64,000 nucleotides of DNA from an uncultured Gemmatimonadales bacterium (GTDB lineage: Bacteria; Gemmatimonadota; Gemmatimonadetes; Longimicrobiales; RSA9). Positions 1-64,000 of the stretch are shown here, piece by piece. A program made the translations under genes and the position numbers. Within the stretch, counting starts at the first letter, position 1. Every line of letters begins with the position of its first letter. The stretch spans positions 587,434 through 651,433 of the forward strand of contig CAVUKA010000005.1 in NCBI GenBank assembly GCA_963741945.1. The letters run 5' to 3'. A model generated the notes under the pieces. That model was not told where the DNA came from, searched no databases, and worked only from the letters and a program-made list of their open reading frames with translations.

Positions 1-4
1 GCCC

Positions 5-379
5 GTGGTACGGGCGGCCACCGTGCTGGTCTGGGCTTTTGCCGCCGCGTGCGCCGGCGCCGCGCTGGGTCCGCTGACCGCCACGGGGCCGTACTTCCGC
101 GGCAGCGCGCTCACTGCGGGCGCGACGCTCACGCTCTTCATCCTGGTGGCCGGGACCGCGTCCATCCGGCTCCCGGAGTCCGTGACGGCCGCGGCCACGG
201 TGGTGTACCTGATCGTGGCCGGCGTACTCTGGCTGCTGCTGCGGCTTTTCGACCTGGCGCTGGCCGCCCTGGACGCGGTCCTGGTCGGTTTCCGGCGACG
301 CCCGTCCCGCCGCCGCGCGCGGCCGGAGCGCCCCCGCACGCCCGTGAGCGCCCTTGGCTCCGGGCACGGGCCGAGCTAG
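5..379 (+). CDS. Hypothetical membrane protein (probably 5'-truncated by the window edge)
   Basis: ORF with about three hydrophobic segments and an Arg-rich tail; co-directional with the downstream ABC genes. Confidence 0.5.
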   Translation: MVRAATVLVWAFAAACAGAALGPLTATGPYFRGSALTAGATLTLFILVAGTASIRLPESVTAAATVVYLIVAGVLWLLLRLFDLALAALDAVLVGFRRRPSRRRARPERPRTPVSALGSGHGPS

Positions 380-389
380 CTTCTCGCGC

Positions 390-731
390 ATGAGCACACC
401 CGAGAAGGAGCGGCTGGAGCCCGGCCTCGATTTCACCCGGATCCTGGAAGTGGTGCGCTCGCCGCAGGCGAGGCCGCTGCTGCGGGAGGCCGCGTGGGCG
501 GCCGGGATCTGTGTGGCGCTGATCGTGGTATCGGCGGTGCTCCTGCCCCGGATCGCCTACACCGTCTACCTGACCGTGGGCGTCTTCTTCGCCGCGACGC
601 TCACGGGCGTGTTCGTCTCGCTGGTCGAGAACGAGACGGGCGACCGTCTGCTTCGCTCTCCCCTGCTCCGCCGCTGGCTCGCCGGCTTCGCCCTGGTCGT
701 TTCCTTCCTCGCCGCCATCATCCTGGTTTGA
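390..731 (+). CDS. Small hypothetical membrane protein
   Basis: ATG at 390 (MSTPEKERLEPG...), three hydrophobic segments; stop overlaps the TTG start of the next gene. Confidence 0.6.
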   Translation: MSTPEKERLEPGLDFTRILEVVRSPQARPLLREAAWAAGICVALIVVSAVLLPRIAYTVYLTVGVFFAATLTGVFVSLVENETGDRLLRSPLLRRWLAGFALVVSFLAAIILV

Positions 732-1696
732 CCGCACCCCGCACCGACAGTCCCGCCCTCCTGCTCGAGGACGTCTCCAAGCACTTCTCCGGACACACGG
801 CCGTGGACGGGCTCAGCCTGGCCATCCGCACCGGCTCCATCCACGGCCTCCTGGGCCCGAACGGCGCCGGCAAGTCCACCACGCTGCGGATGATCATGAA
901 CATCCTGCTGCGCGACGGCGGCCGGATCGAGGTGCTGGGGCGTGACCCCGAGCGGGACCGTGACGTTCTGCGGCAGGTGGGCTACCTGCCGGAGGAGCGG
1001 GGTCTGTACCGGCGGATGAGAGTGCTGGACGTCATCGTCTTCTTCGCCCGTCTGAAGGGGCTGAGCCGCGGCGAGGCGGCGGCGCGGGGGCGTGAATGGC
1101 TGGAGCGGCTCGGGCTCGACGAGTGGGCGGAGGAGCGCGTGGAGGCGCTGTCGAAGGGGATGCAGCAGAAAGTGCAGTTCATCACCACCGTGCTGCACGA
1201 GCCGCCGCTGCTGATCCTGGACGAGCCGCAGTCCGGACTCGACCCGGTCAACCAGGAAGTGCTGGCCGACACCATCCGCTCCGCCCGAGACGCCGGACGG
1301 ACGGTGGTGCTGAGCACGCACAACATGGCGCAGGCGGAGGAGCTGTGTGAGGAGGTCACGCTCATCGCCGGCGGCCGCAAGGTGCTGGAGGGCACCGTGC
1401 CCGAGCTCCGGCGTCAGCACCGCACCCCCCGCTTCCGCCTCGCGCTGGAGGACGGCGCCGGGGAGGGCATGGTGGCGGGGCTGGAGCCGGTGGCCACGGC
1501 CGAAGCCCGGGGTCGCACGTGGGAAGTGGAGCTCCGGCCGGGGCGCACCGGACGGGACCTCCTGGAAGCGGTGGTGGCCGCGCGCCTCCCCCTCGAGCGC
1601 TTCGAGCACGTCGAGCCGTCGCTCCACGAGATCTTCCTGGCCACCGTGGGCGGGGACGCGCCCCGGGCCGCGAGGCGGGAGGCGGTGCATGGCTGA
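728..1696 (+). CDS. ABC-2 type transporter ATP-binding protein (NatA/YhaQ-like)
   Basis: Walker A GPNGAGKST, signature LSKGMQQ, Walker B LLILDEP, H-loop STH; probable TTG start at 728. Confidence 0.92.
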   Translation: MTAPRTDSPALLLEDVSKHFSGHTAVDGLSLAIRTGSIHGLLGPNGAGKSTTLRMIMNILLRDGGRIEVLGRDPERDRDVLRQVGYLPEERGLYRRMRVLDVIVFFARLKGLSRGEAAARGREWLERLGLDEWAEERVEALSKGMQQKVQFITTVLHEPPLLILDEPQSGLDPVNQEVLADTIRSARDAGRTVVLSTHNMAQAEELCEEVTLIAGGRKVLEGTVPELRRQHRTPRFRLALEDGAGEGMVAGLEPVATAEARGRTWEVELRPGRTGRDLLEAVVAARLPLERFEHVEPSLHEIFLATVGGDAPRAARREAVHG

Positions 1697-3002
1697 GCTG
1701 CTGATCATCATCGAGCGGGAGTTCCGCGAGCGGGTCCAGACGCGCAGCTTCGTGGTGGGCACGCTCGCGTTCCCGGTCTTCCTCATCGCCATCCTCCTCC
1801 TGCCCACGCTGGGCGGGAGCTCGAGCGGGGAGCGGCGGCTCGTGGTGGTCGATGGCGCGCCCGCCGGCGTGGCCGACGTTTTCGTCCAGGCCATGCAGTC
1901 GCCGCGCGCCGAGGCCGCCGGAGCCGCGGCCGGGGCGCCGGCCGGGGCGGGCGAGGCGGAGGCGCCGCCCGGCTACGACATCCAGCGCGTCCCGCTCGCC
2001 AGCGCCGACTTCGACCGGCTCAACCGGCGGATCACCGGCAAGGAGCTGGACGCCTACGTGGTGCTCGGCCCCGCCACCGTGGACAGCGGCCGGGTGGAGC
2101 TGCGGGCGAGAAACATCACGAACCGGCTCCTGCTGCGCGACGTGCGTGCCGCCGCCACCGCCGCGGTCCAGACGCGGCGGCTCGGCTCGGCCGGGCTCGA
2201 CCCGTCGGTGGTGGGCCAGCTCATGCACCCGGTCACGGTGCGCACCGCGCGCATCACGGAAGCGGGGGAATCGGCGGGCAACGCCGAGAGCACGTTCTTC
2301 GTGGCCTACATCCTGGCGTTCATGGCCTACTTCGTCATCGCCATGTACGGGCACGCGGTCATGCGCAGCGTGATCCAGGAGAAGACCACGCGCATCTCGG
2401 AGATCCTGGTCTCGACGGTGCGCGCGGGTCGGCTCATGGGCGGGAAGATCGCGGGCGTGAGCGCCGCCGCCCTCCTCCAGCTGGCGGTCTGGGCGGCGAT
2501 CATCATGCTCGTGACCAGCCAGTCCGACCTCCTGCGCGAACAGTTCGGCGTATCCGCATCCACCATGGACGCCGTGCGGCTCCCGGGCGGCATCGTGGCG
2601 GCGCTGCTCGCTTTCTTCGTGCTCGGGTTCCTGGTCTACGCGTCGCTGTTCGCCGGCCTCGGCGCGTCCATGAGCACGGAGCAGGAAGCGCAGCCCTACC
2701 AGATGATGCTCATGCTCCCGCTCTTCCTCCCCCTCCTCTTCCTCGGCGCCATCACCAACGAGCCGGACGGCGCCATCGCCACCTTCCTCGGGCTCTTCCC
2801 CCTCACCGCCCCCGTGGCCATGCCCATGCGCCTCGCCGCCGCGCCCGCGAACTGGTCGCAGGTGGGCGTCGCCCTCGCCATCATGGTCCTCACCGCCGCC
2901 CTCATCGCCTGGGTCGCCGGCAAGATCTATCGCGCCGGGATCCTGGCCACCGGGAAGAAAGCCACGCTCCACGAGCTCGTGCGCTGGATCCGGGCCGCCT
3001 GA
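1689..3002 (+). CDS. ABC-2 type transporter permease (NatB/YhaP-like)
   Basis: IIEREF start, EKTTRISEILVS motif, GKIAG, multiple TM segments; overlaps the ATPase stop. Confidence 0.9.
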   Translation: MAELLIIIEREFRERVQTRSFVVGTLAFPVFLIAILLLPTLGGSSSGERRLVVVDGAPAGVADVFVQAMQSPRAEAAGAAAGAPAGAGEAEAPPGYDIQRVPLASADFDRLNRRITGKELDAYVVLGPATVDSGRVELRARNITNRLLLRDVRAAATAAVQTRRLGSAGLDPSVVGQLMHPVTVRTARITEAGESAGNAESTFFVAYILAFMAYFVIAMYGHAVMRSVIQEKTTRISEILVSTVRAGRLMGGKIAGVSAAALLQLAVWAAIIMLVTSQSDLLREQFGVSASTMDAVRLPGGIVAALLAFFVLGFLVYASLFAGLGASMSTEQEAQPYQMMLMLPLFLPLLFLGAITNEPDGAIATFLGLFPLTAPVAMPMRLAAAPANWSQVGVALAIMVLTAALIAWVAGKIYRAGILATGKKATLHELVRWIRAA

Positions 3003-3090
3003 GCGCTCGCTGAACGGCCGTATTCCCCCCTCACGACGGTACGGTTCGTGCGCCTCATCGCGCACGAACGAACGTCGGAGGGAGGGTAGC

Positions 3091-4170
3091 TTGGTCGTTT
3101 CGATCCTGGTCACCATTGGCGTGCTGGCGCTGCTCATCCTGGTCCACGAGCTGGGCCATTTCGCGGCCGCCCGCTGGCTGGACATCCGCGTGCCCCGCTT
3201 CTCCATCGGCCTCGGCCCGAAGCTTTTCGGATTCCGCCGCGGCGAGACCGAGTTCCGCCTTTCCGCGCTTCCGCTGGGCGGCTACGTGAAGATCGCGGGG
3301 CTCGAGGAGATGAGCGCGCTGGAGGGCGGCGACGAGGAACAGGCCGGGGCCGACCCGGAGCGGACGTTCGAAGCGAAATCCGCCGCCGGTCGCGCCCTCG
3401 TCCTCTCCGCCGGCGTGGCCATGAACGCGCTCCTCGCGGTCGTCCTGTTCGCCGCCGTGGCAGCCATCTGGGGCGCTCCCGTCCCGCCGCCTCCCGTGGT
3501 GGGCCACGTGATCGAGAAGTGGGTGCCGGCCAGCGCGGCCGCGCTCCTGGACATCGAACCGGGGGCCCGCGTGACGCGGGTGGGAACGCGCAGCGTCTCG
3601 GACATGGACGACGTGGCCCGCGCGATCATGGCGGCGCGCGCCGGGCCGCTCACCCTCCGCTTCGCCGACCGGCCGCCCATCACCATCCGCATTCCACGGA
3701 ACGCGGCGGAGCGGCGCTTCCTCCCGCTGGCGCTGGAGCCGCCATCGAACGCCCCCGCGCGCGTGCGCAAGGGTCCCGCCGCCGCCCTGGGCTGGGGCGT
3801 CTCGCAGAGCTGGGACATCGTCACCCTCGTGGGCGACTTCGTCAGTGGGCTCTTCGATGGCCGGCACTCCGCCCGGGAGCTGGGCGGCCCCATCCTCATC
3901 GGGCAGCTCAGCGGCGCCACGGCACGGGCCGGGCTCCCCGTCTTCCTCATGTTCGTCGCCATGCTCTCCATCAACCTGGCGATCATCAACCTCCTCCCCA
4001 TCCCCGCGCTGGACGGCGGGCACCTGCTGTTCCTGCTCGTGGAAGTGGTCCGGGGTCGCCCCGCGCCGCGAAAGGTCCGGGTGGCGCTGGGCAGGGCTGG
4101 CGTGGCCATCGTCGCCATGCTGATGGTCTGGGCCGTCACCAGCGACGTGCTGCGCGTGCTCGGGCTGTGA
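3091..4170 (+). CDS. M50 site-2 zinc metalloprotease (RseP-like) with PDZ-like insert
   Basis: HELGH zinc motif, FSIGLGP, LPLGGYV, NLLPIPALDGGH. Confidence 0.9.
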   Translation: MVVSILVTIGVLALLILVHELGHFAAARWLDIRVPRFSIGLGPKLFGFRRGETEFRLSALPLGGYVKIAGLEEMSALEGGDEEQAGADPERTFEAKSAAGRALVLSAGVAMNALLAVVLFAAVAAIWGAPVPPPPVVGHVIEKWVPASAAALLDIEPGARVTRVGTRSVSDMDDVARAIMAARAGPLTLRFADRPPITIRIPRNAAERRFLPLALEPPSNAPARVRKGPAAALGWGVSQSWDIVTLVGDFVSGLFDGRHSARELGGPILIGQLSGATARAGLPVFLMFVAMLSINLAIINLLPIPALDGGHLLFLLVEVVRGRPAPRKVRVALGRAGVAIVAMLMVWAVTSDVLRVLGL

Positions 4171-4183
4171 GACGGCGAGACGC

Positions 4184-4366
4184 TCAGTAGCGGCGGCGGT
4201 TCGGGACGAACGCGAAGAGGAGCAGGATGGCGGCCACCGCCAGCAGCACGAGAACCGTCAGGTCGCCGCTCCGCGCCCAGTCGGCGATGTGACCGCCCAC
4301 GCCCGCGAAGAAGACCACGACCGCGTGGACGCCCGTGCGTGCGACGGCCATGAACCGCTCGAGCAT
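4184..4366 (-). CDS. Small hypothetical membrane protein (60 aa)
   Basis: MLERFMAV...LVLLAVAAILLLFAFVPNRRRY; C-terminal TM helix; ATG at 4366. Confidence 0.45.
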   Translation of the reverse strand: MLERFMAVARTGVHAVVVFFAGVGGHIADWARSGDLTVLVLLAVAAILLLFAFVPNRRRY

Positions 4367-4565
4367 CCTGTGACTCCGTGCCGGTGAACGGGGGAAGCGC
4401 CTGCCCTTTACTCCGTAACAGCGAACGCGCGCGCAGTCAATGATCCACGGCCTCGCGCCTCCCCCGCAAAAGTGTTCCATCCCGGCACAAACTAGCCGCT
4501 TCCCTCCCCTGACACGGACGTCGACACCCTCGTAACTCCTTGGCGCCGCGGTAGTTGATGAGGGT

Positions 4566-6209
4566 GTGACCATGGGGCACATCGATTGCCCCCTCTCGGG
4601 CCCGGCCGCAGGAGCGTGGGCGGCCGCCACCGACCCCGGACAACCGAGAAGCTCGATGATGACGCAGGGTGCAGCGCTGATGGAGCAGATGGACCCGCCG
4701 CGGCCGGGGCGCATGGTCTCGACGGGGATCGGCGCGCTGGACACTCGCCTGGGGACGCTGGTGCCCGGGCGCCACTACGCGGTCACGGGCGAGCCCGGCT
4801 CGGGGAAGACCACGGTGGCGCTGCACTTCATCGCCGCGGGCCTGGAGGCGGGCGAGCAGTGCGCCATCGTGACCCAGGAATCGGCCGGGGACCTGCTGGC
4901 GCACGCGGACCACATCGGGTGCGAGCTCCGCTCTGCGCTGCGCGACGGGCGGCTGGTGCTGGTGCGGATCCGGCCGGACTTCCCGCGCCGGTACGGCCGG
5001 CTCCGGAAGCCGGCGGCGGTGCGGGAAGAGCTCGGGGAGCTGCTGGCGGAGCGGGGCATGCTCCCGGACCGGCTGGTCATCGACTCGGCGGCCCCGTTCC
5101 TCGATGGCTCCCGGGGCTCCGGCGAGCTGGTGGACGTTCTGGGTGACTTCCTGGACGATGCCCGCGGCACCACGTACCTGACGGTCCCGGGCGAGCCCGG
5201 CGGTGGGCGGGGTCGGTTCCACGACCGCGTGATCACTTCCGCGGCCGGCGTGTTCCACGTGAGCCGCTCGGGCGGGGAGCGCCGGGAGCTGTCGATCCGG
5301 AAGCTGCGCCAGAAAGCCCACCGCGCGGACCCGTTCCTGTTCGACATCCGGCCGGGCGTGGGCATCGTGGACGGGATCCGCAGCTGGGAGCCCGAAGCGC
5401 AGCCCGACGAAGCGCGGCAGCGGGTGCTGGTGCTGGATGAGCACGGCGTCATCCCCGGCCACTTCCTGGCGGCCCTCGGGGAGAGCTTCACCCTCGATCG
5501 GTTCGGCAGCCTGGAAACGGGGTTCAGCGACATCGTGGGCGGCGGCTACGGCGCGCTCGTCCTCGGGCTGGACCCGTACCACCCCAACCTCACGCTGGAC
5601 CTGGCATACTCCCTCAGGAACTCCGGAAACGGCGCGCCGATCCTGTTCATCGCGCCGCGGGAAGGGCTGCGAGACAGCACGCGCGTGCGCGCGCTCAGGG
5701 CCGGCGCGGACGACTTCCTCACCGACGAGGCATCGCCAGTGGAAGTCCTCGAGCGCGTGGACGCCGCCACGGGGCGCGGGCCGCGGCGCGGATCGCCGGC
5801 CATCTCGCAGTCGCCGGTGCAGCCCGTGGACGCACGGGGGCGGCCGCGGCTCATGACGCCCGGGGAGCTCTCGAACGCCATCGAACGCGTCACTTCGGAT
5901 CCGAGCCCGCCAATGTTCGCGCTGCTGGCGATCCGGCCGCGGGGCGGCCCCGGCGAGGCGTGGACGATCCTGCAGGACCGCGTTCGCCTGAAGGACGGTG
6001 ACCTGGTCGCGCTGCTCGACGACCGGAGCATCGCCGTCGTCCTGGCCCACGTGGACGCCGACACGGCGCTGGACCTCGCGGTGCGCCTGCGCGCAGGGAA
6101 TCCGGGCGAGTACGAGCTGCTCACCTTCCCGGCCGACCGGGACGCCATTCACCACCGCTTCGGCGGGGAGCCGTCCCCCCGACCGCTCGCGATTCACGGG
6201 AGCCATTGA
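4566..6209 (+). CDS. KaiC/RAD55-like P-loop ATPase fused to atypical receiver and degenerate GGDEF-like domain (copy 1)
   Basis: STGIGALD, Walker A GEPGSGKT, RLVIDS, RELSIRKLR; REC-like RVLVLDE...APILFI...ALRAGADDFL; C-terminal RLKDGDLVALLDDRSIAVVL. True start may be a later Met. Confidence 0.8.
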   Translation: MTMGHIDCPLSGPAAGAWAAATDPGQPRSSMMTQGAALMEQMDPPRPGRMVSTGIGALDTRLGTLVPGRHYAVTGEPGSGKTTVALHFIAAGLEAGEQCAIVTQESAGDLLAHADHIGCELRSALRDGRLVLVRIRPDFPRRYGRLRKPAAVREELGELLAERGMLPDRLVIDSAAPFLDGSRGSGELVDVLGDFLDDARGTTYLTVPGEPGGGRGRFHDRVITSAAGVFHVSRSGGERRELSIRKLRQKAHRADPFLFDIRPGVGIVDGIRSWEPEAQPDEARQRVLVLDEHGVIPGHFLAALGESFTLDRFGSLETGFSDIVGGGYGALVLGLDPYHPNLTLDLAYSLRNSGNGAPILFIAPREGLRDSTRVRALRAGADDFLTDEASPVEVLERVDAATGRGPRRGSPAISQSPVQPVDARGRPRLMTPGELSNAIERVTSDPSPPMFALLAIRPRGGPGEAWTILQDRVRLKDGDLVALLDDRSIAVVLAHVDADTALDLAVRLRAGNPGEYELLTFPADRDAIHHRFGGEPSPRPLAIHGSH

Positions 6210-6210
6210 C

Positions 6211-6531
6211 ATGACACCGGACCAGATCCTCGCGCTCGCCATCCTCGTCACCGTGCTCGCCATCGTCGCCATGATCGTGCTGGCGGCCGCCGGATACCTG
6301 GTCTTCCGGCTCCGGGCCGGCGCCGCCGATCGGGGCGCCGACAGCGATGCCGCAGAGGCCACACCGGGCAGGCCGTACTTCTTCGAGCGCATCGGGCTGC
6401 CGGAAGCGGATGGCCTGGCCGATTCCGTGCCCGGAGGCCGCGGGCGCACGGTAACGCCACCACGGGGAAAGGGATGGCCGGGTTGTCCCGTGATGGAACA
6501 AGACCCTTGTAACCCCGGGGACACCCGCTAG
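6211..6531 (+). CDS. Small single-pass membrane protein
   Basis: ATG at 6211 directly after the upstream stop; strongly hydrophobic N-terminal helix; C-terminal end uncertain. Confidence 0.55.
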   Translation: MTPDQILALAILVTVLAIVAMIVLAAAGYLVFRLRAGAADRGADSDAAEATPGRPYFFERIGLPEADGLADSVPGGRGRTVTPPRGKGWPGCPVMEQDPCNPGDTR

Positions 6532-6612
6532 ATTGGCACCCTGACCGGCGCGCCAGTCCGGCGCGCGGACCTCCCGCGGACCACAGCCCTTCGCAACCGG
6601 AACGAGACGCGC

Positions 6613-8348
6613 GTGTCGCTGCGAGCGAAAATCCTGCTCCTCTTCTTCGGCTTCGCCCTGCTGCCGGTGCTGCTGCTCGGCGCGGGCGACTACCTGCAGT
6701 CGGTGGACGCGCTGCGCGCGGTCATCGAGGCGCGCGGCGAAGCGCTGGCCACGCAGGCCGCCGGGGAGCTGGAGCGGGAGTACGCGGACGCCACGTCCAG
6801 CCTCCGCTCCGTGGCGGAGCGCGTGGCGCTCCAGCAGGCCCGCGGATCCGCGATCGCGCTCGACGGGCCGCCGCCCGCCCCGTTCTCCTCCATCATCCTC
6901 GAGCTGCCCGGCCGCAAGGCGCGCGTCCTCTTCGAGGGCGGCGGTTCGGTGGGCATCGACAGCGGCTGTCCGGCGGAGCCGCGGGAGCTGCGGATCGCGG
7001 TGGCGCTGCCGGGCGCCGCGGCCGGCGCCCGGCTGGAGGGTGTTGTCGCCATGTCCAGGCTCCTCGGCGGGGCGCCCTCGCTGGCCGCGCACGTGGGGCA
7101 GCTGGGATTCAGCCGCCTGGTCGAGCGCAGCTCGGGACGGCCGCTGTACACGTCCGACTGCGCGCGGGTGGAGGGGCTGCCGTGGCCGCCGTTCGTGCCG
7201 GGCGCCCTCGATCCGCTGGTGGAGCGGCGCACGGTGGCGTACCATCGGCCGGGCGAGGGGACGTGGCGCGCTTCCGCCGCGGTGGCGCCCGGTCCCGGCT
7301 GGCTCGTCACCGTGCATTCCAGCGACGAGGAGTTCGTCGGCCCCTTCCGCCAGAGCCGCATGTTCTACATCGGGCTCGCGCTCCTGGTCCTGTCCGCCGC
7401 CGCGCTCTTCTTTTCCGTCCTGGCCCAGAACTCGTTCCGCTCCCTCGGCGCCCTGGCGGCCGCGGCCGATGCCGTCCGCCTCGGCAACCTGAACCCGTGG
7501 CTCCCGCCCCCGGGGGACGACGAGGTCGGCCGGCTCACGCTGGCCTTCCGCAAGATGATGGACCGGCTCGATGACTCGATCCGGCAGAGCGAGCTGAACC
7601 AGAAGATGGCGGCCGTGGGGGAGCTGGCCTCGTACCTGTCGCACGAGATCCGCAACCCGCTCAGCTCGATCCGCCTCTCGCTCCAGAGCCTCCGCCGCTC
7701 CCTCGACCGCGGCCGCCTCCCCGAAGACGCGCCCCGCATCCTCGAGATCGCGCTCAGCGAGGTGAACCGCCTCGATGGCGTGGTGCGCACGGTCCTCGAG
7801 ATGGGGCGCCCGGCCGGCCGCGGACGCGCGGGCGCCTGCTCGGTCCACGACAATCTTGGCGAAGCGCTCCAGGTGCTGGGGCCCAAGATGACCGCCCGCG
7901 GCGTCGACGTTCAGCTCGCCCGCGGCGCCGAGCCCGACCGCGTCTTCTGCGATCCCGAGTCGCTCCGGGGCGTCTGGATCAACCTGCTGGTGAACGCGCT
8001 GGACGCGCTCCAGGACCGGCCGGAGCCGCGCGTCCGCATCAGCACGTGGACCGATTCCGGGAACGGAGAGGTCGTGGTCCGGATGGCCGACAACGGCCCC
8101 GGCGTTCCCCCAGGCCTCGCCCGCTCCATCTTCGAGCCGTTCTTCACCACCAAGCCGCGCGGCAACGGCATCGGCCTCTCCATGGCCGTTCGCGTCCTGC
8201 AGCGCTTCGGCGGCGGCATCGCCTGCGAGCCCGTCGCCGCCGGCACGGGCGCGGCGTTCGTCATCCGCCTCCAGCTCGCCGCCTCCGATGCCCCGGCCGC
8301 CGAGGGCGCCACGACCGAAGAAACCCCTGTACTCGCGGGAGCCCGTTG

Positions 8349-8349
<1 letters not shown>
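6613..8349 (+). CDS. HAMP-domain sensor histidine kinase
   Basis: Two TM segments, HAMP (DEVGRL), H-box SHEIRNPL, N-box NLLVNA, G1 DNGPG, FEPFFTTK, GIGLS. Confidence 0.93.
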
Positions 8350-9724
<1,375 letters not shown>

Positions 9725-9728
<4 letters not shown>

Positions 9729-11521
9729 CACCCCGCTCTCCCGAACGCGCGCTGCTGCGCCGGCCACCTGCGTGGCCATGGATGGTCACGACCGCCGGGA
9801 TACTGATGACTGCCGCGGCGGCTCGCGGGCGCCGCTGGCCCGACCTCCTTCGGGGGCAGCTCTCCGACCCCGACGGGTACATGCGCCTCGTCCGAGTGCG
9901 TGAGCTTGTCCGGTCTCCGCTGAGCTGGTATCACGCCGAGATCTGGCGGAGCAACGTGCCGTTCGGCGAAGCCATGCACTGGACGCGCCCCCTGGACGCG
10001 CTGCTCGCTCTCGTGGCGCTTCCCCTCGAGCCGGTGATCGGCGCCAGCGCCGTTCTGGTTGCGGGTCTGGTGGTGCCGCCGCTCCTGCTTCTGGCTAGCT
10101 GCGTGGCGGCTGCATGGATGGTACGGCCGCTCGTCCGCGACCTCCATCCCGCCATGACCGCGCTCTTCGTCCTCGGTCAGCCGCTGGTCGTGAGCTATGG
10201 CCTCCCCGGGCGCGCCGACCATCACCTCCTCATCCTTCTCCTGGCCGCGCTGGTGCTCGGCGCCGCGGTCCGCATCGCCGAGGGGCGGAACGCCATCGAG
10301 GCGGCGCGGTTCGGCGGGATCGCGGCCGCCCTGGGAATCTGGGTGAGCACCGAGGCGCTGTTCGCCTACGGAATCGCCACCGTGCTGCTCGGACTGCCGT
10401 GGCTGACGGAATCGCGGGAGAGCCACTGGGCTCGCGTCAACGCCAGATTCCATGGATGGGCCGCGCTGGGGCTGGCGGCCGCCATCCTCCTGGAGCGTCC
10501 CTACACTCAGTGGCTGACCCTCAGTCTCGATCGGATCAGCGCGGTCCATCTCATCCTTGCCATGGGCCTTGTCCTCTTCTGGGCATTCGCCTCCGGCGTT
10601 CGGGCCCGGGGCGTTCGGCGCCGCGCGGCCCTCGCCGCAATGGGAGCGGCCATGCTCCTCACGACCCTCAGCGCCATGGCACCCGGTTTCGCGGCCGGCC
10701 CCTTCGCCCGCGTCGATCCGGGACTCCGCACACTATGGCTGAGCCACGTCCAGGAGTTCCTGCCGGTGCCGTGGAGTCCCGGGAGGGCGCTGGCCTATTT
10801 CGGCGCACCGCTCACGGCAATGGTCGGGTTGCCGCTGCTACTCCGGCCGGGCAGCGGGGGCAGGCGTGGAGTGGCCGTGCTGGCGTTCCCGCTCCTGCTC
10901 GCCTCCGTGATGGGCGTTGCACAGGTGCGATGGCTGCTGTACGCGCAGCTGATCGCGGCGGCCCTGCTGGCGGTGTACGTGTCCCGGGTCCGCGAACGGC
11001 TATCCGAAAGCCTTCCGCACCGCCTCCTGAAGGCGCTGGTGGTTGTCATAGCGGCCACCGCCTGGCTTGTGGGCGGGGGGGTGATCGACGCCTTCATCCA
11101 CCCGGCTCCGCGCGTAGCCGACAGCGTTCCCGCATGCGGCGAGCGGGATGTGATCTCCGCCCTCCAGGGTGCTGGATTCAGCGGGCCACAGGTGGTGGCC
11201 GCCCACGTAGACTTCGGGCCCGCGATCCTGTTCCGAACCCGTGATGCCGTGGTCGCCGCCCCGTACCACCGCAATTCGGGCACCCTCGCCGTCTACCAGG
11301 CGCTCAACGCGGTGGATCCGGAGCGCGCCAGAACCATCCTCCGGGCACGCCGGGTCGACCTCGTGGTCGTGTGCCCGGGCCACGACGAACCGTTCTTCCA
11401 AAAGCGGGTCCAGGGCGCGGAGACGCTTTTCGGGCATCTCGCCGCCGGGGATCCGCCTCCATGGCTGGCACCTCTCCCCCGTGGTTCCGGGGGTGCGGTC
11501 CTTTACCAGGTCCGGGAATGA
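9725..11521 (+). CDS. Multi-pass GT-C-fold glycosyltransferase-like protein (STT3/AglB-like), copy 1
   Basis: DPDGYMRLVRV, MHWTRPLD, GRADHH, many TM segments, C-terminal soluble domain AHVDFGP...AAPYHRN; TTG at 9725 overlaps the regulator stop. Confidence 0.65.
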
Positions 11522-13502
11522 CGTCCAGCCGAACGCGCGCGGGGTTGACCTGGGCGTCCGCGGGCGCGGTCATGGTGCTGTGGGTGGTGGCGGCATCATA
11601 CCAGCGATGGTCCCAGCTCTCGGCCGGATGGCTCCCCGGAACGGACGCGTACATGCGCCTCTTGCGCGTCCAGCGTCTGCTCGGGGGCGCCGGCTGGTTC
11701 GATGGGTCGATTCCGCGCAGCAACGTTCCCTACGGCGAGATGCTGCACTGGACCCGTCCCCTGGACGTGCTCATCGTCGCGGTCGCAATGGTCGTCAAGC
11801 CCTTCTCCCACGATCCACTGCTCACCACCGCTCTCGTCCTCCCGCCCGCGCTGATGATCGCGGCGGCCGTTGCGGCCGCCTGGATGGTCAGGCCCCTGTT
11901 GCAGGAGCTGTCGGCTCCGCTCGCGGCGATCTTATTCGTGGGCCAGCCCGTGGTCTTCGCCTACGGATTCCCCGGTCGTGCCGATCACCATCACCTCATC
12001 CTGCTGGCTGCTCTCATTCTTTTCGGCGCCATGGTACGGCTGCTCATCCGCCCCAGCTACGACATGGCTGTCGTCGCCGGGCTGGCAGCCGGATTCGGAA
12101 TGTGGGTCAGCGTCGAAGCGCTGCTCGCGTACGCCATCGTGACGGTGGTACTCGGACTTGCCTGGCTGAGGGGCGACACGCGGGCGTGGGCGCGGTCAAC
12201 CTGCGCTTTCACGCCGCCGCCGCGCTGGTCGTGGCGGTCTCGATCATCGTGGAGCGGCCTCCGGCCCAATGGCTGGATGTCTTCCTGGACCGCGTCAGCG
12301 TGGTTCATCTCCTCGTCTGCCTCGGCCTCGTGGCCTTCTGGGCGCTCGTGGCCCCGCGGGTCGCGGACGCTGGCGCGAGATCGAGGATGGCTGCGGCGGC
12401 GCTGTCCGGGGGTGCCATAGCCGCCCTCATTGCCGCTGTCGCACCGGCCTTCTTCCTCGGGCCGTACGCGAGCCTCGATCCGGCCCTGGTGGCTGTCTGG
12501 CTCCCCGGCATCAGCGAAGTCCACCCGGAAACGCTGACGCCGCGCCGGATCCTGCTGCACCTGGGCGCACCCGCCGTGGCTCTCGCCGCAACCGCCGCGG
12601 CAGCGCTGCGGACGGCGAGCCACCGGCCCGCGCGAGCGGCGCTCCTGGTCCCCCTTTCGGTCACCCTGGTCCTCGGGATCTTTCAGTTCCGCTGGCTCCT
12701 GTATGCCGAAGCACTCGGGGCCGCGTTGCTGGCCGTCGCCATCTCCGACGCCTCCGTCACCCTGCGCGGCTCCCCTCTCCAGCCCTGGGTCCGTAGCACG
12801 CTGGCGGTGGCGGGCACGTTCGGATGGGTGGTGGTCGGAAGCCTGCCGTGGCCAACGGCCAACTCCGCACCCGAGTTCGCATCCACATCCGGCTGCTCCG
12901 ATCAGCAGGCCGTCGCCGCGCTCGATGGCCTCGGCCCGAGCACCATCGCCACGTACGTCGATCTCGGGCCGGTGATCCTCTATCATACATCGCACGCGGT
13001 GCTGGCCGCCCCCTACCTCCACAATTCCGGCAACCGGGTGGTCATCGGGACACTGGACGCTCCGCTCGCCGAGGCCGACCCGGCCGAGCTCCGGGAGCGC
13101 GGCGTGAATTTGGTGCTGGTGTGCCCGGCCGGAAGGGACGCATACCTCGTGGCGGAGCGCGACGGGCGGGAGACCCTGTACGGCGCCCTCGTCCGGGGCC
13201 GCCATCCCGCCTGGCTCACACCCGTAGGAGATCCGGTTGAAAGTGCACCGGTTCGCCTCTACCGTCTGACGGGGAGCGCCGTCCCTGTTGCGCACCGCGG
13301 CTCTCGCGTGTCTCGCGCCGGAACAGAGTGGCCCGACGCCGCATCCGCCGCGAGGGCGAACAGTGGCGTATCCACGCGAATTCCGGCCGGTCGACGGCGT
13401 GCCAGAGGCGAGGAACGGCCCATGCCCTTTCGACGGGCATTTCGAGTCCACCCGGGCAACCCATGGCTGATCGCATCGTGGAAATCGGACACCCTCTCGT
13501 AA
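11518..13502 (+). CDS. GT-C-fold glycosyltransferase-like protein (STT3/AglB-like), copy 2; frameshifted near 12195
   Basis: Paralog of 9725-11521 (TDAYMRLLRV, LHWTRPLD, GRADHH, YVDLGP...AAPYLHN); one missing G in tgg gcg cgg tca ac breaks the WARVN segment seen intact in copy 1. Confidence 0.65.
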
Positions 13503-14236
13503 GCGTCATCCTCCCGGCGCGCGACGAAGCGGGCACCATCGCCGAGGTGGTGCGCCGGGTCGCGGCTTCCGTGGAGCGACGGGGCTGGAGCTACGAGATC
13601 GTGCTCGGAGACTCCGCGTCGTCGGATGACACCGTCGCCCGTGCCCTGGAAGCCGACCCCCGCCTGCGGGTCGTGCGCGCCGAACGCCCCGGAAAGGGAT
13701 TCGCCCTCACACGGGCGTTCCTGCACGCACGCGGCCAGATCCTTGCCTTCATGGACAGCGACCTCGACCTCGCCCCGGAAGACCTTCCCGCCCTCATCGA
13801 CGCCGTTCTCGCCGGCGCCGCCTGCGCCGCCGGCGCCAAGACCGGCGCCGCCCTGGCGTCACGACCATTCTTCCGTCGCATCGCGAGCAGGGCTGTGAAC
13901 GTGGCCGCCCGCTTGGCGCTGCGCAGCGGCATCAGCGATCATCAGACCGGAATGAAGGCGTTCGATGGGGCGGCGCTCCGGGCCGTCCTCCCCGAAGTCA
14001 TGGAAGCCGGGTGGCTCTGGGACACCGAAGTCCTATGGCGCCTCGGCCAGAGGGGTTCGGCCGTGGTCCAGGTTCCCGTGGGCCTCTCGGGAGCGCGGGA
14101 CGGCGCCTTCCGGAGCTGGCCGGACAGGATCACAGGGCTCGCGCAGGTCTTGTCGCTGTACGCACGCCTCTCCCGCGAGCCGGCACGGAACCCCGCGCAT
14201 GCCGATGCGGTAGCGTCGGGCCGATCCCGCAGGTAG
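13463..14236 (+). CDS. GT2 glycosyltransferase, polyprenol-phosphate sugar synthase-like (DPM/DPG synthase family)
   Basis: VSVILPARDEA, DSASSDDT, GKGFAL, FMDSDL, SDHQTGMKAF, WLWDTEVL. Confidence 0.85.
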   Translation: MADRIVEIGHPLVSVILPARDEAGTIAEVVRRVAASVERRGWSYEIVLGDSASSDDTVARALEADPRLRVVRAERPGKGFALTRAFLHARGQILAFMDSDLDLAPEDLPALIDAVLAGAACAAGAKTGAALASRPFFRRIASRAVNVAARLALRSGISDHQTGMKAFDGAALRAVLPEVMEAGWLWDTEVLWRLGQRGSAVVQVPVGLSGARDGAFRSWPDRITGLAQVLSLYARLSREPARNPAHADAVASGRSRR

Positions 14237-14238
14237 GA

Positions 14239-16419
14239 ATGCCGCCCCGGGCGGACCGTTCGGACTCGCGTCCCGCAGGTGCCGTCCCGTCTTCGCGCCC
14301 GGCACACGGGTCGTTGATCGGCATTTCCCTCCTCTTCGCCCTCGTTGCGGTGGCGTACGGCACCGGAGTCCGGCCACTTCTGCACCCCGGACCTCCAGTG
14401 TTCGGCGATCTCGGCGGCCATATGGTGCCGATCCGTGAGGGAGTGGAAGCGCTCCGCCAGGGTCACCTCCGGGGATGGTCCTACAGCTGGTTCGGCGGAT
14501 TCCCCCGATTCTACTTCTATTTCCCGCTGCCCTCCATCCTCGTGGCGGCGCTGTCGATGGTGCTGGGGCTCGGCCGGGCCGCGATGCTGGGCGTGCTCGT
14601 CGGGCCGCTGCTCCTGCCGCTCGCGGCCGCATCCCTGGTTACCGCATCGGGCGGCACACGGCGAGGCGCGATCCTGGTCGCAGCGGGATCGGCGGTCTTC
14701 CTCCTCTCCCGCTCGCTCGGGCTGGACGGGGGAACGCTCGAATCGGCCATCGTCGGTGAGTTCTCGTACGGCATCGCCATGCCTCTCGCGCTCTTCTACC
14801 TGGCGTCGCTCCCCGAGCTGCTGCGCGGACGCCGCCTCACCCGGTTCGCGCTCTCGGCCGTGCTGCTCGCGCTCACGGCCCTTTCGCACGTCCTCGTGAC
14901 CGCCGTCGCCATCGTGGCTTCCCTAGCCCTGCTCCGGCGCCGGCGGGACCTGATGACCGCGGCCGCCACCTGGGTCTTCGCCTTCCTCCTCACCGCCTGG
15001 TGGAGCGTGCCTTTCCTGTGGTTCGCCGGCGAGATGGGGGATCTGGCCTGGAAACCGTTGTCGCCCGCGCAGCTTTCTGCCGCGTTGATCGAAGGAATCC
15101 CCCTCGGGGTCCTGGGCGTTCTCGCGTTCACGTGGCGAAGCCCGGCCCTTGGTGAACGGTTCTACCGCCTCGCAGCCGTGTTCGCGGTCCTGGCCCTCGT
15201 CCCTCTCCTGGTCCCTCACACCCCCTTCTACTCCGGGCGGCTCCTCCCCTTCGGGATGTGGGCAGCGTCCGCGCTCGCCGCTGTCGCCGCATGGCAGTGT
15301 CTCCAGGCTCTCGCGGCTCGCCGCCACCTCGTCCGCACGGGGATCGGGCTCCTGGCATTGGCGGCCGCCCTCGTCGTTGCGGTCCTCCGTCCCCCCCCAC
15401 GCGGGCTCGCCGAAGCCAACTTCGGCGGCATGCGGGCGGCCGTCGACTACCGCGACTGGCTGTCCCTGCAACAGCGTGTCCAGCGGCTCCCCGCGGGAGC
15501 GGTTGCGGAGGCTTCGCTCTTCGAGCGCGACGCGGCGCGCCCGCGCTTCATCTCCGATGGCGGGCTTCTGCAACTGGAGCGGCTCACCGGCCACCGGACG
15601 GTCGGGGGGACGTGGCGGGAATCCAGCCCCAGAGGTTCATACGAGTTTCGCGCGCGCGGACACCTCCGCGCGGACACCTCCTCCATGACCACCGGGTTCC
15701 CGGCGCGCAGTCCGGATCGCGGCCTCGGGGTCCGGCAGGCCCGCCTGCTCGGGGCCCGCTTCCTGTTCGTCTCCGGATCCACCACCGCGCTCGATACCAT
15801 CTCCTGGCCCAGTACCCGAGAGATCGCCCGGGACTCCACCTGGCGGTTGTTCGAGATCGCCGATGCGGCCATCGCGCGCACGCTCCGCCGCTTCACGCCC
15901 ACCCCTGCAGACTCGTTCGCCCTGGCAGCCGCCCGCTGGTTCGAGGACGGGGGTCGGAGTGCTCTCCCCGTCCGGATCGACGCCGCCGAAGCGCCGACCA
16001 CGGGGGGGCTGCCGGAGCCCGCGCGAATCGACGAGTCCGCCATCACCATGAGCCCGGAGGAAATCCTGATCCCGGGTGCGGTGCCCGGCCAGCCCCTGCT
16101 GGTTCGGCTGTCCTTCTTCCCGAACTGGAAGCTCGCAACGCCGGGACGCGGGCCCTACCGCGCCGCACCCAACGACATGCTGATCATCCCCCGCTCCGAG
16201 ACCATCCGCCTGGTCTGGCGCCCCGGCTGGCCCGAACGCGCCGGCCTTGCCGCGAGTGTCGGGTCTGCTCTCGTCCTGCTCCTCCTCCTCGGCACGGCCC
16301 TGGCCCGCCGTCGCCGCCGCCCACCCTCGCCGTCCTCCTCCCCGCTCCGCCCCCATGGAACGCTCGCCGCGGGCTCCCCCCGTCACGCGGTCGAAGACCC
16401 TGAGGAACTGTGCCTGTGA
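14239..16419 (+). CDS. Multi-pass membrane protein of 'PTPS-related membrane domain' type (probable GT-C glycosyltransferase), copy 1
   Basis: GDLGGHM, GWSYSWFGGFPRFYFYFPLP, GGTLESAIVGEFSY, ALSH, C-terminal LVRLSFFPNW followed by a TM helix. Confidence 0.65.
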   Translation: MPPRADRSDSRPAGAVPSSRPAHGSLIGISLLFALVAVAYGTGVRPLLHPGPPVFGDLGGHMVPIREGVEALRQGHLRGWSYSWFGGFPRFYFYFPLPSILVAALSMVLGLGRAAMLGVLVGPLLLPLAAASLVTASGGTRRGAILVAAGSAVFLLSRSLGLDGGTLESAIVGEFSYGIAMPLALFYLASLPELLRGRRLTRFALSAVLLALTALSHVLVTAVAIVASLALLRRRRDLMTAAATWVFAFLLTAWWSVPFLWFAGEMGDLAWKPLSPAQLSAALIEGIPLGVLGVLAFTWRSPALGERFYRLAAVFAVLALVPLLVPHTPFYSGRLLPFGMWAASALAAVAAWQCLQALAARRHLVRTGIGLLALAAALVVAVLRPPPRGLAEANFGGMRAAVDYRDWLSLQQRVQRLPAGAVAEASLFERDAARPRFISDGGLLQLERLTGHRTVGGTWRESSPRGSYEFRARGHLRADTSSMTTGFPARSPDRGLGVRQARLLGARFLFVSGSTTALDTISWPSTREIARDSTWRLFEIADAAIARTLRRFTPTPADSFALAAARWFEDGGRSALPVRIDAAEAPTTGGLPEPARIDESAITMSPEEILIPGAVPGQPLLVRLSFFPNWKLATPGRGPYRAAPNDMLIIPRSETIRLVWRPGWPERAGLAASVGSALVLLLLLGTALARRRRRPPSPSSSPLRPHGTLAAGSPRHAVEDPEELCL

Positions 16420-18486
16420 GCCGGAACACCGCGTGGATCGCCGCTGCGCTCGCTCCGCTGCCGCGGCGATCCTCTACGGTATCGGCACGCTCCCCCTCCT
16501 CCACCCTGAGACTCCCGTCCTCGGCGACCTCGGCGGGCACATGGCCCCGATCCGGGAGTCCATCGAGTCGCTGCGCCGCGGCGGGCTGCGGGGCTGGTCC
16601 TACTCCTGGTTCGGTGGATACCCGCGATTCTACTTCTATTTCCCGCTTCCCACCCTTGCCATCGCCGGGCTGGCCAGCGTCCTGCCACTCGCCGTAGCGG
16701 TGATGCTGGTGGTGCTGGCCGGGCCGTTCCTCACGCCCCTGGCCGCGGGGGCGCTGGTCGTGGCCACGGGGGGCACGAGCACCGGCGCGGTGGTCGTGGC
16801 CACGGGATCGGCGTTCTTCCTCCTGTCGCATGCTCTCGGCCTGGCGGGCGGAACGCTGGAGGCGGCGGTCGTGGGCGAATTCTCCTACGGGCTCGCTTTC
16901 CCGCTCGGGCTTCTGTACCTCGCCTCGCTGCCGCCACTGTTCCGGCGCCGGACCGCGTCGGCGTTCGCGCTTTCGTCTCTCCTCCTGGCCGGGACGGCGC
17001 TGTCCCATGTCCTCGTTACGGGCGTCGTCGTCCTGGCCTCGACGGTGCTTGCCCGGAAGCGCGACGGGTGGTGGCTGATCGGGAGCTGGGTCGCTGCGTT
17101 CTGCGTTTCCGCGTGGTGGACGCTCCCGTTCCTCTGGTATCGCGGCGAGATGAGCTCGCTCCACTGGGGTCCGCTACCCGCACCACAGGTCGATGCGCTT
17201 CTGTACGAGGGAGTGCCGGCGGCGGTGCTGGCGGTATTGGCGTTCGCCTGGCGCGGCCCGCACGTGGGGCGGGGGTTCTATCGCGTAGCAGGCGTGTTCA
17301 TCGCGGCTTCGATGATCCCCCTGGTGGTTCCCGATTCCCCGATCTACCGGGCCCGCCTCATGCCCTTCGCTTTCCTGGCGATCAGCGCGCTGGCCGTACT
17401 GGCGGTCTTGCAGTCGGTCGAGGCCATGGCTGCGCGACGGCATCGAGGCCGCGCCGCCGTGGGCGTCCTCGGGCTGGGCGCCCTTCTGGGCCTGGTTGCC
17501 CTGAGAGACACGCCGCGCCGTGCGGCAGAAGTGATATTCGGCGGTACGGCCTCCGCCGCGGACACCACATCGTGGCGGGCGCTTCTGGAGGAGCTGGACC
17601 GCCTGCCGCCCGGGGCCGTGCTGACGGCGGCGCGTTTCGAGCCGGACGGTGGCGGCGAGCGCACGGCGCGCCTCCTCGGCGATGGCGGATTCCGGCACCT
17701 CGCCGGATGGACGGGTCGGCGTATCATCGGCGGGCTGTGGCAGGAATCCGGCCGCAGCAGCCCGTACGTCACCCGTGCGCGCGCCAACCTCGCGGGGGGT
17801 GGAACCACGCTGGCTGCCGCCGGCGACGAAGGAGTCCCGGATGCGGCGCTGGGGGTCCGTCAGGCGCGCCTCCTCGGGGCGCGGTTCATCGTGCTGGCCG
17901 GCGACCCGCGATTCCTCGCCCGCGCTATTCTCCCGGGCACACTGGAGTTGGCCCGCGACTCGATCTGGCGCCTGTACGAGATCCACGATGCGGCCGTCGC
18001 GCTCGGTCCGGGCCTCCTGCGACCGGTCCCCAGTGACTCTCTCCCCCTCGCCGCAGCCGCCTGGTTCCGGTCCGGCGGCCGTGAACCGCTCCCCGTGTCC
18101 GCTCCCGGCAGCACGGTGCCGGCGGCCGCGAGCGGAGCTCCCGTCCGGGTTCCGGAATCGGCCGTGCGCCTCCTGCCGGGAGAGATCAGGGTGACGGGGC
18201 GCACCCCGGTGTCCCGATGGTGCTCCGGCTGTCGTACTTCCCGAACTGGCGCCTGGCGTCGCCGGGTGTCGGCCCGTTCCGGGCCGCGCCAAGCCATATC
18301 CTCGTGGTCCCCGCCTCCCGTGAGGTCCGCCTGGTCTGGCGCCCCGGCACGGCCGAGACGATCGGCACGCTCACGAGCATGATCGCCGCGGCGCTGCTCC
18401 TGGCGGCTCTCTCGATCCAGATGATGCGCCGATCCGGTCCGGACTCCACCCCCTTCCCGATCGTTCCCAGGCGTGTCGCATCGTGA
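16416..18486 (+). CDS. PTPS-related/GT-C membrane protein, copy 2; frameshift near 18205 (and possibly near 16452)
   Basis: Paralog of 14239-16419 (GDLGGHM, GWSYSWFGGYPRFYFYFPLP, GGTLEAAVVGEFSY); C-terminal VLRLSYFPNW lies in another frame (18217-18486); alternative in-frame GTG start at 16433. Confidence 0.65.
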
Positions 18487-18494
18487 CGGGCGCG

Positions 18495-18511
18495 TGTCCC
18501 GATGCGCGACA
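18495..18511. promoter_or_regulatory. Putative enhancer-binding-protein site TGT-N11-ACA (TGTC-N9-GACA palindrome)
   Basis: tgtcccgatgcgcgaca, about 75 bp upstream of a sigma-54-like element before flp. Confidence 0.4.
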
Positions 18512-18584
18512 AACCAGCCGTTCCCGCGATCGACCGGACACACGAAAGTCCAGCAATGGCGCGGAAAACCTGCGATGGCACGCG

Positions 18585-18600
18585 CGGCACGGCTCCTGTA
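18585..18600 (+). promoter_or_regulatory. Putative sigma-54 -24/-12 promoter for the flp operon
   Basis: CGGCACGGCTCCTGTA versus consensus TGGCACG-N4-TTGC; GG-N10-GT (mismatch at -12). Confidence 0.45.
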
Positions 18601-18743
18601 ACCAGTACCGTGCGAAGGCGGGTCGAGCGACCTGCCGGAACGGGGAGATTCCCCTATCGGGCGCCGGTTCGGGCGCCCGCCCCGATCGCCGCCCGACACT
18701 CGGGCAGTTACTCACCCGGTCCCGGTAGGGACGAGGAGGAACG

Positions 18744-18935
18744 ATGAAGGACCTGTGGAACAAGTTCCTGGCGGACGAGTCCGGCCAGGGCCTCGTGGAG
18801 TACGTGCTCATCATCGCGCTCGTGGCCATCGGTCTCGTGCTGGTGCTGACCGTCTTCCGCAACGCCATCGGCAAGATCTTCGACACGGTCTCCGAGACGC
18901 TGAACACCGCGCCGAACAACGCCTACGGCACCTGA
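18744..18935 (+). CDS. flp: Flp/Fap major pilin (Tad pilus)
   Basis: DESGQGLVEY cleavage/Flp motif, hydrophobic helix, 63 aa, strong RBS gaggagg. Confidence 0.95.
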   Translation: MKDLWNKFLADESGQGLVEYVLIIALVAIGLVLVLTVFRNAIGKIFDTVSETLNTAPNNAYGT

Positions 18936-18963
18936 TCGGCGCTGGCGGCTGGCGCAAACGTGG

Positions 18964-18991
18964 GCGGGTGGGGCGCTGGTGCCCCACCCGC
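18964..18991 (+). terminator. GC-rich stem-loop downstream of flp (attenuator or mRNA stabiliser)
   Basis: gcgggtggggc-gctggt-gccccacccgc, perfect 11-bp stem; no U-tract. Confidence 0.5.
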
Positions 18992-19028
18992 ACGCGCGCC
19001 GGAGGGAACCCCACGCGAACCGAAGCGA

Positions 19029-19562
19029 ATGTTCTCGACACTCCTAGCGATACCCGTTACTGTTGTCCTGATGCTCGGCGCCCTCACGGACGTCCGGGCT
19101 CGACGGGTGCCCAACGCCCTCGTCCTCGCGGGTCTCCCCCTCGCCCTGCTGGCCAGTGCCGGCGCCGGTGGGGTGGCGAGCATCCCGGGGGCGCTGCTGG
19201 GCGGGGTCATCGCGTTCGCGCTGGGCTTCGCCGCTTTCGGCATCGGCGCCATCGGCGGCGGGGATGCCAAGTTCCTGGTGGTCGGAGCGCTGGCCGTGGG
19301 CTGGAGCGGGCTGGTCCCGTACCTCCTGGCCTTCGGAGCGCTGGGTGGCGTGGTTGCGATTGCGGAGATCGTTCGCAGGCGCGCGGGGATCGAGGCCACG
19401 GTCATGACGCTCGACCTCGCGAAGCACGCCGCCACGCTGGGCGGCAGCGGTCATCGCGCCCGGCTGGGCGATGAAGGGCGACTGACGGTTCCGTACGCCG
19501 TGGCCGTGGCGGGAGCCGCGGCTCTTACTCTCTTCACCCCCTACGCGCAATGGCTCCATTGA
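19029..19562 (+). CDS. cpaA: A24 prepilin peptidase (CpaA/TadV)
   Basis: TDVRARRVPN, GGGDAKF, VPYAVAV motifs; follows flp. Confidence 0.9.
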   Translation: MFSTLLAIPVTVVLMLGALTDVRARRVPNALVLAGLPLALLASAGAGGVASIPGALLGGVIAFALGFAAFGIGAIGGGDAKFLVVGALAVGWSGLVPYLLAFGALGGVVAIAEIVRRRAGIEATVMTLDLAKHAATLGGSGHRARLGDEGRLTVPYAVAVAGAAALTLFTPYAQWLH

Positions 19563-20029
19563 TCAGGTCGCTGAAGCGGCGGGCTGCGCCGCAGCTGAAG
19601 GGGAGACGTCCCGGTCAGGCGGTGGTGGAGTTCGCGCTGATCGCGCCGATCCTGCTGCTCATCGTCATGGGGATGATCGACTTCGCCCGCGCCTGGAGCG
19701 CGGCCCACGTCATCGCCGACGCGGCGAGGGAAGGGGCCCGCTGGTCCGCCGTGGCCAACAACTCCACGCCGGACTCGGTCCTGCTACACGTGGGCCAGGC
19801 GCTTCAGAACGGGCGGCTGGACGCCAGCGGCCTGAGCCTCGGCTGCGGCACGCCGCCGTGCCTGGACGTGGACGACAGCGGCGGCGGCGGCGGCGGGGCC
19901 ACGGGGCAGCCGAGCACGGTGTATCTCGAGTACCCCTACCGGTTCAACCTGGTGGGGCCATTCCTCCGCTGGACCACGGGCCAGGGCACGATCACGCTGA
20001 AGAGCCGCATCGTGATGCGGAACGAATAG
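19550..20029 (+). CDS. tadE: TadE-like pseudopilin
   Basis: GQAVVEFALIAPILLLIVMGMIDF...AAREGAR. Confidence 0.9.
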   Translation: MAPLIRSLKRRAAPQLKGRRPGQAVVEFALIAPILLLIVMGMIDFARAWSAAHVIADAAREGARWSAVANNSTPDSVLLHVGQALQNGRLDASGLSLGCGTPPCLDVDDSGGGGGGATGQPSTVYLEYPYRFNLVGPFLRWTTGQGTITLKSRIVMRNE

Positions 20030-20042
20030 GAGAAGGACCCTC

Positions 20043-20849
20043 ATGAAGCAACGACGCGTCATCGTCATCCTCCTGCTCGCGCTGGCTGCGGCCGCGGTGG
20101 CCGGGTTCTCGACGCTCCGTTACCTGTCCACCCGCCCCGCCACGTCGGTGGCGGTGCGCCCGGACCGCACCGCCCAGGTGGTGGTGGCCGCGCGGCCGCT
20201 GCCGGTGGGCGCGCTTCTCACACGGGAAGACCTGAACGTGATCGAGTGGCCGGCCAGCACGGTGCCGGACAACTACGTAGCGGTTCCGGCCGATGCGGTG
20301 GGCCGGGGGCTCATGAGCCCCGTCCACATGAACGAGCCGATCCTGGCCAGCGACCTGGCCGAGAAGGGGAGCGGCGCGGGGCTGCCGATCACGATCCCGG
20401 AGGGGAAGCGTGCGCTCAGCATCCGCGTCAACGAAGTGGTTTCGGTGGCCGGGTTCGTGATCCCGTACACGCGGGTGGACGTGCTGCTGAGCCTGGATCA
20501 GGGCGGGGAGCCGCGCACGCAGATCATCCTCCAGGACATGACCGTCCTCGCCGCCGGGCAGGTGTCCGCCCGTGACGAGGAGGGCAAGCCGATGAGCTAC
20601 TCCGTGGTCACGCTGCTGGTCACGCCGCAGGAGGCCGAGAAGCTCACGCTGGCGAGCCAGCAGGGGCAGCTCCAGCTGGCGCTGCGCAACATGATCGACG
20701 TGGCGGAAGTCAGCACGGACGGGATCCGCAAGAGCGCGCTCATGACGGGCCCCACGCGGCGCACGCAGACGGGGCGCGTGGTCCCGCGGCCTGCCGCGCC
20801 ATCGGTGGAGCTGTACCGCGGCGGCGCGCGCTCGCTGCAGCGATTCTGA
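20043..20849 (+). CDS. cpaB: Flp pilus assembly protein CpaB/RcpC
   Basis: N-terminal TM, SAF domain (VVVAARPLPVG), GKRALSIRV, VAGFV, RVDV, VTLLVTPQEAEKL. Confidence 0.92.
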   Translation: MKQRRVIVILLLALAAAAVAGFSTLRYLSTRPATSVAVRPDRTAQVVVAARPLPVGALLTREDLNVIEWPASTVPDNYVAVPADAVGRGLMSPVHMNEPILASDLAEKGSGAGLPITIPEGKRALSIRVNEVVSVAGFVIPYTRVDVLLSLDQGGEPRTQIILQDMTVLAAGQVSARDEEGKPMSYSVVTLLVTPQEAEKLTLASQQGQLQLALRNMIDVAEVSTDGIRKSALMTGPTRRTQTGRVVPRPAAPSVELYRGGARSLQRF

Positions 20850-20901
20850 TCCGTTGCGGACTGGCGGATCTTGCATGAACACCAGGGAAAGGGCGCATGA
20901 C

Positions 20902-22270
20902 ATGAGCTACGAGCATGGGGGTGAAGGCGCCTCCGTGGGGCCGCGCTGGCTGATGGCGGTCGTGATGGTGGTGGGGCTGGCGTGGGCCAGCGGGGCAGCC
21001 GCGCAGCGGATCATGTCGGAGCCCGGCCAGGTGATCACGCTCGCGAAGGGGGGCTCGGCGCTGCTCACGCAGCCGCAGCCGCTCAAGCGGGTGCTGGTGG
21101 GTGATCCTTCCATTGCCGACTACGCCCTGGTGTCTCCAGGCGAGCTGGTGGTGAACGCGCTCGCCGTGGGGTCCACCAGCCTGTTCGTCTGGGAGCAGGA
21201 CGGCGGCGTCCGCATGTACACCATTGCCGTCAGTCCCGACGTGGGCGCGCTCCAGCGCCAGATGGACCAGCTCTTCCCGCAGGCGGACATCCGCATCACC
21301 GCCAGCGGCCAGGCGGTGGTGGTCAGCGGCACCGTCCGCGATCCGCGCATCGCGCGCCGCGCCATGGAGATCCTCCAGAGTGGCGGCGCCGAAGTGATCA
21401 ACAACCTGGTGGCGCCCTCCGCGCAGCAGGTGCTGCTGCACGTGCGCTTCGCGGAAGTGGACCGCAGCATCCTGCACAACCTGTCCAGCGACCTGCGCGC
21501 GCTCAACCCGCACGAGTTCGGGAACGTGGAGAAAGTGGTGGGGTCGTCGCTGCAGACGCTGTCCGAGGGGATCGTCCAGCTGCTGCTCCTCGGCGACAAC
21601 GGCACCGAGCTCGACTGGTTCCTGCGCGCGCTGCGCACGCAGGGCTACTTCAAGAGCCTGGCCGAGCCGAACCTGGTGGCCATCGAGGGGCAGGAGGCCA
21701 CGTTCCTGGCGGGCGGCGAGTTCCCGTACCCGTCCGTGCAGGGCGGGCAGAACAGCCAGGTCAGCATCCAGTGGAAGGAGTTCGGCATCCGGCTCAACTT
21801 CACTCCGCGCATCATGAACGATGGCGGGATCCGGCTCGAAGTGGCCCCGGAAGTGTCCTCCCTGGATTTCGCCAACGGCCTGACGTTCTCCGGCTACCAG
21901 ATCCCGGCGCTGAACACGCGCCGCGCGGAAACGCAGGTGGAGCTGAAGCCCGGGCAGAGCATCGCCATTGCCGGGCCTGCTGAACAACGAGCACCAGAAG
22001 GACGTGGACCAGATCCCGATCCTGGGGCAGATCCCGATCATCGGCGCCTTCTTCAGCAACCGCTCCAGCCGCGACACGCAGACCGAGCTGCTGGTGATCG
22101 TCACGCCGTACATCGTTCAGCCCAGCGACGCGTCTCCCGCCCTCCCCACGGGCGAGCCGTCCACGTGGGAGCGCAGCAGGATATTCAACGAGACGGAGCT
22201 CCATCTCCCGATCGGCGAGCCGGCGGCCCCGCCCGCTTCCATTCCGGGGGGCGGCGGGCAGGAAGAGTAG
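20902..22270 (+). CDS. cpaC: Secretin CpaC/RcpA; frameshifted near 21973
   Basis: VGDPSIAD, QQVLLHVRFAEV, LAEPNL, FLAGGEFP, KEFGIRL; C-terminal GLL...IPILGQIPIIGAFF...TELLVIVTP continues in another frame after one extra base. Confidence 0.9.
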
Positions 22271-22277
22271 GGGAGCC

Positions 22278-23519
22278 ATGAACAAGCACCAGGACGCGGT
22301 GGTTTCCGGACGGCGGCAGGGCGTGGCCCTGCCGATCGTCGCGGTCATGTTGATAGGGCTGCTGGCCATCATCTCCCTGGCCGTGGACCTCGGAATGGCC
22401 TACACCGGCCGCGCCGAGGCCCAGCGCGTTGCGGACGCCGCCGCGCTGGCCGGCGCCAGCGCGTACCTGGACTTCACGCCCCCGGACGCGCAGGAAACGA
22501 TCGACGCTGCGGACGCGCGGGCGCACGACTACGTGGCGCGCAACGTCATCCGCAGCGAGCACATCGACCAGGACCAGGATGTCCAGGTGGACGTGATGCC
22601 GGAGACCCAGCGGGTCCGGGTGTGGGTCCGCCGCCGCGGCCTCGCGACCTGGTTCGCCAAGCTGTTCGGCGTCGATCAGATCGCCGTCACGGCCGAAGCC
22701 ACCGCGGAAGCCATGTCCGCCGGCGCCACGAACGATTGCCTCAAGCCGTTCGTGCTCCCCGACCTGTGGGATGAGAACGACCCGAGCCAGGACACGAACG
22801 GCGACAACTGGTGGGATAACGACGAGGACTGGGATTACAATCCAAACGATCCTGAGTTCCCCGATGAATATCAGGTCGCCCAAGCGGTCGGTGATACCGC
22901 CGCCACGGGATATGGCAGCGCATTCCGGAACGCCACGAGTGACTTCGGCGACGACTACGGCCGCCAGCTCATGATCAAGCCGGCGGACCCGAACGACCCG
23001 AAGATCGCGCGGCCGGGCATCTTCTACCCGTGGCGGATCGGCGAGTCCAGCGGCGCGAGCGATTACAAGGAGAACATCGTCACGTGCAACCCGGAGAACA
23101 CGGTGATCGGGGACGGGGACATCGAAACCACGGACGACCAGTACAGCCTGGAGCCCGGGAACATGATCGGCCCCACGTTCCAGGGCATCGGCGACCTGAT
23201 CGCCCTCGATCCGACCGCGCAGTGGCAGCCCGGCCAGGGCCCCGACGGCCAGGGCGCGGTGGTGGGCTCGGCGTATTCCGACTGGCTGAACCACAGCCCG
23301 CGTGTGGTGACCATCGGGCTGGTTGACCCCGGCATGCTGAACCAGGACATCAACCCCTCGGACAAGATCGAGTTCAACAACTTCGCCAAGGTCTTCATCG
23401 AGGCCCAGCCGAGCCGGAAGGACCCCGTGACCGCCCGGTTCCTCTACTACGTGCAGGGCTCCGGACCGTCCGGCAAGACGCAGAGCCCGCTCGTCAAGAC
23501 CATTCGACTTGTCCAGTAG
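22278..23519 (+). CDS. tadG: TadG-like pseudopilin/adhesin with Asp-rich C-terminal domain
   Basis: RQGVAL, LAVDLG...AQRVADAAALAGA motif. Confidence 0.85.
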   Translation: MNKHQDAVVSGRRQGVALPIVAVMLIGLLAIISLAVDLGMAYTGRAEAQRVADAAALAGASAYLDFTPPDAQETIDAADARAHDYVARNVIRSEHIDQDQDVQVDVMPETQRVRVWVRRRGLATWFAKLFGVDQIAVTAEATAEAMSAGATNDCLKPFVLPDLWDENDPSQDTNGDNWWDNDEDWDYNPNDPEFPDEYQVAQAVGDTAATGYGSAFRNATSDFGDDYGRQLMIKPADPNDPKIARPGIFYPWRIGESSGASDYKENIVTCNPENTVIGDGDIETTDDQYSLEPGNMIGPTFQGIGDLIALDPTAQWQPGQGPDGQGAVVGSAYSDWLNHSPRVVTIGLVDPGMLNQDINPSDKIEFNNFAKVFIEAQPSRKDPVTARFLYYVQGSGPSGKTQSPLVKTIRLVQ

Positions 23520-23528
23520 ACGGCCCAA

Positions 23529-24776
23529 ATGGATGATGCCAAGCTGAAGACCGCCGTCATATCGGGGAGCCGCGAGTTCCGGGAGACCGTGTCCCGGCTG
23601 CTCAAGGAGTTCCCCGAGATGCTGCGCGTGGTGAGCGATTTCCCGGTGCCCGCGGGCGACCTCGACAGCGAGATGCTCGAGGAGCTGCACCGGGACGATC
23701 CGGAGCTCATCATCGCGGATTTCAATGGCGACCCGGTCGCGTCGCTGCGCTACATCCGGCTGCTCTCGGATGCGCGCCCGTCGCGCCTCTTCCTCGGCGC
23801 CGGCCCGGAGCTGCCGCCCAAGCTGCTGATCGAAGCGATGCGCGCGGGCGTCTCCGAGTACCTGCCCATGCCGGTGGAGCCGCGGCAGCTGGACGAGGCG
23901 CTGCGGCGGGTGGGCCGGAAGCTCGGACGCGGCCCGTCGGCGGGGACGAAGGAGGGCGCCCGCATCGTGGCGTTCGCGGGCGCCAAGGGCGGAACGGGCG
24001 CGACCACGGCAGCGGTGAACGCGGCCGTCCACGCGCACGCGCTGACAGGCCGTCGCACGCTGCTGCTGGACCTGGACGTGGAGTACGGGAGCGTGGGCGT
24101 GATGACCGGCGTCGCCCCGAAGTACAGCATCCGGGACCTCGTTTCCAACCTGCACCGGCTCGATGAGAGCCTGCTGGAATCGCTCATCACCGAGCACGGC
24201 TCGGGGGTGCACGTCCTGCCCGCCCCGGTCCAGTGGGACGAAGCGGAGTCCATCCGGCCCGAAGACGTGCGCACGGTGCTCCGCCTCATCCGCCACCACT
24301 ACGACATGGTGGTGGTGGACGTGGCGCGCCCCAGCACCCCCCTCGCCCGGGTCGTGCTCGAGCAGGCGGACGCCATCTACCTGGTCCTGAACGCGGACCT
24401 CCCGTCGCTCCGCCACGCGAAGCGGATCATCGCCCAGCTCCAGACCGGGAACGGCCAGTCCCACGATCGCGTGCGCGTCATCCTGAACCGCATCACCGCC
24501 GGCGGCGAGGAGGTCACGGCGGCGGACGTCGACAAGACGCTGAACGTCCCCGTCGCCTTCAGGCTGCGGCAGGACGACGCCGCCGTGCTCCGCTCCGTGA
24601 ACGTGGGCGAGCCGGCGGTCTCGAACGGCTCGCGGTCGAAGTACTGCCAGGACGTGAAGGAGCTGGGCCTCGAGATCGCCCGGTCGGTGGACCCGGGCAT
24701 CGAGGAACAGGGGCGCGGCCTCCTTGGCCGGCTGTCCAGGAAGATCGGTGGCAAACGCAGCGGGAGCGGCTCATGA
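23529..24776 (+). CDS. cpaE: CpaE/TadZ (receiver-like + MinD/ParA-like ATPase)
   Basis: [32 protein letters not shown]. Confidence 0.9.
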
Positions 24777-26221
24777 GCACGGATGCGGGGGAACAGCAGG
24801 TTCGGCAGAAGCGCCCGGACGGAGGCGAGGGCCTCGAGCCGCTGGCGCCGCTCGCGCGGTCGGGCGACGCGGGCACGCGGACCATGGAGGACGTGCGCGG
24901 GCGGATCCACCGCAAGCTGCTGGAGCGGCTGAACCTGTCCAACCTGGACGGGCTCAGCCGCGAGGACGCGGCCGCGTCCATCAAGCCGGAGATCCAGAGC
25001 CTCCTGAGCGCCGAGGGCGTGGCGCTGAACCTGGAGGAGCGGGAGAAGCTGACGCAGCAGGTCCTGGACGAGATTTTCGGCCTCGGCCCGCTCGAGCCGC
25101 TCATGAAGGACCCGGACGTCTCCGACATCCTGGTCAACACGCACGCCCAGGTGGTGGTGGAGAAGTACGGCAAGCTGGAGCCCACGAACGTGCGCTTCCG
25201 CAACGATGCCCATCTCATGCAGATCATCGACCGCATCGTGTCCGCCGTGGGCCGCCGCATCGACGATTCTTCGCCCATGGTGGACGCGCGGCTCCCGGAC
25301 GGCTCGCGCGTCAACGCCATCATCCCGCCGCTGGCGCTGGACGGGCCGCACCTCTCCATCCGGAAGTTCAAGCGGGACACGCTTTCCGGTGACGACCTCC
25401 TGCGCAGCCGGAGCTTGACCGAGCCGATGCTCGAGCTGCTCCGCGCCGTGATCCAGGCGAGGCTGAACGTCCTGATCTCCGGCGGCACGGGCGCGGGCAA
25501 GACCACGCTGCTGAACATCCTGACGTCCTACATCCCGGCGAACGAGCGGATCGTGACCATCGAGGACTCCGCCGAGCTCCAGCTCCGCCAGCCGCACGTG
25601 GTGCGCCTGGAGACGCGGCCGGCGAACCTCGAGGGGCGGGGCGAGGTGGCGCAGCGGATGCTCCTGGTGAACGCGCTCCGCATGCGCCCCGACCGGATCA
25701 TCGTGGGCGAAGTCCGAGGCGGTGAAGCGGTGGACATGCTCCAGGCCATGAACACCGGCCACGACGGCTCCATCACCACGCTGCACGCGAACACGGCCCG
25801 GGACGCGCTGAGCCGGCTGGAGACCATGATCTCCATGGCCAACCTGCGGCTGCCGGAAAAGGCCATGCGGCAGCAGGTGGCCTCGGCCATCAACGTGGTG
25901 ATCCAGCTCAGCCGCCTCTCCGACGGCTCCCGCAAGGTGACCTCGGTCTCGGAGATCGTCGGCATGGAAGGCGACGTCATCACCATGCAGGACATCTTCC
26001 AGTTCGAGCGTCAGGGGATCAACGAGGAGGGCGACGTGGTGGGTCGCTTTCGCTCCACCGGGATCCGCCCGCGCTTCTCCGACCGGCTCAAGGCGCACGG
26101 CATCAACCTCGGCGAGCTGCTCTTCTCGAACACCGACGGTCCGGCGGCGCAGGAGAGCCTGCGATCGCTGCGCGCCGAAGCGGCACCGGGGCCCGGCCGC
26201 TCGCTCAAGGAGTGGTCATGA
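24773..26221 (+). CDS. cpaF: Pilus assembly ATPase CpaF/TadA
   Basis: [63 protein letters not shown]. Confidence 0.97.
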
Positions 26222-27195
26222 GTCCCTGGATCCCCACCATCCTCGTCTTCGTGGCGGCGGCGTTCGCCACCGTGGCGGTGGTCCTCGTCCTGGAGGGCGG
26301 GCGGGCGTGGTACCGCCGGCGCGACGTGACGCGGCGGGTGGACGACATGCTGACGGGGCGCGCCGACCTGCCCGCGGACGCCACGGGCTCGCTCTTCCGC
26401 GAGCGGCGCCCGGAGGCGGGCGGCCTCGAGCTGCTCGTCGCCCGGTTGCCGAAGATCCGGGACGTGCCGGTGCTCCTCGAGCACGCGCGCAGCACGTGGA
26501 GCATGAACACGTTCGTTTTCCTGACCATCGGGCTCGCGGTGGCGTTCGGCCTGGCGGCCATGACCGCGGGGGCCGGCCCGATCGTGGCCGCGATCCTGGC
26601 CCTGGTGGGCGCGTGGCTCCCCTACGCCTGGCTGAAGCTTAAGAAGTCGCGCCACCTGAACCGGTTCGAGGAAGCGTTCCCGGAAGCCATCGACATGCTC
26701 GGGCGCGCCATCCGGGCCGGCCACCCCCTCTCCGCCGGGATCCAGATGGTGGGGCAGGAGATGCCGGACCCCGTGGGCGGCGAGTTCCGCACGCTTTCCG
26801 AGGAGTCCCGCTTCGGCGTGCCGTTCGCCGAGGCCATGATGGGGATGGTGGACCGCGTGGACCTGGTGGACGTGCGCATCTTCTCCACCGCCATCCTGGT
26901 CCAGCGCGAGGTGGGCGGCAACCTGGCGGAGATCCTGGACAACATCTCGAACATGATCCGCTCGCGCTTCAAGATCCGGCGCCAGCTGCGCACGTACACG
27001 GCGCAGGGCCGGATGAGCGGGATCGTGGTGGGGCTCATGCCCCTCGTGGTGGGCGTCGCCTTCTATTTCCTGAATCCGGAATACGTCCGGCTCCTGTTCG
27101 AGCACCCGATCGGCCGGGTGATGCTGGCGTTCGCCGTGGTCATGCAGATCTTCGGCTACTTCTGGATCCGCAAGATCGTCAACATCGAGATCTGA
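26218..27195 (+). CDS. tadB: TadB inner-membrane platform protein
   Basis: [35 protein letters not shown]. Confidence 0.93.
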
Positions 27196-27196
27196 C

Positions 27197-28123
27197 ATGA
27201 TTTCACTCATTGCGCTCAGCGCGGCCGTGGCCATCGGGCTGGTGGTCTACCTGATCGGACAGCTCATCCCGGCTCGCTCCGCGGCCGTCGACCGGCGGGT
27301 GACGGAAGTGGCCACGCTGTCGGAGGCCGCCGAGGCGGTCCAGCGCCGCCGCCGCCAGGAGCAGCGTCAGCAGCTCGAGGACCTGCTCGAGGTGGTGGGG
27401 CGGCAGCTCAAGGGCTACACCGCGGAATCGGAAGCGACCCGCGAGCTGCTCACCCACGCGGGCTACCGCAGCCCGAAGGCCGGGCCGATCTACTGGGGGC
27501 TCCGCTTCACGTCCGCGGCCGTCCTCGCCATCGGCGCGAGCGTGGTGCTGCCGATGGTGGGCGCGAAGGCAGCGATCACGGTCCTGGTGTCCGTGTACGT
27601 GGCCGCCATGGGCTTCGTGCTGCCGCTGCTCGTGGTCCGGGCCAGGGCGCGGCGCCGGCAGAAGGAGATCGTGCTCGCCCTCCCCGACGCGCTCGACCTG
27701 CTGGTGGTGTGCGTGGAAGCGGGGCTCGGGCTGAACCAGGCGTTCGTGCGCGTGGCCGACGAGATCCACCCGCTGAGCCAGACCATGGCCGCGGAGCTCC
27801 ACCTCCTCAACCTGGAGATCCGGGCGGGGAAGCCGCGGGAGGAAGCGCTCAGGAACGTCTACAACCGGACGGGCGTCGACGACCTCCGCTCCCTCACGCT
27901 CATGCTGATCCAGGCGGACCGCTTCGGCACGTCCATCGCCCACGCGCTCCGCGTCCACTCCGAGACGCTGCGTGACAAGCGGCGGCAGCGGGCGGAGGAG
28001 GCCGCGGCCAAGACCGCCATCAAGCTCATCTTCCCGCTCGTGCTCTGCATCTTCCCGGCGATGTTCGTGGTGCTGGTCGGGCCCGGCCTGATCCAGATCA
28101 TCGAAACGCTCGGCAGCATGTAG
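27197..28123 (+). CDS. tadC: TadC inner-membrane platform protein
   Basis: LPDALDLLVVCVEAGLGL, QADRFGTSI, AEEAAAK...KLIFPL. Confidence 0.93.
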   Translation: MISLIALSAAVAIGLVVYLIGQLIPARSAAVDRRVTEVATLSEAAEAVQRRRRQEQRQQLEDLLEVVGRQLKGYTAESEATRELLTHAGYRSPKAGPIYWGLRFTSAAVLAIGASVVLPMVGAKAAITVLVSVYVAAMGFVLPLLVVRARARRRQKEIVLALPDALDLLVVCVEAGLGLNQAFVRVADEIHPLSQTMAAELHLLNLEIRAGKPREEALRNVYNRTGVDDLRSLTLMLIQADRFGTSIAHALRVHSETLRDKRRQRAEEAAAKTAIKLIFPLVLCIFPAMFVVLVGPGLIQIIETLGSM

Positions 28124-28141
28124 CCGGAGATTCGAACCGAC

Positions 28142-28574
28142 ATGCGAGCGCTGCGCGTGGAGAACCGGACCAGGGATACCGTGCTCGGCACGCGCATCCG
28201 GCTGGCGGACGACCTGTTCGGCCGGCTCCGGGGCTTCCTGCTGCGCCCGGCGCCGGAGCCCGGGGAAGGGATCCTGCTCAGCCCCTGCCAGGGCGTGCAC
28301 ATGTTCGGCGTGCGCTATCCCCTGGACGTCCTGTTCATCGACGAGAGCGGTCGCATCCTGCGCGTCTACGAGGGGCTGCGTCCCTGGCGCTGGACCCCCG
28401 TCCACGGCGAGGCGTCGTACGCGCTGGAGCTCCCGCCCGGCACCGTCCGGGAAACGGGTACGCGCATCGGGGATGCGCTGACCTGGCTTCCCAACAGTGA
28501 TGCCAGCGGTCCGCCGCGGGAGCGGCAGTCACCGCGGGAGTCGGGCTCCGGCTCCCGCAGAACCGGAAAGCGGT

Positions 28575-28588
<14 letters not shown>
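28142..28588 (+). CDS. DUF192 family protein
   Basis: ADDLFGRLRG, VHMFGVRYPLDVLFID, ALELPPG. Confidence 0.85.
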
Positions 28589-29948
<1,360 letters not shown>

Positions 29949-29950
29949 GC

Positions 29951-30598
29951 ATGGCCGAAATGGATCAGAAGACCGAGCCCATGGAGATGCCGCCCGAGCT
30001 GGTCCGGGAGTTCAGGGACCTGGTCTCGGAGCGGGTGCGCGTCGAGACCGCGGCCATCCGGCGGAGGATGAAGGTGCTCGGCTGGTTCGCCGTGGTCCTG
30101 GCGCTGGTCGCGGCCGCCGGCACCGCCGGCGTCCTCTACTACGCTTTCTACCAGGGGCTCCCGGTCCTCACGTCTCCCACCGTCCGCACGCGCGAGGTGG
30201 TGCTCATGGGGGCGGACGGGAAGGCGCGCGGCTACTGGCGCGTGGACGAGGAGGGCGCGGCCCGCTTCGCCCTCACGGATCCCCGCGGCGTGGACCGGCT
30301 GAAGCTGACCCTGAAGACCAACGGGGAGCAGGGCGTCTCCATGGCCGACTCCACCGGCGCGGCGCGCGTGGTGCTGGGCTTCCTCGACGACCAGAGCGGC
30401 ACGCTCGGCTTCGCGGATGGCCGCGGCCAGACCCGGGGCGTCCTGGGCCTCACGCCGGACGGCGAGACCTCGCTCCTCTTCGCCGACCAGAACGGCGGCA
30501 CGCGGGCGGTCCTGGGCGTGCGGGCGGACGGCGAGCCGGAGTTCTGGTGGCCGGCCCTTCAGCAGGGGCAGACCGACACGGCCGGCGGCAGTCGCTGA
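29951..30598 (+). CDS. Membrane-anchored protein with 23-aa beta-repeat domain
   Basis: One TM helix followed by 4-5 repeats resembling G-x3-L-x-F-A-D-x2-G-x2-R-x2-L-G. Confidence 0.75.
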   Translation: MAEMDQKTEPMEMPPELVREFRDLVSERVRVETAAIRRRMKVLGWFAVVLALVAAAGTAGVLYYAFYQGLPVLTSPTVRTREVVLMGADGKARGYWRVDEEGAARFALTDPRGVDRLKLTLKTNGEQGVSMADSTGAARVVLGFLDDQSGTLGFADGRGQTRGVLGLTPDGETSLLFADQNGGTRAVLGVRADGEPEFWWPALQQGQTDTAGGSR

Positions 30599-30644
30599 CA
30601 TTCCACGGATCTGACTCCACCACCCATCACACGGATAACGGCGC

Positions 30645-32153
30645 ATGCGGTCAACTGGCGTGGAGGCACTGGAATCACGGCTCGGCGGGATCGACCCGAG
30701 CGGGGCTTTCCTGGTCGCGGGGCCGGAGGGGGTGGGGAAGAGCGTGCTCGGGCTCCACTTCCTCATCGCCGGTCTCGAGCAGCAGGAGCACTGCATCCTG
30801 GTCACCGCCAGCGACGCGGGCATGGTGGACGGGCGCGGCCTGTACATGGGCTTCAGCCCCGGCTCCATCTCCGAGCACCCCTCGCTGCAGGTGGTGGACA
30901 TCCGTGACGCCATCTCGCGGCTCGGCGTGTGGCGCGAGCGCCACGCACCCGTGGAAGCGCTCAAGCGGCTGGTCGGCCAGGGGCCGCGCCCCGTCACGCG
31001 CATCGTCATCGACGAGCTGCGCCACTTCCTCCAGGACTCGCACACGCCCCAGGCCACGGCACGGGCGCTCATGAGCTTCCTGGCCGGGTCCGGCGCGTCC
31101 GCCTACCTCATCGCCAGCAACGCCGACATGACGGCGCTCCCCGATGACGTGCTCCGCACCATCGAGGGCGAGGCGGCGGCCGTGCTGGAGATGGAGCCGC
31201 TGGGCCGCGGCCGCAAGCGCATCTCGTTCCGGAGCGTGCGGCAGAACAGCTTCTCCACCGAGCCGTTCCTCTACACGCTGCGCACGGGCGGCGGGATCGC
31301 GGAAGACCTGCCCGCGTACGAGCGCGAGGTCCGCACGTCGCTCCGTGGCACCATCGCAATCCTGGACGAAGCGGGCGTGCTGCCGGGCGAAGTGGTGCAG
31401 GCGCTCTCCACCAGCTTCGAAGTGGAGCTGTACAACGAGCTCCAGGGCTCGCTGGTCAAGCTCCTGGAAGCCCGCTACGGCGTGCTGGTGCTGGGCGTGG
31501 ACCCGTACGACCCGGAGCGCGCGTTCAACCTGACCTACACGCTCCGCAAGGCGGGCAACGGCGCGCCCATCCTCTTCGTGGCACCCAGCCGCGGGCTGCG
31601 CAGCATGACCCGCTCGCGCGGGCTCCGCATGGGCGGCGACGATTTCGTCCTCTCCGAGCTCCCGCCCGCCGAGATCGTGGAGCGGATCCGGATCAGCGCG
31701 GCCCGGGGGCACCACCGGCGCAACGGCTCGGTCCGTCCCGACCGGCAGCTGCAGCCGCGGAACGAGGCCGGCGAGCTGCGCCCGATGAAGGCGCACGAGA
31801 TGGCGCTGGCCGTGCGCGAGCTCGTCGACGAAGCGCCCACGCCCTTCTTCGCCCTGGCGCTGCTGGACACCCGCGAGCTGCTCAGCCCCACCGAGCTGTG
31901 GGAGTCGCTGCGTCGCCAGGCCCGGCTCAACGACGGGGACCTGGTCTCCATCCTCCCCGACGGCCGCGTGGCGCTGCTCATCAACCAGGTCGACCAGCAC
32001 CTGGCGAACCGCGTCCTCACGCGCATCCAGCGCTCGCACCCGGCGCTTCAGAACATCCTCGAAACCAGGGTCCTCACCAGCCCGCTGGAGGAGTCCGAGA
32101 TCGAGCGCTGGGCCACGCAGATCGGGCTGAAGAAGCTGGAAGCCGGAGGCTGA
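30645..32153 (+). CDS. KaiC/RAD55-like ATPase + atypical REC + degenerate GGDEF-like protein (copy 2)
   Basis: STGVEALE, Walker A GPEGVGKS, RIVIDE; YGVLVLGVDPY...GNGAPILF...LRMGGDDF; RLNDGDLVSILPDGRVALLI; clear paralog of 4566-6209. Confidence 0.82.
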   Translation: MRSTGVEALESRLGGIDPSGAFLVAGPEGVGKSVLGLHFLIAGLEQQEHCILVTASDAGMVDGRGLYMGFSPGSISEHPSLQVVDIRDAISRLGVWRERHAPVEALKRLVGQGPRPVTRIVIDELRHFLQDSHTPQATARALMSFLAGSGASAYLIASNADMTALPDDVLRTIEGEAAAVLEMEPLGRGRKRISFRSVRQNSFSTEPFLYTLRTGGGIAEDLPAYEREVRTSLRGTIAILDEAGVLPGEVVQALSTSFEVELYNELQGSLVKLLEARYGVLVLGVDPYDPERAFNLTYTLRKAGNGAPILFVAPSRGLRSMTRSRGLRMGGDDFVLSELPPAEIVERIRISAARGHHRRNGSVRPDRQLQPRNEAGELRPMKAHEMALAVRELVDEAPTPFFALALLDTRELLSPTELWESLRRQARLNDGDLVSILPDGRVALLINQVDQHLANRVLTRIQRSHPALQNILETRVLTSPLEESEIERWATQIGLKKLEAGG

Positions 32154-32163
32154 GGAGGCAGCT

Positions 32164-32559
32164 TCAGCCGGACGTCCCGGACCGCTCCTCTCTGCCCTCC
32201 CACCGCCCCGACTGGATCCGCCGGTCCGGGACGAGGCCGGGCCCCAGCCCGGGGCCCGCCACGTACGTCCAGCACCCTCGCCCGTCCACTTCCACGCCCA
32301 CGCGACGGAACAGGCCCTCGGCCACGCCCTCGTAGCGATCCAGGTCCGGGAGGGCGTGGGCCGGGCAGCGCCAGATCTCGCCGGAAATGCGGTCGTCGCC
32401 GGCCAGGAGGAGGGCCGGGTAGTCGCCGACATCGTACAGCGTGCCGCGCACGGAGCCCGGGCCGACGCGCTCGCAGCGGGCGAGGAGCGCGCGCGCTTCC
32501 GCCGACGCCGCCCCCGCTTTCAGTGACCCGTAGGTGAACAGGTGGAACAGCCCCTTCAT
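32164..32559 (-). CDS. Gamma-glutamylcyclotransferase family protein
   Basis: LFTYGSLK, GTLYDVGDYPAL, GEIW, LDRYEG. Confidence 0.88.
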   Translation of the reverse strand: MKGLFHLFTYGSLKAGAASAEARALLARCERVGPGSVRGTLYDVGDYPALLLAGDDRISGEIWRCPAHALPDLDRYEGVAEGLFRRVGVEVDGRGCWTYVAGPGLGPGLVPDRRIQSGRWEGREERSGTSG

Positions 32560-32572
32560 CCGACCTCCTCCA

Positions 32573-33814
32573 TCACGACAGCGCGCTCCACAGCGCCCGC
32601 AGCCCCAGCACGAGCGTGACCAGTACCACGGCCCCGCCCGCCAGGTTCATCACTCGCCCGTTCGCCCGCTCGCCCATGGCCGCACGGTCGTTCGCGGCCA
32701 CGAGCAGGAAGACCGCGAGCGCCGGCAGCAGGATCCCGTTGGCCACCTGGGCGAACAGGATGGCGGGGACCGGCCGCACGCCCAGCCCGGCGAACACGAT
32801 CCCGGCCGCGAGCACGCCCATCCACACGGCCCGGAACCTGACATCGTCGAAGCGGCGGGGCCAGCCGAGCGCGCCGGCCGTGGCGTAGGCGGCGGCGAGC
32901 GGCGCCGTGATCGCCGACGTCAGCCCGGCCGCGAGCAGCCCGGCGGCGAAGAAGTACTTCGCCCACGACCCCAGGAGCGGCTCCAGCTGGACGGCCATGT
33001 CCGCGGCACCGTGGATCCCCGCCGCTCCCCCCGCGTCCGCCGCCATGGCGGCCGCGGTGGCGACGATCGCCATGGAAACCGCGGCGCCGATGATGATGCT
33101 GACGCCCAGGTCGATCCGGGCCGCGTTCAGGTCCTCGGGCCCGGCGAACCGCTCCCGGACCGCAGCCGCGTGCAGGAACAGGTTGTACGGCACCACGGTG
33201 GTGCCCACGAGCCCCGCCACGTACAGCACGCCCGCGCCGCCTGGGATGCCTGGGACGAACATGCCGTGCAGCAGACTGGCCAGCGGCGGGCGCGTGACCA
33301 CGGCAGTGGCGAGGAACGCCATGGACATGAGCCCCACGAGCACCACCAGCACCCGCTCCACCACCCGGTAGCTGCCGGTCCGCAGCAGCAGGTAGGCCGC
33401 GAGCCCGGCGAGGATCGCCCAGGTCCGCGGCGTGGCGCCCCAGACCGCTTCGGCGCCGAGGCCGGCACCCAGGAGGTTGCCCGTTTCGTACGCGGCGTTC
33501 CCGAGCGCGATGGCCGCGATCACGAGCCCCACCGCCGCGCCGCGCGAGAACCGCCCCGTGAACCGCCGCCGCACCGCCTCGCCCAGCCCCTCCCCCGTGA
33601 CCAGCCCCAGGCGCGCGGCCATCTCCTGGAGCACCAGCGTGGCCAGCAGCGAGAACGTGAGCGCCCACAGCAGCGCGTAGCCGTAGCCCACCCCCGCGAG
33701 CGTGGCCGTGGTCACGGTACCGGGGCCGATGAACGCCGCCGCCACCACGGCACCCGGGCCGAAGCGGATGCGACGCCGACTCCTCGCGGGAGCGGCCGCG
33801 GCCGACGCCTTCAC
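32573..33814 (-). CDS. NRAMP-family divalent metal transporter
   Basis: GPGAVVAAAFIGPGTVTT, LQEMAARLG, GTTVVPYNLFLH, AQVANG; probable GTG start at 33814. Confidence 0.88.
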   Translation of the reverse strand: MKASAAAAPARSRRRIRFGPGAVVAAAFIGPGTVTTATLAGVGYGYALLWALTFSLLATLVLQEMAARLGLVTGEGLGEAVRRRFTGRFSRGAAVGLVIAAIALGNAAYETGNLLGAGLGAEAVWGATPRTWAILAGLAAYLLLRTGSYRVVERVLVVLVGLMSMAFLATAVVTRPPLASLLHGMFVPGIPGGAGVLYVAGLVGTTVVPYNLFLHAAAVRERFAGPEDLNAARIDLGVSIIIGAAVSMAIVATAAAMAADAGGAAGIHGAADMAVQLEPLLGSWAKYFFAAGLLAAGLTSAITAPLAAAYATAGALGWPRRFDDVRFRAVWMGVLAAGIVFAGLGVRPVPAILFAQVANGILLPALAVFLLVAANDRAAMGERANGRVMNLAGGAVVLVTLVLGLRALWSALS

Positions 33815-33821
33815 CCGGCCT

Positions 33822-34850
33822 TCACCCCAGTGCCTCGATGTTGACGGGCGGGCCATCGGGCGATCCGACGCGCAGCTGCGCCGGCGGCTCCACCTCCCGA
33901 CGGACGTAGCCCAGCCCCAGCGCGCCGGCTTCGTTCGCCACGGCGCTGGTGATGACGCCCCTGGAGCGCCCGGTCTCGGGATCGAACAGCTCCGTGCCCG
34001 GCTCGGGCGCGCCTTCCGCGAACTCCAGCCGCCGCAGCTCCCGGTTGACGTGCCCCCGGTGCAGGATCCGCACGATCACTTCCTGGCCCGTGTAGCACCC
34101 CTTGGTCCGGCTGATCGCGCGCTCCAGCAGCCCGGCCTCGAGCGGGATCACCCCGTCCGTCAGCTCACGCCCCCAGCGCGGCCGCCCGGCCATCACCCTC
34201 AGCGCTTCCAGCGCTTCCGGCGACCCCGGCCTCGCCCCCGCTTCGGCCAGGCCAGAGACGACGGCGTCGGCCAGACCGGACGCGTCAGGCCCGAGGAAGA
34301 AGTCCCAGCCATCGTCGCCGGTGAGGAGCGTATGGACCGCGAATCCCGCCCCCCCCGCGTCGCCCAGCGGGACCACCGCCTCTTCCGGCGACGCCGGGTC
34401 GAACGCGCCGACTTCCGCCGGGTCCCCGGGGCTCGCCGCCGCCACGTCCGTCGTGGCCGCCGCAGCCGCCGCGGCCGCGCTCGCTCCATCCCCGTAGACG
34501 CCGATCACACGCCAGCCGTCGCTCACGTCCGCCGCCCGCGCGAACAGCGGTGGGACGAACCGTCGCAGGTGCTCCTGGAGCGGCTCGAGGGCGTCGGGCG
34601 CCACGTCCAGCAGCAGCGACGGGCCCTCGCCCGCTTCCGCGCGCAGGAACACGCGGGCGTCCGCCACCATCTTCCCTTTCGGCGTCAGGAACGTGGTGTA
34701 AACGCCGCGCGTGGGCGAGGCGGCGAGGATGTCGGCGCTGGCCAGGCCGTGGATCATGCGGACCGGATCGCGGCCACGGACCGCGAGCAGGCCCCTGGAC
34801 CGCTCGAGGAGCAGCGGCCGGGTCAATGGCCGGGTCACTGGCCGGGTCAC
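33822..34850 (-). CDS. ygfZ: YgfZ/GcvT folate-binding protein
   Basis: Signature KGCYTGQEV, FLTPKGKM, IPLEAGL. Confidence 0.88.
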   Translation of the reverse strand: MTRPVTRPLTRPLLLERSRGLLAVRGRDPVRMIHGLASADILAASPTRGVYTTFLTPKGKMVADARVFLRAEAGEGPSLLLDVAPDALEPLQEHLRRFVPPLFARAADVSDGWRVIGVYGDGASAAAAAAAATTDVAAASPGDPAEVGAFDPASPEEAVVPLGDAGGAGFAVHTLLTGDDGWDFFLGPDASGLADAVVSGLAEAGARPGSPEALEALRVMAGRPRWGRELTDGVIPLEAGLLERAISRTKGCYTGQEVIVRILHRGHVNRELRRLEFAEGAPEPGTELFDPETGRSRGVITSAVANEAGALGLGYVRREVEPPAQLRVGSPDGPPVNIEALG

Positions 34851-35671
34851 TGGCCGGGGCGCGACAGGTCGGCGATCAGGGAGCGCACGCGCTGGGCGTC
34901 GGGCGCGGTGGGCACGAAGTCGAGGTACCTCTCCAGGTCCGCCACGGCCTCATCTCGCCGCCCCGTACGCGCCAGCAGGAGCCCGCGGTCGCGGAGCTCG
35001 ACGCCGGCGCCAGGGCGCAGCATCAGGATCCGGTCCACGGCGGCCAGCGCCCGGACGTCGTCGCGGGCGTTCAGATAGATCCCCTTGAGATTCGTCAGGA
35101 CGCGGGCGAGGATATCCACTTTCGCGGCGGGCTGCAGGAACTCCGGCCGCATGGTCACCATCCCGCCGTAGACGCGGTCCAGCAGGTCCTGCCCCTCATC
35201 CTCCCAGCGCACCCGCCCGGCGTCGAACGGGTCCACCAGCAGGCGCGCGATCTCGCCCTCGTACCGGACCAGGAAGTGGCCGGGGAAGTTGATCCCGGAC
35301 AGCGGCAGCCCCACGCGTCGCCCCACTTCCAGTACCACGATCCCCAGCGTGATCGGGATCCCCAGTCGGCGGTCCAGCACGTCGTTCAGGAAGGAGTTGC
35401 GCGGGTCGTAGTACGCGTCCGCGTTGCCCGCGAACCCTTCCTCCCCGAACAGCACCACGCACAGCTCCTGGAGGACCACCGGCGCCGCCGTTTCGCCCGC
35501 CAGCCGGTCCTGCACGCGCTGCGCGAGCAGGTCCAGCCGCCGCAGGTACGGCGCCACCCTGAGCTGCGGATACTCCTCCGCCGCGATCAGGAGCGCGCCC
35601 ACCGCCAGGTCGATCTGCGACTCCGGCATCGCGACCAGATCGGCGAGCCTCTGTCGGGGGGTCATGGTCAT
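34847..35671 (-). CDS. SirB1-family transglutaminase-like protein with TPR
   Basis: YYDPRNSFLNDVLDRRLGIPITL, NFPGHFL, ELRDRGLL. Confidence 0.88.
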   Translation of the reverse strand: MTMTPRQRLADLVAMPESQIDLAVGALLIAAEEYPQLRVAPYLRRLDLLAQRVQDRLAGETAAPVVLQELCVVLFGEEGFAGNADAYYDPRNSFLNDVLDRRLGIPITLGIVVLEVGRRVGLPLSGINFPGHFLVRYEGEIARLLVDPFDAGRVRWEDEGQDLLDRVYGGMVTMRPEFLQPAAKVDILARVLTNLKGIYLNARDDVRALAAVDRILMLRPGAGVELRDRGLLLARTGRRDEAVADLERYLDFVPTAPDAQRVRSLIADLSRPGQ

Positions 35672-35751
35672 GACGTGAACCTAAGCCGCGTCCCACGGCA
35701 CGGGCAACGCCGGCCACCCGCGGCGCCACCCCACCTTCGGCCAGCCCCCGA

Positions 35752-36033
35752 TCAGGCCGCCCTCTGGTCCGGTCCACCGCTGCTCCCCGGACTCAGGTCG
35801 AGCGCCGCGGCCCGCTTGCAGTCGTGGCAGTACAGGACCACCGTGTAATCGCCGTCGGGCTCGGCCGCACGCACGACACCATCCTGGATGCCGTCCACAT
35901 CGAGGTACGCGATCACCTCCATGGTCCCGGGCCCGCACGTGGGACAGGGGACATCGGATGGGTCGTGCAGGTAATTCAACGCCAGGGACAGCCCCTCTGC
36001 GTTTGTGTATTCGGGCATATTCTGGTCCGTCAT
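35752..36033 (-). CDS. Small hypothetical zinc-ribbon protein
   Basis: CPTC and CHDC pairs; RBS aggaaggag upstream of the ATG at 36033. Confidence 0.7.
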   Translation of the reverse strand: MTDQNMPEYTNAEGLSLALNYLHDPSDVPCPTCGPGTMEVIAYLDVDGIQDGVVRAAEPDGDYTVVLYCHDCKRAAALDLSPGSSGGPDQRAA

Positions 36034-36153
36034 CGTCGTCTCCTTCCTGGGCTGTACAGAGGGGCAACATCCGTTCCCTCGCCCGGGGCGCCAACAGGCC
36101 ACCGCGGGCGCCCCATCCGATCACGCGGAGAACGCGGAGAACCGCAACGACGT

Positions 36154-36900
36154 TTCACGCGAAGACGCGGAGAACGCGGAGGGCATCGAGCGCGGGGAGA
36201 CTGTGGCGGCCGGGCACCCTCCCGGGCGAGGCTTCCCCGGGAACGGCATTCACGCGAAGACGCGGAGAACGCGGAGGGCATCGAGCGCGGGGAGACTGTG
36301 GCGGCCGGGCACCCTCCCGGGCGAGGCTTCCCCGGGAACGGCATTCACGCGAAGACGCGGAGAACGCGGAGGGCATCGAGCGCGGGGAGACTGTGGCGGC
36401 CGGGCACCCTCCCGGGCGAGGCTTCCCCGGGAACGGCATTCACGCGAAGACGCGGAGAACGCGGAGGGCATCGAGCGCGGGGAGACTGTGGCGGCCGGGC
36501 ACCCTCCCGGGCGAGGCTTCCCCGGGAACGGCATTCACGCGAAGACGCGGAGAACGCGGAGGGCATCGAGCGCGGGGAGACTGTGGCGGCCGGGCACCCT
36601 CCCGGGCGAGGCTTCCCCGGGAACGGCATTCACGCGAAGACGCGGAGAACGCGGAGGGCATCGAGCGCGGGGAGACTGTGGCGGCCGGGCACCCTCCCGG
36701 GCGAGGCTTCCCCGGGAACGGCATTCACGCGAAGACGCGGAGAACGCGGAGGGCATCGAGCGCGGGGAGACTGTGGCGGCCGGGCACCCTCCCGGGCGAG
36801 GCTTCCCCGGGAACGGCATTCACGCGAAGACGCGGAGAACGCGGAGGGCATCGAGCGCGGGGAGACTGTGGCGGCCGGGCACCCTCCCGGGCGAGGCTTC
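36154..36900 (+). repeat. Perfect tandem repeat, 95-bp unit, 7 full copies + 82-bp partial
   Basis: Units start at 36154, 36249, 36344, 36439, 36534, 36629, 36724 and 36819; each begins TTCACGCGAAGACGCGGAGAACGCGGAG. Confidence 0.97.
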
Positions 36901-36966
36901 GAAAATGGGGATCACGGGCACCATCGATGCCGCTGGAAGCCGAGCCGTTGCCTGCCCCGACAGACC

Positions 36967-37141
36967 CTCCGCGTTCTTCGCGTCTCCGCGTGAAACGTTG
37001 TTGCGGTTCTCCGCGTTCTTCGCGTCTCCGCGTGAAACGTTGTTGCGGTTCTCCGCGTTCTTCGCGTCTCCGCGTGAAACGTTGTTGCGGTTCTCCGCGT
37101 TCTTCGCGTCTCCGCGTGAAACGTTGTTGCGGTTCTCCGCG
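36967..37141 (-). repeat. Tandem repeat, 42-bp unit x4, inverted relative to the 95-bp array
   Basis: ctccgcgttcttcgcgtctccgcgtgaaacgttgttgcggtt at 36967, 37009, 37051 and 37093. Confidence 0.95.
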
Positions 37142-37215
37142 TGCTTCGTGTGGGCCGGGCGGGCGGCGGGGGGCACCCCTTTCGACCGGGCCCCGGCTGT
37201 CCTACCATGCCCCCC

Positions 37216-38295
37216 ATGTCCAGCCACGAGATCGTCCGACTCACGGCCCTGAGCCACGGCGCCGGCTGAGCGTGCAAGCTCGGCTCGGCCGAGCTGGCGC
37301 ACGTGCTGCGTCGATTCGTCCCGGCGGATGACCCGGCGGTGCTGGTGGATGCCAGCACTGCCGACGACGCCGCTGTCTACCGTCTCGATGGGGACCGCGC
37401 CCTCGTCGTCACGGCGGACTTCTTCACGCCCATCGTGGACGACCCCTTCGACTTCGGGCGGATCGCCGCGGCCAACGCGCTGTCGGACATCTACGCCATG
37501 GGTGCCCGCCCGCTCCTGGCGCTCAACCTGGTGGCCTTCCCCCGGGACCTGCTCGACCACGGCATCCTGGAGCGGATCCTGGAAGGCGGCGGCGAGGTGG
37601 TGCGGGCGGCGGGCGCCGTGGTGCTGGGCGGCCATTCCATCGACGACCCCGAGCCGAAGTACGGGCTGTGCGTGGTGGGCGAGGTCCGGCCGGACCAGGT
37701 GGTGCGGAACTCCACCGCTCGCGCCGGTGACGCGCTCGTGCTGACGAAAGCGCTCGGCACCGGGATCATCGGGACGGCGGTGAAGGCGGGGCAGGCGTCG
37801 CCGGGCGTGCTGGAGGCCGCCGTCGCAAGCATGACCACGCTCAACCGCGCGGCCGCGGAAGCCATGCGCCGCCACGGCGTCCACGCGTGCACGGACGTGA
37901 CCGGGTTCGGCCTGCTCGGTCACCTGAGGGAGCTCGCGCTGGCCAGCGGACTGGCCGCGCGCGTGGATCCAGCCATGGTGCCGCTGCTCCCTGGCGTGCG
38001 TCCGCTGGTGGAAGCGGGGCATGTCCCGGGCGGGACGACCCGCAACCGGGCCGACGTGGCGGAGTTCATGGACTGGGGCGGTGCCGACGAGGTCACCCGC
38101 ACGCTCCTCACGGATGCGCAGACTTCCGGTGGCCTCCTGATCGCGCTGCCACCCGAAGATGCCCGCGCGCTCGTGGCCGGGCTGCGGTCTCCGGACGATG
38201 AAGCGGGCGCCGCCGGTGAGTCGGCCGCGCCCGCCATCGTCGGGGAGCTGCGCGCGGGGGAGCCGGGCGCCATCACGCTCGGGCCCGCGGACTGA
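37216..38295 (+). CDS. selD: Selenide, water dikinase (selenophosphate synthetase), selenocysteine-containing
   Basis: MSSHEIVRLTALSHGAG-UGA-ACKL in frame with the 37303-38295 ORF; DDAAVY, DFFTPIVDDP, ANALSDIYAMG, GGHSI, TDVTGFGLLGHL, DAQTSGGLL. Confidence 0.95.
37271..37303 (+). promoter_or_regulatory. Bacterial SECIS-like hairpin immediately 3' of the Sec UGA
   Basis: Upper stem agctcggc(37277-84)/gccgagct(37288-95), loop tcg; lower stem cgtgc(37271-75)/gcacg(37299-303). Confidence 0.7.
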
Positions 38296-38356
38296 TTTCC
38301 GCCCGCTACAGCTCCTCGTCCGCTACTGATCTCCGCTCGCTACAACTGTGCGCCCG

Positions 38357-38908
38357 CTACAGCGTGGTCGCCCCCTCGTTCTGGAACGCCACGGTGAGCG
38401 TGCCGGGCGTGGGGTCGAACAGCTGCTCGTCGGCGTAGAGAGTCGGGAAGAGCTCGAGCAGGCGGGCGCGCGGGATCTCGGCAATGCCGGTGTGCGTCAG
38501 CGTCATGGCCTCCGCGTCCCAGTCCAGCTCCAGCCGCTCGGGGAGGAGCAGCTCGTTGGCGGCGTCCTTGTTGCCGAACACGAGCCTCAGCCCCGCGGCC
38601 GTGCGCGTCACGTTCCCGGTGGCCGTACGGATGAGGTGTGTGGACGGGTCGACGAACGCGATCTGGAACACGCCCGTCTGCGAGATCACCAGCTGCGGCT
38701 GCGTGCTCTCGATCAGCGGCAGCACGTTCGCTTCCGGCGCCGATCCCTGGGGATCGAAGCGGAGCGCCGTGAGCGAGTAGATCCCCACCATGTCCGGCTC
38801 GATCTTGAGTCCCGTGGGCCCGCTGTCGCCGCACGCCGTGGCGCCCGCGAGCATGGCGAACGCCAGGACCACGAGCCCCACCGCGCGATTGCGCCGGTGA
38901 CCGTGCAT
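38357..38908 (-). CDS. Putative lipoprotein
   Basis: Basic N-terminus, hydrophobic stretch, lipobox-like ATA-C followed by GDSGPTG; start may be 38923. Confidence 0.7.
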   Translation of the reverse strand: MHGHRRNRAVGLVVLAFAMLAGATACGDSGPTGLKIEPDMVGIYSLTALRFDPQGSAPEANVLPLIESTQPQLVISQTGVFQIAFVDPSTHLIRTATGNVTRTAAGLRLVFGNKDAANELLLPERLELDWDAEAMTLTHTGIAEIPRARLLELFPTLYADEQLFDPTPGTLTVAFQNEGATTL

Positions 38909-38927
38909 ACCGTCCTCCTTCATGTCC

Positions 38928-40361
38928 TCAGATGTGAAGCGCGTGCCCGAGCGAGCTCAGCGCCGCCTCCGCGATCGCTTCGGACAGCGTTGGGTGCGGA
39001 TGCATGGCCCGGTCCATTTCCTCGGCCGTGGTCTCCAGGTGCCGCCCAACGATCAGCTCGCCGATCAGCTCACTGGCGTGCGGACCCACGATGTGCGCCC
39101 CCAGCACCTCGCCGTACTTCCGGTCCCGGATGATCTTCACGAACCCGTCCGTCTCCCCCGCCGTACGGGCGCGGCCGTTGGCGCTGAACGGGAACTTGCC
39201 CACGTCGATCTCGTGGCCGGCCTCCTTCGCCTGCGCTTCCGTCATCCCGCACGACGCCACTTCCGGGTGGCAGTAGGTCACCGCCGGGATGTTGCCGTAG
39301 TCGACGCCCGCGTGCTCGTCGCCGGCCATCCCCTCCACGGCCGCGATCCCCTCGTGCGACGCCTTGTGCGCCAGCAGCGGCGGTCCCGCGCAGTCGCCAA
39401 TGGCGTAGATGCCGTCCACGTTCGTGCGCATCTTCGCATCGATCTTGATGAAGCCGTTCTCCAGCTTCACGCCGACCTTGTCGAGGCCGATGTCGTCCGT
39501 GATCGGTGCGCGGCCCACGGCCACCAGCACCCGCTCCACGTCCACCTGCTGCGTCTCCCCCTTCTTCGTCTGAACGAACAGCTTGACCTTGGTCTTCAGG
39601 ACTTCCGCCTTCTCCAGGCGAGCGCCCTCCATGAGCGTGATGCCGCGCTTCTTGTACGCCCGCGCCACCGCCTTCGACGACTCCTCGTCCTCCAGCGGGA
39701 GGATCCTGTCCAGCGCTTCGATGATCGTCACTTCCGAGCCGAACGACGCGAACACGTCCGCGAACTCCATCCCGATGGCGCCCGCGCCGATGATGCCGAT
39801 GGACTTCGGCACCTCGGGCGCGTACACGGCGTGGTCGCTGCTCCACACCCGGTCCCCATCGATCTTCAGCATCGGCAGCGACTTGGGCCGCGAGCCCGTG
39901 GCGACGATGATGTTCTTCGCCTGCAGCGTCCGCTTCTCGCCCTTCGATTCCGGGGCCTCGTCGCCATGCCCCGCGTTCTTCCCGGGCTCCACCTCGACCT
40001 GACCCTTGCCGACGATCCGGCCCCAGCCGGCGATGTGCTCCACACCGTTCTTCTTGAACAGGTACGCCGTCCCCTTGGCTCCCTGCCCCGCCACTTCCGC
40101 CGCCCGCTTCGCCGCCACGCCGATGTCCAGCTTGACGTCACCCACCGTGATGCCGAAGTCGCCCAGCTCACTCACCTTCTTCGCGTGCTTGGCGCTCTCC
40201 AGCATGGCCTTCGTCGGGATGCACCCCCAGTTGTTGCACACCCCTCCCAGCTTCTGCGCTTCCACGCACGCCACCTTCATCCCGAGCTGCGCCGCCCGGA
40301 TCGCCGCGACGTAGCCACCCGGGCCGCCGCCGATCACCACAACGTCATACTGTTCCGCCAC
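38928..40361 (-). CDS. lpdA: Dihydrolipoamide dehydrogenase (E3)
   Basis: GGGPGGYVAA, GGVCNNWGCIPTK, GAGAIG, HPHPTLSE. Confidence 0.97.
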   Translation of the reverse strand: MAEQYDVVVIGGGPGGYVAAIRAAQLGMKVACVEAQKLGGVCNNWGCIPTKAMLESAKHAKKVSELGDFGITVGDVKLDIGVAAKRAAEVAGQGAKGTAYLFKKNGVEHIAGWGRIVGKGQVEVEPGKNAGHGDEAPESKGEKRTLQAKNIIVATGSRPKSLPMLKIDGDRVWSSDHAVYAPEVPKSIGIIGAGAIGMEFADVFASFGSEVTIIEALDRILPLEDEESSKAVARAYKKRGITLMEGARLEKAEVLKTKVKLFVQTKKGETQQVDVERVLVAVGRAPITDDIGLDKVGVKLENGFIKIDAKMRTNVDGIYAIGDCAGPPLLAHKASHEGIAAVEGMAGDEHAGVDYGNIPAVTYCHPEVASCGMTEAQAKEAGHEIDVGKFPFSANGRARTAGETDGFVKIIRDRKYGEVLGAHIVGPHASELIGELIVGRHLETTAEEMDRAMHPHPTLSEAIAEAALSSLGHALHI

Positions 40362-40539
40362 GCGGTACCTCGCCGATTGGGTTCGTCAGGTCGTGAACGT
40401 AAGTGGGCTGCGGGGCTGAAGCCACGGAAGCACGAAGCCACGATGTGGCCGCCGCGCGGCGCGCGGCTTGCCTCGGTCCTCCCGCAACTCCGGTTCCGGA
40501 GCACGCATGAATAGTGATCCGTCCTTCGTGTCTTCCCGC

Positions 40540-42018
40540 CTAGGCAAGCACCATCGCCGGCTCCTCCAGGAACCCGGTCAGCGTCTGGAGGAAGCGCGCG
40601 CCCGTGGCGCCATCCACCACCCGGTGGTCGCAGCTCATGGTCATCTTCAGCCGGGGCGCGATCATCGCCTCGCCTTCTTCCACCACCACCCGGTCCTCGA
40701 CCTTGCCCACGGCCAGGATGGCCGCCTCGGGCGGGTTGATGATGGCCGTGAACTCCTCGATGCCGAACATGCCCAGATTCGAGATGGAGAACGTGGCGCC
40801 CGTGTACTCGTCCGGCTGGAGCTTCTTCTCCCGCGCCCGCCCGGCCATCTCCCGCACCTCCGCCCCGATCTGCGCCGCGCCCTTCAGGTCGGCGTCCCGC
40901 ACCACCGGCGTGATGAGCCCGTCCTCGACGGCCACGGCCACGCCCATGTGGACCCGGTGGTAGCGCTTGATGTGGTCCTCGTGCCACGCGGCGTTGACTT
41001 CCGGATGACGCTTGAGCGCCAGCGCCGTCGCCTTGATGAGAAGGTCGTTGACGCTGACTTTCAGCCCCTGCTTCTCCAGTGCGGCGTTCATCCGCTCGCG
41101 CGCTTCCATCATGCGCGTCATGTCCACGTCCACCGTCAGGTAGAACGTGGGCACCGGACCGATGCTCGTGACCAGCCGCTTCGCGATGGTCTTCCGCATC
41201 TGCGTGACCGGGACTTCCTCGACTTCGGGACCCTGGTAGACCGGCTGGACGAACCGGCCGGCGACGCCGCCACCCGCTCCCGCGCCGGCGGCCGGTCCGG
41301 GCGCTCCGGCCCCGCCGCGCGCTCCGGGCGAGGCCGCAGCCGCGGGCGACGTCGCCAGCCCCTGCTCGAGCGCCGCTTCGATGTCCCGCTTCGTGATGCG
41401 GCCGCCGGGGCCCGACCCCTCCACCCTGTCCAGCTCGAGTCCTGCCTCGTCCGCCAGCCGGCGGGCCAGCGGCGACGCCTTCACCCGCCCGTTCCCGCCG
41501 CGCGACGTCCCGGCGCCGGTGCCACCCGCCTCGCCCTGTGCGGGCGCGGGTGTGGCCGGCCGGGCCGATGCGTCGGCGGCGTCATCCACGCCCGCCGCCG
41601 CCCGGTCGCGCTCGGACTCCCCGGCTGCGGCCACGGCCGCGGCGCCGCGGGAGACCTCGTCGCCGGACGCCTCGGCCTGGGCCTCCGCCTCCGCCTTCCC
41701 CTCCGCTTCCGCCGGCTCCGCCGGCCGCGCCGCTTCCTCGCCCTCGGTGGAGGCCTGGACGAGGTCGGAGATGTCCTCGTCGGCGGCCGCGATCACGCCG
41801 ATGACGGTGCCCACCGGCGCGGTGTCGCCCTGGGAGAGGATGCGCTTCCGGAGCACACCGGAGCCGCGGGCCACCAGCTCCATGGTGGCCTTGTCCGTCT
41901 CGATCTCGGCGAGCACGTCACCTTCGGCGACCTCGTCCCCCTCGCCCTTGAGCCAGCGGACCAGCTGCCCCTCCTCCATGGTCGGGGACAGCGCCTCCAT
42001 GTGGACCTTGGTCGCCAT
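40540..42018 (-). CDS. pdhC: Pyruvate dehydrogenase E2 dihydrolipoamide acetyltransferase
   Basis: LSPTMEEG, lipoyl ETDKA, ASPLARRLA E3-binding domain, ISNLGM, DHRVVDG. Confidence 0.96.
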   Translation of the reverse strand: MATKVHMEALSPTMEEGQLVRWLKGEGDEVAEGDVLAEIETDKATMELVARGSGVLRKRILSQGDTAPVGTVIGVIAAADEDISDLVQASTEGEEAARPAEPAEAEGKAEAEAQAEASGDEVSRGAAAVAAAGESERDRAAAGVDDAADASARPATPAPAQGEAGGTGAGTSRGGNGRVKASPLARRLADEAGLELDRVEGSGPGGRITKRDIEAALEQGLATSPAAAASPGARGGAGAPGPAAGAGAGGGVAGRFVQPVYQGPEVEEVPVTQMRKTIAKRLVTSIGPVPTFYLTVDVDMTRMMEARERMNAALEKQGLKVSVNDLLIKATALALKRHPEVNAAWHEDHIKRYHRVHMGVAVAVEDGLITPVVRDADLKGAAQIGAEVREMAGRAREKKLQPDEYTGATFSISNLGMFGIEEFTAIINPPEAAILAVGKVEDRVVVEEGEAMIAPRLKMTMSCDHRVVDGATGARFLQTLTGFLEEPAMVLA

Positions 42019-43004
42019 CAAACTCTCCGGTACAGAACTCGATTGCACGCCTCCACCACCCGCTCCTTCGACGGCTTGGCCAGCTTCTCCAGCCCCTTCG
42101 CGTACGGCATGGGCACGTCCGCCTGCCCCACGCGCAGCACGGGCGCGTCCAGGTAGTCGAACAGCTCCTCCTGGACGATCCCGATCACGCTGTTGGCGAT
42201 CCCCGCGAACGCCCAGCCCTCCTCCAGGTAGACCGCGCGGTTCGTCTTCCGGACGGACTCCGCGATGGTGTCCACGTCCAGCGGCCGGAGCGTTCTTAGA
42301 TCCACGACCTCCGCGCCCACCCCGTCCTTCGCCAGCTCGGCCGCCGCCTGCAGCGCCACGTGGATCATCTTGCCGTGCGTGATGATGGTGACGTCGTCGC
42401 CCTCGTGCTTCACTTCCGCCTGTCCCAGGGGGATGACGAAGTCGTCATCATCCGGGACCTCCCCCTTCAGGGCGTACAGCATCTCACCTTCGAAGAAGGC
42501 GACGGGGTCGTTGTCGCGGATCGCTGCTTTCAGCAGCCCCTTCGCGTCCGCCGGTGTGCCGGGCGTCACCACCTTCAGGCCGGGGAAGTGCGCGTACGTG
42601 GGCTCGAGCGCCTGCGAGTGCTGCGCGCTCAGCTGGAGCGCCGCGCCCGTGGGGCCACGGAACACGATGGGGCAGTTGAACTGGCCGCCGCTCATGTACA
42701 GCATCTTGGCGGCGCTGTTGAACACCTGGTCCTCCGCCAGCATGGCGAAGTTGAACGTCATGAACTCGATCACCGGCCTCAGCCCCGCCATTGCGGCGCC
42801 CACGCCGAGGCCCGCGAAGCCGAGCTCGGTGATGGGCGTGTCCACCACGCGCTTGTCGCCGAACCGGTCCAGCAGCCCCTTCGACACCTTGTAGGCGCCG
42901 TTGTACAGCCCCACTTCCTCGCCCATGAGGAAGACGCCGGGGTCCCGCTCCATCTCTTCGGCGAGCGCCTGGTTGAGCGCCTCGCGGTACGTGATCTGTG
43001 CCAT
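42018..43004 (-). CDS. pdhB: Pyruvate dehydrogenase E1 beta subunit
   Basis: GEEVGLYNGAYKVSKGL, DTPITE, EFMTFNF, AQHSQ, DLRTLRPLD. Confidence 0.96.
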   Translation of the reverse strand: MAQITYREALNQALAEEMERDPGVFLMGEEVGLYNGAYKVSKGLLDRFGDKRVVDTPITELGFAGLGVGAAMAGLRPVIEFMTFNFAMLAEDQVFNSAAKMLYMSGGQFNCPIVFRGPTGAALQLSAQHSQALEPTYAHFPGLKVVTPGTPADAKGLLKAAIRDNDPVAFFEGEMLYALKGEVPDDDDFVIPLGQAEVKHEGDDVTIITHGKMIHVALQAAAELAKDGVGAEVVDLRTLRPLDVDTIAESVRKTNRAVYLEEGWAFAGIANSVIGIVQEELFDYLDAPVLRVGQADVPMPYAKGLEKLAKPSKERVVEACNRVLYRRV

Positions 43005-43008
43005 GGCC

Positions 43009-44094
43009 TCAGCGTCCGTCGAAGTAGAGCCGGCCGCTCACGCCGTCGTCGGCGTACACGTGCTCGTAGAGCGCGTCCTCCCCCGGCTCCGGGGAGTCGT
43101 CGGCGAACCCGGTGGCGTCGTCCACTTGCTTCTGGATTTCGGCGTCCATGGCGTGGAGCTCGTCGTCGGTGAGGCGGTCGCCCTCCCTGAGCACGTCGAT
43201 GAACCGCTTGATCGGGTCGGTCTCCTTGGCCTTCTCCACGTCCTCCCTGGTGCGGTAGACGCCGTGGACCGGGTCGGACATGGAGTGCCCCATGAAGCGG
43301 TAGCACTGCGCCTCGATGAGCGTGGGCGTCCCGTCCTCCCGCGCCCGCTCGATGGCGTGCTCCACGGTCTGGCGCATTTCCAGCACGTCCATCCCGTTCG
43401 CCACCACCGACGGCATGGCGTACGCGCACGCCTTCTGCGCGATGTCGTACAGCGACGCCACGCGCTCCCACGCGGTGCCCATGCCAAAGCGGTTGTTCTC
43501 CACGATGTAGATCACCGGGAGCTGCCAGAGCGCCGCCATGTTCATGGCCTCGTGGAACGCGCCCTGGTTCACCGCCGCTTCGCCGAAGAAGCAGACGACG
43601 ACGCGGTCCTCCTCCGAGTACCGGATCTTCCACCCGATCCCGGTGGCCAGCGGGATCTGGCCGCCCACGATCCCCCAGCCGCCCATGAAGTTCTTCTCGC
43701 GGCTGAACATGTGCATCGAGCCGCCCTTCCCGCCCGAGCAGCCGCCGACGCGACCGTACAGCTCCGCCATCACTTCCCGCGGCGCCACGCCCTTGACCAG
43801 TGCGTGGACGTGGTCGCGGTAGGCGGCAATCACGTAGTCGTCGTCGCGCAGCGGCGTCAGGGCACCGGTGGCCACGGCCTCCTGACCGATGTAGAGGTGG
43901 CAGAAGCCGCCGATCTTCCCGAGCGCGTACGCTTCCGCCGCCTTCTCCTCGAACCGGCGACCCAGCAGCATGAGCCGGAGCATCCGGTGCAGCTCGTCCC
44001 GATCGTAGCGCTCCAGCGCTTCCAGGTCCGCGGCCGGCACCGTGACCGTGGCGCCGCCATCCCGGGACTTCCCGCCGTTCGTTTTCTCTGCCAT
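43009..44094 (-). CDS. pdhA: Pyruvate dehydrogenase E1 alpha subunit
   Basis: [43 protein letters not shown]. Confidence 0.96.
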
Positions 44095-44158
44095 CCGCAT
44101 CCGTGTTGGCGTCCGCCGCGGAGCGCCATTCGCGCGGGCGGCGGACGGTATGCGCGTC

Positions 44159-45311
44159 CTACTTCCGGCCTTCGATCTGCACCAGCTGCGCGGAGGCCGC
44201 ACCGTTCGCGCCAGCGCCGCCGAGGCCGTGCTCCAGCGAGCCCCCGGCCGTACGGCGCGCGGCCAGCTCCTCCGTCGAAAGCTCGCCCGGCGCGGCCCGG
44301 TCCTTCTCGAGCACTTCCGTGATCTCGCCCACCCCGCCCGCGCCCACGGTCCGGGCCTGCGTCTCGGCATGGTAGCTGGAGCGAACCAGCGCCCCCGCCT
44401 CCACGTGCCGGAAGCCCAGCTCCGCCTCCCCGATCCGCTTCCACTCCCGGAACTCCTCGGGCGTGACCCAGCGGGCCACCGGCGCGTGGTGCTCCGACGG
44501 GCGCAGGTACTGGCCGATGGTCATGATGTCCACGCTCGCCTTGCGCAGGTCCACCATCGACTGTCGGATCTCCTCCTGCGTCTCGCCCAGCCCCACCATG
44601 ATCCCGGACTTGGTCAGCATGTCCGGGTCCAGCTTCTTCGCGTACCCCAGGAACGAGATGCTGCGCCAGTAGCGGCCACCGGGCCGCGCCGACGGGTGCA
44701 GCCGCTCCACCGTCTCCAGGTTGTGGGCGTAGATGTCCGGCTTCGCCCGCGACACCGTCGCGATCGCGCGCCTCGTCCCCCTTGAAGTCCGGCGTCAGCA
44801 CTTCGATGGTGCACCCCGGCCGGAGTTCCCGCGTGCGCCGGATCGTCTCGGCGAAGATCCCCGCGCCGCCATCCGGCAGCTCGTCACGGTTCACGCTCGT
44901 GATCACCACGTGCTCCAGCCGCAGCTCCGACACCGCCTCCGCCACCCGACGGGGCTCGTCCTCGTCCAGCTCCGTGGGAAGGCCGTGGGCGATCGCGCAG
45001 TACTTGCACGCGCGCGTGCACACATCCCCCAGGATCAGGAACGTGGCCGTGCCCGCCTGCCAGCACTCGCCGATGTTCGGACAGCCGGCCTCCTCGCACA
45101 CCGAATGCAGGCGCTGGTGCCGCATCAGCTGCTTCAGCCGCCGGTAGTTCTCGCCCCCGGGCGACCGCACTTTCAGCCACTTCGGCTTGCGACCCCGTAT
45201 GTCGATCGCCGCGCCGTCCTCGATCGGGATCCGGGCCGTTCCCTTCGACTTCACCACGCCCGTGTCCTTCCCGGTCGGCGCGTATCCCTTCACAGCGTTG
45301 TCCGCGCTCAT
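44159..45311 (-). CDS. lipA: Lipoyl synthase; frameshifted near 44770
   Basis: [59 protein letters not shown] and VRSSYHA continue in a second frame. Confidence 0.93.
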
Positions 45312-45862
45312 CGCGCTCCTGTTCGTTCGCTCGCCCCGGTACCCCCTGCCCCCGCGGCAACATGCATTCCCACGGCGCCGCGACCGGTCCCGCCCGGACA
45401 CCCGCCTCGCCGCTGCCACACCGGACAGAACCATGAATGGTAGGGGAACCCCGGCGCGTTTGCTACCCGGTTGAGCCGTTCCGGACGGGCCCGCCGCCGC
45501 AACGTCGCCGGGCGCTGCGAATCGATCACCCGGACGCCGGTGCTCCAATGCCGGGTGTACGATCGACGGCAGTATTCGCCGTTGATCGTACACTCGAGGC
45601 CCCTGGGGACCGCCGAGTGAACAATGTACGGCTCCATTCCGCCGTCAATCATTCAGTCAAGGACGGCGCCGCGTTCACGGTCGGACGACTGTGGCCTCGT
45701 CCGTCGCCCGTCGTCCCGTCGCCCCGTCAGGGCCCCGTCGGCCCGTCGCGCTCGCCTCCGTTTTGCGTACGCGGGCCGGAGGCGCCGGGCGAGGCGTGTG
45801 AATACGCGCGTGCGGCGGTAGTTTCCGGTGGGCCTGGCCGTACGAACAACGGAGGTCAGAAG

Positions 45863-47197
45863 ATGGAGACGGAGACCAGCTGGACCGCGTCCGCCATCGC
45901 GGCCGACGTTCGCTCGGGAGCCCGCGAGCCGTGGGACGTGGTGCGCGAAAGTCTCGATCGCATCCGCGACCGGGACCCGGAGGTGCGCGCTTTCGTACGG
46001 GTCCGCGACGACGCTGCGCTGGCGGAGGCGGGCCGGCTCGGTGCCCGGAGCGACCTCCACGATCTCCCGCTGGCGGGGGTGCCCGTGGCGGTGAAGGACA
46101 ACCTGGACGTCGCCGGCGAGCCGACGCTGGTGGGATCCGACGCGGTATCCCGGATCATCGCTGCCAGCGACGCGGACCCGGTGGCCCGGCTCCGTGACGC
46201 GGGCGCCATCATCGTGGGCAAGACCACGCTCCCCGAGCTGGGGATCTGGGCCACAACGGACGGGGACTGGGGAGTGACGGAGAACCCGCTCCGCCCCGGT
46301 CGCACGCCCGGCGGCTCTTCGGGGGGAAGCGCCGCGGCGGTGGCCGCCGGGATGGTCCCGCTGGCGCTGGGCAACGACGGGCTCGGCTCGGTGCGCATCC
46401 CGGCCGGCGCGTGCGGGCTGGTGGGGCTGAAGCTCGGGAACGGCTCCGCCCCGGTGGGACTGGCCGGCGGGGACTGGTTCGGGATGGCGACGAACGGGCC
46501 GCTGGCCCGGACGGCGGCCGATGCCGCGCTGGCCGCGTCGATCCTGTGCGGCCGGCCCGGGCTCCGGGATCCCGGCGTCGGGCGGGCGCTCTCGGTCGCG
46601 GTCTCGATCCGGACGCCCCTGCCGGGTGGGAGCGTGGCGGCCGCGTGGTCGTCCGCGGCCCGGGAAGCGGGGGAGCACCTGCGGCGCGCGGGCCACCGGG
46701 TGTCGGAGGCCGACCCGCCGTACTCCGCGCTCTACGCCCTGCCGGTCTTCGCTCGCTGGTTCGCCGGCGTGGAAGCGGCGAGGGCGGCGCTGGCCACTGG
46801 TGGCCTGCTGCGTCCCGAGCGACTCCAGCCCCGCACGCGCCGGCACGCCGCCCTGGGACGCTGGGTCCTCCGGGTCGGTGGACCCCGGGACGGACTCGCC
46901 GACCGGTGGCGGCGGCGGCTGTCGGCGTTCTTCCAGGAGCACGACATCATCCTCACCCCGGCACTGGCCCATCCGCCCATCGCAGCGCGGGAGTGGTCGC
47001 AGATCGGCTGGCTGCGGAACGTCGCCTCGAACGCGTTCTACGCGCCGTTCGCGGCCATGTGGAACCTGGCGGGCGTCCCGGCCGGCGTGGTGCCGTTCGG
47101 CGACGATGGCAGTGGCAGGCCGGCGGCGGTGCAGGTCATCGGCCGCCCGGGCGAGGAGGCCACGGTGCTGGCGGCCATGGCCCTGCTGGAGCGCTAG
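45863..47197 (+). CDS. Amidase signature family enzyme
   Basis: GVPVAVKDN, GKTTLPE, PGGSSGGSAAAV, GNDGLGSVRIPA; RBS ggagg. Confidence 0.92.
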   Translation: METETSWTASAIAADVRSGAREPWDVVRESLDRIRDRDPEVRAFVRVRDDAALAEAGRLGARSDLHDLPLAGVPVAVKDNLDVAGEPTLVGSDAVSRIIAASDADPVARLRDAGAIIVGKTTLPELGIWATTDGDWGVTENPLRPGRTPGGSSGGSAAAVAAGMVPLALGNDGLGSVRIPAGACGLVGLKLGNGSAPVGLAGGDWFGMATNGPLARTAADAALAASILCGRPGLRDPGVGRALSVAVSIRTPLPGGSVAAAWSSAAREAGEHLRRAGHRVSEADPPYSALYALPVFARWFAGVEAARAALATGGLLRPERLQPRTRRHAALGRWVLRVGGPRDGLADRWRRRLSAFFQEHDIILTPALAHPPIAAREWSQIGWLRNVASNAFYAPFAAMWNLAGVPAGVVPFGDDGSGRPAAVQVIGRPGEEATVLAAMALLER

Positions 47198-49036
47198 ATG
47201 GCCCGCCACCACGGTCGGCACCGCCGGAGCACCGAGCTCCCACCGCTGCGCGAGCGGTTGCGCTCGCTGCGCCAGCTCCCGCCGTTCCTTAAGCTGGTGT
47301 GGGAGACCCGTCCGCCCGCAGTGCTCGGGATCCTCGTCCTGCGCGCGCTCCAGGCGTTCGGCCCCGTGGCGCTGCTCTGGGTGGGCAAGCTCATCATCGA
47401 CACCGTGGTGGCCAGCGTGGGCGAGGCCGCGCCCGACTGGCGTCGCCTGATCGGCCTGGTCCTCCTCGAGCTGGCGCTCGCGCTCCTCATGGACGCCATG
47501 CAGCGCGGGTCGGCACTGCTGGAAAGCCTGCTGGGCGACCTGTTCAGCAACCGCATGAGCGTGCGCCTGATGGAGCACGCGGCCACACTGGACCTGGAGC
47601 ACTTCGAGGACCCCGAGTTCTACGACCACCTGGAGCGGGCGAGGCGGCAGACCGTCGGGCGGCTGGCGCTCATCTCGCTGCTGCTCGGCATGGCCCAGAG
47701 CGCCCTGACCCTGGCGTCGCTGATGGCCGCGCTCCTGGCGTTCAGCCCCTGGCTGCTGCTCCTGCTCCTCGTCGCCGTGCTCCCCAGCTTCATCGGCGAG
47801 ACGCACTACGCCGGGCTCTCCTACTCCCTGCTCTACCAGTGGACACCCGAGCGGCGGCAGCTCGACTACCTCCGCTTCGTCGCCTCCAGCGACGCCACGG
47901 CCAAGGAAGTGAAGCTGTTCGGCCTCTCCGACCACTTCATCGGACGCTACGCCGAGCTGGCCGACGACTTCTACCGCGCCAACCGCGCTCTCGCCATCCG
48001 GCGCGCGGGCGTCGGCGCCGCCCTCGTCGCCATCAGCACGCTCGTCTACTACGGCGCCTACGGCTACATCATCTGGCAGACGGTGGTCGGCCTGATCACC
48101 ATCGGCAGCCTCACGTTCCTGGCGTCCAGCTTCCAGCGCAGCCGCGACCTGATCCAGCGGATCCTGCTGAACTCCGCCGACGTGTTCGAGCAGAGCCTCT
48201 TCATCCGCGACCTGTTCACGTTCCTGGACATGCAGCCGCGCGTGGCTTCGACCACCGAGCCGCGCCCGGTTCCCGACCCGATCCGCGACGGGATCGTCTT
48301 CGACGACGTCGGCTTCCGCTACCCCGACGCCGAGCGCTGGGCCCTCCGCCACGTCTCCTTCACGCTGCACCCGGGCGAGCGCCTGGCGCTGGTGGGAGAG
48401 AACGGCGCAGGGAAGACCACGCTGGTCAAGCTCCTGGCCCGGCTCTACGACCCCGGCGAGGGACGCATCCTCCTGGATGGCGTCGACCTGCGCGACTACG
48501 ACATCGACCAGCTCCGGCGCGCCATCGGCGTCATCTTCCAGGACTTCGTCCGCTACGACATGGTGGCCCGCGAGAACATCGCCGTCGGCAACATCGACGC
48601 GCTCACCGATCACGACCGCATCCGCGAAGCCGCACACAAGAGCCTGGCGGAAGAGGTGGTCGAGCGGCTGGAGAAGGGGTACGACCACATGCTCGGGCGC
48701 CGCTTCGACGGCGGCGCCAACCTGTCCGGCGGCGAATGGCAGAAAGTGGCGCTCGCCCGGGCGTACATGCGCAACGCCCAGGTCCTGATCCTCGACGAGC
48801 CCACCGCCGCGCTCGACGCCCGCGCCGAGTTCCAGGTGTTCCAGCGCTTCACCGAGCTCACCGCCGGCCGCATGGCCGTCCTCATCAGCCACCGCTTCTC
48901 CACCGTCCGCATGGCCGACCGCATCCTCGTCCTCGGCGGAGGCACCGTCATAGAGAACGGCACCCACGAAGAGCTCCTCGCCGCCGACGGCGTCTATGCC
49001 GAGCTGTTCACGCTCCAGGCCGCCGGCTACCGGTAG
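47198..49036 (+). CDS. ABC exporter, fused permease/ATP-binding protein
   Basis: N-terminal TM domain, GENGAGKTT, LSGGEWQ, LILDEPT, ISHRFSTVR. Confidence 0.94.
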   Translation: MARHHGRHRRSTELPPLRERLRSLRQLPPFLKLVWETRPPAVLGILVLRALQAFGPVALLWVGKLIIDTVVASVGEAAPDWRRLIGLVLLELALALLMDAMQRGSALLESLLGDLFSNRMSVRLMEHAATLDLEHFEDPEFYDHLERARRQTVGRLALISLLLGMAQSALTLASLMAALLAFSPWLLLLLLVAVLPSFIGETHYAGLSYSLLYQWTPERRQLDYLRFVASSDATAKEVKLFGLSDHFIGRYAELADDFYRANRALAIRRAGVGAALVAISTLVYYGAYGYIIWQTVVGLITIGSLTFLASSFQRSRDLIQRILLNSADVFEQSLFIRDLFTFLDMQPRVASTTEPRPVPDPIRDGIVFDDVGFRYPDAERWALRHVSFTLHPGERLALVGENGAGKTTLVKLLARLYDPGEGRILLDGVDLRDYDIDQLRRAIGVIFQDFVRYDMVARENIAVGNIDALTDHDRIREAAHKSLAEEVVERLEKGYDHMLGRRFDGGANLSGGEWQKVALARAYMRNAQVLILDEPTAALDARAEFQVFQRFTELTAGRMAVLISHRFSTVRMADRILVLGGGTVIENGTHEELLAADGVYAELFTLQAAGYR

Positions 49037-49040
49037 GGCG

Positions 49041-49258
49041 TTCACGGCGAGAACGCGGAGGTGGCGGAGGACGCGAAGGACGTCAACGGCCTTTTTTCAC
49101 GCGGAGACGCGGAGGACGCGGAGGACTTCAACGGCTATTTTCACGCGGAGACGCGGAGGACGCGGAGGACTTCAACGGCCTTTTTTCACGCGGAGACGCG
49201 GAGGACGCGGAGGACTTCAACGGCCTTTTTCACGCGGAGACGCGGAGGACGCGGAGGG
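49041..49258 (+). repeat. Tandem repeat of ~44-45 bp (TTTCACGCGGAGACGCGGAGGACGCGGAGGACTTCAACGGC...), about 4 copies plus a degenerate lead copy
   Basis: Seen directly; same core motif as the 36-37 kb arrays. Confidence 0.9.
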
Positions 49259-49560
49259 CGCCGGGGGGCGGCGCGGACTCCCCGGGGAAGCGAGGGGCAC
49301 CGGGCAATCCGTTCTGGTTGGGCATGGCGGCGTGCAGGGCTGCGCCGAGCGAACCGGCCGTAGCACGGCCATGGGGCGGCTGGCCTGGAGACACACAGGG
49401 GGGGCGAGCGAACCGGGCCGCAACGCCAGCGTCGAGAACGGCTACCCGGCCCCTGAAGCCGCGGCCAGAGCCTGGAATCCCGCGTGAAGGTAGTCAACAA
49501 TGAAGAGATCGCCCCGGGAGGCCTGCTGACGCCCGGAAACTCAGCGCCCCCCGAACGCCC

Positions 49561-49724
49561 TTCGCGCTCTCCGCGTCTCCGCGTGAGATGGGTTTCCGCC
49601 GTTCTTCGCGTCCTTTCTGCGCTCTCCGCGTCTTCGCGTGAGGTGGGACCCCGCCGTTCTCCGCGTGAGATGGGGCCCTGAAGTTCTCCGCGTGAGGCGG
49701 TGTCCTGCGGTTCTCCGCGTGATC
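49561..49724 (-). repeat. Degenerate inverted copies of the same motif (CTCCGCGTGA core, about 5 copies)
   Basis: ctccgcgtgag / gttctccgcgtga recurring with variable linkers, ending at the mscS stop. Confidence 0.8.
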
Positions 49725-50670
49725 ACTCCCGGGCCTCCCGGAGCGCCGGCCCCAGGCTCTGCCCACCGACATCCCCGCCCCCGAAATCGAGCGTGCGGAT
49801 CGGGAACGGGATGACGATGCCGTTCTGGTCGAACGCCCGCTTGATCGCCTGGATGGCATCGCTCCGGGCGGCCAGGTAGTCCGTCTGGCGCGTGAACGGG
49901 ATCCAGAAGCGGACCTGGAAGTTGATGGAGCTGTCGCCGAACTCCTCGTAGAACAGCTCCACGTCCCGTCCGGGATCGCGAGTCGCCACGTCGCCGATGG
50001 CGGCCACCGCCACGCGCTTCGCCTTCTCCAGGTCCTCGCCGTAGTTCACGCCCACCGCCACGTCCACCCGCCTGTGGCTGGTCTGCGAGTAGTTCGTGAT
50101 GGGGTTCTTGTAGACCGCTGCGTTCGGGATCAGCACTCGCTGCCCCGTGAACGTGCGCAGCGCCGTCGCCCTCAGGTCCACGTGCTCCACGGTCCCCATG
50201 AAGTCGTTGGACTCGATGATGTCGCCCTCGGTGAACTGGTTGCGGACGTTCAGGAGGATTCCCGCCAGGAAGTTCTCCGCGATGTTCTGGAACGCGAAGC
50301 CGACCGCCAGTCCCACGATACCGGCACCGGCCAGCAGCGACGTGACCGTCTTGTCCAGGTTCAGCACGCCCAGCGCGAGAACCAGCCCGATCCCGATCAC
50401 GATGGCGAACGCCGTGGACGCCACCAGGCGGTTGACCTCCGGCTGGTCCGCCACCCGACGCGCGATCCGGGCGACGATCCCGCGCACGGTGCGCGCGATC
50501 ATCCAGAAGATGAAGAGCACCACCAGCGCCGCGATGACATTGGGCAGGCCGGCCACCACCTTCTCTCCCCACCCCGCCACCTTGTCCGCGGCTTCGCCCA
50601 GCGCCGTTCCCGTGCTGGACGCCGCCTTGCTGGCCACCGCGGCGAGGGAGTCCGCCTGCTGTGCCGTCAT
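49723..50670 (-). CDS. mscS: Small-conductance mechanosensitive channel family protein
   Basis: LLAGAGIVGLAVGFAFQNI, FTEGDII, IPNAAV, FGDSSINF, IPFPIR. Confidence 0.92.
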   Translation of the reverse strand: MTAQQADSLAAVASKAASSTGTALGEAADKVAGWGEKVVAGLPNVIAALVVLFIFWMIARTVRGIVARIARRVADQPEVNRLVASTAFAIVIGIGLVLALGVLNLDKTVTSLLAGAGIVGLAVGFAFQNIAENFLAGILLNVRNQFTEGDIIESNDFMGTVEHVDLRATALRTFTGQRVLIPNAAVYKNPITNYSQTSHRRVDVAVGVNYGEDLEKAKRVAVAAIGDVATRDPGRDVELFYEEFGDSSINFQVRFWIPFTRQTDYLAARSDAIQAIKRAFDQNGIVIPFPIRTLDFGGGDVGGQSLGPALREARE

Positions 50671-50745
50671 CGCACCTCCATGGGGCGGTTCCGCGGCATG
50701 ACGCAGCGGAACTTCAATTCCGACAACGAGTTGCGTGCCCGGCTG

Positions 50746-51648
50746 TCAGCGGCCCAGAAGCCGCCGCAGCGCTGGCTCCAGCCTGGGGTCGCGCCAGGCG
50801 TAGCCCGCTTCTTCGAGCTTGCGCGGCACCACCCAGGCCCCGGTCAGCATCTCCCTGCCGAAATCGCCGAGCAGCGACAGGACGGGAGCCGGGATCTGCA
50901 GGAAGCGGGGTCTGTTCAGAACCCGTGCCAGCGTGTCGGCGAACTCGCGGTTGGTGACGTGGTCCGGTGCGGCGACGTTCACCGGACCGGTGAGCTCGGT
51001 GTGCTCGAGGGCGAACGCCACCAGGGCGGCAATGTCATCGCGCGTGACCCAGGGAAAGGCCTGCCGGCCGGACCCGAGGGTCGCGCCGAAGCCGAGCCGC
51101 GTGGCGAGCGACATTCCCTGGAGGAGCAGCGCATCGGGGTCGAGCACGGGGGCGAAGCGGAGGTGGAGCGTGCGGATCCCCGCTTCGCGGGCCGGCTCGG
51201 CTGCGGCCTCCCAGTCCCGTACCACGCCGGCCATGAACGTGGTGGCGGGGAGAGCGTTCTCGGTCAGCGGCTCGTGCGCCGGCCGCGTCCCGTAATAGCC
51301 GACGGCCGAAGCGTTGATCATGACCGCAGGGCGGCGCGCTTCCGGGAGTCGCGCGAGCGTTTTCGCCAGCAGGCGAGTGCTGTCCACGCGGCTGTGATAG
51401 ATCCGGCTCTTCTTCGATTCCGTCCACACCCCGAAGATGTTCTCGCCAGCCAGGTTCACCACCGCGTCGTGGCCGGCGAGCCCTTCCGCATCGATCTCGT
51501 TCTGCGACGGTCGCCAGTAGACGGCGTCCGCGGGGCGTGCGGCGTCCCGGGCGCGGACCACGCGGGTGATGGCGTGGCCATCGTCGCGCAGCCTCGCCTG
51601 GACGGCGGTCCCGATGAGCCCCGAGGAGCCGGTGATCGCTACGCGCAT
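50746..51648 (-). CDS. TIGR01777 family NAD-dependent epimerase/oxidoreductase (YfcH-like)
   Basis: ITGSSGLIG, VVNLAGE, ASAVGYYG, LGSGRQAFPWV, GPVNVAAP. Confidence 0.9.
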   Translation of the reverse strand: MRVAITGSSGLIGTAVQARLRDDGHAITRVVRARDAARPADAVYWRPSQNEIDAEGLAGHDAVVNLAGENIFGVWTESKKSRIYHSRVDSTRLLAKTLARLPEARRPAVMINASAVGYYGTRPAHEPLTENALPATTFMAGVVRDWEAAAEPAREAGIRTLHLRFAPVLDPDALLLQGMSLATRLGFGATLGSGRQAFPWVTRDDIAALVAFALEHTELTGPVNVAAPDHVTNREFADTLARVLNRPRFLQIPAPVLSLLGDFGREMLTGAWVVPRKLEEAGYAWRDPRLEPALRRLLGR

Positions 51649-51667
51649 GAGTCAGCCCTCTCCATGG

Positions 51668-52888
51668 TCAGCCGGCCAACAACCCGCGCAGCCAGTATGC
51701 AACGCCCAGGCCGAGATAGTTGCCCACGGCGTATCCGAGCAGGCCCACGACCACGCCCGGGAGCACCAGCGCCTTCCACTCCCGTCCCACCGCCAGCGCC
51801 AGCGCCGACGACGGTCCGCCGATGGCGGCCTGGGACGCCACGGACGTGGTCTCCAGGTCCAGCCGGGCGAGGCGGGCCCCGCCGTACGTGAGCAGTCCGT
51901 GGATCCCCACCACGGTCGCCGTGAACCAGAACACGTCCGGGCCCACGCGTGCGATCTCGGAGAAGCGGGAGGCGATCCCGATGGTGGCGAGAAAGAGATG
52001 GAGTCCCAGCGCGCCCAGGTGCATGTCCCCCTTGATCTGCCGCACCCATGGCGTGTGGCCGAGCACGAGCGCGAACGTGGTCAGCCAGAGCACGGACGGC
52101 AGGGAAACCACCTGGCTCATCCGCTCGGCCGCCCACATCAGGGCGAACCCGAGGCCGATCAGCAGCGACACGTCCAGGATCCGGAGCGGCGCCTCGGAGA
52201 AGAACGGGTGGTCGGCGTGCGGGTCCTGCACGGCCGCTCCCGCCGCCGCGTCGCCCACGCCCGCGGGCGGCGCCTCGGCCGAAGCCTCCGCCACGGCGCG
52301 CTCCACCTCCGGACCCACCGCCGGCGCGTGGCGGTGCTTCGGCGCCGGGAAGTAGCGACGCAGCCAGATCGGGATCATGAGCGTCGCAGCGAACCACAGC
52401 GCCGTCATCACGGCGTCCGACGCGGTGGCCGCGGCGAACAGGGCGGGCGGGAAGTCCAGGGACCGGCCCACCGCCACGAAGTTGATGCTGCCACCGGCGT
52501 ACGTCCCCGTCATGACGCCGGCCAGCTTCCACGCATCGCCGTTGAAGTCGCCGTTGAAGGCGAACCCCGCGACGACCGCTCCCACCATCGTCGCCAGGCA
52601 CGCGATGGCGAACGCCGCCAGCATGCGCGGGCCCGCCGCCTTCAGGTCGCGGACGTCCACGGCGAAGAGAAGCCAGACGATCGAAAGGGAGGTGACCGGT
52701 CCGCTGATGGCATCGTAGACCACCGAGCGGAACGGCACCACGCCCAGGTTCGACAGCACCGCTCCGAACACGATCACCAGCATCGTGGCCCCGACCTGCC
52801 TCGCCCACCGGTAGTGCAGGTCCAGCCAGAACGCCATCGCCGTCATGCCGGCGATGATCGCGACCAGCGCCCACGGGTCGGAGATCAA
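51668..52888 (-). CDS. DUF819 family membrane protein
   Basis: LSNLG, GTYAGGSINFVA, ASQAAIGGPSSA, GLLGYAVGNYLG; probable TTG start. Confidence 0.82.
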   Translation of the reverse strand: MISDPWALVAIIAGMTAMAFWLDLHYRWARQVGATMLVIVFGAVLSNLGVVPFRSVVYDAISGPVTSLSIVWLLFAVDVRDLKAAGPRMLAAFAIACLATMVGAVVAGFAFNGDFNGDAWKLAGVMTGTYAGGSINFVAVGRSLDFPPALFAAATASDAVMTALWFAATLMIPIWLRRYFPAPKHRHAPAVGPEVERAVAEASAEAPPAGVGDAAAGAAVQDPHADHPFFSEAPLRILDVSLLIGLGFALMWAAERMSQVVSLPSVLWLTTFALVLGHTPWVRQIKGDMHLGALGLHLFLATIGIASRFSEIARVGPDVFWFTATVVGIHGLLTYGGARLARLDLETTSVASQAAIGGPSSALALAVGREWKALVLPGVVVGLLGYAVGNYLGLGVAYWLRGLLAG

Positions 52889-52901
52889 CGAGCCGCCTCG
52901 C

Positions 52902-54071
52902 TCACCGGTCCCGCGCCAGCGTGGGGTGGTGCCCCGGGCCATGACGCGCGGACTCCGCCGCCCCCTCGCCGCCCTCCAGCACGGCGTCGTACTCGGCCTG
53001 CAGGTGGCCCAGCATCGCCTCCCGCCGGCGGAACAGCCGCTTCGGCTCCCGCGGCGCATGCTTCCCCAGCGCGTACCCCGTCAGCAGCGGCAACGCGATG
53101 GTGGTGTCCGTGTAGCAGACGACGGCGTCCGGCAGCATGTCCGGGTCCACTTTCCCCCAGCTCACCGCCTCCGCCGGCGTGGCGCCACTCAGCCCGCCCG
53201 TGTCCGGGCGGGCGTCCGTGACCTGGAGGAAGTAGTCGTGCCCCTTCTCCTCGATCCCGAGCACTTCCTGGATCTGCGGCTCCGTCTGGAGCATGAAGTT
53301 CTTCGGGCTCCCGCCGCCCAGGATCAGCACCGCGCTCCGGCCGCCGGCCCGCTTCGCGTCCAGCACGATGCTCGCCGTCTCGTTCACGTCGGCGTTCACG
53401 TCGAAGGACAGCCGGTTCCCCTGGAGCGCCATCGCCGCCACGTTCATCCCGATGGAGCTGTCCCCCGGCGACGACGTGTAGACCGGGACGTCGTACTCGT
53501 GGCACGCGGCCAGCAGCGACTTCCGGCTCTCCCCCGTCTGGTTCAGCTTCCGCTCCCGCTCCGCCACGTACTTCCCGCACAGGTGGTGGAACTCCGCCGT
53601 GGACATCGCCCCCTGGAACTCCTCGCCCTGGATGATCTGCCGGAAGAACGCGTCCGTGTCCAGCAGCACCGAGTAGTCGAAGAAGATGTCGTAGATCCGG
53701 ACCACCTCCTCGTCCCGCAGCGCCACGTCGCTGACGAACGGGTTGCCGTGGTGGAGCGGGAGCCCCAGCCCGTAGTGGGTGTCGTGGTACAGGTTCGCGC
53801 CCGTGGAGATGATCCAGTCGATGAAGCCGGCCTCGATGAGCGGGATCAGCGCCGACACCCCAAGCCCGGCGGGCGTCAGCGCGCCGGTGACGGAAACGCC
53901 GATGGTGACGTCGTCGTCCAGCATCTTCTCCGTGAACAGCCGGCACGCCTCGCGCAGCCGGCCGGCGTTGTAGGACGCGAAGGTGCCGTCCACCAGCTCG
54001 TCCACGGTCATGCCGCCGCGGATGCGCACGGGGTCGATACGGGGTCCGGAAAGGTGCTTGGACTGGTTCAT
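52902..54071 (-). CDS. Deoxyhypusine synthase-like protein (probable homospermidine synthase)
   Basis: [45 protein letters not shown] (catalytic Lys present). Confidence 0.9.
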
Positions 54072-54140
54072 GGGGTGCTTTCGAGCTCTGGTGCTGTGGC
54101 CGGGTGATGCGCGGCACCGCGCGGGGATGGCTTCGGGCGG

Positions 54141-54169
54141 AAGGTCCGGCGGAGGCGGGGCGAAGTCAA
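54141..54169 (-). promoter_or_regulatory. Putative sigma-70-type promoter TTGACT-N17-GACCTT
   Basis: 17-bp spacing; 70 bp upstream of the DHS-like start. Confidence 0.5.
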
Positions 54170-54177
54170 GCCATGGC

Positions 54178-55321
54178 TCACACCGTGAGCCCGGCCGACT
54201 CCAGCTCGTCCCTCGCGGTGGCGGAGCGATCCTCAGGCGCCTGACCCCTCGCCCACTCCGCCAGCGCTTCGATCCCTTCCTCGAACGCCACCCGCGCCTC
54301 GAAGCCGAGCCGCTCGCGGGCACGACCCGTATCGGCGAAGCAGTGCCGGATGTCGCCCTGCCGGAAGCGCCCGGTCAGCTCGAGCGCGGGCCCGCCAAGG
54401 CGAGTCCGGAGCGCCTCCACCATGGTGAGCAGGTCGAGGGAGCGTCCGGTACCGACGTTGTGAGCCATGCCCACGGCGTCATCCCGCTCCAGCGCCAGGA
54501 GGTTGGCCCGGACGACGTCGCTCACGTGGATGAAGTCCCGGCTCTGGCGCCCGTCCTCGAAGATGAGCGGCGGGCGGTCGTTCAGGAGCCGGGACGCGAA
54601 GATCGCCGCGACGCCCGTGTACGGGTTCCCCAGCGACTGGCGGGGACCGTACACGTTGAAGTAGCGGAGCGCCACCGTGGGAATGCCGTACGCGGCTCCA
54701 ACCGAAAGGAACAGCTCCTCGTGGTCCCGCTTCGTGACCGCGTACACCGACGTGGGCTGCAGCGGCTTCGATTCCGGCGTGGCCAGCGCCTCCACCACCC
54801 GGGCGCACACCGGACAGTGCATCTCGTAATCGCGCGCCTCCAGCTGCGCCGCCCCTCGCAGCGGCGGCGCCACGTCACCGTGCTCCGGACAGCGGTACCG
54901 CCCCTCGCCGTAGATCGACATCGAGCTGGCGACGACCGCGCGCCGGATCCGGTCCTTCCTCGCCACCATGCCCTCCAGCAGCACTGCGGCGCCCAGCGCG
55001 TTGGCGCGGACGTAGTCGGCGATCCGGTACATGGACTGGCCCACGCCCACGGCCGCGGCCTCGTGGAACACCATATCCACGTCCTCGAGCGCCGCGCTCA
55101 CGGCCGCCGGATCCGTCACATCCCCGTGGATGAACTCCACGCGACCCGACCGCCACGTGCCCCGTGATGAGGCGAGGCTCCGTGGCGCCCTCACCGTGGA
55201 CCTGGGGATCGAGCGCGTCGAGCACCCGGACCCGGTCCCCCCGCTCCACGAGGGCGTCCACGACATGAGAGCCGATGAAGCCGGCTCCTCCGGTCACGAG
55301 GATGGTGGACACAGATTCCAA
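54178..55321 (-). CDS. NAD-dependent nucleotide-sugar epimerase/dehydratase; frameshifted near 55150
   Basis: [11 protein letters not shown] in one frame; [35 protein letters not shown] and RDFIHV in the next frame. Confidence 0.9.
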
Positions 55322-55366
55322 CTCCGATCAGGTGCAGTGGGCGTCCGCGAGGCTGGGGTCCGGCCC

Positions 55367-55395
55367 AAGCTTCCGCCGCCCGGACGCGAAGTCAA
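55367..55395 (-). promoter_or_regulatory. Putative sigma-70-type promoter TTGACT-N17-AAGCTT
   Basis: 17-bp spacing; about 45 bp upstream of the epimerase start. Confidence 0.5.
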
Positions 55396-55775
55396 GGCGA
55401 GGCGCGGGGGCCGCGGGGGCGCGCGGGGGCGCGGGGGCGCCTGACGGTACCCGACGGGTGAGTGTACTATCGACGGCGCTATGTGCCGTAGTGCGTTCGG
55501 TCGCCCCGTAAGCGGCAGTCGATCGAACAGACGTCGGCACTATCTGCCGTCCAGCGTACGCTCGTTCCCGCCGCCAGGCCTCACCGGGATCCCCCGCCCC
55601 CCGCCGCCCGACCCCGCCCGCCGCCAGACGCCCGGCCCACCAGCCGGAACTCGCCAGAGCACGCAACTACCGAACGCGGGCGCGTTTGCGTAGGTTGGAT
55701 CGAGCGAGCGCCCCGGGAGCGGGCGCGCGCTGGAGCGCCTCTCCCCCTCCGGCGCCTGATTCCACGCGACTGAAC

Positions 55776-56960
55776 ATGGTGACGACGCCCTGGCCGACAG
55801 ACCCGGCGCCGGATGACCGCCGGGAGGTTTCCGTGGTGATCCCGTGCCGGAACGAGGTGGCCACCATCGGACTGTGCGTGCGCCAGGCCTTCGAGGCGCT
55901 GGAGCGCGCGGGCTATGCCGGCGAAGTGGTGGTGTGCGACAACGGCTCCACCGACGGGTCGGTGGAGGACGCCGAGCGCGCCGGCGCCATGGTGGTGCGC
56001 CAGCCGATCCGCGGCTATGGCGCCGCCTGTCTGCGCGGCCTGGAAGCGGCTTCCGGCGACATGCTCGTCCTCGTGGACGGCGACGGGACCTACGACCTCT
56101 CGCTCCTCCCCCGCTTCGTGGAGCCGCTCCGCTCCGGCTACGAGATGGTCCTCGGGACGCGCCGGAACGGGACCATGCAGCCTCGCTCCATGGGCCGGCG
56201 CCACCGCCATGTCCTGGAGCCGGTCCAGACCGCCATGTCCCGCTGGTTCTTCAACTTCCGCGTGTCCGACGTGCGCTGCGGGTTCCGCAGCATCCGCCGC
56301 GACTCGCTGGTCCGGCTCGACCTCGGCGCCACGGGGATGGAGTTCGCCAGCGAGATGGTGGTGCAGGCCGCGCGCGCGGGGCTCGACGCCGTGGAGGTCC
56401 CGGTCACGTTCCACCCACGCACGGACGCCTCGCCCCGCCGCTCCGTGGGCGACGGCTGGCGTGTCGTGCGCCAGCTTCTGCTGCTCAGCCCCTCCCGGCT
56501 CTTCCTTGTCCCGGGCTTCCTGCTCCTGCTCCTGGGCTTCGGACTCGAGCTCGCCCTGCTGCCCGGGCCGCTGCGCGTCACCGCCCGCTTCAACCTCAAC
56601 TACCACTTCATGTTCGTGGGAAGCGCACTCGCCATCCTGGGCATGCAGCTCGTCCTGCTGGGTGTGTACGCCAAGAGCTGGGTCCTCGTGAACCAGCCCG
56701 CGCTCGCCGACTCCTGGATCCGATGGCTCCACCTCCGCTACTCCCTCGAGCGCGGCGTCACCCTCGGCGGCATCCTGTTCGGCGCCGGGCTCGTCATCGA
56801 CGTGTGGATCCTCGCCGCCTGGCTCGCCGCCGGCGCCGGCGACCTGTTCGCCGTCCGCCCCGCCGTTCTGGCACTCACCCTCATGGTCGTGGGCGCCGAG
56901 ATCGTGTTCGCCTCCTTCTTCCTGAGCCTGGTCCGCGGCTCGACCTTCGGACGGGCCTGA
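55776..56960 (+). CDS. GT2 glycosyltransferase with C-terminal TM helices (DPM1-like)
   Basis: SVVIPCRNE, DNGSTDGS, GYGAA, DGDGTY, GMEFASEM. Confidence 0.9.
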   Translation: MVTTPWPTDPAPDDRREVSVVIPCRNEVATIGLCVRQAFEALERAGYAGEVVVCDNGSTDGSVEDAERAGAMVVRQPIRGYGAACLRGLEAASGDMLVLVDGDGTYDLSLLPRFVEPLRSGYEMVLGTRRNGTMQPRSMGRRHRHVLEPVQTAMSRWFFNFRVSDVRCGFRSIRRDSLVRLDLGATGMEFASEMVVQAARAGLDAVEVPVTFHPRTDASPRRSVGDGWRVVRQLLLLSPSRLFLVPGFLLLLLGFGLELALLPGPLRVTARFNLNYHFMFVGSALAILGMQLVLLGVYAKSWVLVNQPALADSWIRWLHLRYSLERGVTLGGILFGAGLVIDVWILAAWLAAGAGDLFAVRPAVLALTLMVVGAEIVFASFFLSLVRGSTFGRA

Positions 56961-57862
56961 TGGACGGCCCTCGCATCAGCATCGTCCTCCCTGTGCGAAA
57001 CGGTGGCGCACAGTTCCGCCACCTCTCGCGTCACCTCGAGCGGCTCCAGCGGCGCCTCGGAGTGCAGGTCCTGGTCATCGACTCCGGCTCCGACGACGGC
57101 ACCGCGGAGCGCGCCGAGGGCCTCGGCTTCGATGTCCACCGCATCCCGCCCGCCGATTTCGGCCACGGGCGGACCCGGAACCTCGGCGTCCAGCTCGCTC
57201 GCGGCGACGTGGTCTGCTTCATCACGGACGACGTCCTGCCCGTCACGCCCGACTGGCCGCTCCGCTTCGCCGCCGCGCTGGAGGACCGGACGGTGGCCGG
57301 CGTCTACGGGCGCCAGGTGCCGCGGGACGCGACGACCATGGAGATGTTCTTCGTCGCCCTGAACTACCCGGACACGCCCATGCGCTACGAGCCACAGCCC
57401 GGCGGCCACCATCCACGGCCTGGGCGCGTGGTCTTCTCCAACGCGTTCAGCGCCGTGCGCCGCGACGTGGCGCTGCGCCACCCGATCCCCGAGGACGCCG
57501 AGTACAGCGAGGACCAGATCTGGGCCCGACTCGCGCTGGCAAACGGCTACGCCATCGCCTACGACCCCGCGGCCGAAGCGCTCCACGCCCACGTCTACCG
57601 CCTGCGCGGCGTGTTCCGCCGCAGCTATTTCGTGGGCCGCGCCCTCCGCTCCGCCGGCATCGACCGCGGCGCCACCTTCGCCGAGTCCGCCCGCTTCCTG
57701 GCCATGGAGCTCGGCTACTTCGTCCACCAGGGACACGTCCACCGCCTGCCCCAACTCCTCCCCTACGAGTTCCTCCGCTGGGCCGGCTTCCAGGTGGGAA
57801 GGCTCAGCCAGCCGCTGGTGCGCCGCGCGTCGGCGGTGGGATGGTCGGCCAGCGATGGGTGA
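56960..57862 (+). CDS. GT2 glycosyltransferase (rhamnosyltransferase-like)
   Basis: SIVLPVRNG, IDSGSDDGT, FGHGRTRN, VYGRQ, FSNAFSA, SEDQIW. Confidence 0.88.
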   Translation: MDGPRISIVLPVRNGGAQFRHLSRHLERLQRRLGVQVLVIDSGSDDGTAERAEGLGFDVHRIPPADFGHGRTRNLGVQLARGDVVCFITDDVLPVTPDWPLRFAAALEDRTVAGVYGRQVPRDATTMEMFFVALNYPDTPMRYEPQPGGHHPRPGRVVFSNAFSAVRRDVALRHPIPEDAEYSEDQIWARLALANGYAIAYDPAAEALHAHVYRLRGVFRRSYFVGRALRSAGIDRGATFAESARFLAMELGYFVHQGHVHRLPQLLPYEFLRWAGFQVGRLSQPLVRRASAVGWSASDG

Positions 57863-58979
57863 GGGGGGGGCGGCCATGGACGGGCCTTCACCGCTTCGCT
57901 TCGACCTCGGCCGGCTTTCAGTGGAGGTCGAAGGGGCTGGTGAGCTGCGCGACACCGTGGTCACCGAGCTCCTTCCCGTCCGGCGACCAGGCAGGCGCGA
58001 CGGCAGCGCCCGCATCGTCCTGCGCTTCTCCGTTCCCGCCGGCCCCGCCGGCGATGCCGTCGGGTGCGGACCCGTCACGGTCGACGGTGCCGGGCTGCTG
58101 GTGTCACGCCTGGGGCTGCTCTACCACGTCACCGAGAAGGAAGACCACCGCCTCATCACGATCACGTCGGCGAATCCGGGCGGCGCTCCACGCTGGCTGC
58201 AGCGCCTGGGAGACTGGGGTTATCTGGACCGGGCGGGCCGGACCGCCAAGAACGTTTTCTACGACGTGCTCGATCCCTGGGGACAGGTCGACCAGCTCCG
58301 CGTGGGCCAGAGCTGGCTCCACGCAGCCGTCGTCGAACGCGATGGCGTGGCTTGCGCCCTGGCCGGGTGGGGGGGCGCAGGCAAGACGAGCGCCGCGCTC
58401 GACCTCGTCCAGCGAGGCTGGCGCCTGCTCGCCGACGACCTGGCGCCTGTTGATGACGGTGAGACGGCGTGGCGGAACCCAAAGTGGCTGCAGGTCTACG
58501 GTTATAACGTGCGCGGTGAGCCCGATCGGCAACGGCAGCTGCTGCGCGGGGCCGGCCTCCTGGATAGGGCGGCGTGGCACGTCCGCCTGGGCGTCCTCGG
58601 GCCGCGGGGCGTGCGCAGGCGGCGCTCCGCGGAGGCGTTCCTCGGCCCGGACGCGGTCGCCCGACGCGGGCAGCTGAGACACGTCTTCTTCCTGCGCCGA
58701 ACGCCGCAGCTGCGGGCGCGAGCCGCGGCGCCGGAGGACGTGGCGAAGTCCGCCGCGGCGTGCCTGCTGGAAGAGCTGAACCCCATCGTCGAGCTGAGCG
58801 CGGCCGCCCAATGCGCGGGCGGCGCCCACCTTCTCCCATCACCCGAAGAGCTCGTGGCGAGCAGCACCCGGGTGCTCTGCGCCGCGTTCGCCGACGCTGC
58901 CTGCTGGTGGCTGGACGTGCCTCCTGAAACGCCACCGAGGAAGGTCGCCGACGCCATCCAGGAGCGGGTGAACGGATGA
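57855..58979 (+). CDS. HPr-kinase-like P-loop protein
   Basis: LHAAVV...GWGGAGKTS...GWRLLADD; translationally coupled to both neighbours. Confidence 0.65.
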   Translation: MGEGGAAMDGPSPLRFDLGRLSVEVEGAGELRDTVVTELLPVRRPGRRDGSARIVLRFSVPAGPAGDAVGCGPVTVDGAGLLVSRLGLLYHVTEKEDHRLITITSANPGGAPRWLQRLGDWGYLDRAGRTAKNVFYDVLDPWGQVDQLRVGQSWLHAAVVERDGVACALAGWGGAGKTSAALDLVQRGWRLLADDLAPVDDGETAWRNPKWLQVYGYNVRGEPDRQRQLLRGAGLLDRAAWHVRLGVLGPRGVRRRRSAEAFLGPDAVARRGQLRHVFFLRRTPQLRARAAAPEDVAKSAAACLLEELNPIVELSAAAQCAGGAHLLPSPEELVASSTRVLCAAFADAACWWLDVPPETPPRKVADAIQERVNG

Positions 58980-60439
58980 CGACCAGGCACCTCCGCGAGC
59001 GGGCAGCGCGCTCCGTGGTCGCCATGGGCTCGGCGGGCCTGGGGGTCAGCGGGCTCCAGTACGTGCAGCTCGTGGTGCTCGCCCGGATCCTGGAGCCGGG
59101 CGATTTCGGCGTCATGGGGATCGCGGCAGTGATCCTCGGCAGCGCGCAGGCGGTGGCCGACCTCGGACTCAGCGCTGCGCTGATCCACAGGCAGCAGGCC
59201 AGCCGGAACGAGCTTTCCAGCATGTACTGGGCGATGGCAGCCGGCGGGCTCCTGACCGGCGCCGCGATCTGGCTCGGCGCGGGCATGCTCGGGGGCCTGC
59301 TGGACGATCCTCGCCTCGTGGTGGTGCTCCGGGTCCTCGCCGTTACGGTTCCGGTGGCCGCCATGAGCGAGCCGTTTCTGTTCCTCCTTCAGCGGGAACT
59401 CAACTTCGGGACCGTCGCCCGGATCGAAGCCAGCGCGGCTGCAGTCGCCGCGGCCACGGCGGTGGGTCTGGGCTTGGCCGGTGTGGGGGTCTACGCTCTG
59501 GTCGCCGCCTACGCCGCCCAGCTGGTCGTGCGGGCTACCGCCGGAGTCTTCGCCGGCCGGCGGGTCTGGACCCCGCACCGCCACTTCCGGTATGCAGAAG
59601 TGCGTCACGTGATGGCCTTCGGACGCTTCCAGATGGGAGAGCGCCTCCTGAACCAGTGGGCCTCCAACGCCGACTACGTACTCGTCGGGGCGCTGCTCGG
59701 CGCCGAGGTCCTGGGGGTCTACCGGATCGCCTACGAGCTGGTCCTCGCCCCCGTCTACCGCGTGGCGCCGGTGATCAGCCGCGTGGCTTTCCCCGTGTTC
59801 GCCCGAAGGCAGAACGACGCGGCCGCCCTGAGATCAGGCTTCCTCGAGATGACTCGGGTCCTCGGGTTCGTTCTCTTCCCGGCGCTGGTCGGCGCAGCCA
59901 TCCTCGCCCCCTGGCTGGTTCCCCTCGTCCTCGGCCCCGGCTGGGACGGCGTCGTGCCGTTGATCCGCGTGCTGGCCGTGGTCGGCGCGGCGAAGTCGCT
60001 CGGCAATTCCACTGGCTCGCTCCTCCTCGCCCGCGGACGCGCGGACCTCGGGTTCTACCTGAATCTCGGGGCGGCAGTCGTGTACACCGCGGCCTTCGCC
60101 GTTGCGGCCCGCCACAGTGCGCTCGCGGTCGCGACGGCATTCGCCGTGGTGAACCTGCTGTACCTCGCGGTCAGCCGCGCCGTGCTCTTCAGGCTCGTGT
60201 CCCTCGATGCCCCCGAGTACGTCCGGGCGCTGCTTCCCTCTCTTTCCGCGGCGGCGATCATGGGAGCGGTGGTGGGGCTGCTGCCGCGTGTCGCTCCCGG
60301 CCTGGCGCCCATACCCCACGTGGCCCTTGGAGTCGCCACGGGCGTGACTGCCTACGCGCTCGTTCAGCTGGCGTTCAACAGACCGTTCCTGGCTCACCTG
60401 CGCGGAATGGCGGGCCCGCTACTGGCGCGGCCGGAGTGA
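58976..60439 (+). CDS. wzx: Wzx/MOP polysaccharide flippase (WzxC-like)
   Basis: LARILEPGDFG, DLGLSAALI, ADYVLVG...LGVYRIAY, multiple TM segments. Confidence 0.9.
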   Translation: MTTRHLRERAARSVVAMGSAGLGVSGLQYVQLVVLARILEPGDFGVMGIAAVILGSAQAVADLGLSAALIHRQQASRNELSSMYWAMAAGGLLTGAAIWLGAGMLGGLLDDPRLVVVLRVLAVTVPVAAMSEPFLFLLQRELNFGTVARIEASAAAVAAATAVGLGLAGVGVYALVAAYAAQLVVRATAGVFAGRRVWTPHRHFRYAEVRHVMAFGRFQMGERLLNQWASNADYVLVGALLGAEVLGVYRIAYELVLAPVYRVAPVISRVAFPVFARRQNDAAALRSGFLEMTRVLGFVLFPALVGAAILAPWLVPLVLGPGWDGVVPLIRVLAVVGAAKSLGNSTGSLLLARGRADLGFYLNLGAAVVYTAAFAVAARHSALAVATAFAVVNLLYLAVSRAVLFRLVSLDAPEYVRALLPSLSAAAIMGAVVGLLPRVAPGLAPIPHVALGVATGVTAYALVQLAFNRPFLAHLRGMAGPLLARPE

Positions 60440-61641
60440 GCCGACCGCCCATGCGCATCGCGCTCTTCGTAGACGCGTTCCCGCTTCTCTCCGAGAGTTT
60501 CGTCGTTACGCAGCTCCGCGGGCTCCTCGAGCGTGGACACGACGTCGATGTCCTGGCGCACCATTCGCCGCACCCCTCCGCCCGCCACCCCGCCATGGAC
60601 GACGAGGCCATCGCCCGACGCGTCGTCTGGCATGTCGGCAGCCGCCCCCCCGCGTCGCCCGGGGACCGTGGCGTACGCGGCGCCGCCGGCCCGCTGGCCT
60701 ACCACATCGGTGAGATCATGGCTGCGGGCCGGTGGGCGCGCCGCCGCCCGCCACGCACCTACGACGTCGTGCACGCCCACTTCGGGCCAATGGGCCGCCG
60801 GGCTGCGACGTTGCACCGCTTCGGCATCCTCAGCGGGCCACTCGTGACCACGTTTCACGCGAACGACCTCACGGTGTTCCCGCGGCTGTATGGCAGCGGC
60901 GTGTATCGGCCGCTGTTCCGGTCAGGGGCGCTCCACCTGGCCGTCAGCGGGCACGGCGCACTCCGGCTCGGACGCCTCGGCGCGCCGCCGGACCGGACGC
61001 GTGTTCTGCACCTGGGTGTGGATACGGACGATTTTCGGTTCATGGAGCGCACGGAAGCCCGGCCGCTCCGGCTGGTGAGCGTCTGCCGTCTGGTCCCCAA
61101 GAAGGGGATGAACGTCGCCCTCGACGGGCTCGCCCGCGCTACCGAAGCCGGAGTGGACGCTCGGTACGAGATCATTGGTGACGGACCGCTGCTGTCGGAG
61201 CTGCGCCTTCAGGCGGGACGGCTGGGGCTGGATGCACGCGTCCGGTTCGCGGGATCTCTAGCGCCCGACGCGGTTCGTCAGCGCGTCATGGCCGCGGACG
61301 TCATGCTGCAGCCCAGCCTCACCGCCCCGGACGGCGACGAAGAGGGCATCCCGGTCGCGCTCATGGAAGCCATGGCGACCGGCGCCGTGCCCGTTGCGGC
61401 CCGCCATGCCGGGATCCCGGAGCTGGTCGAGGACGGGAGCTCGGGGCTCCTCGTGAACGAAGGCGACGCCCAGGGGGTCGCTGATGCGATCCGGCGCCTG
61501 GCCGGCGATCTGTCGCTTCGCGCGGACCTGGGGCGTGGCGCCCGGGCTCGCATTGAGGAGGCGTTCTCGCTCTCGGAGTACCTTGACCGGCTCGTGCAGT
61601 TCTATCGCCGGCTCTCGGCCACCGGCTTCGGGGAACCGTGA
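60436..61641 (+). CDS. GT4 glycosyltransferase (WcaL-like)
   Basis: FPLLSESFV, HAHFGP, RLVPKKG, EEGIPVALMEAMATG. Confidence 0.9.
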   Translation: MSRPPMRIALFVDAFPLLSESFVVTQLRGLLERGHDVDVLAHHSPHPSARHPAMDDEAIARRVVWHVGSRPPASPGDRGVRGAAGPLAYHIGEIMAAGRWARRRPPRTYDVVHAHFGPMGRRAATLHRFGILSGPLVTTFHANDLTVFPRLYGSGVYRPLFRSGALHLAVSGHGALRLGRLGAPPDRTRVLHLGVDTDDFRFMERTEARPLRLVSVCRLVPKKGMNVALDGLARATEAGVDARYEIIGDGPLLSELRLQAGRLGLDARVRFAGSLAPDAVRQRVMAADVMLQPSLTAPDGDEEGIPVALMEAMATGAVPVAARHAGIPELVEDGSSGLLVNEGDAQGVADAIRRLAGDLSLRADLGRGARARIEEAFSLSEYLDRLVQFYRRLSATGFGEP

Positions 61642-62837
61642 CCCGCCACACCGTCGTTTTCGCCAGCACGGTCTCGACGTTGGAAGGTGGGGCCGAGCGG
61701 AGCTTGCTCGAGCTGGCCCGCGCTCTCCCGGACCACGGCTGGACCCCCCTCCTCGCCGCCTGGAGCACCGGCCCCCTGCCCGACGCGTTCCGCGCTGCCG
61801 GCTTCGAGGTCCGGACGCTCGCCAGCGGCCGCTGCACTGATGTGGCCCGGCCCCTTGGCGGCGCCACCGCGGCCGTGCCCGGACTCTCCACCCTCACCGC
61901 GGCCGCCATGGATGGATGGGTATCCGTACGCCCACTGACACGTGAAGCCAAATGGCTGGCTGGCGTGGCCCGGGCTGCCGGAGCGGCGCTCCTGGTGTCG
62001 AACTGCGACCTGTCCACCCCCACCGTGGGGTTCGCCGCCCGTCGCGCCGGCCTGCCGCACGCGGCGTTCATCCGTGATCTCTGGCGGCGCTGGACGCACC
62101 CGCGCGTGCTGCGCGCTCTCCGGAGGGCGGAGGCGACGATGGTGCAGAGCCGCTTCATGCGCGATCGCTTCCGGCGCGCTGGACTCGACCCGCACGTGCT
62201 GCCGAGCCCCGTTGATCCCTCGGAGTTGGCCAGGGAGATGGACTCGGCGGAGAGGGCCACGCTGCGCGAGGCGCTGGGGATCCGGGGCGAGCTGGCCGTG
62301 GCGTGCGTTGGGCGGCTGGACGAGCAGAAGCGGCCGGATATCGCCATTCGCGCGGTAGCGCGTATGGCCGAGGCCGGGACCAATGCGGTCCTGCTCTGCG
62401 CTGGCGACGGTCCGCCTGCACTTCGACGCCGCCTCGAAGCGGACGCCAACCGCTGTGCGCCGGGCCGCGTCCGTTTCCTCGGACACCGCACGGACGTGGA
62501 GCAGTGGCTCCCCGCCACAGACGCGATGGTCGTCCCGGCCGAGGGCGAGCCGTTCGGTCGCATGATCGTGGAGGGCATGCTCGCGGGGCGGCCCGTGGTC
62601 GCTGCGCGGGATGGCGCCGCCCCCGAGATCCTGCGTGACGGCGTTACCGGCGTTCTCGTGCACCCCGGCGACACGGAAGGTTTCGCGGCGGCGCTGTCCG
62701 GGCTGTTTGCCGACCCTTCGCGAGCGGCGGTGATGGGGGCTGTCGCTCGCGCGGACGCCGTCGCCCGCTTCGCCCCACAAGCAGTGGCGCGGCGGGCGGC
62801 CGCGCTGTTCCGCTCTTCGGTGGAGGGCACTACGTGA
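61638..62837 (+). CDS. GT4 glycosyltransferase
   Basis: GGAERS, VGRLDEQKRP, EPFGRMIVEGMLAG. Confidence 0.9.
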   Translation: MTRHTVVFASTVSTLEGGAERSLLELARALPDHGWTPLLAAWSTGPLPDAFRAAGFEVRTLASGRCTDVARPLGGATAAVPGLSTLTAAAMDGWVSVRPLTREAKWLAGVARAAGAALLVSNCDLSTPTVGFAARRAGLPHAAFIRDLWRRWTHPRVLRALRRAEATMVQSRFMRDRFRRAGLDPHVLPSPVDPSELAREMDSAERATLREALGIRGELAVACVGRLDEQKRPDIAIRAVARMAEAGTNAVLLCAGDGPPALRRRLEADANRCAPGRVRFLGHRTDVEQWLPATDAMVVPAEGEPFGRMIVEGMLAGRPVVAARDGAAPEILRDGVTGVLVHPGDTEGFAAALSGLFADPSRAAVMGAVARADAVARFAPQAVARRAAALFRSSVEGTT

Positions 62838-63997
62838 CCGCCCTTCGACGACTGACCATCGGACTGGACGTGTCCGAGCTTCGGCATGGCCTCACGAACG
62901 GCACCGCCGTGTACGAGTTCAAGCTGGCACAGGCACTGCTCCGGCTGGACGAAGCCCTCAATGTGCGCCTCCACTTCACTGCGCGCGCCGAGCAGGGCGC
63001 CGAGGCTGCCCTCTCGGCGCTTGAAGGCGCGGGCGTCCGGATCTTCCGCGGCCCCGCTCCTTGGCGTTGGTCCCCCGACGGCGCTTGGTGGCTGGCCGGG
63101 GGGCCGCCGCTCGGGCGGTTCTTGCACGACCTCAATGTCCTGCACGCGGGGATCTTCCACCTCCCGCGCCACCCACGAGTCCCGTGCGTTGTCACAGTGC
63201 ACGACCTCGCCACCCTGACGCTCCCCCGCGATCAGTTCTGGCTCAACACGGTGGTCCACGCGAGACGAATCCGCTGGATACGGCGCCGACGCGCCCACGT
63301 CATCGCATCCTCCGCCCATACCCGCGACCAGCTGGTCGAGCTGGCGGGCATCGACCCGGAGCGGATTCACGTCGTCCGCCTGGCAAGAGGGCGGGAGCCG
63401 CGGTCAACCGACGGCAAGGTCGCCTTGGACACCGTCCGCCGGCGGTACGGACTGGGCGATCGGCGCTACGTCCTGAGCGTCGGAACGCTGGAGGCGCGAA
63501 AGAACCACGTTCGCCTGATCCGGGCATTCGCCGGGCTCCCGGGCGATCTCGGTGACGTGCTCCTCGTTCTCGTCGGCGCGATGAGCCAGACCGGCAGGGA
63601 AGCCGAGGCTCTCGCCCGCGCCCCGGCGCTCCGCGATCGCGTCCGCCTCTTCGGCACTGTCGACGACGACGAGCTCGGGGCCCTTTATGCGGGTGCCGCC
63701 GCTTTCGCGCTCCCTTCCCTGCACGAAGGCTTCGGCCTTCCGGTGCTCGAGGCCATGGCAGCCGGTACGCCCGTGCTGGCGGCCGACGCAGCCGCCCTCC
63801 CTGAAGTCACCGGCGACGCCGCCCTTCTCGTGGATCCCTTTTCGGTCGACGACATCCGACGCGGGCTCGAGCGGCTCCTGCGCGAAGAAGGGCTGCGGGC
63901 GGTACTCGTCGAGCGCGGCCGCCGCCGCGAGCGCCAGTTCACCTGGGAGCGCACCGCCAGAGAAACGCTGGACGTTTACCGGGAGGCTATCCGGTGA
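62834..63997 (+). CDS. GT4 glycosyltransferase (MtfB/WbaZ-like)
   Basis: VTVHDL, VGTLEARKN, EGFGLPVLEAMAAG. Confidence 0.92.
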   Translation: MTALRRLTIGLDVSELRHGLTNGTAVYEFKLAQALLRLDEALNVRLHFTARAEQGAEAALSALEGAGVRIFRGPAPWRWSPDGAWWLAGGPPLGRFLHDLNVLHAGIFHLPRHPRVPCVVTVHDLATLTLPRDQFWLNTVVHARRIRWIRRRRAHVIASSAHTRDQLVELAGIDPERIHVVRLARGREPRSTDGKVALDTVRRRYGLGDRRYVLSVGTLEARKNHVRLIRAFAGLPGDLGDVLLVLVGAMSQTGREAEALARAPALRDRVRLFGTVDDDELGALYAGAAAFALPSLHEGFGLPVLEAMAAGTPVLAADAAALPEVTGDAALLVDPFSVDDIRRGLERLLREEGLRAVLVERGRRRERQFTWERTARETLDVYREAIR

Positions 63998-64000
63998 AAA

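Follow-up and report, generated by a model that had tools for sequence, protein, structure and literature searches.

A Gemmatimonadota Tad pilus locus with two paralogous KaiC-type regulators and a GT-C-type gene cassette

Gene content of the region and the Tad core

The window, a 64,000-nucleotide stretch of DNA from an uncultured Gemmatimonadales bacterium, was studied by GC3 frame analysis together with Pfam and NCBIfam scans, and was found to hold an unbroken series of + strand genes at ~4566..32153. The series begins with a KaiC-domain protein (KaiC1 or copy 1, 4713..6209) and a small single-TM protein of 106 aa (6211..6531, TM helix at residues 6-24), followed by a sensor histidine kinase with two TM segments and HAMP, HisKA and HATPase_c domains (6613..8349) and by an NtrC-type sigma-54 activator with REC-AAA-HTH_8 organization (8346..9728, Sigma54_activat E 2.3e-66). 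Two multi-TM paralogs (A), a GT2 and two further multi-TM paralogs (B) come next, and then flp, cpaA, tadE, cpaB, cpaC, tadG, cpaE, cpaF, tadB and tadC, a DUF192 gene, an AAA+ ATPase gene, a gene for a TM/beta-repeat protein and a second KaiC-domain protein (KaiC2 or copy 2, 30645..32153). Overlaps of 4-13 nt occur at several junctions (8346/8349, 9725/9728, 11518/11521, 22278/22281, 24773/24776 and 26212/26221), and both flanks are of the housekeeping type, with ABC-2 and M50 protease genes upstream and convergent GGACT and Nramp genes downstream. These data bear out the gene order, the common strand and the stop/start overlaps described in a previous sequence-only reading of this DNA.

The tad genes make up a complete Tad system, as that reading had also stated, with domain matches from flp (18744..18935; 63 aa, a G/LVEY processing motif, Flp1_like and Flp_Fap matches) through the nine genes cpaA to tadC (18960..28123, Pfam scan). 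Its CpaF is the only one in the genome. The cpa/tad core of Caulobacter and Aggregatibacter comprises flp, a prepilin peptidase, TadE/G, CpaB, a secretin, CpaE, CpaF, TadB and TadC, and the full core is present here as in these loci and in Rhizobium etli p42e. Behind tadC lie the genes for the DUF192 protein (28142..28588, Pfam scan), a divergent AAA+ ATPase that is a widespread Tad accessory (28500..29948) and a single-TM protein with periplasmic beta-hairpin-like repeats (29951..30598). The succession tadC-DUF192-AAA was found in every one of the 11 loci in which this flank can be seen, nine of which have the beta-repeat gene after AAA. The AAA gene itself was detected in 52 of 401 phylum genomes at 48-77% identity (two matches at 42%), and it stands directly after tadC also in R. 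etli p42e. On the other side, an ntrC gene lies directly 5' of flp in three loci (L014, L173 and L070), and the kinase-ntrC pair does so in genomes G401, G402 and G380. The conserved core is therefore HK–NtrC–flp…tadC–DUF192–AAA+–β-repeat protein; compared with the Tad loci of Caulobacter, Aggregatibacter and R. etli p42e, the present one differs in having DUF192, the beta-repeat protein, the upstream kinase and sigma-54 activator, two three-domain regulators and a GT-C cassette.

With respect to control, rpoN was found in the genome. A sigma-54-like box, GGGCAC-N5-TTGC (4575..4589, +, one mismatch), is located 5' of the probable copy-1 start; the window has only one other match with a single mismatch, and because 2-mismatch matches are rarer in the window than expected by chance, it is taken only as a lead. 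A TGGCAC box at 18576..18581 (+), around 165 nt 5' of flp, is a candidate -24 element, and TGGCA(C/T) occurs 5' of flp in the four loci out of four that have ntrC upstream, with a non-canonical -12 element; no canonical GG-N10-GC promoter was detected 5' of flp. The neighbouring kinase and sigma-54 activator probably switch on the Tad operon.

The two KaiC-type proteins and their family

KaiC1 and KaiC2 share 35% identity over their full length and have the same three domains, starting with a KaiC-type P-loop ATPase (PF06745, E 7.1e-22 and 6.2e-11, respectively). The reading frame of KaiC1 is open from 4566 and its alignment with copy 2 begins at the methionine at 4713; the likely start is the ATG at 4656 or at 4713. 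Both frames are intact, with their motifs conserved. Against PDB profiles, the ATPase module matched KaiC proper with E 8e-38 and FlaH/ArlH (4yds) with E 6e-12, and the NCBIfam ArlH model, whose cut-off is 215 bits, gave only 16-22. Of the rows listed, 32 cover the Walker A region and 30 of these have the motif intact; the acidic pair after strand 2 is lost in the clade of copy 2. The central part matched REC profiles (E 2.6e-7) and is a pseudo-receiver, which lacks the conserved Lys and shows no conservation at the canonical Asp position. Neither REC nor GGDEF was matched by Pfam in these proteins at E<=0.01.

The last ~130 aa are GGDEF-like by profile methods only (hhalign 79%, E 1.6e-5; 1.7% for CpaE as a control), and GGDEF domains account for six of the ten best matches to PDB profiles (best E 0.003). 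This weak profile evidence, with a Pfam GGDEF_2 match of E 0.12, suggests a GGDEF-like fold. A canonical GGDEF identity was not confirmed; the GGDEF motif is replaced and the domain is short. The sole invariant motif of this domain in the family is R-x3-G-D, and the PDB GGDEF matches align its G-D with the G-D that a diguanylate cyclase has at its I-site; the canonical I-site Arg at position -3 is not conserved, and the invariant Arg is at -5. From the KaiC-REC-GGDEF architecture previously proposed, the KaiC part stands as such, REC persists only as a pseudo-receiver, and GGDEF only as a short domain devoid of its motif.

The family is small, with only 50 clusters at 90% identity in 5.8 billion proteins. 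A profile of the C-terminal domain retrieved 165 representatives from 1.84 billion proteins, and in the full-length proteins matched, of around 480-540 aa, the domain is at the C-terminus. All of the 40 full-length genome loci belong to MAGs labelled as Gemmatimonadota, except two labelled "uncultured"; the three-domain family is restricted to this phylum.

Downstream of the family gene, a TPR/GT2-synthase exopolysaccharide (EPS) operon was present in 55 of the 78 members of the tree; the flanks fetched for 50 of these hold neither a tad gene nor a gene for a type IV ATPase. Sorted by context, the 78 rows comprise 50 with EPS downstream only, four with Tad upstream and EPS downstream, one with EPS and then HK-NtrC-Tad downstream, five with Tad upstream and no EPS, copy 1 of the window, and 17 uninformative ones. 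The Tad-linked rows fall within one 18-row clade (support 100), and the clades of the copy-1 and copy-2 types are sisters (support 98). Copy 1 clusters with L013/L014 (support 99) and has lost the TPR and synthase genes that L014 and L172 keep; in these two loci, homologs of the 106-aa protein are found at the end of the KaiC1-type EPS operons. That small protein had no family match in HMM scans and is a candidate membrane anchor, BcsF-like by position only. The copy-2 clade has six members (support 100), located at the Tad 3' end after the beta-repeat gene in all five with visible context, and its conservation at 37-65% identity, with synteny kept across distant genomes, argues for selection in that position. 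Most regulator loci were collected with the regulator itself as the query, which biases their Tad linkage; in a sample free of this bias, with only three candidates scored per genome, the regulator was within 5 kb in only 3 of the 52 Tad(AAA)-bearing phylum genomes.

The cassette between ntrC and flp

The 8.8 kb between ntrC and flp are occupied by the two A genes, a GtrB-like GT2 and the two B genes. A1 (9725..11521) is a GT-C-like membrane protein with at least nine TM segments and a DPD in its first loop, and A2 (11518..13502) is its paralog. The GT2 (13328..14236, true start probably near 13463) is GtrB/ArnC/AglJ-like (Glycos_transf_2 E 3.9e-20) and matched the NCBIfam AglJ, ArnC and Dol-P-hexose transferase models, all below their cut-offs; it is a probable polyprenol-phosphate sugar synthase. 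B1 (14239..16419) has eight N-terminal TM segments, a periplasmic part of ~280 aa and a C-terminal TM segment, and B2 (16410..18486) is its paralog. The window has three single-base frame breaks, one in A2 (12189/12190) and two in B2 (16451/16452 and within 18194-18209), which are probably assembly errors. At the A2 site, a short-read contig of run X1 is longer by one letter; translated through the breaks with X, A2 yields 661 stop-free residues (42% identity to A1 over 567 aa) and B2 692 (52% identity to B1 over 638 aa).

The labels formerly given to these membrane proteins were not confirmed. For A, this concerns the likeness to STT3: A1 lacks any Pfam match and hits NCBIfam archaeo_STT3 with E 8.6e-8, far below the cut-off, the N-terminal part of A2 reaches 24.2 bits against a cut-off of 24.5 for STT3, and the WWDxG motif is absent from both. 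For B, no HMM match was found even at E<=10, nor a PDB match for B1, and the PTPS_related label comes solely from ESM Atlas feature neighbours with PF10131 (score 0.99); YfhO-family clusters are also among the nearest feature neighbours of B. Three-component periplasmic glycosylation combines a GtrB/CsbB-type GT2 with a GT-C such as YfhO, ArnT or TfpW, and the pilin arabinosyltransferase TfpW is a precedent for a GT-C encoded in a pilin locus. The cassette resembles such systems in having a polyprenol-phosphate-synthase-related GT2 beside multi-TM GT-C-like proteins, but A and B fall below every curated family cut-off and there are two GT-C types, each duplicated. No flippase gene was identified.

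Conservation of the Tad locus does not extend to the cassette. Only the window, among the four loci with ntrC upstream of flp, carries it there; the other three have no GT-C gene in between. Neither A nor B turned up in the seven genomes of the same family; each is present in 4 of 401 phylum genomes, the window's own among them (3 of 400 others). A homologs lie 7 kb from Tad (AAA gene) in two of the three other A-bearing genomes (G239 and G309, two other genera). The previous reading is partly supported by these A homologs, by the position of the copy-2 clade, and by HK-NtrC, DUF192, AAA+ and the beta-repeat protein, which travel with Tad in relatives.

Comparison with BcsE and origin of the locus

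In the E. coli cellulose regulator BcsE, a RecA/KaiC-like module at the N-terminus is joined to a receiver and a GGDEF domain, both degenerate, and BcsE has a leader position, a BcsF anchor and a BcsQ partner in enterobacterial cellulose secretion (PMC7439463). The architecture of the bracketing proteins matches that of BcsE without detectable sequence kinship (hhalign 0.15%; no Pfam BcsE among the matches listed). The likeness includes the three-part layout, the place at the head of a synthase-type polysaccharide operon (for most family members), a small single-TM gene adjoining the regulator (copy 1) and a MinD-type ATPase in the same system, CpaE here and BcsQ there. As EPS-linked loci have no MinD/BcsQ-like gene, and cpaE was matched nowhere outside tad loci, a BcsQ-type partner is not general. 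The proteins differ from BcsE in their intact Walker A/B, whereas PMC7439463 contrasts the BcsE N-terminal region with Walker A of RecA-like ATPases, in having R-x3-G-D instead of RxxD at the I-site, and in a shorter GGDEF-like domain (~110-130 aa). They also belong to another phylum, with two copies at a Tad pilus locus, copy 2 without polysaccharide genes.

The region was previously viewed as an archaeal-style, AglB-glycosylated filament system, with the KaiC-like proteins as ArlH/FlaH-type partners of the motor ATPase CpaF. Indeed, a KaiC/RecA-type ATPase module near a type IV filament ATPase gene is common to this locus and to ArlH/FlaH of the archaellum, the fold is shared with FlaH, copy 2 is retained at the Tad end in every visible locus, and in Epd pili, which among archaeal systems are the nearest kin of Tad, a FlaH-like ATPase takes the place of TadZ (PMC6668835). 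However, ArlH is single-domain and the module here is fused to two signalling-type domains, is nearer to KaiC and far below the ArlH cut-off, and belongs to a mostly EPS-linked family; moreover, CpaE/TadZ is also encoded in the locus, the copy-2 clade lacks the acidic pair, and the A proteins lack WWDxG. The role as motor partners is unsupported, and we consider this explanation improbable. Somewhat less so, but still unlikely, is that a rearranged EPS locus left the two KaiC-type genes behind, which would still serve the synthase locus 23 kb upstream (C5:568022-569146, the best EPS-synthase match in the genome) or nothing. The ancestral EPS context and the absence of TPR and synthase genes beside copy 1 agree with it; the intact frames and the synteny of the copy-2 clade with tad do not.

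A stronger case, at a little under even odds, can be made for the cassette being unrelated to pili, as a mobile GtrB/GT-C module for another envelope polymer (exopolysaccharide, lipid or wall glycopolymer) that landed between ntrC and flp. In addition to the rarity of A and B and to the YfhO-type neighbours, B homologs in G302, G259 and G323, all three from the phylum sample, are away from tad, two of them beside a GT2, and the pilin of the window has no distinguishing sequon or special tail, S/T/P/N-rich pilin C-termini occurring also in genomes without the cassette. Against this, ntrC and A1 overlap by 4 nt and the overlapping series runs unbroken through the cassette, which is translationally coupled to ntrC and would be co-expressed with the regulators; furthermore, a B homolog adjoins the Tad-end regulator in L011, and together with the A genes near Tad in two other genera this is a linkage above chance expectation for genes so rare.

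The explanation that we prefer, with a probability of roughly 0.55, is that the region is a lineage-specific mosaic of a Tad operon, two regulator paralogs and an inserted glycosylation cassette, rather than an archaeal-style machine. It is built on the gene content, domain matches, neighbourhoods and family tree described above, from which we infer regulation, ligand, partners and acceptor. Its first layer would be the Gemmatimonadota-type Tad operon, from flp to tadC, with DUF192, the AAA+ ATPase and the beta-repeat protein. The second would be two paralogs of the phylum-specific family, each combining a KaiC-type ATPase, its Walker A/B intact, with a pseudo-receiver and a short, catalytically dead GGDEF-like domain, whose R-x3-G-D would sit where diguanylate cyclases and BcsE have the c-di-GMP I-site. 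The family normally leads a synthase-type EPS operon, as BcsE leads bcsEFG, and in the gene order of the window that operon adjoins the Tad operon. Duplication would then have left copy 2, with no polysaccharide genes, at the Tad 3' end, and copy 1, which may be a relic, beside HK-NtrC, its small membrane partner kept and its synthase genes lost. The third layer would be the periplasmic glycosylation cassette inserted between ntrC and flp. Its candidate acceptors include the Flp pilin or a minor pilin, and pilin glycosylation by the cassette is possible. The regulators themselves would depend on nucleotides (ATP, perhaps c-di-GMP) and either regulate envelope machines post-translationally or serve as their scaffolds, with copy 2 probably co-opted for the pilus rather than being an ArlH-like motor subunit.

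The Tad cluster, its regular accessories and its candidate sigma-54 signals

The window (G000:C5:587434-651433) belongs to a Gemmatimonadota genome with a size of 4.09 Mb in eight contigs, and the G+C content of the window is 71%. Codon-position G+C and Pfam/NCBIfam scans delimited a single uninterrupted series of genes on the + strand, from around 4566 to 32153. The series starts with a KaiC-domain protein (copy 1, 4713..6209, with 4713 as its likely start), a 106-aa single-TM protein, a HAMP-HisKA-HATPase kinase and a REC-sigma54-HTH activator (HK-NtrC), continues with the multi-TM paralogs A1 and A2, a GT2 protein and the multi-TM paralogs B1 and B2, reaches the Tad genes flp, cpaA, tadE, cpaB, cpaC, tadG, cpaE, cpaF, tadB and tadC, and ends with a DUF192 protein, an AAA+ ATPase (28500-29948), a TM/beta-repeat protein and a second KaiC-domain protein (copy 2, 30645..32153). 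Neighbouring genes often share a few bases, as ntrC and A1 do (9725/9728), and the gene order claimed by the sequence-only reading was borne out by these scans and overlaps. Housekeeping genes flank the cluster on both sides, the first gene past 32153 being convergent; an ordinary 2-oxoacid dehydrogenase cluster (E1 alpha, E1 beta, E2 and lipoamide dehydrogenase) lies on the - strand at 38928-44370. No Rfam family reached its gathering score anywhere in the window.

The Tad assignment was supported by Flp_Fap and Flp1_like matches, a Peptidase_A24 prepilin peptidase and a processing motif GQG/LVEY in Flp, and by matches above the Pfam cut-offs for the CpaF/TadA ATPase, TadB, TadC, CpaE/TadZ, the secretin, CpaB and TadE/G. 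The CpaF encoded here is the only one in the genome.

When the cluster was compared with related loci, the order tadC-DUF192-AAA was found in all 11 loci in which that flank is visible, with the beta-repeat gene next in nine of them. The AAA+ family is very large and highly conserved, in such a way that 7981 of 8000 scored candidates had E ≤ 1e-10, and its gene is present in 76 plasmid records and stands directly after tadC in R. etli p42e; it therefore appears to be a general, widespread Tad accessory, undescribed as far as we searched. Nearly all its matches within the phylum show 48-77% identity, and a Rhizobium plasmid gene in the same position (locus L192, 11926-13230) shows around 40%. 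In an unbiased sample of the phylum, the AAA+ protein was detected at E ≤ 1e-40 in 52 of 401 genomes and the KaiC-domain regulator at E ≤ 1e-15 in 13 of 401, with only three candidates scored per genome; their genes are no more than 5 kb apart in three sampled genomes (the window's own, G000, and G380 and G179). A literature search returned no relevant paper on a DUF192-Tad connection, and neither the beta-repeat protein nor the small TM protein had a Pfam match even at E ≤ 10.

The HK-NtrC pair is located just upstream of flp in the related genomes G401 and G402, and also in G380, there with a 3-kb insert; it was not found in G179 or G404. In G380 (L070, 15459-18088) ntrC and flp are separated by a gene of the PD-(D/E)XK nuclease family and one for a 565-aa protein without Pfam match, and because of this insert the ntrC-flp junction looks like a recurrent insertion site. 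The genome encodes sigma-54. A TGGCA(C/T) box was found upstream of flp in all four loci with ntrC upstream, accompanied by a non-canonical -12 element (consensus tested, TGGCAC-N5-TTGC), and the aligned flp upstream regions had no clear common promoter or leader except this box and a GC hairpin. The hairpin, seen in two loci (18655-18695 in the window, GGGCGCC..GGCGCCC; about 9770-9800 in L014, GGGCGC..GCGCCC), matched no Rfam family. A full sigma-54-like site with one mismatch (GGGCAC-N5-TTGC) is present before copy 1 at 4575-4589, which suggests that the regulator-kinase-activator operon may itself be sigma-54 dependent. This site is internal to the longer version of the copy 1 ORF and precedes the likely start of copy 1 by about 70-125 nt.

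The putative glycosylation cassette

The sequence-only reading had labelled A1 and A2 as STT3-like. A1 has at least nine TM helices with a DPD in the first loop (residues 48-50), and B1 has 8+1. The match of A1 to the NCBIfam archaeo_STT3 model (E 8.6e-8) is far below its cut-off, and the Pfam STT3 model, whose cut-off is 24.5 bits, matched only the N-terminal part of A2, with 24.2 bits, and not A1. Having no WWDxG motif and no STT3 model above cut-off, neither protein belongs with STT3, AglB or PglB, and the label was abandoned; their weak STT3/PMT_2 matches make A1 and A2 GT-C-like at best. For B1 and B2 no HMM match was obtained, Pfam at E ≤ 10 was empty for A1, B1 and B2, and a PDB sequence search with B1 gave no match; by ESM Atlas features only, B1 and B2 fall beside the PF10131 (PTPS_related) and YfhO clusters, with a score of 0.99.

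The A and B types occur each in 4 of the 401 genomes, the window's own included, and in none of seven genomes of the same family. In genomes G239 and G309 the homologs of A are 7 kb away from the AAA+ gene, which is not the case in G394; homologs of B lie away from tad in G302, G259 and G323, and one adjoins copy 2 in locus L011. The placement between ntrC and flp is confined to the window among the loci seen. Even so, A-type genes meet Tad loci more often than chance would predict for genes of such rarity. The pilin tails did not separate genomes with the cassette from those without it. The putative glycosylation cassette is not a conserved part of the Tad locus, and we regard it as recently inserted.

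Three single-base frame shifts, each in the sense of one missing letter, interrupt these genes on the + strand, at 12189-12190 in A2 and at 16451-16452 and 18194-18209 (inside a G/C run) in B2. When read through with X, A2 has 661 aa and B2 692 aa with no stops, and their alignments with the paralogs extend over 567 and 638 residues. In short-read contigs of an independent sediment metagenome run (X1), an additional letter stands precisely at each of the first two breaks, after 12189 and after 16451, which makes deletion errors in the assembly probable. A look for sequencing runs over the stretch gave this DNA contig set alone and none of RNA; it is of low depth, covers 16 of 30 bins of the stretch and is informative for the first two breaks, not for the third. 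A programmed frameshift at the three breaks was rejected, since the independent contig has the missing letter at two of them, and the breaks are probably assembly errors or very recent changes and not old pseudogenes. Stops inside conserved genes are also seen in other long-contig genomes of the phylum.

The bracketing regulators and their family

Copies 1 and 2 had been described as KaiC-REC-GGDEF proteins. The KaiC part of the label holds (Pfam E 7e-22 and 6e-11), with one PF06745 domain per protein in place of the two tandem domains of the circadian type; the genome has, at other sites, two KaiC homologs with a double domain (G000:C3:789924-791288 and G000:C1:1237090-1238466). An intact Walker A motif is seen in 30 of the 32 listed rows covering the region. 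An acidic pair that follows strand 2, conserved as TQDD/THDD in the other family members, is lost in the clade of copy 2, whose members may consequently bind ATP without hydrolysing it; at residues 48-58 of copy 2, this clade has TASD, TSAD, TPNS and similar. The receiver part, like the KaiC part, was clearly recognised in the profile comparison with the PDB, but it is a degenerate one, with its Lys replaced by S, A or other residues in all aligned rows and the canonical Asp position varying among G/A/V/S or D/E/Q/N/T/C.

The GGDEF part of the label is remote and motif-less. The last ~130 residues gave an hhalign value of 79% (E 1.6e-5) against the genome's own GGDEF domains, compared with 1.7% for the CpaE control, and GGDEF domains were six of the ten best PDB profile matches (best E 0.003). 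The Pfam GGDEF_2 match has E 0.12, and ESM Atlas offered as a lead GGDEF clusters at 0.93 that share only 152-159 features. There was no PF00990 match, and the position of the GGDEF motif reads xDGxV, unlike that of a diguanylate cyclase. The genome has 12 GGDEF matches. Profile methods predict a C-terminal domain only remotely GGDEF-like. Its sole invariant motif is R-x3-G-D, the G-D of which aligns with that of the diguanylate cyclase I-site.

This regulator family is small, with 50 clusters at 90% identity, and the C-terminal profile found 165 representatives in 1.84 billion proteins; the full-length proteins that it matched are ~480-540 aa long and carry the domain C-terminally. Loci were taken from genome and metagenome collections and by genome handle, and scanned with the window proteins as well as with probes taken from a single polysaccharide locus; alignment-based locus searches were productive, and a single-protein locus search retrieved none. 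In the set of 78 full-length members of the family, 50 have downstream genes for a TPR protein, a PgaC-like GT2 synthase and, in many cases, a glycosidase-like product, four have tad genes upstream and this exopolysaccharide (EPS) operon downstream (L016, L019, G179 and G380), and one (L014/G402) shows the order regulator-TPR-synthase-small TM-HK-NtrC-flp…beta-repeat. Thus, 55 members precede TPR/GT2-synthase genes. Five others come after tad…beta-repeat and lack polysaccharide genes on their downstream side (window copy 2, L089, L009, L011 and L012), one is window copy 1, and 17 have flanks that are empty or too short. Neither window copy has synthase genes downstream, the best synthase match in the genome being 23 kb upstream. 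Genome G402 also carries, on L172 (G402:C161, 6591-12514), a second operon of the type regulator-TPR-TPR-synthase-small TM. In L048 (5900-10002), an EPS-type locus of Gemmatimonadaceae, two intact diguanylate cyclases, one of them REC-GAF-GGDEF, lie divergently upstream of the regulator, which fits with c-di-GMP input.

In a maximum-likelihood tree (quick mode, SH-aLRT support), several rows of which are near-copies so that counts are not independent, a single clade of 18 rows (support 100) takes in all Tad-linked rows, and within it those with Tad upstream and EPS downstream form one clade. The copy-1 types (window, L013 and L014; support 99) are sister to the copy-2 types (six rows; support 100), with a sister support of 98. 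The two bracketing regulators are probably derived from a neighbouring polysaccharide operon. In the simplest history, an ancestral regulator gene would have been the leader of an EPS operon, which in the window's order adjoins the Tad operon; a duplication would then have fixed one copy at the Tad 3' end, the other keeping the small TM gene, and the synthase genes after copy 1 would have been lost in the window. A literature search at the level of listings and abstracts found no description of this family or of its Tad link.

Comparison with BcsE and ArlH

The sequence-only reading had proposed the regulators as ArlH-like partners of the pilus motor, within a single unit building a glycosylated Tad pilus; its observations were confirmed in part and its interpretation is supported in part, the archaeal-style partnership being the weakest element. 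The ArlH model NF052589, with a cut-off of 215 bits, scored only 16.4 and 22, the family profile matched KaiC (E 8e-38) better than FlaH (E 6e-12) in the PDB, and the regulators have three domains, in contrast to the single-domain KaiC-like ATPase ArlH/FlaH. In its passages on the kin of Tad systems, one report mentions FlaH only for the archaeal Epd pili (PMC6668835). A closer parallel is BcsE. According to the passages on its architecture and operon, it combines an N-terminal RecA/KaiC-like module with a receiver and a GGDEF domain, both degenerate, and the GGDEF domain binds c-di-GMP through an RxxD I-site; its gene is the leader of bcsEFG, and the protein is anchored by BcsF, a small membrane protein, and has the MinD-like BcsQ as a binding partner (PMC7439463). 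The regulator family appears to share this domain layout, its GGDEF-like part being a prediction, and has the leader position in a polysaccharide operon in most of its members; the 106-aa single-TM gene that comes after copy 1 recalls BcsF by its position, and the Tad system has a MinD-like ATPase, CpaE, with weak BcsQ-family matches. Unlike in BcsE, the Arg of the invariant motif is at -5 and not at -3, two places off (except for an RTGD in L079), and c-di-GMP binding is only predicted. No BcsE family was among the Pfam matches at E ≤ 0.01, and kinship to E. coli BcsE was not detectable with the family profile (hhalign 0.15%), so the family is filed as one that would work like BcsE, not as a BcsE member. 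A complex prediction for CpaE(135-415) with copy 2(228-502) scored 0.00 and, giving no verdict, counts neither for nor against binding.

Taken together, the locus is a real, lineage-specific mosaic in which a conserved Tad core and its three regular accessories are joined by a probable sigma-54 two-component switch, by two BcsE-like regulators and by a putative glycosylation cassette. We give roughly one chance in four to the full reading, in which a duplicated BcsE-type switch (an ATP-binding KaiC module, a pseudo-receiver and a c-di-GMP-sensing dead GGDEF) would have been co-opted from an EPS operon to control Tad, perhaps acting through CpaE or the AAA+ protein; the family would couple pilus and matrix in this phylum, and a GT-C system encoded in the locus would decorate the pilus.

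Tad pili are drivers of surface attachment in many bacteria, and to our knowledge the post-transcriptional tuning of their assembly is understood in only a few models. The comparison picks out three uncharacterised genes as regular Tad accessories, for a DUF192 protein, for the AAA+ ATPase, which is very conserved, and for the membrane protein with beta-repeats; the AAA+ gene is shared with rhizobial plasmids, and the three are cheap genetic targets. In this locus a Tad machine is tied to a BcsE-like family whose members elsewhere lead polysaccharide operons, and therefore BcsE-style control may extend beyond cellulose and Proteobacteria, possibly reaching type IV filaments. If this is true, one regulator family would link pilus and matrix production in Gemmatimonadota.
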